A stretch of DNA of 64,000 bases, from NCBI GenBank assembly GCA_024704765.1, contig JAKMXF010000324.1, positions 1 through 64,000 of the forward strand, read 5' to 3'. Positions within the stretch are counted from its first letter, which is position 1, and each line of letters opens with the position of its first letter. Both the position numbers and the translations under genes were made by a program. Source of the stretch: Oopsacas minuta (lineage: Eukaryota > Animalia > Porifera). The notes under the pieces were generated by a model. It did not search any database, was not told the DNA's origin, and saw only the letters and a list, made by a program, of their open reading frames with translations. Positions 1 through 64,000 of the stretch are shown here, in pieces.

Positions 1-24
1 CTTATATGAATCACAAATTATAGA

Positions 25-2361
25 ATGTTGATATTTCTTGATGTTGTGTTCTTCTCTCTGTTGTTGTTTATCTTTAACGTTAGACATTCAGCTCAAGGTT
101 TGTTATACTTAATCCTTACTTAATTTGATAGTACCCATAAGCCATGTGCTATGCATCTGTCATCTGCAAACTCTACTCTCTTTTCCTTTAGTGAGCATAA
201 CATTTTCCCCCAATGAGCCTCTTTGTATCGGAGAACAGCTGGAGATGATCTGCTACATAGAACCTCCTCCTTCTGAATCATTTGGATTATCAACAGCTCA
301 AGTATCATTCAATGGATCTACTCCTGCTAATTTGGGTCAAATCAACAACGATGATGTAATAGGAGGAATAGATCTAACCAGATACTCAGCTAACACAGAT
401 GGACTAGATACTACCCCTGCTAGACCTGGTATTAGACTGATTATATCTAGTTATCTGCCTCTTGATAGTGATACCACCTTTGGATGTCATGGAATATTCC
501 CTAATTCGTCTACCTCTGATGCTATAGTGTCTGGTATGCCTATGGGACAAGCTGGTGAGTAATTCTTTTACTTAGAGTTAGATTTTCTGATCCTCTAGCT
601 CCTTTATAGATTTCCTATCTTCTAGCTGTTCCCCTCCCTCCCTCCTCCCTCCTATCTACTCTCTCAGGAATTAATTCTAACACCTGTGAGAGTACAGTAG
701 ATCTATCCTGGACACCTGGAGCTAGTGACAGAGAGATTGAGTACTTCTTGTTTGAGGATGGAGCTGATTTGAATAATTTCAATTCTTCTATCACTCAATA
801 TTCCTTCTTAACTTCTTTACAGTTAAATACGAATTATTCATATTCTATACTAGCTATGAGTTGTGCTGGTAACTCTACTACTCAAACAGCTGATCCTATT
901 GCTGTTATAAGTAAGTGTTGGAATTATTTATTTGTTTATTTGTTTATTGATTCTATGTAGGTTATTCATTGGCTGATAACAACCCAGATATATTCCTCAC
1001 TTATAATCAATCAAATGGAATGCTTACTTTAGAATGGGTGAGTTGTTTGTTTGTTTGTTTGTTTACTATAATTGTTTATTTCTGTTATATAGTCTCTCCT
1101 ACCATCACCAGTGGATCAAGATATCCTCATAGAGTACTCATTAGAGCTGTATTATAATCACACTCTATCTGGCACTACTGACCAGTTCTCTAACTCTTCT
1201 ACATTCCTACAACTCTCTTCTATCACTGTTTACTCTATAAACATAACTCCACATACTTCCTCAGATAACACAGGAGTATTAACTATCATAATTGCTTGTC
1301 TAAACATTACACAACAGTGTGGACAACAATTGACTAGTATACAGAGGTGTTCTGTCTATAACTCTGGTAATATTTGGAATAATCTCTGTTTTGATATTAT
1401 CATCATTAATCTATTCTTCAATATCCATGGTACTATTTGTATTGATTAGATAATCCACCTATGACTACTACCCCTCCTACTGCTACTGCTACTGCTACAT
1501 CTGTTAATGTTACTGGAACTACAGCAATGAGTGAGTATATTTACATTCATTAGCACAGGCCAATAGAACTATTTTCACCCCTGTCTTAGCCAGTAATTCT
1601 GTGTTTCTATTTATCCATGTCATATATTTCTATCTAATAGTTACTACTGCTACCTTACTCCGTAAGTTATCTGTATATCTGTCTATCTGATTCTATCGCT
1701 ATTATCTGTATATCTGTCTGTCTGTAGCTATAATCATAGGAGTAGTAGGAGCTATTGGAGGTATACTACTGATACTATTCATAGTACTATTCTTCATTAT
1801 GTTATACATATGCTGTATAAGGAAGAAGAGAGGTAATACATTACCTTAATACTCTACTATTATTATTGTTTATTGTTGTTTAGTTCAATCTAGCCCGAAG
1901 AGAAGTACACAAGATGATCAGTAAGCTAGACACTCCTATACACATATGTATATATTGTTTACTTGTTTGTTTATATTATAGTGTTGTACTAGCCGTTACT
2001 CCTAGCTCAGAACCTCATCCAGATACTCAACCTACCTATGCTCAAGTAAATAAGGCTAAATCTCTTAAGACAGCTGAGTTATACAGCTCTGTTAATAAAC
2101 CCAAGGTAATGACATAGAGTATAGTGTTATAACAATAATAATATTATTAAGCTGGGTAACAGGATCCAGATTTACATATTTTCAAACCTCTAGCCTGCTC
2201 CACAGTCAGAACTAATGTATCTTGAGCTAGATCACATGAGGACAGCTTCTGATAGAATTAATCCCTCTTCCATTCCAACTACTAACTATTCTGATTTAGC
2301 TCAACTACCTAGATCGGAACAAACCACGTACGCTACCGTAACCGATGGACCGCTACATTGA
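25..2361 (+). CDS. Single-pass immunoglobulin-like/fibronectin type III receptor with tyrosine-motif (ITIM/ITSM-like) cytoplasmic tail, ~535 aa, 11 exons
   Basis: Hand-assembled phase-consistent GT-AG exons: 25-97, 192-554, 626-910, 961-1037, 1093-1366, 1450-1530, 1641-1661, 1728-1832, 1884-1920, 1982-2105, 2194-2361 (1608 nt). Signal peptide MLIFLDVVFFSLLLFIFNVRHSAQ; Ig-like C...C domain; FN3-like repeats (VDLSWTPG...LQLNTNYSYSILA; LTLEWSL); Thr-rich stalk; TM IIIGVVGAIGGILLILFIVLFFIMLYICC then RKKR; tail motifs TYAQV, LYSSV, LMYLEL, TNYSDL, TTYATV. Confidence 0.8.
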
Positions 2362-2650
2362 CCCCTTGTCCTCTTGTCCTCTATTAACCTCCTATGTGTA
2401 CATATTTGTGTTTGTATATTTTAGCACTTTTACGATATTTTGATGATTTAACGCTTTCTGATGATTCATTTGTTTTGACTGATTCTTAGACACACATATT
2501 CTTATTTATCTGTTGTTTATTTTGTTTATTTGTTTATTTATTTGTTTATTTGGGTTAAGCTATTCAGTATATGATTAATTAACAGTTACATAAGGTGTTA
2601 TATTGACACATGCAGGTCACTTGGCCTGAAACAGAATTATGGAGGTAGTA

Positions 2651-2781
2651 CAGCGGACCCCAATCTTTCCACCTGTGTACCCCTCCCATAGACTGTAATA
2701 CACATTTTGAGATTCTGTGGGCCCCCTGCTGTTGTCCGTGGACCACCAAGTGGACAATGGACTCCAGGTTGGGTACCTCTG
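2651..2781. mobile_element. hAT (Charlie-like) non-autonomous MITE, family H, copy 1
   Basis: Imperfect TIRs cagcggaccccaatct / aggttgggtacctctg. Internal core gtgggccccctgctgttgtccgtggaccaccaag is shared with copies near 25322, 38597, 44565, 58995 and 63303. Confidence 0.6.
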
Positions 2782-3034
2782 AATATTTGTTCTGATTAAC
2801 TGGTTTATTGTCCCAATTATGTTTATAGTGGTCATCTGTACATAGCGGACACTTTTTGCCCCCTGCCACCACTTTGTATTGACATGTGAAAGGGTACAGA
2901 TCTCTCCGACCCCTTGGTGGAAATCTATATATTATTATATATTTAATCTCACAAATAACAAACAAACAAACAATATATATATGATGTATAACATAACACA
3001 TAATATAGAGGTAGTATCCAGTTTGTGTTAAGTG

Positions 3035-5919
3035 TTAGTATTCAGGTGCTATTCCTGCTACCATGTTCTCTTCTATCCCGCACTCATTATCACCTCTTAA
3101 TATCTTGAAGTATCCTACAATAACATAATACACTAACTCCTGTTATATACACATAAGGTCCCAAACCGTCAAAGTAACATATAGTCCCTCGGTTATATCT
3201 CAGTAATTATTACTGACTCTTGAGCTTAGATTTAACGGGAGTTGACTGTCACTACTATATGTATGTATATTTCGTCACCTAATATTATCGCTTCCGTTAG
3301 TTATGGCGGAATTTATTCCAGACTTGTGTAACCATAAAATGAACAGGAAACTATTTGACAGCCCTGATAACGAAATTAAAACAACTTCGAATCAATACGA
3401 CAGCAAAAGATTCCTCATCAGAATCAGATGATAGTTTTGAGGATTACCTCTCTAAAATTCGTCCCAAATCTCCTATATTAAAGCCTTCCCCTACAGTTAT
3501 AATAGTCAGTGACTCTAACGATATAGAATACAATTCTAACGAAAATACTCCCGAAAAATCCAAGTTAATTCGAGGCAAAAATCAACAAATATCTTCAGAG
3601 GGGCTTTCTAGTCCGATACACGAATTAGAGAATTCACTTAAATCATTAGAAATCGGTGAAGTTATTACAATTGATAGCGATGATAGTGACACAAATTCTG
3701 ATAATGACATATTCTACACACCTATCAGTAAACCCATTATAAGCTCAAAATTTGTGACACCAAAATCAACACCCTTAATAAACACCCCAAAATTGGAATC
3801 TTCTGTTGTAAAGAAGTTTACTTCTAACCGGAAAGAATTAGGAGACAATTGGTACTCCATTTTTAACGAGACTGTCTTCTCGTCACAGTTACCGAAAGAT
3901 CTTAATATTATTTGGAACAAAAATCTTACAAAAACAGCTGGTTATTGTGAGTATAAATTCGATAAATCCTCACCTACAGTCACAAGGACAATAACCATCA
4001 ATTTATCTACTAAAGTTATAACAAATGAAAATAGACTAAAATCCACTTTAATCCATGAAATGTGTCACGGTGCCACTTGGATGATAAATGGTGTGAAGGA
4101 AGGACATGGTCCCATCTGGAAAAGTTGGGCCTATAAAGCTAGCCAAGTGTACCCAGATTTTCCACCTATCACAAGATGCCATTCATTTTCAATTGACACT
4201 AAATTCAAATACAAATGTACTAATTGCTATTACACAATCGGACGACATTCTAAGTCAATCGACACCTCCTCAAAATGTTGTCCACTCTGCAGATCAAGAA
4301 TTGAACTCGTGCCACTCACAGACAAAAAAGGCAATCCCAGAAAGCTTAATATATTCGCAGAATACGTTAAGGATAATTATAATTCTTTGGAGAAAAGTCT
4401 ACCACACAAAGAAAAGATGAAATGTCTATCAGAAAGTTTTAGAGAATTCAAATTACAGTCTACTCCTATAAAATCAGCTGATTATTAGATTGTTTACTTT
4501 ATGCACTTGTTAAACTGATAATTTGTTTGTTTTATTTATAATTGTGTCACTTCATTAAACAGGCCTTACTACAAACTTTACTCACCTTCTTCACCCCAAT
4601 CAGAGTTCCATGAGTTAGCAGCTAACCAATAGTCCACACCATTCTGACTTCCCCAACCCAATATTTTCACTGCATGTCCTCCTTTGAATTCTCCTTCACT
4701 ATACTGGTATACACCTGTAGAGTATAAAAATATAAAATTCAAACCTGTGCGGACAGCTTGTTTTGAGTGGCACTAGAAATTGGAGGCACTATGCGTGTTG
4801 GGGTTAGTTTCAACAGATAGTGCCTTCAAGACTGTCCGCACAGGCCAATAAATAATATTACCTGATTTATAGGTAAGGAAATCAGTGTATACTTTAAATG
4901 CAGCTTCGACAGGTCCTCTTTGGTAGATTTCTGACATGATACTGCTCACATTCTTCGGGACATAGTAGTACTTACTTCCCTTATGCTTGTCATCCGAATA
5001 ATCCGTCGTGTAACCCTCTCTACACTCCGTGACACATTCAGGGGTCGACACTATGTCACCACAGGCTGGGTATTGTCCCTCTACGTGGTGGGAGCATTTG
5101 GCTATAGGATAGGGTCTGCAACCCCTGAAACTGTTATATGATCCTCCTGTTACTATTCCTGTCTTGTACCAGTATCTCCTATAGTGATATATCCTAATTA
5201 CTAACCACATTTACAAATTCCCCCAATTCCACCCGAAAATATCCAGAAATATAGCGAAAAAATGGAAAAATGGATAAGACCTGAAATTCTGTAAGTGTTG
5301 GGAAATATGTATATTATAATTTTTCAGAGGTTATTTGTTTACAAAACTCACCATGCCTCAATAGGATACCCTCCTTGACACCCATAACCACACTTATTGC
5401 AACATGACAACAGATCTACAGCTGATATATGTATATCTTTAGATTGCTTTATACATATTCTGTCTGATATCGCTTCTACAGCTGCTACAGCCTAAAGTGT
5501 AAACACAAATAGCTGAGGCTCTATAATATGAAATTCCACATATTTGAGTGTCTCATTTCCTAATTAATAGGTGTTAATATATATAAACTTACCCAACAAC
5601 TTCCACATGAACCTTGATCTCTAATCTCACTCACAGATTTACAGCTACTATACTTATCTCTTACATCGTAACTGTCAGGTAGAGCACCTAATTCCACCTC
5701 AGGCCATTTAGTGCCCTCAACACCACGAGAAGCATCCAAAAATGTACCCATTTGTGACATAATGAACTCATCAGAGGCCTTATCGAACCGTGTATTCACA
5801 CCAGCGCGCCATGTGGCGCCTAAACTATTTACCCGCCTAATTATCCCATCAGTTCTTACATCACAATACACATTTGTTAAAAGAAACGCACAAACTAATC
5901 CCAAAGTTATTCCCTTCAT
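3035..5919 (-). CDS. CTSB: Cathepsin B (papain family C1A), 330 aa, 5 exons
   Basis: Exons 5919-5593, 5491-5352, 5178-4862, 4714-4586, 3114-3035 (993 nt, phases consistent). Signal peptide [19 protein letters not shown]; catalytic motifs [31 protein letters not shown]; occluding loop CSHHVEG; final exon [26 protein letters not shown]. Confidence 0.95.
3131..3248. mobile_element. pogo/Tc1-like MITE, family A, copy 1 (in cathepsin B last intron)
   Basis: Core ggtcccaaaccgtcaaagtaaca...gagcttagatttaacgggagttgactg is shared with 31014-31165 (reverse), 47657-47790 and 63713-63854; the ends resemble CAGT...ACTG. Confidence 0.7.
3303..4488 (+). CDS. GCNA: GCNA/ACRC-like SprT metalloprotease (DNA-protein crosslink repair), ~383 aa, nested antisense in cathepsin B intron 4
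   Basis: Acidic/Ser-rich disordered N-terminus; SprT domain [14 protein letters not shown]...[11 protein letters not shown]...GHGPIW; Zn ribbon YKCTNC...CCPLC; C-terminal HMG-like [11 protein letters not shown]. The long ORF has no in-frame ATG before HExxH. ATG 3303 joins it via a predicted 34-nt intron 3328-3361 (gtaacc...tttgacag). Confidence 0.88.
4744..4844. mobile_element. Short inverted-repeat element (MITE family C) in cathepsin B intron 3
   Basis: Perfect 13-bp TIR cctgtgcggacag / ctgtccgcacagg. Internal aattggaggcactat is shared (reverse) with the copy at 32236-32384; a partial end lies near 19281. Confidence 0.7.
5211..5305. repeat. Dispersed repeat (family F) in cathepsin B intron 2
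   Basis: ttacaaattcccccaatt...aaaatatccagaaatata is similar to 61658-61760 (ttacaaatttccccgatt...aaaaatatccagaaatata). Confidence 0.5.
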
Positions 5920-6416
5920 TGCAATGTATAAATTCTGCCTACAAACAGCATTTATACAAAATATGCCGTATAAGTTAGCGAGAATGGTTTCCAATACAAT
6001 TTGACGTCACTTTACATATTGCCATCTTGTTATTAGTATTATTAAAGGAAGCTATTGGAATATATTTAGTGTATTAGTCACTACTTGTTTGGGATAATAT
6101 ACTGAGAACGAATTCATACAAACCATACAGGTGATGCATTACTTTTCGTTTATTCGATAAAACGATAATTAAGTCAAATCGACTACACACGATTATAAGC
6201 AGTAAACAACAACAAATACGTTGTCTCTTCATTATGGTAGAAGTTACTTCCTCAACCTTTCCACCCGTGGACACCTTTTACCAATTCTAACACCTCCCAT
6301 GACTTCAATACAAAATTTGAGATCCTGTGTGGTATAATATTTATATCAACATCAACAAACCAGCCAAGTACACAAATATATATACAAACAAATAAACAAA
6401 CAGATACAACCTCTCT

Positions 6417-6969
6417 CTATATAATCATCTCCTCGTCTGTAGTTGTTTCTATTTCCTCTTTACCACTAGTACTGTTATCAATAGTATCAGCTGTTCTAAC
6501 AGCTAGGTTAAGGATCTGTTTGTTTACGTCTTCTTCATTTGCTGATATATCTATAAATGTAACACCTGCTAATTAATGGTAAACAGGGTGGTGTATACGA
6601 TGTAATAACTCACTTGTATTCTGTTTACTTGTCTCTCTTTCTGTTGTTAGTGGTGTTGATACTTCAGATCTCTTAGCTGTGCTATTTGTTGTTTCTCTGT
6701 TTTGTTTTGTTTTAGTTGTCTTCTTTGCTGTAGTTATTGTTGACGTTTGTTCACAAGCTAGTAGTTCTCTTAATGCCTTCTCTTCTACTTGTAACCTAAT
6801 CGGATAAATAATCAAGGTGTGCTAACGGTTGTAGCTGTGCTTACCTGCATAGTTGTTCTTTGAGCCTACGCTTAATGCCAGAGAGAGTATCAACCTCTCT
6901 AACCATCTCTACAGACAGTTTAGAAGCATTCTCCACTAGTGACGTAGTGTTATATGAACCTGACATCAT
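6417..6969 (-). CDS. SNAPC5: SNAPc subunit 5 (SNAP19)-like protein, 152 aa, 3 exons
   Basis: Exons 6969-6845, 6795-6614, 6568-6417 (459 nt; introns 49 and 45 nt with gtaag/gtgag donors). EVDTLSGIKRRLKEQLCRLQVEEKALRELL matches the SNAPC5 coiled-coil pattern (EEETLLRLKAALHDQLNRLKVEELAL); acidic C-terminus. Confidence 0.72.
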
Positions 6970-7730
6970 AACAGTATAACTACCAGAATCGAATGTTTAA
7001 GATTAGATAACCATATTGCTATCAATAGAATATTCCAGTTCTATTATTTAATAATTATAATAATTATATCAGAGGAATACAAATAAAATATAATAGAATT
7101 CATATAATCAGTAAATGTGCATATTCTGTAACCATTACGTTGTGTGAATATTCTAATACTAGTTTGAGCCATGTAGAGCCACTATTACTTGTGACTCAAC
7201 CACTTTACATCACCATATATCGAAAACTATACGTCCGTTTCATATGCTCAAAATTGTAAAAATGTAGGTCAGAGTGATCTCTTCCCGAGATTTATGCCTC
7301 AGGACAATTCGTCCCTACAAATATTATAATATACAGGGCCTAGGAAAAGAGCTGCTATAATATCTGCAATTTGGCTCAGGCCAGTAGATCTGGACAATAA
7401 GTAAGGAATTTCATAAAAGTCCTTACAAATAATTGCTAGATAAAATTAGCTAATATTTCTAGAATATTAATGTAATACATCTTAAAACTTAGCATTGTAT
7501 GCTTGCAAGACTGATTATAGTGATATTAATGCAGTTTTTCTACTTTTCTCTGACGTAACAAGTTCGAGTAGTTTCTGCTGAATAGTAATTTTCTACAATT
7601 TGGCTCAAAATAGCTTAATTATAATGGCGTTGGATTCTATTTCAGGATTTCCTAGAGTGTAATGAGATATCTTACCATTACAATCTGTAATATATAAATA
7701 ATTCCAAGTAAATACACAAAGAAATACAAA

Positions 7731-9332
7731 ATGCATAAGAAGAATAGTACCAAATTCCTTGTAACTATTTCCTATAAATCTATTGATTTCGAATTCGCGC
7801 AACACTTCGAACCAGATGATATCAACATTAAATGGTGGCGACAGTTTAGAACTACAGATTCACTTAAAATCGGTGAATCCCCGATCTGGAATAAAACCAG
7901 AGTTGATGACAATGGTTTCAGTGGTGGACAAGCTATTTATAGGTTCAGTTGCAGTCCGACTTTGAGAGTAACTCTGCATAAAGCGAAAAAGGACAAAGAA
8001 TCATTCGAACGAAAAGTCTACCGATTTGCAATAGAATCAATACGTTACGATGGTAGGGCAAAGACTCTGGCATCAACAGAACTAGATATGAGTGATTATG
8101 CTACTGCATTAGGGGACACGCAGTACCTCGCAATAGCATTGGAACCTAAGAAGAAATATGTATTGAAGGCTGTCATTAACTTGTCAGTAAATTACGAGTT
8201 CATCCGGTCGGGCAATTCAAAAGACGCGGATATGATTAGCACGTGGTCACGGGAGAGTTTGGAACATTTGTGTAATCCTGAGGAATGCGATGGGAATGCA
8301 ACCTTCATTGGAGATGGAGTATGGGATTTGAGTGTTAAGTCCTTAGCAAGGAAGATACGAGAATATAAAGGAGACCTGTTGGTACAAGGAATAGAAATTC
8401 AAGATTTTCTAAAAGAACTCTCGCAGTGTCAACTAACTGTCATAATTGCAAATTCTGAGTGTAGCGAGGGAGCTAGTGAGATAGTAAGCTCAGTTAATAG
8501 TTTTTATTCAGCTGTTACATCCAAATTTGGAAACAAAATCGAAGTTATTTATCTCTCATTTGGTAAACAAGATGATACACAAACTATTCAAGTTAATTGT
8601 CCAAGAATAAAACCTTATTCAGGACTACATGACGTGTTGATTCAGGATTTTGACATCACGACATCTCCCTACCTCATCGTGTTATCTAAAGACCAGTTAA
8701 TTACCTGTACTTCTGATCCAAATTCCATCCTATCACAAATAAACTCAAAGACCTGTGAGTCAATCGTCGAAAAATGGCTGACAGATGCAGCAAATAATCT
8801 CCACAAACACTCAACAGAATCTTTACCTATAAAACAAGCAAATAAAGAATTCACACTTCAGACAGTGCATTCACTACCCAACTTGGAATTAGAAAATAAA
8901 ATATCGAATATTCGCAAAAAAGTACTCAGACGTTCTTCCTTGTTTTCTGGCCTTCAAACTGTTTCTGAGAAAACCGAGCCTTTGACGGTAATACAGGCTG
9001 AGTATAATATTGGGGGTACGCTTATGAAACGAGGTGTTAGTGGCATAACTGGCAGAATGTGGCGACCGCGACAGTTCAAATACCAAGATGGGAAGATAAT
9101 TTATATTGACGCAAAGAAAAACGAGGTGAAGGGTCACATAGACCTCTCAGAGGTGATATCATTCGATATACTACCAATTGACAAGCAAGATAAGAATAAT
9201 GGGACTTTTAATATAGTAACACGTGATAGAGTGTTTGAAATGCAAGCTATGGATAATGAGCAGATGAAAAGCTGGATCGATGCAGCAGTTACATTGCAAA
9301 AAGCTATTACTTTTAATAATCAAAAGGATTAG
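7731..9332 (+). CDS. NT-C2 (EEIG1/EHBP1-type) + degenerate nucleoredoxin/tryparedoxin-like + PH domain protein, paralogue 1, 533 aa, intronless
   Basis: Uninterrupted ORF. NT-C2 signature (INIKWWR...LRVTLHK...FERKVYRFAIES...LASTELDMSDY); Trx-like SFYSAV...IEVIYLSFG...SPYLIVL; C-terminal PH GTLMKRG...WRPRQF...VFEMQA...SWIDA. Confidence 0.85.
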   Translation: MHKKNSTKFLVTISYKSIDFEFAQHFEPDDINIKWWRQFRTTDSLKIGESPIWNKTRVDDNGFSGGQAIYRFSCSPTLRVTLHKAKKDKESFERKVYRFAIESIRYDGRAKTLASTELDMSDYATALGDTQYLAIALEPKKKYVLKAVINLSVNYEFIRSGNSKDADMISTWSRESLEHLCNPEECDGNATFIGDGVWDLSVKSLARKIREYKGDLLVQGIEIQDFLKELSQCQLTVIIANSECSEGASEIVSSVNSFYSAVTSKFGNKIEVIYLSFGKQDDTQTIQVNCPRIKPYSGLHDVLIQDFDITTSPYLIVLSKDQLITCTSDPNSILSQINSKTCESIVEKWLTDAANNLHKHSTESLPIKQANKEFTLQTVHSLPNLELENKISNIRKKVLRRSSLFSGLQTVSEKTEPLTVIQAEYNIGGTLMKRGVSGITGRMWRPRQFKYQDGKIIYIDAKKNEVKGHIDLSEVISFDILPIDKQDKNNGTFNIVTRDRVFEMQAMDNEQMKSWIDAAVTLQKAITFNNQKD

Positions 9333-9368
9333 TAATTTATTTAGTGTGATTGTAAATTAAGATTAATT

Positions 9369-9539
9369 AAAATTAGCCCAGAAGAACCCTCTTTATTGCA
9401 ACATCGCCTGGCAAAAATGCGAATTCCGTCCGGGATACCACCAAGTCCAGCTATCTCTCAAGAAGGTGACAAAATTTTCTATCCACTGTATTGTAAGAAC
9501 TGTCCTGTCTATGCAGCATTCTTAATTCGTTATACATAG
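9369..9539 (+). mobile_element. Possible decayed Ty3/gypsy reverse-transcriptase fragment
   Basis: Open frame KISPEEPSLLQHRLAKMRIPSGIPPSPAISQEGDKIF...CPVYAAFLI resembles gypsy RT RLPFGISSAPAIFQRxMDKIL...VYLDDILI; locally GC-richer than its flanks. Weak similarity, judged by eye. Confidence 0.3.
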
Positions 9540-9745
9540 CTCGAATATGCATAATTCCAGAAATGTATATCACCTACATATCCTGCAATCACAAAGTACA
9601 GTTATACAATTCAAATATCATATAGCATACAAAAACTGACTCTGTATACACCATAATTAATGCATTGGCTGTAACATAATACTATAAGAGTCTATAAATA
9701 GTTAAGCGATAGGTACAGGCTGAGTTTAGTAGAAAATTGCTGGAA

Positions 9746-11440
9746 ATGTTTAAGAAAAAATCTAGCAAATTTACTGTTTGTTCTTCTTATAAGTCAATCG
9801 AATTTGAATTCCAAAATTCATTTAATCCAGGGAATATCAATGTCAAATGGTCACGACATAAGAGATCCTCTGACTCGTTAAAATATGGTGAACCACCTAT
9901 CTGGAACAAGAGTGGTGAAGGGGACAATGGATTCATTGCGGGTCAGTGTAATTTCAAGAATATGTGCGATCCAGAAATGCAAGTCACACTACATAAGGGC
10001 AAGAAAGGAGCAACATTTGACACCAAACTATATCGCTATACAATCGAGTCCGTCAATGAATTGGGTCACGCAAAAACACTCGGAAGTGCTGATATAGATT
10101 TCGGATACTACGCAGATTACAAAGGCAGCACACATTACCTCGCTATAGACATGAAACCCAAACAGAAATTCGTTATCAAGGCTATACTAAATTTGCAGGT
10201 TACTTTTGAGTTTATAAAGACTGCTAATGCCAAAGATGCTGACATGATAAGTACTTTTTCAAAAGATAGCGAATCGTTCCCTCACACTTCTCCCGATCTA
10301 GACTCTGCATCAACGCTAGGTCTTGTCATCGATCAGAATCAGTTCTCATTAGCTCACCAAATTCAGCACTATCATGATGACGTAATACTCCCTGGGGCCA
10401 GTAATGCGGATATTTTCAATCACTTACCAAACTGCAAACTAATAATCCTAATATTCGATGGAAGATGGATAGAAAAGTCCCCAAAAATCGTTCAAACTTT
10501 GAATATGTTTTACAATCAACTCAAAATGAAGTTCTTCACTTCCCTGGAGGTATTCTATGTTTCGATGGATAGAGACGATGAATCACTAATAGAAACTATA
10601 CAGAACAACTATCTTAAATGCGCCGCTGTAAAACCACAATCCCAGCTCTCCAATGCCATCACACAGCACTACGAAATCATTAAAGCACCTCACATGCTTG
10701 TGTTATCCGAATCACGAGTAGTTAATGCTATCAATGGAGATACAGCTATCATTGAATATCTAGACTCCACAGACAGTTGGAAAATGGTTGAAAAATGGAT
10801 TACAGCATCAGATAGAACGTTCAGTATTTCTTCATTTGATACTGTCTCCTGTGCTTCATTTCAATCTAATCGAAGAGTCAAAGATCTTACATCAGAAATA
10901 TTGAAGGAGAAAGAAGCAGTAATAACCTGTTTGGAGGCAGACAAGGCAATTCTATCAAGCTCTAATGCACAACTAGAGGATGAAGTATCTAAATTGAATG
11001 ATAAACTTGTCAGACAAACTTCCTTCATCTCAGATCAGGCTAAAAATGAAAAGCGGTTGACTCAAGAGACGAAACTCCTCGAAGCAGAGAGGGACGTAAG
11101 AGGGACATTAATGAAGAGAGGTGTCAGAGGAGTGACAGCTAGCATCTGGAGACATAGATTCTTCCAATATGAAGATAACAAAATTCTATACATTGACCCC
11201 AAAACAAACGAAACGAAAGGATTTATAAGTGTGCCAGACATAATATCGATACATAAATTTCCGAAAGAACATCAAGATAAAAATTGTGCCTCTTTCACGG
11301 TCACAGTGCCAGGAAGGGTGTTTGAGATGCAAGCGAGAGACGCTGACCATATGAGTTCATGGATTAATGCCGTGGAAGTGTTGAAGGAAAGGTGTTTAAA
11401 TAAACCTACTTTACGTGACGTCATTAATGTAGCAGATTAA
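9746..11440 (+). CDS. NT-C2 + degenerate nucleoredoxin-like + coiled coil + PH domain protein, paralogue 2, 564 aa, intronless
   Basis: First ATG at 9746 (the track starts at an upstream TTG). Clear paralogue of 7731-9332. Trx-like LIILIFDGRWIEKSPKIVQTLNMFYNQLK...LEVFYVSMDRDD; PH GTLMKRGVRG...WRHRFF...VFEMQARD...SWINAV. Confidence 0.87.
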   Translation: MFKKKSSKFTVCSSYKSIEFEFQNSFNPGNINVKWSRHKRSSDSLKYGEPPIWNKSGEGDNGFIAGQCNFKNMCDPEMQVTLHKGKKGATFDTKLYRYTIESVNELGHAKTLGSADIDFGYYADYKGSTHYLAIDMKPKQKFVIKAILNLQVTFEFIKTANAKDADMISTFSKDSESFPHTSPDLDSASTLGLVIDQNQFSLAHQIQHYHDDVILPGASNADIFNHLPNCKLIILIFDGRWIEKSPKIVQTLNMFYNQLKMKFFTSLEVFYVSMDRDDESLIETIQNNYLKCAAVKPQSQLSNAITQHYEIIKAPHMLVLSESRVVNAINGDTAIIEYLDSTDSWKMVEKWITASDRTFSISSFDTVSCASFQSNRRVKDLTSEILKEKEAVITCLEADKAILSSSNAQLEDEVSKLNDKLVRQTSFISDQAKNEKRLTQETKLLEAERDVRGTLMKRGVRGVTASIWRHRFFQYEDNKILYIDPKTNETKGFISVPDIISIHKFPKEHQDKNCASFTVTVPGRVFEMQARDADHMSSWINAVEVLKERCLNKPTLRDVINVAD

Positions 11441-12201
11441 TTTGCTGTTGTTGTTATTGATCATTAGGTTGCATATATATGAATATCTTTATTATCATCC
11501 ATGGTATTTTATTGATTGCATTTGTAACTAATTTTGTCATTTTTATCCACAGTAATTGTTCAGCAATCTTACCCAACCAAATCTTCATATTTGCAATTTG
11601 GGTTGTAGCAATTGAAAACTTTGAATTTTACTATATTCAGACTTAAGTGTAACACTTTGAAGTGTGAAATACGTATATTACTGTAAGCGAGGGCTAATTA
11701 ATGAAGATGAGCTTGTTTCTCAGATTTATTGAAAATTATCGAAAAGTTGCATTTCCTCTAACTAAGCCAAAAGTATTTGAACGCCTATTAGTTAGAAATA
11801 TTAGACATAACAACGAAAATAAGTTCGATAGTTTGTTAAGCTATTTACTGTTTAATGGAGTTTAGTTCCAGACATAAATTTATCGCCAAAAATTGGTTCC
11901 ATTAGAGATTTGGAATTAGTGGAAGGCACAAGACAGGTTTTCACCATTCTATGATAGAATTAGCTAACAAATCAAAAATATCATATATCAACACAATTTC
12001 CAAATAATTGAAATAAATACGAAACTATTATCTAGGAAGGATTAACGATAATAACTTGATTATAACTGATACTGTGTATAGCATCATTGAGTTATAATTA
12101 CCCTATCCACCTGCCTAATAGATAAACCATAAGGACTCTTATAGGAAATATTAATTTACAAATACTTACAACATAAAAGCAGGCAATAAAATGTACAAAT
12201 T

Positions 12202-15200
12202 TTATGAAGAATTTTGGAAATGTTTCAATGCTCTTACGATAGTGTATGGTTGGGAATTCGATAGAAAATGAAGTTCGATTTTCTCTAAAACGCTCAATTC
12301 CAAGGCTCTGCCTGTTAGCAAAGTCAGTGAACTTTTTTCGATAATTTTATTCAAAAATTTTCCTTGAAGTTCAGAGATGTATGCTTTCACCTTTTTTTCT
12401 GTGATATTAATGTCCGTCAACAGTCGTTCACCGTCAAAAACAACTAATTGAAGAAGAGCGAGGGCATATGTCGCATCCAATCGTCTCTGTAGATTCATTT
12501 CTAATAGACCCTTAGCTACCTTTTGAATCCAAACAGTGTATTTTGATCTTTGTTGGAAATTCGGTAGTTCTTCTGTAGTATAAGATTTTGTAATAAGATT
12601 CTGATCTTCAAACGGGTTTGCTTCACTCATCATTTCATAAATAAGACATCCGACTGCGAAACAATCTGTACCGGAGTAATTTAGTTCTGGTACATTATTT
12701 TGTGCATTCGTGATCTCTGGGGGCAGTTTTGTCTCGTCACCCCCAAGCCACTGGAGTTCCTCAAACTTGTATAAGAAAGGTTGCGATCTTGGTGGTCCTG
12801 GTCGATGCAGTGCATATGTAAATCCTGATATCTTAACTTGTAGAATCTCATCTGTATCGGTCTCTCTGGATAAGAGAATGTCAGACAAGTTTAGGTCACG
12901 GTGTACCAGTTTATGTCTATGCATATGCGCTACACCCGACAGTATCTGTATAAGATATACTATTACGTCATACTCGTATTTCTCTGGGTCAAGTTCCAAT
13001 AATGGTTTGTTCTCAACAAGGTGTTTCTCAAGGGATCCAGCACGTGTTTGATCTAGGATACAAGCTTGTTCATGTTGTAGTAGAGATTTACAACGATTCC
13101 TTATCTCATTTGGAATGTCAATTAGTGTATGCGCGTGGAGCACATACGGGTTCCTGGGTATTGAGCTACTGATGGCTTGTATGGATTGAAATGCACGTGA
13201 TATGACGTCATCTGGGTTCCAGTCTTTCGGCCATACTGAGAACTCCTTCTGTACTTCATTTTGTTGTATGAGTATAGCTATATTTAACGGAGGACGCTGG
13301 TTATCGACTATATCGACCCGATCCCAATCTATTTCTTCCCAGTTCATTTGTCGCATATTTTGCTTATAAAGATGATCAGAAAGGATGCGAATTAGTTTCG
13401 AATTTTCACTCACGATCTTCTTATACATGGTCACTGCTTGTCCAATTTCATCCGATACGGCTTGATCTATTCTCATTTGTACATAAGATCCAGAGTCACT
13501 AGTGTGAATGCTCGAAGGCCTCGCTAGTTTAGTTTGTGAATCTAAGAGATTGTTAGCACTAGAGGTGTCGAAAGCTTTTTGAGTATCTTGTATGACATTA
13601 GGCAATTGTATTGATGGTGAATCCACGTTCTCATACAGACTTCCTGACCGCACGTGCCTGTTGTATCTATTCCCCGGCGGTTGTCTGGTTGCTACCATTT
13701 GATTAGGCTGCATATATCCTGTGTTGATCTGTGCCACGTTAACTAGAGACCGCTTAACCTCCTCCTGGGATGCATTAGGAGGGAAGGCGGGGATTTCCGG
13801 TTTGACTGCGTACGGTGTCACTGAGCTACTCATGTGCCCTCTGAATTGTGGCACTCTGAAACTATCAAATTGAACTGGAACCTCAACAAGGCCTAGGTTC
13901 ATTTCACTTTTGCTTTTGTATCTCAAAAGATGTGTGTTGTCCGTACGAAATGTCCTACTCGGTTTACTCGGGGGTTTGCTACGTTTGCAGACAGGAGACA
14001 GGTAATCTGTGAGAAATGTTTTATCACACCTCATGGCGTCCTCTCTCTCCTGTGATGCGTTAGGTGTTAACGGGAATGGTTTATATTTTCTACGGAAATT
14101 AGAATCGAGCGAATTCTCACTGAATTCTGGGAAACGAGTTTGCAAATCTTCTCTAGTGTTTATGGCAGACATAGGCACTAAATTCAATGGTAGGTAGTGG
14201 TGGGATGGCTGGCTATCGGTGGGACTAAACTGGTTAGATTTAATGGGACTTAAAACCCCGCTTGGATATTTCTTAGGTGATTGTTGTTCCTGTGGCTCGA
14301 TGACAAGACTAGCTACACCACAGTATGTTGGTGAAGTTTCAGGTATGGAACTTTCTGGGTATTTTGCTTTCTGTACCAGCTGTGACATCATAGAATCGGG
14401 CGGGATAATATGTATATCTTCTTTGCAGAATTCTTTACGTCGGGGGCTTTTAAGATCTTTGTCTTTGGAGCGTTTCTTTTGTGACCAACGGGGAAGTCGA
14501 ATTGGAATGCAGGATGTAACGGCACCTGTTAGTGAACGCATACTTGTTGCTCCAGTAGACTCCAGAGAACCTGAATTACGTCGAGGGCCGTCTGACCTGT
14601 GCCGACGCCGAATTTTTGGGGAAAGAAGACCTTTGTGTGATTTTGGTACGTTGCTGGGTGATACAGTGAGATGGGTATTTGGTTCGATGAGAGGACTGAG
14701 GTTGATTGCGTCCATCTCAGTTCCAGAATCAGTACTAATTGATAGTTCCTTTTTATCAGCTGTTTCACTGGTAGGTTCAATATTTTTCTCTTGTACAGGG
14801 CTGAATAACGTGAACTGTGTCTTTATTGGATATGTCCTATCACTGTTGGGTTGGTATGAAGATTTGGTCTTGGGTGTCTGTTGCTTTTCATTATAGGATT
14901 GTTCAAGTTGGTTGAAATTGTAGAAATCTTGTACTTCTTGGTCGTTAACTATTGATACAGCATAAGGAAGTACTTGAGGAGTTGTGGGGCTGTTTGATAA
15001 TAGTCCAGGAGAAACTGAGTTTCGTGCTTGTAATTTGAGCGGTGAAGGAGGTATGAATTGTTTCTTTTGTAACGCGGTTATTGATGGCGGAGAGTTTGTA
15101 AGGGGTTCATCCAACTGTCCATCGGGTTCAGTCCTGCTTTGGAGAAGAATATCCATGTTAATCGGTGGAATATTTTTAGATTCTCTTCTGGATAATGTCT

Positions 15201-15483
15201 TGCTTAATCTAGGTTGAATATTGTATTCGAATTTGGTGATTTTCGTTTGAGGCTGTGGTGTTAACCAATCAGAACGTAGAGATTTGATGTTACGAGGGTG
15301 TAATTCGGGCGTGAGAGGTTTCAGGTTGTGTTTTTTCAAAATTCCGTTTGGCCTTTTCTGTTGTTGTTGTTGTTGTAATTGTTGTGTATCGTCGTGTTTG
15401 TTGTCTATTTGGAAACAATTCATACATACATGCTCTCGCCACAATTGTGGCTGAAAATTATGACAAACCAATGTATTTTGCAT
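12202..15483 (-). CDS. PEAK1: PEAK1/Pragmin (SgK269/SgK223) family pseudokinase, 1093 aa, intronless
   Basis: N-terminal CHNFQPQLWREHVCMNCFQIDNKH matches the PEAK/Pragmin CxxFxxxxWxxxxCxNCF...H motif. Long disordered middle with Tyr motifs (YENV, YVQM). Kinase fold with VHRDLNLSDILL, DFG replaced by SGF, LPPEI, DCFAVGCLIYEM, NPFE. Confidence 0.85.
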   Translation of the reverse strand: MQNTLVCHNFQPQLWREHVCMNCFQIDNKHDDTQQLQQQQQQKRPNGILKKHNLKPLTPELHPRNIKSLRSDWLTPQPQTKITKFEYNIQPRLSKTLSRRESKNIPPINMDILLQSRTEPDGQLDEPLTNSPPSITALQKKQFIPPSPLKLQARNSVSPGLLSNSPTTPQVLPYAVSIVNDQEVQDFYNFNQLEQSYNEKQQTPKTKSSYQPNSDRTYPIKTQFTLFSPVQEKNIEPTSETADKKELSISTDSGTEMDAINLSPLIEPNTHLTVSPSNVPKSHKGLLSPKIRRRHRSDGPRRNSGSLESTGATSMRSLTGAVTSCIPIRLPRWSQKKRSKDKDLKSPRRKEFCKEDIHIIPPDSMMSQLVQKAKYPESSIPETSPTYCGVASLVIEPQEQQSPKKYPSGVLSPIKSNQFSPTDSQPSHHYLPLNLVPMSAINTREDLQTRFPEFSENSLDSNFRRKYKPFPLTPNASQEREDAMRCDKTFLTDYLSPVCKRSKPPSKPSRTFRTDNTHLLRYKSKSEMNLGLVEVPVQFDSFRVPQFRGHMSSSVTPYAVKPEIPAFPPNASQEEVKRSLVNVAQINTGYMQPNQMVATRQPPGNRYNRHVRSGSLYENVDSPSIQLPNVIQDTQKAFDTSSANNLLDSQTKLARPSSIHTSDSGSYVQMRIDQAVSDEIGQAVTMYKKIVSENSKLIRILSDHLYKQNMRQMNWEEIDWDRVDIVDNQRPPLNIAILIQQNEVQKEFSVWPKDWNPDDVISRAFQSIQAISSSIPRNPYVLHAHTLIDIPNEIRNRCKSLLQHEQACILDQTRAGSLEKHLVENKPLLELDPEKYEYDVIVYLIQILSGVAHMHRHKLVHRDLNLSDILLSRETDTDEILQVKISGFTYALHRPGPPRSQPFLYKFEELQWLGGDETKLPPEITNAQNNVPELNYSGTDCFAVGCLIYEMMSEANPFEDQNLITKSYTTEELPNFQQRSKYTVWIQKVAKGLLEMNLQRRLDATYALALLQLVVFDGERLLTDINITEKKVKAYISELQGKFLNKIIEKSSLTLLTGRALELSVLEKIELHFLSNSQPYTIVRALKHFQNSS

Positions 15484-16063
15484 TGTATTTTACACTTTAA
15501 CTGCAGGTAACTTATATTTATATAGAATTGCAACTAATGGCTTATTGTATTGTCTAATTAAGCATATCTGTTTACAAATCAATATTATGCTCTCTATCTT
15601 TTAATAATTCCTAGAATTAGAAATAACCAACCAAAAAAGTTGTTAACCTGAGCTGAATTTTCATTTTATACTCTGACATTGCCAAATATTGCGTAAAATA
15701 TTCAAGTGGAATTAATTGCTCATTGCTATATATGAAGAATGATTCCTTATCTTCCCTAGTAACATAAAGAGTCTAATGGAATGTATTATTAGCTAGCTAA
15801 ATAGCCTAATGTTTGTCCAGCTGCTGTTAGCAGATCATGTTGCATTGGAAATTCAAAATTATGCTATTCGCTCTGGAATGTGTATTACTAAATATTCATA
15901 TAGATAGTAGGAGTTAATCGCATATTTATTGCAAATTCCTTGTAAGATATTCTGTAAAAGTTGTACTTTTATTGTGACGAAGAGGAATTAATCAATATTC
16001 CATCATTTGGTTTGTTCGAGGGATTTCATTTTTGCATTTACATGCAAGTATGTACAGACGTAA

Positions 16064-16125
16064 AGTGAAACCTCGTTATTACGAACACCAACGAACCGTC
16101 AAATTTGTTCGTCTTACGCGGAGAC
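16064..16125. mobile_element. Degenerate pogo/Tigger-like MITE remnant
   Basis: agtgaaacctcgttattacgaac...gaaccgtcaaatttgttcgtcttacgcgg resembles CAGTGAAACCTCG-type MITE ends. Confidence 0.4.
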
Positions 16126-16456
16126 TCTTATTGACGACGAATCTGAACAGTAAAACGATTATTTGAATGATTTAAGGTTTCTTAATATATTATTCATTAA
16201 TTCTAACAGAAAATACTTTGACATATACAAGGGAAATATTACTATTCATAGCTATGAATATTTGTAATTAGTCTAATATATCTGTCAATGATAATTCAAT
16301 AAAATCAATGAATAAAATCTGACCAAAATTATTTGAACTGCCACATCTTGACTTGAGTATATGAGATAGGATAATTCAATAAGGATCTTATAATGAGTAT
16401 TATTAAGGTGTTAGAAATGGAATAAACCACTAATTACTGGATATTTCATTTAACCT

Positions 16457-16520
16457 ATAGAATATCAGAATAAACCTCCTAATCTGATAGGTTAGACACT
16501 TTTAACACTTATCTCTGAGG
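16457..16520. repeat. Dispersed hairpin repeat family D, copy 1
   Basis: atagaatatcag...aaacctcctaatctgataggtt...cacttatctctgagg is homologous to 21733-21808 and to the reverse of 25223-25270. Confidence 0.55.
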
Positions 16521-19204
16521 TAAATTGAAATTTTGTTTAGATAATTCAAAATATTCCTAAAATTCTCACATTCCACAATCGTACCAGATTTGAAGTCTAC
16601 AACTTCTAACAGTTCTTCACACGATTATTGACTAAAGGTGATAATTTTCATGTTTTGGGTGTATAATATAATATTGAAAATCTCCGGTAGAATTTGAAAG
16701 AAAAGATTCGTACTCACTTTACAATAAACAAACTAACAAAAGAATACACCGTATCATTTCAAACCTATTCTACATATCTATAATCAACGCCTACAACTTG
16801 TCTATATCAACGCGCTTAATTAAATAACAGCCATGAACTAACCTGAATATATTGATGATATATTCCTGAAGAAATGTAGGATACTATATTGTACTCAAAT
16901 ATGAATTTGCAGCTATTTATGCCAGACTTTCTGATAAATTATGCAATTTTAGAGTTCGAAAGTGGTTGAGAATACAAAATAGAATGCATACTATAAGCTA
17001 CAGCTATTGGTTATTACTATTCTATATCGGATGGTTGAGATGATGAGGTGTTAGTTCTCAGTAGAAATATGGATTAGTATTTTGATTGATGGATATTGGC
17101 GTGAATTAATTGAATAATTGGATAAAATTGATTAAAATGATATCAGCAATGAGTTTTATAAACTCGAAATGGAAATTTGTCATCAGCTGTTTGACTGATT
17201 AATGTATTCGGAATCGCTTAAGTTGGACTTATTTCGAATTTCCCTACTTACCATTTGCCCTTCAAATTTTGTTCGTTTGCCTTGCAACATTCCCTCAAAA
17301 TGAATAATTAGCAAATAGATTTATACCCACCACTCGCTAGGATTACAAATCCACCAGACAATACATTCACAGTGAATTCCATTATCATTATTCCAGTATT
17401 TACGTTTGAATATTGTTGTTATCTTTCTCAGAAATTCTAGACAAAATACGAACACATTTTCCATAAAGTACCATTTATGTAAAGATGGGATATTTTGGCT
17501 AGAAATTATTGAAAATTGAAATTGTGTTGACTAAGAAATAAATTCTAAGTATTGAATTAATTAATGACTTTTAGTGTAAGAAATACCAATGTAACAACCT
17601 GGTAACTAGGTAGAATAAATAATCATATGTACATTTACTAACTAAATTAGCGCTCAATTTTAGAAGTATTTTCATATTTCTTATTCAAACATATAAATTC
17701 TTGATCTATTGTCTTGTTGTTAACAATCATAAAATAGTCGAAATTGGTTCCATATGGAACTCCTTTGAAGTTTATCTACCAAAACAACGCTCAAATTGGG
17801 ACCAATTAAATTTCCTTCACACCACTTAATCAATTCATTAACAAGTCTGGGAATGTATCATTTCAAGCCTCCACTCTCTTAAATCAAAGTTAACACCTAC
17901 TCAAAAATTATACCATCAGATGATTGTTGATGTGTTTAGCCTACTCTGTGTATGTGATTAGTCCATTAAGTAACTCATATCCTTTCTTTGAATTATAGTC
18001 ATGAGATAGTATTGTTTGCTTATTTGTATTATATTTATCAGGACTAGCATTCTATGATTCAGCACTTGTAAATTCACCTGAGAGTTGTTATCTAATTAAC
18101 AATTATGCGGGGTGTACTAAAAGGAAAAAAGATCTTTGGGGTAAGTGATTTCTATAATTAATATTTTGACAATTTTTGCCGATTAAAGATTGGCTAATTA
18201 TCTAGCTTTCAAGGAAACGGGTCAGCTTACACAAGGAAATAATCAGCTGTTACTCAAGCAAATATGCTTATATTTGCAAATGCCAGAATGATAACAAATA
18301 TTAACCTAATTATAAAAAACTGTTTGTTGTCTACTTTTTCATTTTACTAGTTTTTATGGAAATTCTTTATTAAATTACTTATTTCGTATAACATTACACG
18401 AATTATGAACTTAAACTGCAACCAACTAGCTTAGCCAAACAGGATATTCATGGCTCTGTATACAATCAAATTACAGCAATATTTTGGTAATAAGCAGGTG
18501 GCAGACTAGTAGCAGAGCTCATGGTTCAGATACCCCTGACTAGCCGATGTAATCTGATCACAAAATACAACATTCCAAGAGGTGTGAAAACATGGTAAAT
18601 TGTATGATAAGTGTCATTCTATTATTTATTCACATTTTGATTTACTTAACAACCAATATAACTGAATTTCTTACCTAATTATCTTCAGAACAAATAATGA
18701 ATTCACAATTTCTCCAATTACCTTCTCCAAAGCCTATTTATACATTCACATAACTTTCTACACTCTCATTTCTTCCAGCACACATCGCCACTATCGCTAC
18801 CAACCTTACAATCAACTGGCTATTTCAATGGAAAGATCAGACTATATTTTGAATTGGATGTGTTAGTGTAGGAGTTTAGTGTAATACAAGTAGTTCGTTA
18901 ATTACATGAAACATGAGCTATACCTAGCTAGAATATATCATTTAATAGTTGAAGCATTTCCCTTTTGGATCATAAATTCCTAAATCATCTTTGCTTCATA
19001 TACTTATATTTAACGTCAATTGAAGTTCATAGTTGCCTTTGAAAACACGTTAATTAATAATTCACATCCTTTTTACACTGATATCTGCAACATGTAACTA
19101 CGTGTGATTATAAATAGACTATGCAATCTAATTTTACATAATATACATGACAAGTAAAATGAGCTAGTTAGCAACCAGAGTAAGTAATGGAATGTCATAT
19201 TTTG

Positions 19205-19222
19205 TGTGTGTGTGTGTGTGTG
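19205..19222. repeat. (GT)9 microsatellite
   Basis: Directly visible gt dinucleotide run. Confidence 0.95.
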
Positions 19223-19361
19223 TGGCCAGTGTGGGTGAGTTGCGGATAGCCAATGTCAAATCTACAATACCTTAAAACATGATCTGTGCCGACAGCCCGA
19301 ATTTTAAGTTCTTACAATTGCAAATAATTGAAAGATTGTAAATGGTTGAGTATGAATAATC

Positions 19362-19472
19362 TTATCAGTAATTAGATACAGTACTAATCGAATATTATCA
19401 GTAATTAGATATAGTACTAATCGAATATTATCAGTAATTAGATACACAGTGCTAATCGAATATTATCAGTAA
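19362..19472. repeat. 33-bp minisatellite, about 3.3 copies
   Basis: Units ttatcagtaattagatacagtactaatcgaata at 19362-19394, 19395-19427 and 19428-19462 (35 nt), plus a partial fourth; head-to-tail with no spacers. Confidence 0.92.
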
Positions 19473-20764
19473 AATTTCCATTATTATCGAATGGGTCATA
19501 AATGAATATTTAAACTCAAAACGTAAAGATCAGTACCATGTTCAGAATTTTTCTCTACATTGACACTTTTCCACATTCCTAAGTTCACGAATGGTAACTA
19601 ACGTATATGTTAGAATTCACGTTTAGAGAATATGGATTATTTCAGCTGAATATACATTCATCACATTCCAAACCTTCATAATTTGCTTAGTTACGTGTAT
19701 CTACAAAGTTATGAATAACATATGTATTTCTCTTTTTTTAATATTTGCAAGTTTCACACCTACGATTGAAGTTAATATAATTAAACCAGAAAGGTAGCAA
19801 TTCATTGGTTACACTCATATGCGATGTACGTTGTGTAAACTTACACTTGTAAATATTTCAAGCTGTTTTGTGGAATAATCTAAGAATTTTTCGCATTCAA
19901 CACCTCAAATATTAATTGCATTTCCTAACATTTTTGCTCTCGAAAAGCAGAATTTACATTTTAGTTATGTGAATGTGTCGTATTAATAATAACAATCAAG
20001 TCTAATCATTTATCATATTTACTAGCTCAAATAATGTGAAAAGTCTATGTAGCAACTTTACAAAATAATTCTGGGATGTATCAAGTTAGCCCAGTTATGA
20101 TCAAAGTAACTTTTGTATAAAGTAACTTACACGCACAAAAATAGCACTTTACTATCCGGAATCACTGAATTTATAACATTTATGGTGACGATTATTTCGA
20201 TAGGTCTTTTACGACATATAAGTGTATCAATGAAATTACGCTACAGCCTTTCATTTACAAAAATTTCTGCGTTACTCACGTGCTGCATTATGAATTCTAA
20301 TGTTCCATTACTTGACGACACATGCCGATCGATATTAGTTATTTATGCACGGGTGCAGATGGGTTTAAGAAATGCACTCTCACGAATGGGACATGATGTT
20401 CCTTAAGAGGTAGAGATATTACAGATGAGCAATTAAATAGAATTGAAAGTAACGATAATTATTAAACAAAATGTCGAGCAATTGGAACAGGTTGAACTTG
20501 TTCACCTGCGATAATTAAGAGTGTAATGATTAATCATATATTATATGCTTTGTAACACATGTAGATGTGTTAAGGAATCATCTAATAAGCTTGCATAAAA
20601 ATGTATTTTTGACGTCAATGAGTGAGCATGTTTTTATGTGAACATCTGAGGAAATATTTTTGGCTTTTAATTTAATTCCAGATTTATTGACGTTGAAGAG
20701 ACATCCGTATTGAACTTGTATACACCTTGTTTCATAGTGTAGCAAACATTCAACTCTCGTAATA

Positions 20765-20826
20765 CTATAATACCCGCTTATATCAAAGATATCATCGCGG
20801 TTTCTTCGATATAACAGGAGTTGCTG
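20765..20826. mobile_element. Short pogo-like MITE remnant related to family A
   Basis: Left ctataatacccgcttatatc, right gatataacaggagttgctg followed by TA. Confidence 0.45.
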
Positions 20827-21732
20827 TATCTTAATATCACTAAGTTTACTGGACTTTTGACCTATTCCATGCGTAGCAGGTGTTTTGGAATATCCTACTT
20901 AGAAAATAAGATATTTTGTTAAAATTATCGCTCACTACTAATACGCTATAATCTCTGAAATAAACCAAAAACTGTTGTGGCAATCATAATTTATTTCTAG
21001 TAAACTTCTCATACAAATAAATAATAATCAGAAATCTGAATTACAATTCTTTCATCTATAAGCGTGCAGCAAAACTCCTACACAGATTAACACTATCATC
21101 TCAAGGATACCAGTTTTAAAACACACCCATTAGTAATACAATATAGCAATGCAATACAGCCACAGTACTAGCATAATGGGTGTGTAATAATTATGCTAGA
21201 ATCATTTCTCTGAGAAAATTGAGCTTCCTATTTGTAGGAAAGTCATTGTATTAGAATAGTGTGCAATTTTGGATCAAGTTATATAAACAAAGGTTAATTG
21301 GTGAACTATGATATCTTAAGGGGGTTTGGGGCTGAACGTTGGATCGTAACGATGACAAAACGGTCCCATTTCTAAGATATGGGATTACTGGGGGCAGGTT
21401 GTTGATCATTGGATCCCTAAAGTATATATCCTACACACATTCTTTAATGCTATTACACTATGTAATCTGTAGTTGAATTGATGTGATAGAATTTTGATAA
21501 TTTATGTATTGCTTACATCATAGAATTCTCATTTTGTGAATAAGAAGTAAACTGCTTGCTTTTAGTGGAATTCTTTGAATGAATACATTCTGAATTATTC
21601 AGTGTAGAATGTATAATACAGTAGTTGATCCATTCGAAATATGAAGCTTTAGAAACCATCAATCTACAATTTCAGAAAGGTGTCAAAGAATGGATGCAAA
21701 CCACTAGGCAACATGTACATTAGATTTAACCA

Positions 21733-21808
21733 ATAGAATATCAGCCTGCCTTTTGGTAAACCCTCAACTCTGATAGGTCAAAACATTTGTCACCTATCTG
21801 AGAGGGTT
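21733..21808. repeat. Dispersed hairpin repeat family D, copy 2
   Basis: Nested inverted repeats aaccctc...gagggtt and ctgataggt...acctatctg; homologous to 16457 and 25223. Confidence 0.6.
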
Positions 21809-23800
21809 ATTGAGATATCGATTAAACATTAGAAAATATTCCTATATTTATCATATCCCACACAAGTGCTAAACTTCAAGTTTGTAGTTCTTACCAGTTC
21901 GTCAATCAATTATACTGTATACACAGAAAAATGAAAAACGCAAAGAAACTGATTTTCGCATATTCGATAAAATCAGCTGATATTGTTATATACATAAACA
22001 AATTAGAACTATTTTATCTTTATCAGCATATATAGGATATTCACAACATACTTTGAACTAATAGCGTAACCATTATCACAATGCTTTATGAACTGTTTAC
22101 GGTTGTGATATTTATGTTCATATAAACTGTCACAAATCCTAGAATATAATCATATATCAAAAAATAATTAATAAACTTGTTGGTCACCAACAAGATTGAA
22201 TTATTAATTCTTCCTGCTGCTATCCATGTACTGTATAACTTCGTCAGGGTTAGCATTGCGCATTTGCATTCCATTATATAACATATTTACAGTAATTATT
22301 GTGCTTCTCAGCAGTTCATTGAATAATGGAAGAGTAGGTTTAATTGACCATACATTTGAATGTTGCTCATTTACAAAATGGAACTAACTTCTTTTACAGA
22401 TACAAGGCTGGCTCTAGCACTAGGTGAGGTGGACCGAATTCGTTAGACGCCATATTTTTGAAATTTTCAGATCACCATTCGTCACGATACTCCACACAAA
22501 TTCAGCATAATTCCAATTAGTAGCTACGTTGCTATCCAATGCACATTTTCAAAAGTGCACCAAATTATCTATCTACTTAGCTCTAGGCGTTTTAACCCAT
22601 TTCATTCAGGTGTGTCTAAGATTATGAGTGATTGCAACTTTATCTTGTAAAGGTGGCAACATTAGATGGCGCTATTATGTTTGAAGTTTCTAATCTAATG
22701 AGTGAAAGTATATATCATTGCAATTGGTGATCAAACATGTTCCTTCATGGAGTTGTTCTCTTCTAACAATGAATATGAATATTTGGAGAATAATTCAATC
22801 AAATTGAAAATAACTTATAAGCAATATAACCATGGATACTAACCTGTATTAGAAGCTTCATTAAAGGTTGTTAACCATGAATAGATTGGTGTACGATGCC
22901 TAGAATTCAATTTGGTGAAATTTCTGTAGGCACAGTAATTTTATATTTTAATAATTATCCAAGGTTTATGGGTGTGATGTAATTATCATATAAGCTACAT
23001 AATGTACGAAGTTATTAGTGGTCTGTAACACAGCTATCTGAGACTGTAAATGACATGATACACGTTAATATTAAAATATCTTGCGCAGAGAACCTTGGTT
23101 CTAGCCTGCGAGTATTAAAATGTTAATGCCCTCAAAATTACTTTACACATAATTCATTACATTAGATCCCTCTCCTTTGTCACCCCCCAATCTGTGTGAA
23201 GTAACTTTTGAACAGCACTATTGTACAGAAAAGACATCTCAAATGATGCCCTATACTGACTTATTTTGAATAAATATTCACAGCGTATTATTGAAGAATA
23301 ATATTCTACTAAATAGCCCATTGTATTTTTTGCCAAGAACATTTCGAATACTAGGCCACTACAAGGCTGCGCGAGGGGGTGCCATGTGGGACACGTGCTC
23401 CATCTGTGACATAATTGTTCCTCACCAGTAGCGGCTGGATTGCTCCTCGACTGGGCCACTATACAATGTATGATCGTCACAGAAACATATATTCACATTG
23501 GACATAGCTATCGTGTCCCGTATAACGTAATACATCTTGTAACAATGATAGAAACTTTACAAGCCTTATAATTTAAAATTTCATTACTACTAATAAGGAA
23601 TATGTGTTGTAGCACTTCTAGAACACCTGTGACCATATCAAAATGAAATCATAATACAGTGTAACAATATTACTATGATTGAGTATTGCACAGAGCTGAT
23701 TCCATTAGAATAGCATTGTAATGTATTAGTATAAATACAGTGAAGTTGATGGATAAAATATCAAATAATCAATAACAAACAACAAACAAACACAACAAAA

Positions 23801-24451
23801 ATGCCTTCACTAATAACAAAATTACTGCCAAGGAAATCTATGAGAAGTAGCCTATACAGGAACTCGATTGGAGGAGACGGCGTCCAAATTGACCATTTGC
23901 ACTTCGTGGAAGATTTTAGGAAAGAATGTTTCCTCAAACAAATGGATTTAGAAAAAAATAGAATGCAAACAGATCTCAGAATGGATCAAATTCGCCGTGA
24001 GCTGTCACAATTGCACTGTCAAAGCCAGGAATTCCTGATTGACGTTGAAAGACTTGATAGAGACATAGAAAACGAACGTTCAAGGAGATTATACCATCAA
24101 ATGTACGCATCAAATGACCAACTCTACTCAAACGATTCAATTTGCAGTTCCAACCCAGAATTCTCAAGGAGTTACTCTAGTTCTCCTGAGAAATATGGTT
24201 CAGATTCTAACCTACCACGGCCTGTGACTTCATTCAGTGAAGGAAATAAAAGATCATCAATTGAGTCTGACTTTGAGAGTCCAGATGAAGAATTCAACGA
24301 TGAGTATACATTCAGGAGACAGATAAAATATCGGAGCGATAGACCAGGCCGAAGAATACACTGTAATTTAATGACAATGACTACTGTTCCACAGAACTCA
24401 TTTTCTGAACAAGTATTCGCAGCTGTCAGGGATACTATTACTACAATTTGA
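23801..24451 (+). CDS. Orphan coiled-coil + Ser-rich protein, 216 aa, paralogue A of 39417-40334
   Basis: Intact ATG ORF with protein-like composition in an otherwise stop-rich region; aligns by eye at both ends with the ORF at 39417. Confidence 0.75.
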   Translation: MPSLITKLLPRKSMRSSLYRNSIGGDGVQIDHLHFVEDFRKECFLKQMDLEKNRMQTDLRMDQIRRELSQLHCQSQEFLIDVERLDRDIENERSRRLYHQMYASNDQLYSNDSICSSNPEFSRSYSSSPEKYGSDSNLPRPVTSFSEGNKRSSIESDFESPDEEFNDEYTFRRQIKYRSDRPGRRIHCNLMTMTTVPQNSFSEQVFAAVRDTITTI

Positions 24452-25222
24452 ATGATAAATATCAGTTTGTATGATCACTTTAATGTATATGATATTTTAA
24501 TTAAAGTTTACTGCACGAGATAGTCATAAATGGGAATAGTGGCGACTTTAACCGAATACTGACAGGAAAAAGTGTGATTTTATGACGTCAAAGGGTGCTA
24601 AATTCTCGTTTATAGAAATTTTGAGGAGCTAAAAAATGTAATTTATCTTCAAAGTGGCACAATATTGTTTACCAATGCCACCTTGCTAATTGTTAAAACT
24701 TTTGACAAAATGCTGAATATGATGTTGCCTACAAAAGTGTTGGCGAGGGTAATTTTAGATATTCTACAAGAGCTATAAACCTTATAATCCTGGAATAGAC
24801 AACTTTTCTAATTTTGTTAAGCTAAGTGTAAATTATAATAAAGAAATAAAAATACAAAGCGACACGTGTGTGTATGGACTTTAAGCAACACCTGTAATTA
24901 CATGTTTACAACATTGAAAGTATTATATAACCTGATTATGTGGAGTTACATTAAAATGCATTATAGAGAGGGAAATTACTAAGAAAGCATACTTCAAAGT
25001 CGTTAATAGACTTGTGTACATGTTAAGGACATTGAAAGTGATACACCCTAAGAATTATTAACAGGAAATTATTATAGCTTAGCAAGCATAAAGCTGTTAT
25101 CAATGGAAAATGATTAAGAATTATTGAAGGAATCATTTATCGTGGAAACTTGGAATCTTGCATGTAGGTGAGATAGGATATGTCTAGTAATTTTACCGAA
25201 TATTTTACCAAAATCTCCACAC

Positions 25223-25270
25223 AGGGTTCAGATAAGGTGTTATCATATTGACCTATCATATTTGAGGGTT
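25223..25270. repeat. Dispersed hairpin repeat family D, copy 3 (reverse)
   Basis: Reverse complement aaccctcaaatatgataggtcaa...ccttatctgaaccct matches 21759-21808. Confidence 0.55.
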
Positions 25271-25321
25271 CACGTAATGTAAGCAGATATTCTATCGGTT
25301 AAATTGGTGGAATGAGTTATG

Positions 25322-25433
25322 TAGTGGTTTATGAACTTTTTAACACCTATTTTAGACTATAAAATGATCCTGTGGATCCCTTGCTGTGATTCGTGGACCA
25401 CCAAGTCCAAGGACTCCAGTTTGAAAACCACTG
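25322..25433. mobile_element. hAT (Charlie-like) MITE, family H, copy 2
   Basis: Ends tagtggtttatgaactttt / agtttgaaaaccactg (reverse complement CAGTGGTTTTCAAACT); shared core gtggatcccttgctgtgattcgtggaccaccaag. Confidence 0.7.
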
Positions 25434-27359
25434 GAATAATCAATTTATAGATGATTACACAGAATCTTCGTATCCAAATTCCTTTATATTTTCCATAAAA
25501 TATGAATGATTAATCGGAGAATAAATTCACAAATATTTGAGAGACATAATTCTGCGATTACAACATAGACTTGCTGAGAATACAAGATTTTATTGATAAT
25601 ATATTTTGTATTATTCAAGCTGATTAGCTAAGTTATTCGTATAACCAAAACTAACAACATTTTGGTATATCTTATAACAAACATGTAGCAGGGAAAATAG
25701 TGTTAGAATCATTATGAACAAATATCTAATCATTCATTTTGAATGAACGAATCATTCACAAAAGTTAGAGATTGGTAGAAAGAGTCGCGAATAATGAACG
25801 ATTAGAATTATTCCAAAATTAGCCAAAATTATGACTGATTTGACCCCCAAAAAGGATGTGAAACTTCCCAAGAATCTGTGATGTGTTTTATCTACTACGT
25901 TTATTAGACATAACTAATGTTGTGGTGCGTTGCTATGGATAATTGCCTAATCGCAACCACTCATAATTCTAATTAATTCGACAGCAACAATCTGGTCAAT
26001 AAATTACAAATTAATTACACCGTAACAAACACCTGAATCTGTTTGAGTTCAGCTGAAGTAACGGAAAATTGGATGAAATTCAGATATGTTAAACCACTTC
26101 CAATGAATTAGCAAATTTCTTAACATAGAAATTATATAAACTTGATAAATATGGTAAAATATAGTTTGAGTGCTCTTAATGATTTGGACTTTTTTTGTAA
26201 AAGATTTTCTAGAAATATGTAGAACAGTTGCGTAGACAGGTCGTGCGCAAGTTGCAAATTTGTGTTTAGCACCACACGCTCCAATTCCGCGACACCTCCT
26301 CACTCATGCGCTAGTAGTCTGCCAAGGTTGGTTACGTCACTGACGTAAAATCATTCCATCATGTACACATATAGAAAACTACACCCAAATATTGATACTA
26401 TAATTTAACTAAGATATGCAAACTTTGGATACTTTTAAACTCTGTAGAAGTTGAGATGAATTTCAATTTCTAAAACGGACATACTAGGTCAAATAATGAA
26501 TTATTATTATGAGTTAGAGAAAATGCACAAATTCCTTAATTCATTATAATGATATGTAAAGTTTAAGGTATACATTACATCACAGTAGTTAGGTTGTTTT
26601 CAAGTTGATAGATCCTGGCAGTAGTAGAAATTAGAACTTATTGGAATGTTTAGATTATCATACACTAGTTCAATAATTCCTGCAGGAAATTACTTTGAAA
26701 TTTCAAATCGACTTTGATTCAGATTCAAAAGGGAACGAAAAAGTTTGCGTGCTGTTTCAAAGAATTCTAGAATATTTTAATTCAACCAAATGTACTGATT
26801 CATTGCTTCGTTCATGAACAATATAGTTTTGTCACGTGTAAATTTCCATATTATTGAAGTAGATATTTATGCAAATATGCCACAAAATCTGTGTTCATGA
26901 AGTAGGCGAAGTATATGGTGAACTCAGATAGCACTGCTCTATCTGCTACGATGTTTTTTACCGCAAAAAAATAGCAAATTTGTCCTAATTATGGTAATTA
27001 GGTAAAATGAAATGTTAGCTCAAAGTGCTATTCTTGAATATGATTAATCCCTTGAAGGTCAAATTGGTACTGAAATCATTATGGTGTCATATTGGGATGG
27101 GCCGTATATTAGCCAATTTGAATACAGAGTTTAATATTGGTACAACACTACAAATTGAATGGTTGTTTGTTTTCGATGAATACTTTAATGAACTCACAGA
27201 GAATATGAATTATTCACCACAAATTTGGTTAATAATCTGTGTAACTTTGTTATTAACTTTACCGTGAAGTAATCAAAAAATCGCAGAGTTCTAATTATGC
27301 TAAACCCTAGACAAAACGAGATACAAATTGATATTGGATTCTAGTAACACTATCTTCAA

Positions 27360-27917
27360 CATATAACCAGCTAACCAGCTCCCTTTTCCAGCCAGGTGTT
27401 TATATTGGCGGGTACCAAAAACTGCCATTTTAGCAGCCATAGAGGCCCCAAATTCCGATCTTGATACCTTAATAAGTAGAGGATCAATGTGTTACGGTAC
27501 AACGAAGTATCATCAAGGAGAGTCCCAGCAAGAGAAAGAGCAGGCTCAGAAATTCCTTGATAAACACTTGTATTTCCAGCATCAATTCTGCTGATATATC
27601 AATAGTTCATTTATTACATAGAAGGTACTGTTGAAACCTTAGCATGGGGTTAGATATGATATAATTGTGGCAAAAGTTGATGTAATTGGTTACAAGTCAG
27701 GAATAGATTGAATAGAAATTCTGGAGAATATCATACCAATAAGATTACATTCAATTATAATATCGTCAATGCAATACTTTGAGAGTTCATATACAATAGA
27801 GGCATCACAATAAGGGAAAGAATCATAAATACGACACGTTTGTATATGATTAACTTCCAAATATGTGAATACAGTGTTCTGCCAAAGAATGGTCTCCTTT
27901 GGTTCTAATTTGTACAT
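27360..27917 (-). mobile_element. Decayed non-LTR retrotransposon (LINE) reverse-transcriptase fragment
   Basis: Minus frame reads ...TSVYQGI...LLDDTSLYRN...YQDRNLGPLWLLKWQF, matching LINE RT GVPQG...FADDTxLY...LQxDLxxLxxWxxxW. Frameshifts and an apparent deletion. Confidence 0.45.
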
Positions 27918-30900
27918 TATATGACACTTATTATAGTTACAGTTCGACCAAGTAAAGCCCTATTTAATGACCTTATAGGAACTTGGGATTATTAAGGGGG
28001 ATTCTTTTGTTTGATGCTAATAAGTCACATACAGTCCATTATGTCATTTCAATCAAAGACGTCATAGCGAATTACGGAAGTCTTTTATCATCTCTATACT
28101 ATAGTATAAGACCTGGGACTTGTCAAAAGGTGAGAGCGAAAAGCAAAAGATATTAATTGACATGATGTAAAATAGCATTATTAGTTGGAGGCACTAACAC
28201 TGCGTACAATTATACGAATGGAATCAGTTCCCTCGCAATTTTTCAGGAAACCCAAAACCAATTAAAAATGGATTCTCACAGAAAATCTGTTAATTTCCTT
28301 GATTTAATTATCATAAATTAATAATCCATTCCGCACAATAATTCAACAGTCTAATACACAGTGTAGTATATGATCTAATACAATTACCCCTCATTTTATG
28401 CCAGCATAATCCAATGACCATAAATGTGCATGCATTCAACCGTTCTAGGAAATATCGAATCTTACAAACATATATATTAGTTTTGTTGTTCTAATGGTAT
28501 TGAACAGGTCTAGGGAATGGATTATCTACGGGCTTCCATGTACCTTCACTTTTCTTATTTTAGTCTAACGAATCCTTGTAATGTGTATATTAAAGGTTAA
28601 TCAATTTACAGATTGTAATCTTGTAATAAACTGATATAATCCTTTTAGGATTTTGTGAAGACTTTGAATGTTCTTTGTAGTTATATTTGATATTTTTGAA
28701 TAGGGTGTTTGTGTCAAAAGTTCTTTATGGATACACATTTGTACAATGGAATGTTCTAATGATAATATCATTTTCATGGGATCATTTATAAATATTTTGG
28801 TGGGGAAAAGTTGATTAAATTCTCAGCCAATCAGATACAATCGTTGACACAAAAATCAACAATTCTCGAAAATTTGTAAATGTGATTAATCCCAAACACC
28901 TATTTCCATGATATTACCTATAATAGTAATTATTGCATACCTACGTTAGCAGTATAGAATAATTGCAACCGAGTGAATACGTATAGCAATTAGTAATATG
29001 ATGATACATTCCAGGTGTCGTCTGGTTGCTAGGTAATAGCAGCTGGTAAGTAATGATCAATTACCACATATAGGCAATAATATTCTGGAATATTTTTCCA
29101 ATATCACGAGTATTTTAATTGTCACTATTAGTCAGGAAAAGTTATGTTATGAGAAATTGTATGTGTATTCCTAAAATAGAAAATAATATATTTGAAATAG
29201 TTTATTTCCTACTACATATGATTAACAATTATCTACCAAACTGCTCCACATAACTTACAACCAATATTGTTACTAAGAAATAACATGAGGTTGATTAATC
29301 CAGCTGTTTTGTAGATAATATGAAATCGATCTTTCAAAATCAGTTACGGAATACTATCTAGTCGATACAAGAATTATCACGAATACACGAAAGAACAGAA
29401 ATTGACTGCCAAATGCGTTAATGCATTTCAAAGTAACTCCGAACCCTCTACTTGATGGATTATTGAAATTATTATATGTTATGAAGGCCGTTGTGATTCA
29501 AGCAATTCTTTGCCATTCAATTAGCTCAGCAATTAGTGTACAAATTTATCGCATAAAAACGAACTCAAATATCAGCAAGTTTTGATAAAAATACCTGACC
29601 TGGAAATATACTGTGATAATTGATGTATTGTTCTAAGAGAGTTTATTATGATGGAATATATTCGAAATAATTGGCTTCTTTCATTCTGGCGAGCGGTTGT
29701 GATGATGAAGTTTTTCGGCGCGTATAATATAGAAAATGTGCCATATAACTGTTTAGGCGTGTTGTCGCGGGTAAAATGATCCTAGGCGCCAAAGAGATTC
29801 CTGAATGAAACTACTGTAATACTCTTATACTTTTGAAGTGTTAACTTGGCTACAATTAAGATCTGAAACAAAGAATTGAAAGCAACATATTTCCATCTTA
29901 ACAACTTTCTACCAATAACATATCCAACTACTTCTCCATAGCAACTGAAATTGCATAAGTTATGCAAAAGTAATCGATTTTATATCCATAATCCAAAATT
30001 TGAACTATTATGATCTACATATCACAGTCATTACTCTGATTACAGTCTGTATCATACAATACAATAGTATTCACCTATGTACTCCATTGAAAATCACTTA
30101 CTGTCTTTACATGACTCTAACACTAACAACACAAGAGTACTTACTACATCCTTATAATGTATAGATGTGACTTATCGAACTTATTAACTTTCTTATTCTA
30201 ATTACGAAATGAAAATTAATAGTGACTACTGAGGAACATATGTGTCCAAGCTGGGCTGGATACACGTATACATAGATATTCACAATTTTCTTACAGTAGC
30301 CTCCAGTTTGAAATTCATGAAATATTTGTTTAAAATGTGATATAAGTAAATAGGCACATTTCTGACCCGATTTCCTGTATGTGAAAATTTGTAATTATTG
30401 AAATTCTATTGTAATTCTAAAGGAAAAATATTCGAATTGATTTAGTGCAAAGTTCCATGTAATAAAGTACAATTTGTATAGATTTATATAAATGCAAACA
30501 CGCTGTATTCTAACAAACTTTTGAACTTATTTCAATCAAAAAACTAATTTTGATTGCAGAATCCATAAAATAACAAATTGCCTTATAAGCCAATCAGGAT
30601 TATCATTATACATAATTATTCCGCAATAGCACTTTACAAGTGGAAATATTTAAGATAATTAATAACTGATCATGAATGGTGATAAGACATTGTAGAGGCA
30701 CTTAGCACTGTTTTAGAATACAATACACTAGTTTGGAGAAATAGCATCGAAGCCAGCACAATAATGATATTGTTAAGTGAACCCTTGTGCACCTTGGACA
30801 ATCAACAGGAGAGTGAAAATATAGAAATATGTTACTTCAGGAATGTGCTTACATTATCATAGACGTGTGGAAGCTTAAAGATTCTTAATTAGAATTTCTT

Positions 30901-31013
30901 ACATTAATTAAGTATATACGATTTCCTCGTATAATTATGAGTATTAACTACTGTTATGTTTTAGCAGACAGAATTAGTATTGGCATGATTAACAGACATT
31001 TTGCATTCAACTA

Positions 31014-31165
31014 CAGTCATCTTCCGTTAAATTGAAGCTCAAGGGACCGTGATAATTCCTTAGATATAACTGATGGGATATGTGTTACTTTGACTGTTTA
31101 TGACCATATTTGTACGAATTGAGACTTCGATACAGCGGATATTTCTATATAACTGGAGCTAACAG
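31014..31165. mobile_element. pogo/Tc1-like MITE, family A, copy 2 (reverse orientation)
   Basis: TA|cagtcatcttccgttaaattgaagctcaaggga...gttactttgactgtttatgaccatatttgtac...ggagctaacag|TA is the reverse of the family A core. Confidence 0.7.
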
Positions 31166-32235
31166 TAGACAACTAAAATATTTGAAATCAAATAATATCG
31201 GACTAACTATCAGCAAGCTATAATCTTATTATCTCAACCTCAACTGGCAGAACTTATAGTTTCTCAATGGTTACACATATACGTACGTCAGCTATTGTTG
31301 TGTATTCCAATTAATAATTATGAAGTAACAATGTAATCACTTGCTGCTTTAACCCCAAATTTGTTTCAGCAGCTTTAAAGAGCAAATTATCATTAACCAA
31401 ATATTCAGGAAGGAATCTAAGCACATAAAGAATTCAGAAAATATGAGTAATTGATTATACACAAAATGAAACTTGTATGAAGAAAGTTGTCTGATTTGAT
31501 ACAAGCTATTATTCGGGCCACAAAAAGAGCAAAATTTATATTTTGGTTGGACAAATACTCAACTTATGCTCGAAACAGCTGAGAGCTGTTGTTAAGTAAA
31601 ATTGGCGAATTACATCCAAAATTTACTCACAGTGCAATTTCTTAGCAACCAAACTGCACAAAACTATTTTACGAATACCCTCCATTAACCTATCAGCATG
31701 TTCAAACGCCACTCACTCATCTAAGAATGTAGCAAATACGTAACTTATAATTCAGTTCATTATCTTTCCTCTAATAAAATAGAAGTAGAATACCAGAAGG
31801 CTGTTGTACCGTAGACTATTCAATACAATTATGGTTTCATTTGTAACTCAATTATCAATAAATACCTCATAATTAATCATGTGTGTATTGATTAAATATT
31901 GATTGTATGATGGTTATATTGATTTGTGAATTCCGCTGATAAATATCTGTAAACAATGAAATTCTGGGAAGATTGGAAGATAGCTTATTGAGAACATAAA
32001 AGGTGTTAGAATTATTCATAGGACATATTGGGATGATTTGATAATGTTTCTATTTATACAAATATTTACAGTGGATAATAATAATCAGGATAATTCAATT
32101 TGGAATTAAAACTCAGTCAACTACGTGATTAGCTTGAATTATACTATGAACACGGACATACCAATCGTTCACATATGTAACTATGGATTACGTATTCATT
32201 AGATATATTCACTATCTTGTAATCAACAAATTCCC

Positions 32236-32384
32236 ATCTGTGCCGACAGCTTAGATTAACGTAAAGTAGCACTATGAATTCTAGGCACTAAATGTTTGTC
32301 GTTAAATTTTCCGTTTATAGTGCCTCCAATTAATAGTGTTACTATAAAGAAATTCCATCTATACATTACGCCGTCCACACAGAT
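32236..32384. mobile_element. MITE family C, second copy
   Basis: Imperfect TIRs atctgtgccgacagc / gccgtccacacagat; internal atagtgcctccaatt is shared with 4744-4844. Confidence 0.6.
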
Positions 32385-32541
32385 TACAATTTTATATATT
32401 TCACTCGGATAAACATTCATAAACTAACTAATAATGTAAACAAGCTTACCCCCCAATAGACATTTCTCAAACATGATATTCAATTTGTAAATATCCAAAC
32501 ACACTATACTATAGTTAACAAACAAGCAAACAACACAACAG

Positions 32542-33201
32542 CTAGGATTTGGTTTCAATCAACTCTTCACTATTAATAACAGGAAGTGTGGGTAGTTCCT
32601 CTTGGGGAGGCGCCATCAACAGAGGATCATTAACTATAACAATCTCCCTCTTCTGCTTTTTCGAACCAGGACCATACGCAAGCATTGGCGGTACCCAATT
32701 TTCTGAATAAATTCCTCCAATGAAATAAAACATAGCCGAAATCAGTAAAGTCATTCCTCCAATGTTTGTTGATAGTATGAAGAAACATGGAATGCTGAAT
32801 ATCATGTAGAACATAGATCTTAAGAACAGATTACGTGTTAGGAAACGGAAAAAATACGGAATTGGAGCGATGTACTCTTGAAAGAGTCTCGTTTCAATGT
32901 TCCCGGTCCTCTTTTTACCTCTAGGGTACTCAATAAGTATGACTAGCAGTGAGAATGGGATCAATAGGTACCTTGTATAGAGGCCATAAGCTGTTGGGGG
33001 AATGGCTCTTAAATTCAAAGAGGCAGCGATCAAGGAACCCCCGAGAATAATCCAGCCTGACCAGTAAGCCTGTTGATTCGCCCAAATTGAGTAAACAACT
33101 CTACTTGTAGGGGGGCAAGCGCAGAAGAATTTGGTGCAATCGCCACATTGGTTCGTGCATGGTTCTGGACAACCACCACATTTTATTTCTTTGTCCTCCA
33201 T
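32542..33201 (-). CDS. CYBA: Cytochrome b-245 light chain (p22phox), 219 aa, intronless, with Cys-rich N-terminal extension
   Basis: IWANQQAYWSG...ILIEYPRGKKRTG...FLTRNLFLRS...SENWVP matches p22phox (MWANEQALASG, LLEYPRGKR, FTRNYYVR, EQWTP). First ATG at 33201. Confidence 0.9.
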   Translation of the reverse strand: MEDKEIKCGGCPEPCTNQCGDCTKFFCACPPTSRVVYSIWANQQAYWSGWIILGGSLIAASLNLRAIPPTAYGLYTRYLLIPFSLLVILIEYPRGKKRTGNIETRLFQEYIAPIPYFFRFLTRNLFLRSMFYMIFSIPCFFILSTNIGGMTLLISAMFYFIGGIYSENWVPPMLAYGPGSKKQKREIVIVNDPLLMAPPQEELPTLPVINSEELIETKS

Positions 33202-33496
33202 TGCTATCAATGAATATGAATGTTTCAGCTAGTTAGTTAATATAGAACAGCCTCAAGGCATACTCAATCACTATCATATTACTGATGTATAATAGTTGAT
33301 AAATTCACGGAAAATACACAATTCTGCAAACGAACTTAATTCAAATATTATTTTGTTAGTTTAATATTCCTGTGATTCTAATGTGCAATACTTATGCAAT
33401 ATCATAAATAGCTTACGAAGTTATGCGTTGGAGGACACGTGCACACCCATTTGTTTTAAGTATTTTTAAAGTTTATGACTGTTTTATACTTGCATA

Positions 33497-33574
33497 CAGG
33501 CCAACTGTCCCGATTTGGGCGGGAAGTCTCACCTTTTGGAATTAGTTGAAGCCAATCTCCTGCAAAACTGGTCA
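33497..33574. mobile_element. hAT/Tip100-like MITE remnant (family E)
   Basis: ggccaactgtcccg...aaaactggtca is the reverse of the ends of the element at 49152-49392 (gggtgacca...gggacagttgg). Confidence 0.45.
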
Positions 33575-34708
33575 AACACCTTGAATATAACGATTAATGC
33601 AGGTTAGTCTAATGAAATTATGCTACGTCTCGCTATGTCCAGCTCAATATGTATTCTATCCCGATTGTTATTCAGACAGGTTGGTAAGTATAGAGAAAGA
33701 ATGACATTTCAAAACCTTTGAACAAGTTTCTGTGAAGCATAACACAAGGAAATATCCAAAATCAGGAGAAAGTACACACACACTAGTTAGTTATTATAGA
33801 AGTGAATGTATAGCTATACTATAGAGTTATAGCATAATTCTAATTGAGTATATGAGCAGATTACGGATGGATATTCACACTATATTTAGTAATTTCTCAG
33901 TAATAGGATAGCTAAATACTGAAATAAACCCATAATATATATAAAATGAGGACATAGCTAGGAGTTGATTGCATTTGTAGTATAAATTGATTATTTGATT
34001 ATAACGCGAGAAATACACAACTCTCATTCAAACCAACAACAACAACAAACACCCCCCTAGTTATTTGTGTTATTTATCCTATTTGGTAAGTATCACTTAA
34101 TTGATTCATTATTTTGTGTTTGTAAGTAATTTTGTCCTTTAACATTGGTATTCTGCAAATAGCTTCAATTATATTACACAAGAGTTAGGTTAATAAATCC
34201 ATCGTGGTTAATCTGTTCAACTACAGAGCCATACAAATAGTGATAAATTCCTCAAGTTAATCGGCCCAACAACTTTATTCCGCTTAATCGGGTCAAAATG
34301 GTTCTGGTTCCGATGTGATGGTGTTTACTGTATCAAAGTAGCTTTAGCGGTCTACTATTTGCATTGGGAATACTACTCATCTTTTGTCCTTGTGTTATCA
34401 TAATATTATAATTACTTGGAGCCTGCACAGGTTCGAACTTTGGATACAGTTTATGTGCGCTTCCCTTACGTATATTCTCCACAAATGTTGCCCTCAATCA
34501 ATATTAGGATAATCTAATTAGCATAGTTTATCAAAGGCTACTATTAGTACGATAGAATAGTGCCACTGTAAAGCTGTAGGCAACAAACGTATTTCATATA
34601 ACATTATTACAGGATACAGGTTGTAACTTTGCTGCAATCAACTTCAACAAAGTAACATCCTGTATATTACACTAGCATTACATTCAATTTCTGTATATTG
34701 TTATAGTT

Positions 34709-35902
34709 ATGGCTGAAGTAATACAGGAGTTTAATGCCGAACAAAAACTTGAAGCCCTCAAAATGGAAATTATCCGAACTTTTGATGAACTTTACGCATT
34801 TCTGTCGGAACACAGGGATTGCCTACTGAATAGACTAGCTAAAATGAAAGAGGGGTATGATACAAATCTAACATTGGAGCAAGCCATCAATGAACTGAAA
34901 ACTGCAAAAGCTAATGCACAAACAATCATGAAAAGCAATTTGTTAGAACCTATGAGAAAAGTTTTCGATGAGCAGTTGGTAGGATTAGAAAATTCAAAGG
35001 TAGCCGTAGATAACTTGAAGATAGTTGAGTTTCGTTGCTATTCTCAAAAAATTAGAACAGCTGTGAAGGAAATTGATTTGTTTGAAATTAGTCCCGAATA
35101 CGTAAAGAGAGAAAATCCCATCAAAAAGGTTTGTAAGCGTGGTAGGGGAAATGGAGAGTTGAATAATCCCTCAGGAATAGCTGTAGATAGAGCAAGGAAT
35201 GTACTTTACATTTGTGACAAAAATAACAGTCGTATTCAAGTGTTGAATACTGAAGGAGAGTATTTACGTTCGTTTGGGACTGATCATTTGAAAGAGCCAT
35301 GGGGTATATGTCTGTCAAAAGAGGAAGTATTCGTTACTGATAAAGCTAAAGAGTCTATTGTGAAGTTTAGTCTAGCAGGACAATTCCTAAAGGAAACAGG
35401 CTCAAGAGGCATTATAGAAGGACGATTTACTTCTATCTCAGGATTGTGTTATGAAGCTGGGTTAATATATGTCTGTGATTTTAGTATACAAAGAATTCAA
35501 ATATTTGATTCTAATCTTAAATTCATTAAAGAGTTCGGCTACGGAGAACTCAAACTTCCAAAAGACATTACTCTATTCTCTGACAGAATCTACATCCTAT
35601 CTCAAAACAACTCCATCTATTGCTACAACAGAGACTGTACTCTCCAGAATATTATACAGCTGATTGGACAGGATCAGCCAATGACAGCAGCTATCTTCTT
35701 CACGATTGATAAGAAGGGGAACTTCTTAATTACCGACAATACAACTGACGAAATCCGTATCTTCTCACCTCAAGGAGTGATGAAGCATATTCTGGGTAGA
35801 GGACATCTCTCTTTCTTATGCGGTATTGTATTAGATAACTCAGATAATATTATATGTGTGAATCATGGCATTGAAGGCTATGCCCTCTTCCAGAAATATT
35901 AA
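34709..35902 (+). CDS. Coiled-coil + NHL-repeat beta-propeller protein (TRIM71/NHL-like, no RING/B-box), 397 aa, intronless
   Basis: Six NHL-type repeats (GELNNPSGIAVD, LKEPWGICL, FTSISGLCYE, LKLPKDITL, FFTIDKKGNFLITD, FLCGIVLDNSDNII) after an N-terminal helical region. Confidence 0.88.
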   Translation: MAEVIQEFNAEQKLEALKMEIIRTFDELYAFLSEHRDCLLNRLAKMKEGYDTNLTLEQAINELKTAKANAQTIMKSNLLEPMRKVFDEQLVGLENSKVAVDNLKIVEFRCYSQKIRTAVKEIDLFEISPEYVKRENPIKKVCKRGRGNGELNNPSGIAVDRARNVLYICDKNNSRIQVLNTEGEYLRSFGTDHLKEPWGICLSKEEVFVTDKAKESIVKFSLAGQFLKETGSRGIIEGRFTSISGLCYEAGLIYVCDFSIQRIQIFDSNLKFIKEFGYGELKLPKDITLFSDRIYILSQNNSIYCYNRDCTLQNIIQLIGQDQPMTAAIFFTIDKKGNFLITDNTTDEIRIFSPQGVMKHILGRGHLSFLCGIVLDNSDNIICVNHGIEGYALFQKY

Positions 35903-36592
35903 CTATCGTCCTAAATGATCCTAATTGTATATTTCCAATTTTTGTTTACCCCTCTTAACTTTATATTCTATTTGTATATTATTTACTCTCAATTAAATAT
36001 CAATAACACACAGCTTATGTCAATAACTTCAATTCATATCACAAGTGTGGCATATATTGGTTATTATTCTGTCGGATAGAAAGTGTGTTCATTCCGTCAA
36101 TTTGCGGTTGATTAGGGTCCTGTCCTGTTTTTCTTTTTTTAACGGATCACTTTAGAGAATTGAGACTGTGAGTATATGCCTACACACCAGACCCAGGGGC
36201 AGATACTGAGGTTTATCTAGGTACTTGGCGGGCACGGTCAGCAGCCATGAAGGAGTGCCAACCGTGATACTCAAATGTGTACATGTTAGGTCCAAAGGTG
36301 TAATCCTAACCCTAAAATAAAAAGAGTATGCCAAGGAATTCCTGAGCCGAAAATAATATTAGCCAACTTGAATTTGCCTGTCTCAGATTTCCTATAGTCT
36401 TCTGCACTAATTTACTTTCGGATATTATCTCATGTTAGCTTTGCAAAGTATTAGCAAGCAAACTAATCTATCAATGAAGAATTATCCCATCTCATCTAAT
36501 ATTATTCGAATAATCTCATAGCACATATAACTAGGATTAGAATTATATTACAATTAATATTAAAAGAGTAATTAACAAAATATTATTCTAAA

Positions 36593-38170
36593 ATGCTAAA
36601 ACGTAGCAAGAAAATCAGAGGGCTAGTATTCGATATAACCTCTTCTTATGATTATGCTGAAGTTGAATTTACAAAAGCAAACAAGCCGAATGGTGTGAAC
36701 ATAAAATGGGCCAAGCAGAGCCAGCTGATCGATTTCAATGGAGCGGGAAAAGATCTGGTTTGGGAACATGTTCCTGAAGGTGATAATAAATGGAGAGTCG
36801 ATTTTCCCGAAAAGTGTCAGCAAAGTTTAAAAATAACAACTTTTAAAGGCAAGAAAGGTCTGACATTCGAGCGCACCATAAGTAAATACGCAATAGAGAC
36901 AGAATTAGAAGGAAAATCAAAGTGTATCGGGGAGGCAGAAATCGATCTAGGTGAACACATTAACACGAATAACCTCACAACAAAAATAAGCATAGACTTT
37001 ATTCCCAAACAGAAATATGCCAAAAAAGCTGTCTTGATTATAACTTTGAATTTCGCCTTTTCGCACTCTGGAGATTTGCCTAACTACGTAACACTGCCAA
37101 GGCAACGTCCAAAAGCCGCAAACACTCTGTGCAACGCTTTGAAAGATTCTTTTGGAGATATTGTCACGACGGGGGCTTCGAAACCAACAGACATGACAGA
37201 ATTATTAAATTCTGACAAAATCTATCTTCTTATAAATAACAATTTGGAGGGTGCGAATGAGCTTTTCACACATGCAAAAATGTTTGCGTCGAAAACCAAG
37301 CTAAACCGACATCAAATCCAATTACTTTTCATATCATTGGGACAGAATCTTGAAGAATTGACGCGAATTGTCAAAGAACAAAATTTAGGATTTCCGGTGA
37401 TAAAAGCTTCACAAATTTTGAAAAACTTGAGTAGTGCATTTTTAACCGCAGACAGTAACGAAAATTTACTTATCATAACACCTGACGGTGAGATTATAGA
37501 GATATTTTCAGGTTTAGATGAAATCAAAGAACATATGGATAAAGAAATAATTAACTTGAATAGCGATGGTCTGTCCATCGTGTCGAATGTCTCTAGCAAG
37601 AAGCGCAGCCGGAGTTCAGTTAAGAATCGGACAGCAGACATATTGATGGAAACTGAACAGAAAATTACGAATTTATTGGAAGAAAAGGATTTCTTAACAA
37701 GCGAAAACGAGCAACTTAAGTTAACCTTACATCGGAAAACCTCCGAATTAGATATCAAAAAGGAGAAAGAAAAGGAAAACAAGGAAGCAGAAGCAAATCT
37801 AGAGTACAAAACTAAAATTCTCCAGGCCGAGCGGGACATTAGAACTACTTTAAACAAGCGAGGGGTAAGCGGACTGACTGGGAAGAATTTCAGAACACGA
37901 AGTTTCTCATTTGAAGACGATTGCATATGTTACTACGACCCAATGAATAACAAAATGAAAGGATACATCAATATTGTCAATATTAAATCCATCGAAAAAG
38001 CGCCGGATGATAAACAAGATAAAACAGGAGGTCTGTTCTACATAAATACACATATGAGAGTATACGAGGTTCAAGCACAGAATAACTTCCAAATGGAGAA
38101 ATGGATATCTGCAGTTGAAGTGTTAAGAAAAGTGGTCATAGACAGAATATCAAGGACAGATACTATATGA
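36593..38170 (+). CDS. NT-C2 + degenerate thioredoxin-like + coiled coil + PH domain protein, paralogue 3, 525 aa, intronless
   Basis: Same architecture as 7731 and 9746: GVNIKWAK...LKITTFKGKKG...IGEAEIDLGEH; QIQLLFISLG...LLIITPDGEII; TTLNKRG...VYEVQA...KWISAV. Confidence 0.85.
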   Translation: MLKRSKKIRGLVFDITSSYDYAEVEFTKANKPNGVNIKWAKQSQLIDFNGAGKDLVWEHVPEGDNKWRVDFPEKCQQSLKITTFKGKKGLTFERTISKYAIETELEGKSKCIGEAEIDLGEHINTNNLTTKISIDFIPKQKYAKKAVLIITLNFAFSHSGDLPNYVTLPRQRPKAANTLCNALKDSFGDIVTTGASKPTDMTELLNSDKIYLLINNNLEGANELFTHAKMFASKTKLNRHQIQLLFISLGQNLEELTRIVKEQNLGFPVIKASQILKNLSSAFLTADSNENLLIITPDGEIIEIFSGLDEIKEHMDKEIINLNSDGLSIVSNVSSKKRSRSSVKNRTADILMETEQKITNLLEEKDFLTSENEQLKLTLHRKTSELDIKKEKEKENKEAEANLEYKTKILQAERDIRTTLNKRGVSGLTGKNFRTRSFSFEDDCICYYDPMNNKMKGYINIVNIKSIEKAPDDKQDKTGGLFYINTHMRVYEVQAQNNFQMEKWISAVEVLRKVVIDRISRTDTI

Positions 38171-38596
38171 GAATTCCAGAAGGCAATGAATTTCCTTTTT
38201 TATGTGTCATCCATGGTTAATTGTTATATTAAATGTATTTTGTGAAAAGTTATACTAACAAATGATTATTAGAATTCAATTAGTTTTTGTACAAACACAA
38301 ACAAACTAACAATGATAATATTCTAATCCGTGAAAGAGGTGATAAACAATTAATAAAATACTCAGTTATCAATAAACAGAACTGACATTAATTAGCTCGG
38401 TTAGCAAGTATCCAAATTATGTAAATGAAAGTTTGCATGCTTACAGGGATTAGAATTGCTTCAGAATATCTAGAATTGAAAATTGGCTGTAAGTGCTGAA
38501 TAAACTCAATTCAATTGACTTCACTAATTCACCGCCGATATTTTCATTATAATAATTAGAATCATTGTGTTGCTCTCCTTCTAGTGTGCAGCTGTT

Positions 38597-38650
38597 ACCA
38601 ACATGGGGTCTTGGTGGTTCACGGATGACAACAGGAGTCCACAAGATCTC
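38597..38650. mobile_element. hAT MITE family H fragment (reverse)
   Basis: cttggtggttcacggatgacaacaggagtccacaagatctc is the reverse of the family H core. Confidence 0.6.
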
Positions 38651-39416
38651 ATATTGCCACTTTTTAGGTGTGAAAATATGTATGTATGTGACAATATCAT
38701 AGTTTAACATAGTTTAGAGTTCTTACAAAAGTCTACAGAGATTCTCAATAGAAATTTCCTTATTCAAGAATATGCAAATATTTGATGTAATTTAGTGCAG
38801 AATTTGAATGGCTTAGTAATACATTGTGTATATTGGAATTTCCATTTTAGAATAAATGAGAGATCATTTTACAGCTAAACACGGTTCGTATTCGTAAGGG
38901 AAAGTATATATCGCAGAAATATACATAAATTATCACGTAATGTAGTCTTTGGAAACTCTCATTTTTGTACAATATTGGGTGTTATGTGAAATCGAAAAGT
39001 GTTCGCCCTTTTGATATGCGAACAAGAATACTAATATGCAAATCCGCCTAAAAGTGCTGTCTGAAGATATTTTACCATCTCTGATCAACATGTTGGGGTC
39101 AAAAGTCGTGCAGCACGAGCAAGCAAATCATCTTAAACCTATGCATCTATCACTATCAATACACACATCTTCTAAAATTTCCGCCAAACTCTCATAACTA
39201 GAATTCTAAAGTCTATTAAACCTTATATTAGCGATAATACACCCATGATTAATTAACAAATTGTATTAAGTAGGATAATGAGAATATACAATTCAATACG
39301 CAGCCATATTCAACAAAATGGCTTTGAACCTGCTACGATGTCCTATGTATGTGCAGATGAAAGTATAAATAGGGAAAAGCCACTTGTAAAGTATCAATAA
39401 AATTAACAGTTTTGCA

Positions 39417-40334
39417 ATGCCTTCTATTAAACGTAAATTGAGAACTTTCCTATTCAAGCGGATGGGTCCGAAACCGACTGAACGTCGAGAAATTGATTTT
39501 TCATTTGTCCCATCAGCGCATGAAGAATTCAGATCACAAACAACCAAGAAATTAATGAGCTTGAATCGACGTGAAATGTTTATTGATGATAATATAAGTA
39601 AGATCAAGAAAGACCTTTTGAAAATGCGTCAAGAAAGTGGAGAACTAATGACAAGATGCACACGATTGGACAGTAATCTGGGCCCAGAAGAATTCCCAAA
39701 AGTGTCAGTGAGCAGTCTTACACCCTCCGAAAGTCAAAATAAAACATTCGATGACTGCGATCTATCTATTTGCTCAGATGATGACTATGATAATCCTGTC
39801 TTGACACCTTCAATTTCCTGTCGACCACGTTTGGAGACAGTCGCGAGCAACACCGAAATTTCTAGCACAAAATCCAGCATAGAGACAGAGAACAAATCAC
39901 AAATCAATTTCCCAGAAAACTCCCCGTCTCTCTCGTCGGAATGTTCTTCTGAGCAATCGCCAGTCAAAGATTCGTCACTCGACGAAACACCTGTACGTAC
40001 CTTAAACCGCCAATTCTATCGCGCGCCTAAAACACTCCCAAATTCAACACATCACATATCAGGGAAATCTTACTCAGAAAACGATTGCCCGCCCGTTTTA
40101 AACCGCTACTCCCTGTTACTTCCAGAACGCCCGCACTCTTCATTCATGGACTACTTCCACTCAAGCCAGAGACATATGGCATACAAAATAACGAACCCAC
40201 AGAATTTATTACACACCAACTCAGAATCGATTCTTGAACAATCAATCACGAAACCCAAATCTTTTGCAACGGATGTTTTTGATGAAGTAAGAAAATCCAT
40301 CGGTGACTTGACCGTAAATAAAATTACCAATTAA
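39417..40334 (+). CDS. Orphan coiled-coil + Ser-rich protein, 305 aa, paralogue B of 23801-24451
   Basis: Intact ATG ORF; shares the MPS..KL start, E(D/E)FR...RLD coiled segment and SF...VF..VR..I C-terminus with 23801. Confidence 0.78.
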   Translation: MPSIKRKLRTFLFKRMGPKPTERREIDFSFVPSAHEEFRSQTTKKLMSLNRREMFIDDNISKIKKDLLKMRQESGELMTRCTRLDSNLGPEEFPKVSVSSLTPSESQNKTFDDCDLSICSDDDYDNPVLTPSISCRPRLETVASNTEISSTKSSIETENKSQINFPENSPSLSSECSSEQSPVKDSSLDETPVRTLNRQFYRAPKTLPNSTHHISGKSYSENDCPPVLNRYSLLLPERPHSSFMDYFHSSQRHMAYKITNPQNLLHTNSESILEQSITKPKSFATDVFDEVRKSIGDLTVNKITN

Positions 40335-42832
40335 TACTAATCTAATTATAGTCTATTTTGGTATCATTATTCAAAAAATTAATGATTTTAATTATTATCT
40401 TAAACTTTATTAATAATAGTCATCACCCTAATTATCTCAGCTGGGTTGTTTATTTTTTAAATTAAATAACAACCACAATATTTGTTATAATGGACTCAAT
40501 TTTGGGGAGATTGGAGGATAGCAAATTGGTCTAGGCATCTTCTATCCAGTCAGAGGTCATGTATGTGTGCCCCATAGTTTTACATATGATATCAGAATGT
40601 ACCCTTGGGTAACTAAGTTACTCAGCTGCATATAGAACAAAATTTTCACAAACGTAATATTTCTATGTAAGTAAGATTGTTAAGCAAACAACTCAATAAT
40701 TTCCTCAAAATTATCAAATAGTGTTAACAATTGATTCGTAAGTTAAATCATAATTCAAAGTATTGGTTAGCAAGGAGGACAAACACATTTTATGAACTGT
40801 CAGCATAACACTATACCGCAGAGATATAAACTTCCAATTCAGAGTACCACTAACCACAGTTATATCCTTTGAGCTTATTCACTCATAGGGGTTTTTACAT
40901 TAGGTTTAATGGTATACCATTTTTATATTGACAAGTAAACTATTATTTGGATTTATTATTATCAATAGCACTGTATTCTGTTGCTACACAGGGGTCTTGG
41001 CCAAAGTGTCCAAGAGGTACCCGCTATACACTGAATTGGCCAATATGCATACAGCCGTTATGGCAGATTCTACTTCCTCTGTTAACGAAGGTGATATAAT
41101 AGGATATTCTGAAACAATAATTTCAAATCAAACATTGTAATAACAAATAAATGACTTAAAGTATTACATAAAATGATTTGATATTTAAGCTACCAATAAC
41201 AAAGTAATCAGACAATACTTCTATTGAAGAGGGACTGTCCTTACTATGATAATTCTTAGAAAGGTTCATAGTGTTCATTTTATAAAGGAGGAGTTTGATA
41301 AAATATACTCACGTTACAGAAATATTTAGTAATGCGTATTTGATAATTATTCAAATTAACCTACTTTGAGAATACCATTTGTCGAAGGCGGGACTCTTAG
41401 GAATATCTAGACAGCTTATCTAATTATCGAACAAAGACTCAGGAAATGGCGCCAAAAAATCAAACATCAATTTTGAGAAAATGGCGCCTAAATCAGAGAA
41501 GCTATAATAGGAATACAATGAAATCTCTCAATTTGGCGCCTTACTGTAAGAAGTACCAATTGAATGTATTCCAAACGAAAATATCAACTGTAATTTCATA
41601 TCCTAGCAACTATTATAGCTGATAAGTATGTAGGAATTTAAAATAAAGCTTCTCGTATAATATCACTTATAGCTTATCACTTAACAGAACTCTTATGACA
41701 TCTCTCATATATATTGTGAGGTAATGTAATTGAGTTAATTGAAATGTAATTCTATCATGGGTTCGTTTAAAAAATATAATTTTGATCAGTAAAGACAGAG
41801 TCAAGTGATTTATTAGAAATTCATGAAGCCAATTTCTAATTTGTTTTATTTGATTATACATAACATTAGGATACTTTTCTAAGATGAAACCGGTCAAAAA
41901 CCGGTAGACCAGAATGTTTTAAGAAGTTCGAGATAAGTACCTGCCAATTATCCCATATTTTTTAGCGAAACCCCGCTATTTTCTTCACTCAATGGATCTT
42001 CCACATTTGTACTATTTATCCGGAAATTTCTTATTAATCGCGTTATGCTAGCTAGGTTCTACTGTAGTCTCAAATTTAACAAGGGCTATTATTGTTAGGA
42101 GTTATTGGGATTGACCGGTCGGGCCATGAGAAAGCTGTCCGGTTCCAATTCTATCGCTCATTATATATAGCCCTATCAAAATGCATTACTCTTGCTTTAA
42201 TGAACTAAGTGATAGATTGAATGTAAATTTTCTTTGTAATCATTATTGCTCAATTCACGAGGCCCTACTCCATGAATTATTTTGGTCATATATTGCTCCG
42301 AGTATTTTAGCATATATTATTCATTCGTGACGTCACAAGGAATGACATTACTAACGAAAAACAAGAATTATTCACTGAAAAAGTGAGAATTTATCAACCA
42401 CAAATCGTATCCTTTATAAGTAACATCATGGTAACATGATAACAGTTCACTTTAATACCAATATGGAACTATAGAGTAGAATTCCATACAGGTGGTATCC
42501 GTCATATATTCTGCAAATATTCGCTAGTTTTATTATCAAACGTGTTAGTATGTAATTAACCGAATTTCCAAATTGATCTAAAGTTACAATTTATACCAAA
42601 TATTAATAACTAAGGCGTATTATTCACCTTCTCCCCCAAGTGACAAACGCAAGCGGAAGAGAAATCAAAATATTTATTTAATCAGGTGAATGGGTTGAAA
42701 CCGAATCCTACTCAAACAAGGAAATTAATGTGTGTGATGATTTGCAAAAATTATTTGGATATTAATTATATGATAAATTGTGAAAATTAACCTTTCAGAC
42801 AAATTACAAATTGTAATGAGTATTTCTAAATA

Positions 42833-42945
42833 CAGTAGATGCCGGTTATAAGCACAATCTTCTGGAAACGATTCCTGCATATTTATACCGGCTATAAGAT
42901 CATGTATTGCTACTCAAAAGGTGTTCTTGTAACCCGCATCTACTG
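42833..42945. mobile_element. pogo/Tigger-like MITE, family B, with TA target-site duplication
   Basis: TA|cagtagatgccggttataagcac ... gttcttgtaacccgcatctactg|TA; 23-bp TIRs with 3 mismatches; second copy at 47811-47926. Confidence 0.85.
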
Positions 42946-43261
42946 TATACACCCAAATTATACATTGTTTATGAAGTTTACTTCCAAATATGGTTATATT
43001 CTCTTCTAGAGCTCTCCACTGGTAGGCAGCTAGAGAGAATATTTATAGCAGAACCAAATCGTATATTTTTGCCATTAAAGTATAATTGAATTATCCAATT
43101 AACGCTGTGAATTTGTATAAATTTGACTGAGAAATAAGAATTAATTTTTTTAAAATAACAGAAGTGAAAATATCATTTATGATAAGTGATTATTCTTGTT
43201 TCTATTAAACTATAATCAAATCGAATGGAGGAAATAGTAAAAATAAAATTGTATAATATTT

Positions 43262-44494
43262 CTATGAAGTGTTTGGAGTTGGAATCTTTTCTTTTGGCGA
43301 CGTTAACTCTGAAAAAGGATTGGCTACTGTCAGTTCTTTAGTTCCTGTTTGCTCAGGTGAAAGTGGCGCGAATATTGATTCTAGTTTTGTATAAGAACTT
43401 GTTCGCTCTTTTTGAAATAATTTCGTGAATGAATTACTTCTGCTCCCAGAATTACTCCCGCCAGCAACATTCCTTTTCGCAATAGAAATAAACTCATCAT
43501 CAATCGTAGGTGTGGCGCCAGAATCAGTAGGCTCAACACTCGGAACTATATCAACAGAATTATAAGAAAATGAATCATAAAATGAAACTCGATTATTCGC
43601 TTTTGTTTCTTCTGAAAAAGGCATTATTTCATGGAAATTATCATCAAAGTTAAAAGATGACATTTCAGGAGTTACGAATGGGTTCAATGGTGCCTGGGGT
43701 GTAGCGGTCTCGAGAGATTTCGTTTCCATAGAAAGCTCCTCAATCATAGAGTCCAGCTCAGCTGTCACATGGGTCGCTGAGGCACCAAATGTTGTCGGAA
43801 ATATAACTTGGTGTTCATCTAGCGCGTGTTCGGAGAGATATGCAGAAAGTGGCCTCTGTTGTTCGGACTGCGATTCTGGCATCTGAATTTCAGGAGGTTG
43901 TGTTTCCGCCTTCCGTCTTTCCAACTCTCGCTTCTTGCGTTTTTTAGCTCGATGGATTTTATGGACAACAAAATACATTTCTTTGAGAGTAGTAATAACT
44001 CTATCAGCTGTCTTTTCATCAGATTTGAAAGCGTATAATCGATAGCATTTCTTCTCTTCACTCGAAACATTGCAAATAAACACAAACACCTTTTTGTTGT
44101 CAGGAGCCTTCGACGCATACACAAGTTTATAAACAGGAAAACGTAATTTCAAAGCCGAACCACCGTCATCAAAAACCGAAATACCATTACCCAACTTCAT
44201 TCGCAATTCAACTTGGCGCTTTTTACCGCCCAAACTACGTTTGCCATCTCTCACCAAATCGATAGCTAAATGAACCAATTGGGTGTCACGAGGGTCATGT
44301 ATCTTATGGGAACCTATATACCTAGCATCATATACGGATTCATATTGTGAATACTGATTGAATAGCTCTACTATCTTCTCACGGGTGGATTTCTCTGGTG
44401 TAGTTGTTATAGGTATAGAAGAATGGATAACACTGTAATCTGTGTTACGAGGTTTGGAGGAGGTTAGATCGACCAAAAACTTACGAATAGACAT
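43262..44494 (-). CDS. PTB-domain endocytic adaptor (CED-6/GULP- or Dab/Numb-like), 410 aa, intronless
   Basis: PTB core YDARYIGSHKI...QVELRMKLGNGISVFD...KKVFVFIC...LYAFKSDEKTADRVITTL; coiled coil; tail with two NPF motifs and an FxDxF motif (FDDNF). Confidence 0.82.
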   Translation of the reverse strand: MSIRKFLVDLTSSKPRNTDYSVIHSSIPITTTPEKSTREKIVELFNQYSQYESVYDARYIGSHKIHDPRDTQLVHLAIDLVRDGKRSLGGKKRQVELRMKLGNGISVFDDGGSALKLRFPVYKLVYASKAPDNKKVFVFICNVSSEEKKCYRLYAFKSDEKTADRVITTLKEMYFVVHKIHRAKKRKKRELERRKAETQPPEIQMPESQSEQQRPLSAYLSEHALDEHQVIFPTTFGASATHVTAELDSMIEELSMETKSLETATPQAPLNPFVTPEMSSFNFDDNFHEIMPFSEETKANNRVSFYDSFSYNSVDIVPSVEPTDSGATPTIDDEFISIAKRNVAGGSNSGSRSNSFTKLFQKERTSSYTKLESIFAPLSPEQTGTKELTVANPFSELTSPKEKIPTPNTS

Positions 44495-44564
44495 ATTTGA
44501 TGGCTAAAATAGCATACAAGAATAATTTGGGAAATTGCCTTCCAATAATCCAATTAGATTATGC

Positions 44565-44677
44565 CAGTGTTTCCACACCTTCTGTAGAACCCCTACCATG
44601 GTGCAATACAAATTTAGAGATCATGTGGACCCCCTGCTGTCGTCCGTGGGCCAACAAGGGGAGATTGGGAACAGTTG
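44565..44677. mobile_element. hAT MITE family H, copy between NSD and PTB genes
   Basis: Left cagtgtttccacacct, core gtggaccccctgctgtcgtccgtgggcc, right gattgggaacagttg. Confidence 0.65.
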
Positions 44678-44957
44678 GAATAGCTCATCAATTAATAAGG
44701 AACTTTGGATAATATGTAAAAATTATCACCCCTAACAATCAGTTAATATGAACTACGGATAAGGGCAGAAAATGGGCTATGAAAATATTGTGAGCCTTTC
44801 GACTGACAATTACTTGAACAAATGGCACACAAAGACAAAACAATAATGAGGATAGATTGATCATAAATTGATAATTTGTAAATGTTCACACACGGAAGAA
44901 TTACTACGCAAAAAGTTAAAATAAATACTATTATTAACTGATCAATTACCTTATTAG

Positions 44958-47900
44958 TTAAGAGGTCGGATTGCTAGCTGCCAAAAACGGTTTGACGTCA
45001 CACTCTCTCTCATCTCCAGGGTCTGACTGTGGATGCAATAAGAAATAATTTGAAATGTCAAACTTCCCATGTTCTTTGCAGTAAAATTTCTCTTCCAAAT
45101 TGACTCCAACTGGCATATGCATAGTACAATAAGAATTCGGGCAAATTAAGCATTGGATGTTACAAGCTCCGCCACAGACATTGCAAAAATGCCATGGGCA
45201 CTTCCACTGGCCACGTGGCAATTCTTTTCGCTCGACACATTCCAGATGGTACGATTTCTGACAGAAATCACACATTATTAGTAACCCACCATCTTGACAA
45301 ACGAAACAGTCATCATCATGAAGAACGAGGGGTGTTTTTGCTAAAGTACGTACACGTTTTTTACGGCGTCCAGATTTTGGTCCCCCCTTCCTTTTGCTCC
45401 CCTTGTTGGTCCCATTGGCGTCCGATTGTTGTGGGTTGGGTGGCGGACGTAGACCAATAAAACCTGAGCAATTAGTTGCATTACATTTACATTCCAAACG
45501 GTTGTTCCCAAGGCAATCTAACTGATAATCGAAAGTCAACTCCTCACCTAATGAAATCTCTCTGTTTGCGAATAGGCCTATACGAGTCTCACCGTTGATA
45601 ATCCGTTTTTCAGTCCGGCAATTCGGGTCGCAGGAATGGTTCATAAATCGCGCATTATTCCCGCGGAAGCAGGCATCAACTATCAGTACTTTATCAATGG
45701 TTAACATGTAGAAATTCGTTAAGCCTTTCTCCTGCGCAGTTTTGATTCGATCCATACACATTGAGTAGCTAATCATCTCTCCTTTGTACTCAATCACAAA
45801 CTGGTCAGTGTGGATATTTTCTAGAGATTTCAAGCCCCAACCTCGGCCAACGGTCCAAAAGGAATGTGTTGAGATTTCCTCTGAATTTTGTAACCGCATG
45901 TTACCGCATAGATCAGCTACTGGGCAGTTCTCTTTTGAGCATTCAGTCTTCAACATCCGGTTGATACACTTAGAATCTGACACACATGGAGATTCACTCG
46001 TGCAAGCACAAGCATCAGCCAATACTACGGGTGGTTTGATGGTCAAATATTTATTATTTCTAATCGATATGAATTTATTCGAGGTGTGACTGTGTCGAGT
46101 TATGTCACCTTCTTCATGAAGCTCTAAGGCAGTTTTCGCATCATCAACTGCTGTGCGAAATTTAGCGTTTATTCCTTTTTGAGTTTTGCCGTGAATACAT
46201 TTGTCTTCTTTCAAGAAAGGATATACTCTCCCGTGATGGACCCAACCGTAATTCTCAGTCCCGAAGAAATGTACTACGAACTCACCAATGGAATGTTCTG
46301 TTATCTAAAATTATAAATTATATACACAGAAGATTCTGATTAACATTATAATTCACTGGTAACCCCCTTCAATAGTATTTCAAAAATTTGGACTATGGAT
46401 AAGAATAGATATGTAAATGAGAGTCTACTGTATTGTCGATAATCTAAACGTGTTTAGATTCTGGCCGATAAGTAACAGGGCTTGTCATTATATAAATACA
46501 GTAGACTCCACTTAATAGGGTCACTTCGGGACCAAGGCCAATATGACCCGATTAGCTAGAGCTATTAAACACTATTTGCACAGCTCTTTTGTGGTCAAGT
46601 GACCTGCCACTAACCTGCATGTTCTCAGGGGTATCATAATCTCCACATATCTGTGCAGGCCACCATCTGTGATTTCCATGTTTAGCCCAGACAATACTAC
46701 CAGGTGTAGGCTTATAGCAGTGATGACACTCTCTGCAGTACCACTTGTCTTCTGATGAAGATATTGCATGATGGTTAGTGTCGAGGCAAGAGAGATGGTA
46801 TGCAGCTGGACATGTCTGTATAATATACGTTAATTAATAGGTAATGTATTTTAAAAAATAGAGCCTATAACAAATTAGCGCGTATTCTAACCTCACAACA
46901 AATAAGTGTACCAGAAATGCCACATTCAAAACACCAGTTAACATTCAGCACACTAGAAGCAATAGGCTTAGAACAGTGTTTATAGCAGATCATTGATTGA
47001 TTGGAGAGAATCTCACAACCAGATGGCAGACAGGCATGTCTGTTATGATAGGAGCTTAAACAGCGGACACAGCTTAGCAACTGAACAGACTTATAGGTAT
47101 GTTCTTCTGTGTAGTCACAAGTTAGGCATACATGACGCGGGCATCTGTGCTTCGGTAACTTTTCTAGAGAAATAAATATAAATGGAAAGTGCCAAGCGGT
47201 TTGAGCCACTTTTATGGGTCTTAAGTTGTCATTAAGTATATCAAACCATGAACAAAATTTTATCATGTAACTTTGACATTCCATAGTTACAAACCTGTTG
47301 TTATGGTGGATAGAGTAGTATCTGTATCTAATCTAGTGCCGACTGCTTGCTGAGCACATTTCATATGCATTTTAGTGACACAATTCTTGACACTACATCT
47401 CATACAATCCTCGTCTAGAACCGCCTGACACTTAGTGCAAATAATTTCATCACTAGAACACTCTGGGCATTTAGTAGCACTTGCTTTTACTGGCGATTCA
47501 GATTGTATGGTTGGGAAGCAAGGCTTATGGAATGTTCTAGAACATTTTCCTTCACACACTATTACATTGCTGTCTATGTCTCCACATTTGAAGCAAACTC
47601 CTGTAACACAATTATATAGTCAACATTACACTGTATCCAAAATGTTACATCGAATACATAAATACCGAAATACCCGCTTATAAAGAAGTCTTAAAAAGTA
47701 CAAATATGGTCCCAAGCAGTCAAAGTAACATATAATACAACGGTTAGATCGAAGCGGTGTCTTGTTATTCGATATAACGAGAATTTACTGTATTTCCAAG
47801 TGTATGAATACAGAGGATAAGCACCATCCTCTGGAAAACGAATCTCATATATTCCTGTATATTTATACCGGTTATAAGAATATGTCTTGTTAATCCCAAG

Positions 47901-48852
47901 GGTGTTCTTATAACCGGAATATACTGTATTTTACAAATATATCACCTAATTTCTGAGATGGGATAGTGAATGGAAGAGATCTTTTAGGCATTGGAAACTC
48001 AAATGTCTGGTACTGCTGTGTGATATCTCCATTACGTAAAGTTGATTCTGTGTGTGAGTAGAAATCAAACTTGAATCTGCCCTCTGGAGATAAACTTCTG
48101 GATTTCTGTTGTACACTAGTTAGCTTGGTTGAATGCGGTTTAGGCCTAGAAATTGGGTATATAAGTTGATTTGTAACTCAAGAAGTAAATAAAGAGGTGG
48201 ACAACATTTGTGAATGATAAGGTAGCCCAAATTATCCTTTACACCCTGGGAAGTGAATTTGTCAGAACAGAAATTCATTTTAGTACTTTTTAGGTTCAAA
48301 AGTTGGGAAAAGTGAAAAATCTCAAATATCTGACAAAAGCAGATGCTCGTAACTACGAAAAAGTATTAGCAAAATATCATAAAATTGTTGAGCTAACGTT
48401 TTAGTTATTCTGTTAGAATTGAGTCTATTCGGTAGTTTCACGAGTTTCTTTATTGGATAATTGCTCTTAGGTTTCACATCTTCTGTAGCGGCGATCTTCT
48501 CATTCATCCCCGTATTCTCAGCGAGAGTTTTCTCTGAAGAAATCCTAGGCTGAAACACAACTTTCCTTTGATGTAGGAGAGAGGGTGAGGCAGAGGGAAT
48601 GGCAGAAATAAGAGATTGTGGCGCCCATAACGACACAATCGGTGAATCAGTCAAATCAATAAACTGGTACGTAACTCCGTTTTTATGAACCATGGACTGC
48701 TTAGTTTGTGGTTGAGTCCCGATATGCCCTCTTACCCAACCTAATCTAGGAATAGTACAATATATAGTCTCCCCAGGTTTGTGAGGAACAGGTGAATGCA
48801 GAATTTCTGGAGATATTATTACCTCAGCCTCTGATTTAGCAGCTTCAGCCAT
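44958..48852 (-). CDS. NSD: NSD-family H3K36 methyltransferase (PWWP-PHD fingers-PWWP-AWS-SET-postSET-PHD-C5HCH), multi-exon
   Basis: ATG 48852 with a degenerate PWWP; PHD exons around 47605-47290, 47160-46880 and 46810-46617 (CPAAYHLSC; IVWAKHGNHRWWPAQI); last exon from about 46306 with FFGTENYGW, GWGLKS, ARFMNHSCDPNC, EELTFDY, CKCNATNCSGFIG and a terminal PHD. Some internal boundaries are approximate. Confidence 0.92.
46499..46570. mobile_element. pogo-like MITE fragment in NSD intron
   Basis: TA|cagtagactccacttaatagggtcac...gacccgattag; related ccgcttaatcgggtca near 34280. Confidence 0.45.
47657..47790. mobile_element. pogo-like MITE family A, copy 3 (NSD intron)
   Basis: gtacaaatatggtcccaagcagtcaaagtaaca core; right end gatataacgagaatttactg|TA. 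Confidence 0.65.
47811..47926. mobile_element. pogo-like MITE family B, copy 2 (NSD intron)
   Basis: TA-flanked; attcctgtatatttataccggttataagaa...gtgttcttataaccggaatatactg matches 42833-42945. Confidence 0.75.
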
Positions 48853-49151
48853 TTATTCTAATTACAAACTAGAAGGTAGTGATAAAATGGTGGAGGGTGT
48901 CAAAAAATGGGAGGACAGTGGAGCTAATACGGATGATCTGGCCATGGAAGGAGTATTTCAAATCTCCAAAAAATATCCAGTGCTACTCATTACTCGGACA
49001 TGCTGTTGCTTTCGCCTTTCCTACAAGCGGACTTTACACAATTAAATAGATGAAATCGTCATGGTAACAGGGCCCATCGCCAGGGGATCAGGTCACGCGG
49101 CCTAAGCGCGGAGAGCTCGAAAGAGGTCTAAACATTAGATTATATAATAAC

Positions 49152-49392
49152 TGGGTGACCAGGATTTTGTATAGCTATTATTCTATCAAAGCTAATCAAT
49201 TTTCGCGCGGATACTTCCAGCTAGATTGACAAAAATAGCGGGACGTAAGTTACTAATTTAGCGGGACATCGCGGGATGTAGGATATTTGCATTAGACTGT
49301 GACTATAAAAAAAAACGGAACAATTAAGGTTTTTGGAAAGTTTGGGGGACATTAGCCTCAACATGTCCGAAAAAGCGGGACAGTTGGCTAGT
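49152..49392. mobile_element. hAT/Tip100-like element with cgggac subterminal repeats (family E)
   Basis: Left gggtgaccagg, repeated gcgggac motifs, right gcgggacagttggcta; related fragment at 33497. Confidence 0.5.
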
Positions 49393-49717
49393 AAGTTGAG
49401 CATCTAGGCGAGAAATTCTCTAAATACTCCCTTATGCAATATAAGATAAACCATTAGGTAATTGTCCCTGAGAATCTGGATGAACCTTTATTCTACTGAA
49501 GTTTGAAATTATGTGAGGTAATATCTTAAGGAATCATTAATAATATAATATATAATATTTAATATTTACAAATCTAATAATAATGCAAGCTAAGATTGCC
49601 CATAGTCCGTGCACATGACGCTTATACAAAATATAAATATACCCATATTACACGAAAACACATATTAATTATTGAAATTCACAACAAACCCCATTCCAAA
49701 GCAACTACCATATCGCT

Positions 49718-50755
49718 ATGATCGTTATCGCAGATATCTTCGCATTAATCCTTTCGGTGTTATTGGGAATGTTCTGTTTATTGGCGGGATTCGCATTATT
49801 TTATTTCATACGGAGAAGATACCAATTGTCTCAAGAAATAAATCGAATAACTCCAAGCCAACTATTTTTCTGTGAATACCAAAATCGCAGGAAAAATTTA
49901 AATATCACATCCATGATCACGAATTTTATAATAATTATTCTACTGTTAGAACTTTCACAAAATCTCATGTATTTCATATACTTGGCCCCTGATTGGAGGT
50001 TAGTTATCACCCATGAAAGCCCTTCCCAATCGCCAGTGCCCTTGCCAATTCTCCAATACCTGTGCGGGGAAGGAGTTTTCACGACGAGAATTGTAGTTAC
50101 CCCTGTCCTCTCTGTTATAATGAATGTCTTAAGGAGGGTTTATCGGAAACACCCCTATAAATATACAATAATAAGATGGACAGTGTATATATTCATAAGA
50201 GCAATTGTCATGCTAATGCTGAGCCTATTTTGTGGTTTAAATGGCGGGTTTGGCGGATATAAAATATTGGCTGCTTATATTATGAATGTATTCTATTCAC
50301 TTTTCTTTTTTTTGGATTTCTTTCAGTACTTATACTATTCATGGAAATTTTATTTACAACTAAAAAGTCGTGAAGAAGAAATACGAATTTTTCACTATGA
50401 CCTTGAAAAATGTAGAGACAGTAAAAAACTTCGCCAGAATTTCTTGGTCTCTACGAGTTTAGTTGTCCTGTCATTGGTCTTTTTTGTGATTGGAGCGGGT
50501 CTTCCCATCGTAGTGTTCTATATACCCACAATATTTGACCCCAATCTCAAAGATATCTTGATGACATCACACGAATACTTCAGCAATTATGTCACATTAC
50601 CATCTCTAGTTATACATACATTTCTAACAATTGTTTATTATTTGTATATATTTGTTTATATTGTTGTGACGTCTGTCAGGAGTAAACAAAAGCTAGAGAA
50701 CATAAACAAGGAAATCAAACCACTGATGGAGGCATACCATAATACAATTTATTAG
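49718..50755 (+). CDS. Orphan seven-transmembrane protein, 345 aa, intronless
   Basis: Seven hydrophobic segments visible by eye; charged loops after TM1 and TM5; no DRY/NPxxY motifs. Confidence 0.8.
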   Translation: MIVIADIFALILSVLLGMFCLLAGFALFYFIRRRYQLSQEINRITPSQLFFCEYQNRRKNLNITSMITNFIIIILLLELSQNLMYFIYLAPDWRLVITHESPSQSPVPLPILQYLCGEGVFTTRIVVTPVLSVIMNVLRRVYRKHPYKYTIIRWTVYIFIRAIVMLMLSLFCGLNGGFGGYKILAAYIMNVFYSLFFFLDFFQYLYYSWKFYLQLKSREEEIRIFHYDLEKCRDSKKLRQNFLVSTSLVVLSLVFFVIGAGLPIVVFYIPTIFDPNLKDILMTSHEYFSNYVTLPSLVIHTFLTIVYYLYIFVYIVVTSVRSKQKLENINKEIKPLMEAYHNTIY

Positions 50756-51196
50756 AACCATGATGGTAATTATTCTTAAATTTGTTTGTCAATATTTTGT
50801 TGTTATTTATGGATAATTATATTTTCATCATTCTAATAGCTTACAAACGATTACCCAATTCCATTCAAATTTTATAACATTCTATGTTGGGCCCTGTGGC
50901 CAATAATTTGATCTTTCCAGTGCTCTAAGGGGTAATTCATAGCTGTGTGAATTCTCAAAAGTGGCAATAGTCTTATTGAACCGAAATAGACTAGGAATAC
51001 AGTGAAGTGGCGATTTGCGACAATTTATCCCCATTATGCCAGTTCGCCATTAGTCAGTCAAAGATAGCTACACCACCGTAGTAAGGTTCATTTGAAACGT
51101 GAGAAATTGCATAACTTATTATTTGTATGTTATAACCAAATCAAAAGTCATATTCCTTCTATTTGAAAATTTGTCTTCTAATATTAGCTCACTATA

Positions 51197-54100
51197 ATGA
51201 GCAGTGATTCATCAAAGGATAATTTAGAAATTCTCTTACGGCCTTTTGAAGATTGTCACGTAACTTTTGTCAAATTACTGAAGAGAGAAACTGAAAAGGA
51301 ATGTATTTTCCTACTTTCTAAATTCTCAAAAGATATTTCTTCCAGTAAAACCGCCTCCAAACAGATCATAAAAATTCTTTATTTTGTTATTGAAAGAATT
51401 TCTCTTTTTCAAGAAAAAGGTCTGAATTTTCTAACTACTGATATTGAGAAATGTTTTGCCACTATTTTACACTCTCTTTCCAGTTCTCACAAGATTGATG
51501 GAACAACTTTTGAGCTATTTATAGCGATTATAAAACAAATTCATAAATTTATAGATTTTCACGTCAAAACAGCTGAGAATATTTCTGAAAATATTTTCAC
51601 GATTTGTGGTCATATTTTCTCAATTTTATGGAAATATATAAATAGCATAAATCTTGAGCCTCCACGATTAGTTGAGGCGCGAATCCGTTCTCTAAATTTG
51701 TTTATTTTCCCCCTCAATATTCTAATTCAAGATATTTCACTTTACATATGCACAATCTATACAAATCACATTTATCCACGGATATTTCTGAAGAAGATCA
51801 AAAGAAAATTTCATCAATTTTGGTGACCCAATCTCTTAAGTGGCTCAAAATACCACAATTCAATTCTGAAACGGTCTTATCATTAATTCTTTCAAAAAAT
51901 AATTTTTATTCGCTTATTATTGTTCTTATAACAATCGCTTTTGGATCGAAAGATACGCCTATTTCTGGCAAAATAATTCTAAAATGTTTCTTACAAGAAT
52001 TATCAAATATTCAGAGTAACCCGCCTCTACTTACAATAGGAATAGCTGTTGCTATTATTAGAATTCATACATTGGAGAATTTGGAATTTCCCCCTGGAAT
52101 GTTGGAGAAAATTGATAATATTTTGAATTTTGTTTTAGAAGAAGATTTGGCAGATTTGTACTCGCATTATTATCAGATAATTCCGATTTTATTGAAAGAA
52201 ATCGGAGTCTTTATTGAGAAACAGAAGAATCCACAAATTATTCTTTGTTATAAATCCATTTTACGGATTATTGAGATATTTACGCGCGAATTATTTCATA
52301 AATACCAAGATTTTTGTCAAGTTTTTTCTGACGAAATCGAGTTTACTATTTCGGTGCCTTTGAATATTATGCGAAACGCTTTTCAACATTTCTCAAAACT
52401 TGAATTTTGTACAGAAGATCATATCCATGGTTGGATTAATACATTCTCAAGATTCTACAGAATTTTAACAAAAGTTCGGACAAAAGAAACAAAATTTAAA
52501 ACTCAAAATTTCGAGGTTTATCTGACTGCCTCCTTAGTCAGAATTCATCATATAGCAGTTCTAGCAAATAAACATAACAACCAAGATGGCGCGTTGGAAT
52601 TTTTGATGGACTCTATTGAAATGACGTCAGAGATATTAGAGCCAATCAAATTTGAGGGTATACCAGAGGTTTTGTATCTTTTAGAACTTTTGGCCAATTT
52701 GTTAATTTGCCCACCAAGAAATTTCTCAAAAGATTTGGCGAAAAGGGCCAAAGATATTATAAAGTTGTTCTCCCTCGATTTTTATTTGTCATCGGCAGAA
52801 AGGAATGCCAAAATCCTCCGAAATTGGGTCAGAATATTATTTTTACATAATAGAGATTTTGAAGAGACTTTGTTTCAAATTTTAGCTATGAAATACAATC
52901 TTAATTCGGAACAGAAAGGACAGATTATTGACTTAGAACATGAAATTTTACAAACAACTTCAACACCCTTGAATCCTGAATTACTCGATCTTATCCTCAA
53001 CAAATATTCTACAAATAAACCCTCACTACAAGATTCTATTTCTCTAAATCCAGTTGGGCCTCTCCTAAAAATTTCCTATTTATACGACTGTGGAGAATGG
53101 GATTTGGCTGTTGAGCAAATCGCTGAACTTTTAAACGAGATTTTTGAGACAAAAATTACGTTAGAATCGATTCAAACTTACTCTTTAGCCAAATTCTGGT
53201 CTGCCCTTCTGAGTTATCAGATTTCAAATAAACAGGATTTACAATTGGCGCCTAATTATCCTCAAATAAGCTCTGAATGTGGGTCAGTTCACATTCCAAG
53301 CATTCCACATGGTTTTCTGGTTGCTATGGAGTATATTTATATTCTTTTGAGATATTTCAAGCGGGAAATTTCGAGTTTTTTCATCAAAGAATTGGAATTT
53401 GCTTTGAAAACTTTGATGTTTATTTTCAACTTATTTTCTAATCAATTCTACTTAGTCTTATCGTTTGTTTGTTGTTCAATCTATCAAGCAGAATTTTGCA
53501 CAAATACTCTAGATTTTGCTGTTCAAACTTTGAACGATTTTACTGAATTTTTGATTGAAAATGGCTACCAAAATACTTTTCAATCTTTGCAGGATATTTA
53601 TGAATTACAAAATGGTGTATTTCAAAACTCTGATGATAGCAATAATGATAATATTTTGAGATATTCGAAAAGTCATATTTTGGCACAGTTCCTCAAAAAG
53701 TCAAACGATAAACTACAATCTCATACCAACTCAAATTCACTCAAACTTTTGATGGAATCAGAATTTGAGTATTTTGCCCTAAAAAACACAGACACAATAT
53801 CCGCTAATAAAATTCGTATTTACACGCACTCGCACTTAATTTCACTTTGTGACACCTTCAGAAAATTCGCGGTGAATGTTCTGACGAATTCATTCACAGA
53901 AAATGCTCATTTCTCAGATAAAAGAATCCCATTTTCAATTTTACCGTCTTTTCTCCAGAGAGTTTTTAGGATTTCTCAAATTTTAATTCAATCTGGAGCT
54001 ACGCAAGAAGCAACCGCGTATATAGATCTTGGTTTCCAAATTTCTGGGAAATTGAATTTGTTTGAGTGGCGATTACAATTTCTGATACTTGGAATTCAGC

Positions 54101-56439
54101 TTGATGTTATTAGAGAGAAGATTGATAGGATCGAAGAATATTCCAGTTTTATTTCAAAAATGAGAAATGTTTTGTCGGAAACAGATCGAAATAGCCCCGA
54201 TGAAGCATTCGATGGATTTTCACACCTTTTGACATTGAAAAAGTTGAAAATAAATCGTGTTGAATTCAAATATTTCTGTTGTCTAACTCGAAATTTTGAT
54301 GTTATCTCAAATCAACTAATTTTACAGAATTTTAATGATATTTTGAGATCAACTTCAAACCAAATTCTTGAAGTACATTCACAATCTTTTTCCAAAGCAG
54401 ATTATAAAAATTTCCACGAAAATATTCAAGAAATATTAACAAATTTCCACACATATTTTCACAGAATTAAGAAACCCGAAATACCCGCACAAATTCTAAA
54501 AATACCACAATTCCCGCCAAACGAACATTTACCACATTTGAAAATTTCTCAGATACAATCATTGACTAACCAAATGAGAGAGTCAAACAGTCCAAAATCT
54601 GCCCTCTCTGTCTATAAGATGGCAACCAAACTCATCAATGGAATGCAAAGTCATAACAGTGTTTTCATGGCACAACCTTCTTATTGCCAAAGTCTATCAG
54701 AATTTTATCTTCAAGCAGGAAAGTCTTTGAGCAAAGATTCTGGAATTTGTGACAATCCAAAATGTTGCCTTTTCAACCCAAAATACGAAATTTCAAAACA
54801 TTTACAAGAAATTCACACAAACTGTATCCAATCTACGATCCCTTATGGATCCGTTTTGGCCCTCAAATATTCTTTAACAAGCCTTGGAGAATTATTTTCA
54901 GAATCAGATCCAATTTTATCAAGTGCTTATTTCAATGTAGCATTTGGTATTAGTTTACGTCATTTATTCTTGAATAAGCATTCAGTATCTAAATATGATT
55001 ATTTTGATCTTTTCTGTTTCGATTCTGTGACACACAATCCTCAAAATTGTCTCGAAGATAACTTTCTATCTTCTCTAACAAATTTGCAACCAAACTGGAC
55101 GATTCTCACAATTTCTTGGCCGAAGAAAGGTGATAATTTGTTCATAACAAGATTGAGAAATGGTCGACCACCTATTCTACTAAAAATTCCAATTCTCCAA
55201 CTCACTCCACCAAAATTTGACTCTAAAAATTGGCAACAAAATACAAACGAACTAAAATCCCTCGAAGATATCCTTTCAAGTATTTTTGATTTATTACATG
55301 AAGCAAGTAAACCAGAAAATATTGTAAATAAATCAAAATGGTGGGTTTCAAGAACAAAGGCAAACACGGCGCTTTCTGAGACTTTATCACAAATAGAGTC
55401 AGAATGGTTTTCTTTATGGAAAGGCATATTTTTAGGAAAAATTTCAATTTCACAAGAGTTCGTTTCCACTTCCGTAAAGGAATTAATTCAATTCATTCAA
55501 ACTATAATTGATATCCCGCCATTTCAATATGAACTCTGCTCAGAGTTATTTGAAGTAATTTTAGAATCTTACCCGCTATTAAAACGAGCTCAAATGGAAT
55601 TAATTTTACCACAAATTTTCCCAGATTTAGAGCAAAATAATTGTAAGATTATTTCAAAGAAAATTGCAATTATTTCTGAGGAATTATATGAAAAGATTGC
55701 GGACTTTCTCGACAAATTTGAGTGTACTCCTCAGTCAGTACCTCGGGGCCACATTTTTCTAATCTTAGACCCCTATCTGCATAGAATCCCATGGGAAAAT
55801 CTCCCAATTCTATCAACACAATCTGTATCCCGTATCCCTTCACTTCATTTCCTATTTATGCTAACTCATAAATACAGTCCACACTCTAACATAGATCTAA
55901 CCAACGGTTTCTACGTGTTAAATCCACAAGGTGACCTTCTCAAGTGTGAAAATGATTTCCAAAAACTATTCAGAAGTTTGAAATGGGACGGTGTGGCGGG
56001 TGAGCCCCCCGAGGGTCTCATTGACTCAGTTTCTAAGCATGACCTCTATGTATACTGTGGCCATGGTTCAGGAAGTGAGTATATCAATAAAGATAAGTTA
56101 CTAAACATAAAAGGCAGGGCATTCACGATGTTAATGGGTTGCTCTACGAGTAGATTATCAATAGAAGGACCATATGAATACCCGAACATGCTTCTTCTCC
56201 TCTTGTTAGCCGGGTTCCCGACTATAATTGGGACTCTTTGGTTCGTAACCGATTCAGAAATCAATTTATTCACAAAGAAATTGATCCAGGAAATTGTTAA
56301 GAACACTAATCTACGGTTTACACAAGGTCTAGATAGATCCAATACTTTATCAATGGCTTTTCATCAAGCAAGGCTTTCATGCAAACTCAGATATATTACA
56401 GGGGCTGCTCCTATTATATATGGACTACCTCTCTATTGA
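51197..56439 (+). CDS. ESPL1: Separase (peptidase C50), ~1736 aa, probably 2 exons joined by a 32-nt intron
   Basis: C-terminal IPWENLPIL, FYVLNPQGDL, DLYVYCGHGSG (catalytic His), LMGCST (catalytic Cys), IIGTLWFVTD, GAAPIIYGLP. ORFs 51197-51826 and 51748-56439 join in frame by removing 51700-51731 (gtttat...ctaattcaag). Confidence 0.92.
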
Positions 56440-56450
56440 TTGTTTATTGT

Positions 56451-56488
56451 TTGTTGTTTGTTTGTTTGTTTGTTTGTTTGTTTGTTGT
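56451..56488 (+). repeat. (GTTT)n microsatellite downstream of the separase stop
   Basis: ttgttgtttgtttgtttgtttgtttgtttgtttgttg is directly visible. Confidence 0.9.
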
Positions 56489-57062
56489 TTCCAGAAGGAA
56501 CGAATCAATATTTACATTTTGGGTTTAATTTTAGTGAATAACAATAATAGTAAACAAAATCTAGCATCGGGTATTTATGAGCTTTTGCAAAAATTATCAA
56601 TATGCATATGTCTAACCATGAACTTTAGAATTTGAGTAAATCGAAGTCTACAGATTAAAAATTTTATAGTTTCAGTTCTATATCTATTCTATGATCTTAA
56701 TCCTCTGGATTATGAATACAGTCTCTATGAGCCATGGTTAGTATAAACTAGAGTATACGAATTCAAACTGAAATAGGATAATGACACTAAGTTCGATAAG
56801 ATGGCTTTACTATTAATATGTAGGTACAGATATACATGACATTATAGAGAGTATTCTACTTTGATAATATATGATTAGAATTACTAGTAGCCCTTTACAA
56901 TATATGTTATGGGTGTATACGTGTATCTACTCGTTACAGATCTATTCGTTAGGAATATAGTCTATGATTATAGTATATGTGTTATATAGTGATAGAATAT
57001 GTGGCTTATATGCAAGTAAACTAACTACTGAAATAAACAATCCGTTTTAACTTAGTATTAGA

Positions 57063-63128
<6,066 letters not shown>

Positions 63129-63375
63129 ATTATGGCGCTGATTTGAATTTGTATTGCGAATGTTATATATCTTGTTTACATTAATTAATTAAATGAAACA
63201 TATACTTATGGGTAACTTTATATTATTAGTAAACAACTTTTTTTGCAATTTTCAGGGCTCACCCATTAAGCTATTTCGACGATTGTTTAGCCTTGGCCGC
63301 GAGGTGATCCACGGACGACAGCAGGGGGTCCACACTGATTTATCTGTTCTTTACAAAATTAGAATTGTAGCCATA

Positions 63376-63566
63376 ATGGAATTCAAAACACCCAAAAGAA
63401 TAACAACAATTAACAACCAATCAAATACACAAACAGATGTACCTATATCTGACAACCAATCAAATTCAACTATTCTAAAGCTTAATTACACTGAACCATC
63501 ATGGACAGCTATTCCTGAAAATTCATATAAATTGACTGTAATTAAAGATGGTAAAGAAATACAAAG
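63376..63566 (+). CDS. SLC4A1AP: First coding exon of a kanadaptin-like FHA protein (remainder probably beyond the window)
   Basis: MEFKTP... then LNYTEPSWTAIPENSYKLTVIKDGKEIQ resembles the pre-FHA segment of kanadaptin (YxEPxW...YxLExLKxG). Donor at 63551 or 63567. The FHA core is not seen in the window. Confidence 0.55.
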
Positions 63567-63712
63567 GTTAGCATTCCAGCTGCCTATTTGGTTGTTAGGG
63601 AAATATCAACAATGTACTTGTATGTATATTTCCCAAATATCTAGGTGTGTTTGCTTGGTTACAAACAGCGATTTAAGCTATGGATAATCAAGGAAAGACA
63701 TTCAATGTAATA

Positions 63713-63854
63713 CAGTCAACTACCGTATATATCGATATCTTATATTGTACAAATATGGTCCCAAACCGTCAAAGTAACAAATATTCCATTGGTTATATCA
63801 AAGTAATTATCACGATCCCTCGAGCTTAGATATAACGGATTTACTAGTTGGCTG
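63713..63854. mobile_element. pogo/Tc1-like MITE family A, most intact copy, TA TSD
   Basis: TA|cagtcaactaccgtatatatc ... gatataacggatttactagttggctg|TA with the family A core ggtcccaaaccgtcaaagtaaca. Confidence 0.8.
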
Positions 63855-64000
63855 TACTACTTTTTTGCCCTGAAACCCTTCAAAGATTCCATAGCATATA
63901 TATATAAAAATAAACAACAATAAAACAAACAAATCAATCTGAAGCAGTACTACTGCTTATCGTATCAAAACAAAGACTCGTGATACTAGATATACTCGAG

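What the first reader, a model, noticed from the sequence alone, without database searches (positions are those of the whole stretch)
7731..38170. Three-member family with an unfamiliar architecture: NT-C2 + redox-dead nucleoredoxin-like fold + PH
Seen: three intronless paralogues (7731-9332, 9746-11440, 36593-38170) share an N-terminal NT-C2, a central thioredoxin-like segment that aligns with nucleoredoxin/tryparedoxin (xYFSAxWCPPC...FY...EVVFVSxDR...PxLVIL), a coiled coil and a C-terminal PH domain. The WCPPC site is degraded differently in each: ECSEGA (one Cys), RWIEKS (none), NNLEGA (none). Established: NT-C2 binds membrane lipids in EHBP1/FAM102, and nucleoredoxin regulates Dishevelled via its Trx fold. 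I do not know this combination from any characterised protein. Inference: a dual membrane-binding adaptor or tether with a pseudo-redoxin interaction module, expanded in this lineage.
Basis: partly seen in the sequence, partly recalled or inferred. Interest (0 to 1): 0.78.

Follow-up and report, generated by a model that had tools for sequence, protein, structure and literature searches.

The report
Sponge membrane adaptors with dead thioredoxin
Three intact glass-sponge genes encode proteins with two lipid-binding ends, a coiled coil and a thioredoxin-type domain that has lost its catalytic cysteines; other sponges have the same protein with the cysteines intact, so this is an uncharacterised sponge-only family that became a non-enzyme in glass sponges.

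Summary
Window 7731-9332, 9746-11440 and 36593-38170 are intact single-exon ORFs of 533, 564 and 525 aa. Each has NT-C2, a tryparedoxin/nucleoredoxin-class thioredoxin fold, a long helix and a C-terminal PH domain. None has a CxxC motif.

- **Distribution.** The architecture is sponge-wide. Oscarella (two species), Ephydatia and Halichondria carry it with an intact WCPPC or CxPC site. All are labelled hypothetical or uncharacterised.
- **Age of the scaffold.** NT-C2, coiled coil and PH without the thioredoxin domain occur in Capsaspora, Pigoraptor and a jellyfish.
- **Own genome.** This genome fits the published Oopsacas minuta assembly and has six family loci. None keeps the CxxC pair.
- **Ancient copies.** The three window copies lie in a clade with 100/100 support. 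Two have orthologues in other genomes I take to be glass sponges. The array sits beside the same kinase and NHL genes there.
- **Constraint.** The dead domain has dN/dS of 0.24-0.39, against about 1 in the adjacent linker.
- **Expression.** One run shows gene-shaped coverage over copies 1 and 2.

My reading is a phosphoinositide-recruited adaptor whose former redox domain is now a binding module. That function is inferred, not shown. The scan's first readers noted this architecture on two other pieces of this genome.

The parts
7731..9332 (+). Copy 1: a 533-aa single-exon gene (NT-C2, Trx-like, helix, PH)
   Evidence: The ORF is intact and Pfam finds the domains. It has an orthologue, P0016, in a 100/97 clade. 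Run X4 shows gene-shaped coverage of about 300-570 over it, against 15-55 upstream.
7737..8207 (+). Copy 1 NT-C2 domain (aa 3-159)
   Evidence: PF10358 scores 33.6 bits against a cut-off of 25.2.
8325..8792 (+). Copy 1 thioredoxin-like domain (aa 199-354). The former active site ANSECSEGA lies at 8448-8474.
   Evidence: The family profile gives E 1.9e-39. PF13905 scores 22.1 bits, below its cut-off of 27. Motif and cis-Pro status are in the table; coordinates come.
9018..9299 (+). Copy 1 PH domain (aa 430-523)
   Evidence: PF00169 scores 43.5 bits.
9746..11440 (+). Copy 2: a 564-aa single-exon gene, 413 bp downstream of copy 1
   Evidence: The ORF is intact. It has 62-67% identical homologues of the same architecture (P0002-P0008), with which it forms one clade. 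X4 coverage is about 1000-2500 and ends at about 11430.
9752..10216 (+). Copy 2 NT-C2 domain (aa 3-157)
   Evidence: PF10358 scores 35.9 bits. The model is all-beta over residues 5-161.
10343..10813 (+). Copy 2 thioredoxin-like domain (aa 200-356). The former active site FDGRWIEKS lies at 10454-10480.
   Evidence: PF13905 scores 42.1 bits. The AF2 model has pLDDT 90. Foldseek matches Trx-fold structures at probability 1.00. dN/dS of this domain is 0.24-0.39 among recent paralogues of the copy-2 clade in two other genomes.
10886..11104 (+). Copy 2 long helix, a putative coiled coil (aa 381-453)
   Evidence: The model has a continuous helix over 381-453. In the best heptad register, 11 of 21 a/d positions are strongly hydrophobic, against a background fraction of 0.26.
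11102..11392 (+). Copy 2 PH domain (aa 453-549), with the KRG...WRHRFF signature
   Evidence: PF00169 scores 36.4 bits. The closest solved PH domain is TAPP1, 1eaz. K457, R458, R469 and R471 are invariant.
36593..38170 (+). Copy 3: a 525-aa single-exon gene and the most diverged member
   Evidence: The ORF is intact. Its terminal branch is 2.07 long inside the 100/100 clade. It lies directly downstream of the NHL gene, as a family member does in L030. Its expression was not tested.
36695..37057 (+). Copy 3 NT-C2 domain (aa 35-155)
   Evidence: PF10358 scores 28.6 bits.
37163..37549 (+). Copy 3 degenerate thioredoxin-like segment (aa 191-319). The motif remnant INNNLEGA lies at 37232-37255.
   Evidence: Pfam finds nothing here, but the family profile gives E 3.1e-11. 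The cis-Pro is replaced by Glu and the motif carries a one-residue deletion.
37850..38131 (+). Copy 3 PH domain (aa 420-513)
   Evidence: PF00169 scores 33.5 bits; PF14593 matches aa 420-513.
12202..15483 (-). Neighbouring 1093-aa protein kinase, a conserved synteny anchor for the tandem array
   Evidence: Pfam finds a Pkinase domain. A kinase of 1073-1141 aa on the opposite strand follows the array in L030 and L031.
34709..35902 (+). Neighbouring NHL-repeat gene, the second synteny anchor (upstream of copy 3)
   Evidence: Pfam finds NHL repeats. It is of the TRIM-NHL type. An NHL gene precedes the array in L030.

Best explanation
These are three constrained members of an uncharacterised family that I found only in sponges; two of them show RNA-like coverage. 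The domain order is NT-C2, a tryparedoxin/nucleoredoxin-class thioredoxin fold, a coiled coil and a PH domain.

Shown:
- The scaffold of NT-C2, coiled coil and PH predates animals. It occurs in Capsaspora and Pigoraptor, and also in a jellyfish.
- Sponges have a thioredoxin domain between the NT-C2 and the coiled coil.
- In homoscleromorph sponges and demosponges that domain keeps a W/R-C-P/H-P-C site, so it looks like a membrane-recruited dithiol reductase.
- In the glass-sponge lineage no family member that I found keeps the Cys pair.
- The clade holding the window's copies arose by old tandem duplication. Its domain keeps the fold. All of its members except copy 3 keep the cis-Pro. All 17 sequences of alignment A1 (window-clade members only, excluding P0019 and P0022) have a Glu where the first Pro of WCPPC used to be.
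- The domain evolves under purifying selection.

Inferred mechanism:
- The protein is a peripheral-membrane adaptor.
- It is recruited by acidic phosphoinositides at both ends. At the N-terminus these are the basic patches of the NT-C2. At the C-terminus it is a PH domain with the K-Xn-R-X-R signature.
- It is probably dimerised by the coiled coil.
- The catalytically dead thioredoxin fold holds a partner non-covalently, possibly the former redox client. Nucleoredoxin binding Dishevelled is a comparable case of a Trx-fold protein acting by binding.
- The paralogues would differ in partner or membrane.
For: - **Genes and domains.** The ORFs are intact and the domains are detected.
- **Fold and class.** The middle-domain model is confident and matches the Trx fold. 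A profile of the middle domain hits the 16-kDa thioredoxins 4fyu (E 2e-29) and 2lus (E 1e-26), and tryparedoxins at 1e-18 to 1e-20.
- **Family extent.** An exhaustive HMMER search of 1.84 billion representatives gives only 14 at E<=1e-30: members of this family or its scaffold relatives.
- **Intact site elsewhere.** Full-length proteins with the same architecture and an intact site are Oscarella pearsei P0024 (WCPPC), O. lobularis P0172 (WCPPC), Ephydatia P0025 (RCPPC) and Halichondria P0204 (WCPPC). The partial Ephydatia model P0029 has WCHPC.
- **No Trx outside sponges.** Capsaspora, Pigoraptor, Sanderia and P0028 have no Trx domain.
- **Tree.** Rooted on the filastereans, the order is the cnidarian-type pair (Sanderia and P0028), Oscarella, the demosponges, and then the presumed glass-sponge lineages. 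The window copies lie in a 100/100 clade.
- **Own genome.** Six loci, none with CxxC.
- **Synteny.** Tandem arrays of 2-5 copies sit beside the same kinase and NHL genes in two other genomes.
- **Selection.** dN/dS is 0.24-0.39 for the Trx-like domain, 0.14-0.53 for NT-C2 and 0.17-0.42 for PH. The linker is 1.0-1.6 in four of the five pairs; the fifth pair showed no change there.
- **Variation between runs.** All listed indel differences lie outside the ORFs, and no joints fall inside them.
- **Expression.** X4 coverage is gene-shaped, with zero depth in the 11431-12218 intergenic stretch.
- **PH domain.** The signature KRG-x7-9-WRxR-[YWF]-F is found in nine of ten family and scaffold members checked, from Pigoraptor to sponges; it was not found in Capsaspora. 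The nearest solved PH domain is the phosphoinositide binder TAPP1.
- **NT-C2 domain.** The KKK patch before strand 1 and RHKR on strand 2 parallel the two patches that EHBP-1 needs for PI(4,5)P2 membrane binding (PMC4894640; sequence).
Against: - No lipid binding, dimerisation or partner binding has been measured.
- The homodimer prediction for the coiled coil plus PH gave no verdict.
- The full-length model shows no fixed arrangement between domains (pTM 0.34).
- Copy 3 and P0022 have badly eroded middle domains, so the Trx-like module is not indispensable in every member.
- Some orthologues of copy 1 carry a Cys at the nucleophile position (P0014 SCEES, P0017 LCKES). 'Redox-dead' is therefore not uniform across the clade.
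- Run X4 is not on record as RNA, so the expression evidence is indirect. Copy 3 was not covered.
- Between species dS is saturated, so the selection estimate rests on recent paralogue pairs in two other genomes.
Confidence: 0.6

Rival explanations
1. The middle domain is an evolutionary relic that now serves only as a folded spacer. The proteins work as their thioredoxin-less relatives in filastereans and cnidarians do, through NT-C2, coiled coil and PH alone.
For: Relatives without any Trx domain exist and are older. Copy 3 has lost the cis-Pro and has a deletion in the motif. P0022 has a five-residue deletion there. Pfam no longer detects the domain in copy 3.
Against: In the copy-2 clade the domain has dN/dS of 0.24-0.39, as low as the flanking lipid-binding domains, while the true linker is about 1. 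All 17 sequences of A1 share an invariant Glu at the old active site. The cis-Pro is kept in 25 of 26 sequences. A spacer would not need a conserved former active-site surface.
Confidence: 0.2
2. Some members still carry out thiol chemistry by a single-cysteine route. They would act as a redox sensor or a mixed-disulfide trap rather than a dithiol reductase. Candidates are copy 1, with its Cys next to the old site, the CxxS orthologues, and the SxxC paralogues on contigs C144 and C11.
For: Copy 1 has a Cys at the Trp position. P0014 and P0017 have CxxS with the Cys at the nucleophile position. The C144 and C11 loci have WSDTC and SSPQC.
Against: Copies 2 and 3 have no Cys in the motif at all. 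Within the copy-1 clade the Cys is not conserved in place or in presence: P0015 has AHEDS and P0016 has QSEVS. SxxC lacks the exposed nucleophilic Cys, by established Trx mechanism.
Confidence: 0.12
3. The ORFs are decaying duplicates or retrocopies without function.
For: They are single-exon and tandem or dispersed copies. Copy 3 sits on a very long branch, and no close orthologue of it was found.
Against: The frames are intact at 525-564 aa. Copies 1 and 2 have orthologues in several genomes in conserved synteny. dN/dS is below 0.5. Coverage over copies 1 and 2 is gene-shaped and RNA-like. Indel variants occur only outside the ORFs. Single-exon genes are ordinary in this genome. Tandem position with shared flanks argues for DNA-level duplication, not retroposition.
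Confidence: 0.04

Closest known systems
Tryparedoxin / nucleoredoxin / 16-kDa thioredoxin class (Pfam Thioredoxin_8; PDB 4fyu, 2lus, 1o73 and others)
   Same: The middle domain is homologous to this class: E 2e-29 to 1e-18 by profile, with the same fold. It shares the YVSxD strand and the cis-Pro. The sponge relatives outside glass sponges even keep the class-typical WCPPC.
   Different: In the window copies both catalytic cysteines are gone. The domain is embedded between lipid-binding domains rather than free-standing (tryparedoxin, TRP16) or triplicated (animal nucleoredoxin). There is no evidence of a link to Dishevelled.
EHBP1 / EEIG1 (FAM102) / plant PMI1 NT-C2 proteins
   Same: All have an N-terminal NT-C2 domain above the Pfam threshold. 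All have a basic patch before strand 1 and another on strand 2, like those EHBP-1 needs for PI(4,5)P2 binding.
   Different: The family has no CH domain, no C-terminal bMERB/DUF3585 Rab-binding domain and no NPF motifs. It has a Trx fold and a PH domain instead.
Holozoan proteins with NT-C2, coiled coil and PH (Capsaspora CAOG_03896, Pigoraptor EP01137_P033342, Sanderia EP00794_P010235)
   Same: These are true homologues over the NT-C2, the coiled coil and the PH domain. Pigoraptor and Sanderia share the KRG...WRxRxF signature (not found in Capsaspora); the filastereans were used as outgroup and Sanderia branches next.
   Different: They have no thioredoxin domain. They are also uncharacterised.
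Non-catalytic thioredoxin-fold proteins used as binding or structural modules (Toxoplasma TRXL1/TRXL2 microtubule inner proteins, PDB 7miz; nucleoredoxin-like RdCVF, cited from general knowledge)
   Same: A Trx fold of the same broad class is retained. TRXL1 and TRXL2 appear among the sequence and fold matches.
   Different: There is no orthology, and the context, partners and architecture differ. This is an analogy of principle only.

Membership tests
NT-C2 (PF10358) | Profile match above the curated cut-off, located at the N-terminus | tested here: met
   Scores are 33.6, 35.9 and 28.6 bits against a cut-off of 25.2. The match starts at residue 3 in copies 1 and 2 and at residue 35 in copy 3.
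NT-C2 (PF10358) | Basic patches before strand 1 and on strand 2, which EHBP-1 uses for phosphoinositide binding | tested here: met
   MFKKKSSK and KWSRHKR are conserved in alignment A1. They were compared with the RRLRR and HRRRK patches of EHBP-1 (PMC4894640). This is sequence inspection only.
NT-C2 (PF10358) | Actual binding to membrane lipid | not testable with these tools
   This needs liposome co-sedimentation or localisation experiments.
Tryparedoxin/nucleoredoxin-class thioredoxin (PF13905 Thioredoxin_8) | Profile match above the curated cut-off | tested here: inconclusive
   Copy 2 passes (42.1 bits against 27). Copy 1 fails (22.1 bits). Copy 3 has no hit. The family-specific profile recovers copy 1 at 1.9e-39 and copy 3 at 3.1e-11.
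Tryparedoxin/nucleoredoxin-class thioredoxin (PF13905 Thioredoxin_8) | Thioredoxin fold | tested here: met
   The copy-2 domain model has pLDDT 90. Foldseek gives probability 1.00 to 4fyu, ResA, StoA and tryparedoxins, with TM-scores of 0.5-0.7. Copies 1 and 3 were not modelled separately.
Tryparedoxin/nucleoredoxin-class thioredoxin (PF13905 Thioredoxin_8) | WCxxC redox site | tested here: not met
   The three copies have ECSEGA, RWIEKS and NN-LEGA. They are therefore homologous to the family but are not functional dithiol oxidoreductases.
Tryparedoxin/nucleoredoxin-class thioredoxin (PF13905 Thioredoxin_8) | Conserved cis-Pro loop | tested here: met
   Pro is present in copies 1 and 2 and in 25 of 26 aligned members. 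It is replaced by Glu in copy 3.
Animal nucleoredoxin (NXN) proper | Protein made of tandem Trx-like modules with a central active WCPPC, and no lipid-binding domains | tested here: not met
   There is a single Trx-like module flanked by NT-C2 and PH. Separate tandem Trx_8 loci are present elsewhere in the genome (C210 and C354).
PH domain (PF00169), phosphoinositide-binding subclass | Profile match above the cut-off | tested here: met
   Scores are 43.5, 36.4 and 33.5 bits against a cut-off of 25.1.
PH domain (PF00169), phosphoinositide-binding subclass | Basic K-Xn-(K/R)-X-R signature in strands 1-2 | tested here: met
   K457, R458, R469 and R471 are invariant. The signature is found in nine of ten family and scaffold members checked. 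The nearest solved PH domains are TAPP1 and SWAP70, then CERT. Which lipid it prefers is unknown.
EHBP1 family | CH domain, C-terminal bMERB (DUF3585) domain and NPF motifs | tested here: not met
   Pfam finds none of these domains, and no family member has an NPF motif.

The most novel reading that the evidence does not exclude
Sponges invented a phosphoinositide-targeted tryparedoxin-type reductase by inserting a thioredoxin domain into an older holozoan scaffold of NT-C2, coiled coil and PH. Glass sponges, whose tissue is syncytial, then converted the whole family into non-catalytic adaptors and multiplied them in tandem arrays. If so, the dead domain's conserved acidic former active site binds the former redox client, giving a lineage-specific membrane-trafficking or tethering system.
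Probability: 0.3. Interest if true: 0.6.

Novelty: new variant of a known kind. Interest (0 to 1): 0.48.

Why it matters
Every domain here is well known, but the combination is undescribed. I found no paper that mentions NT-C2 together with thioredoxin or nucleoredoxin. Public records call the proteins hypothetical or uncharacterised.

The family offers a clean natural series for studying how an enzyme becomes a pseudoenzyme:
- an older scaffold without the domain;
- sponges with an intact WCPPC site;
- glass-sponge lineages with SxxC, CxxS or no cysteine.

All of these sit on one tree, and the dead domain shows measurable purifying selection. The family also points to an unstudied idea: a thiol reductase recruited to phosphoinositide membranes in early-branching animals. 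The practical value is modest. It gives annotators a name for a recurrent sponge gene family, and it gives experimenters a defined pair to compare, Oscarella or Ephydatia (active site present) against Oopsacas (site lost).

Tried and rejected
- **Homodimer prediction.** I ran copy 2 residues 375-564 as two copies. The result was no verdict: score 0.47 with one control at 0.41. It is not evidence either way.
- **ESM Atlas.** A look-alike search with the Oscarella protein gave no usable hit.
- **Literature.** Searches for NT-C2 with thioredoxin, nucleoredoxin or PH found nothing relevant. The original NT-C2 survey, which I recalled from memory as Zhang and Aravind 2010 and guessed an id for, is not held. 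I therefore could not check whether it lists this architecture.
- **NHLRC2 link.** I asked whether the conserved NHL neighbour hints at an NHLRC2-like link between Trx and NHL. The NHL gene is of the TRIM-NHL type (Thin, TRIM71), and NHLRC2 is only a weak match, so I dropped the idea.
- **EHD link.** No family member has one.
- **Retrogene origin.** I rejected this for the intronless copies because they are tandem with conserved flanks, and the genome averages 1.59 introns per gene.
- **Cross-species dN/dS.** dS is saturated, so no value could be computed.
- **C11 paralogue.** I searched and compared them exon by exon only, so it is not in the tree.
- **RNA evidence for copy 3.** This could not be obtained because the single read-laying run was used on copies 1 and 2.

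Full report
**1. The observation**

Pfam finds NT-C2 at the N-terminus and PH at the C-terminus of all three, above the curated cut-offs. It finds Thioredoxin_8 in the middle of copy 2 at 42.1 bits, above the cut-off of 27. Copy 1 scores 22.1 bits, below the cut-off, and copy 3 has no hit.

A profile of the family's middle domain, built without copies 1 and 3, still recovers copy 1 at E 1.9e-39 and copy 3 at E 3.1e-11. All three therefore carry the domain, at different stages of divergence.

The site that corresponds to F-S-A-x-W-C-P-P-C reads as follows:
- Copy 1: ANSECSEGA.
- Copy 2: FDGRWIEKS.
- Copy 3: INNN-LEGA.

One refinement: the lone Cys of copy 1 aligns with the Trp, not with a catalytic Cys.

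**2. The fold**

A full-length AlphaFold2 model of copy 2 has four separately folded parts with no fixed mutual arrangement (mean pLDDT 70.6, pTM 0.34):
- an all-beta N-domain;
- an alpha/beta middle domain;
- a 73-residue helix (residues 381-453);
- a PH-like beta sandwich with a C-terminal helix.

The middle domain was folded alone with a 26-sequence alignment (A2) and is confident (pLDDT 90, pTM 0.88). Foldseek against the PDB returns only thioredoxin-fold proteins at probability 1.00. The top match is the 16-kDa thioredoxin of Wuchereria bancrofti (4fyu). ResA, StoA and tryparedoxins follow, with TM-scores of 0.5-0.7.

By sequence profile, A2 hits 4fyu at 2e-29, 2lus at 1e-26 and tryparedoxins at 1e-18 to 1e-20.

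**3. Which genome**

Earlier notes of this scan name the glass sponge Oopsacas minuta. The assembly searched here has 365 contigs and 61.46 Mb. The Oopsacas genome paper reports 365 scaffolds, about 61 Mb and 36% G+C (PMC10280926), and the window has 30-39% G+C.

That paper gives 1.59 introns per gene. Several other long single-ORF genes lie in the window: a kinase, a separase and a SET-domain protein. Being intronless is therefore unremarkable here.

**4. The family is larger and older than three genes**

*In the same genome.* A profile search finds further loci:
- An intronless 630-aa gene on C144 with FSANWSDTC.
- An intronless gene on C221 that has the Trx domain, coiled coil and PH but no NT-C2, with WIPVS at the site.
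- A multi-exon gene on C11 with NT-C2, Trx (FAANSSPQC) and PH exons.

None of the six loci has CxxC.

*In public data.* The word-based search found only 16 relatives, all unnamed ENA proteins with the same architecture. The exhaustive HMMER search of 1.84 billion representatives found 14 at E<=1e-30. Pfam scans and cluster look-ups of these show the same four-part architecture with an intact site in four full-length proteins:

| Species | Protein | Length | Site |
|---|---|---|---|
| Oscarella pearsei | P0024 | 776 aa | WCPPC |
| Oscarella lobularis | P0172 | 763 aa | WCPPC |
| Ephydatia muelleri | P0025 | 727 aa | RCPPC |
| Halichondria panicea | P0204 | 664 aa | WCPPC |

A second Ephydatia gene has WCHPC; its 457-aa model P0029 holds only the Trx and PH domains, while the longer model P0170 also carries a weak NT-C2 match below cut-off (24.0 bits). 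A JGI metagenome protein, P0023, also has WCPPC. The named ones are labelled 'hypothetical' or 'uncharacterized'.

Proteins with NT-C2, coiled coil and PH but no detectable Trx domain occur in Capsaspora, in Pigoraptor, in the scyphozoan Sanderia and in one unnamed run.

**5. Phylogeny and synteny**

I built a maximum-likelihood tree of 35 members, rooted on the two filastereans. The branching order is:
- the thioredoxin-less cnidarian-type pair first;
- then a sponge clade (99/96);
- Oscarella, then the demosponges;
- then the lineages I take to be glass sponges: the C221 type, the C144 type, and a clade with 100/100 support on a long stem (1.12) that holds all three window copies.

Within that last clade, copy 1 groups with P0016 (100/97) inside a six-member subclade, and copy 2 sits in a twelve-member subclade. 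Copy 3 is a very long branch (2.07) with no close orthologue. The 526-aa gene next to the NHL gene in another genome is only 29% identical to it.

In two other assemblies the family forms tandem arrays:
- **ERZ20067936:** an NHL gene, then four members, then CFAP161, then a kinase on the opposite strand.
- **ERZ25071281:** five members, then the kinase.

These flanks match the window's kinase at 12202-15483 and its NHL gene at 34709-35902. The duplications are therefore old DNA-level tandem events that later expanded differently in each species. In Oopsacas the array has been split into two blocks about 25 kb apart.

**6. Are the genes alive?**

*Selection.* I computed dN/dS among recent tandem paralogues in the two other genomes, by the Nei-Gojobori method with my own script:

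| Region | dN/dS |
|---|---|
| Trx-like domain | 0.24-0.39 |
| NT-C2 | 0.14-0.53 |
| PH | 0.17-0.42 |
| Linker between NT-C2 and Trx | 1.0-1.6 in four of five pairs |

In the fifth pair (P0008 and P0011) the linker showed no change, so no ratio applies. The dead domain is therefore as constrained as the lipid-binding domains. Between species dS is saturated.

*Reads.* Four runs of one study hold the stretch. Three show flat, DNA-like depth. The fourth, X4, is gene-shaped:
- about 15-55 upstream of copy 1;
- about 300-570 over copy 1;
- about 1000-2500 over copy 2;
- zero from 11431 to 12218;
- high again over the kinase.

No joints fall inside the ORFs. X4 is not on record as RNA, so this is suggestive only. 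One X4 contig bridges the 413-bp gap between copies 1 and 2.

All listed indel differences between runs lie outside the ORFs (7415, 9631, 11540-11758). The 18 listed base differences that fall inside the two ORFs are 8 synonymous and 10 mostly conservative replacements. Copy 3 was not covered.

**7. What the parts suggest about mechanism**

*NT-C2.* The family keeps a basic patch before strand 1 (MFKKKSSK) and another on strand 2 (KWSRHKR). C. elegans EHBP-1 needs the two equivalent patches (RRLRR and HRRRK) to bind PI(4,5)P2-rich endosomes (PMC4894640).

*PH.* K457, R458, R469 and R471 are invariant, in the arrangement KRG-x7-9-WRxR-[YWF]-F. That arrangement is found in nine of ten family and scaffold members checked, from Pigoraptor to sponges; it was not found in Capsaspora. 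It is the K-Xn-(K/R)-X-R signature of phosphoinositide-binding PH domains (established knowledge). The nearest solved PH domains are TAPP1 and SWAP70, followed by CERT.

*Helix.* It has a heptad register with Leu at d positions and an Asn at an a position. I read that as typical of parallel dimers, which is an inference. The dimer prediction gave no verdict.

*Trx-like domain.* It keeps the YVSxD strand and the cis-Pro. All 17 sequences of alignment A1, which holds window-clade members only (P0019 and P0022 are not in it), have a Glu where the first Pro of WCPPC stood (E243 of copy 2). The C144 type has an Asp at that position.

My reading is a dimeric peripheral-membrane adaptor or tether, recruited by phosphoinositides at both ends. 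The former active-site face of the dead thioredoxin fold holds a partner. That step is inferred, not shown.

**8. Caveats on 'redox-dead'**

Copies 2 and 3 have no cysteine at the site. Copy 1 has a Cys one position before it. Two orthologues of copy 1 have CxxS with the Cys at the nucleophile position (P0014 SCEES, P0017 LCKES), while two others have none. The C144 and C11 paralogues have SxxC.

The cysteine pair was therefore probably still present in the ancestor of the glass-sponge copies and was lost piecemeal. A single-thiol function cannot be excluded for some members, copy 1 included.

**9. Comparison with what is known**

- **Tryparedoxin/nucleoredoxin class.** The middle domain is a homologue, but it fails the defining redox motif.
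- **Nucleoredoxin proper.** The proteins are not members, because they lack tandem Trx modules.
- **EHBP1 family.** They are not members, because they have no CH domain, no bMERB domain and no NPF motifs.
- **Closest true relatives.** These are the uncharacterised holozoan proteins with NT-C2, coiled coil and PH.
- **Literature.** I found no paper describing the combination. I could not read the original NT-C2 survey.
- **This scan.** Its first readers noted the same architecture on two other pieces of this genome (s1-284929, s1-277186). By their lengths these are probably the C11 and C144 loci I found independently.

**10. Verdict**

The family is an uncharacterised domain architecture that I found only in sponges, and glass sponges carry only non-canonical, mostly cysteine-free versions of it, expanded in tandem. 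I class it as a new variant of known kinds, namely NT-C2 adaptors and thioredoxin-fold pseudoenzymes. It is interesting as an evolutionary series but not categorically new. Its cellular function is still unmeasured.

Noticed in passing
G000:C11:641005-649873 (L011 covers 638000-647999): This is a multi-exon paralogue of the family. Its NT-C2 exon is L011 2994-3443. Its Trx exons, with FAANSSPQC, are L011 4103-4381 and 4744-5214. Its PH exons lie near C11:649132-649873. It is the only family member in this genome with introns. It is closest to the C144 type and to the demosponge P0023, at about 35% identity.
   Followed up: partly
G000:C221:166218-168080 (-), L012 1498-3378: This family member has a degenerate Trx domain (WIPVS), a long K/E-rich coiled coil and a PH domain, but no NT-C2 domain. 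It has an orthologue (P0054, 68% identical) and a more distant relative (P0035) in other genomes.
   Followed up: partly
L031 1-11695 (ENA ERZ25071281 ctg49597_257x_l): A related genome has five tandem copies of the copy-2 type in a row before the conserved kinase. The array has therefore expanded differently in each species.
   Followed up: partly
window 7178-7276: Contigs of all three DNA-like runs break here or continue into unrelated sequence. This suggests a short dispersed repeat or a structural difference about 450 bp upstream of copy 1.
   Followed up: no
window 51748-56439 (+): A single 1563-aa ORF carries a C-terminal Peptidase_C50 domain (244.5 bits). It is a separase encoded without introns.
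   Followed up: no
window 44958-46214 (-): A 418-aa ORF has AWS, SET, PHD and C5HCH domains. It looks like a compact NSD-type histone methyltransferase.
   Followed up: no
window 3355-4488 (+): An ORF carries a SprT-like metalloprotease domain and a zinc ribbon (SPRTN/GCNA-like). Another note of the scan says it is nested in an intron of a cathepsin B gene. I did not check that.
   Followed up: no
G000:C210:472645-473418 and G000:C354:1799-2530: Loci with two tandem Thioredoxin_8-like segments in one open frame. They are candidate genuine nucleoredoxin-type genes of this genome. I did not check them for an intact CxxC.
   Followed up: no
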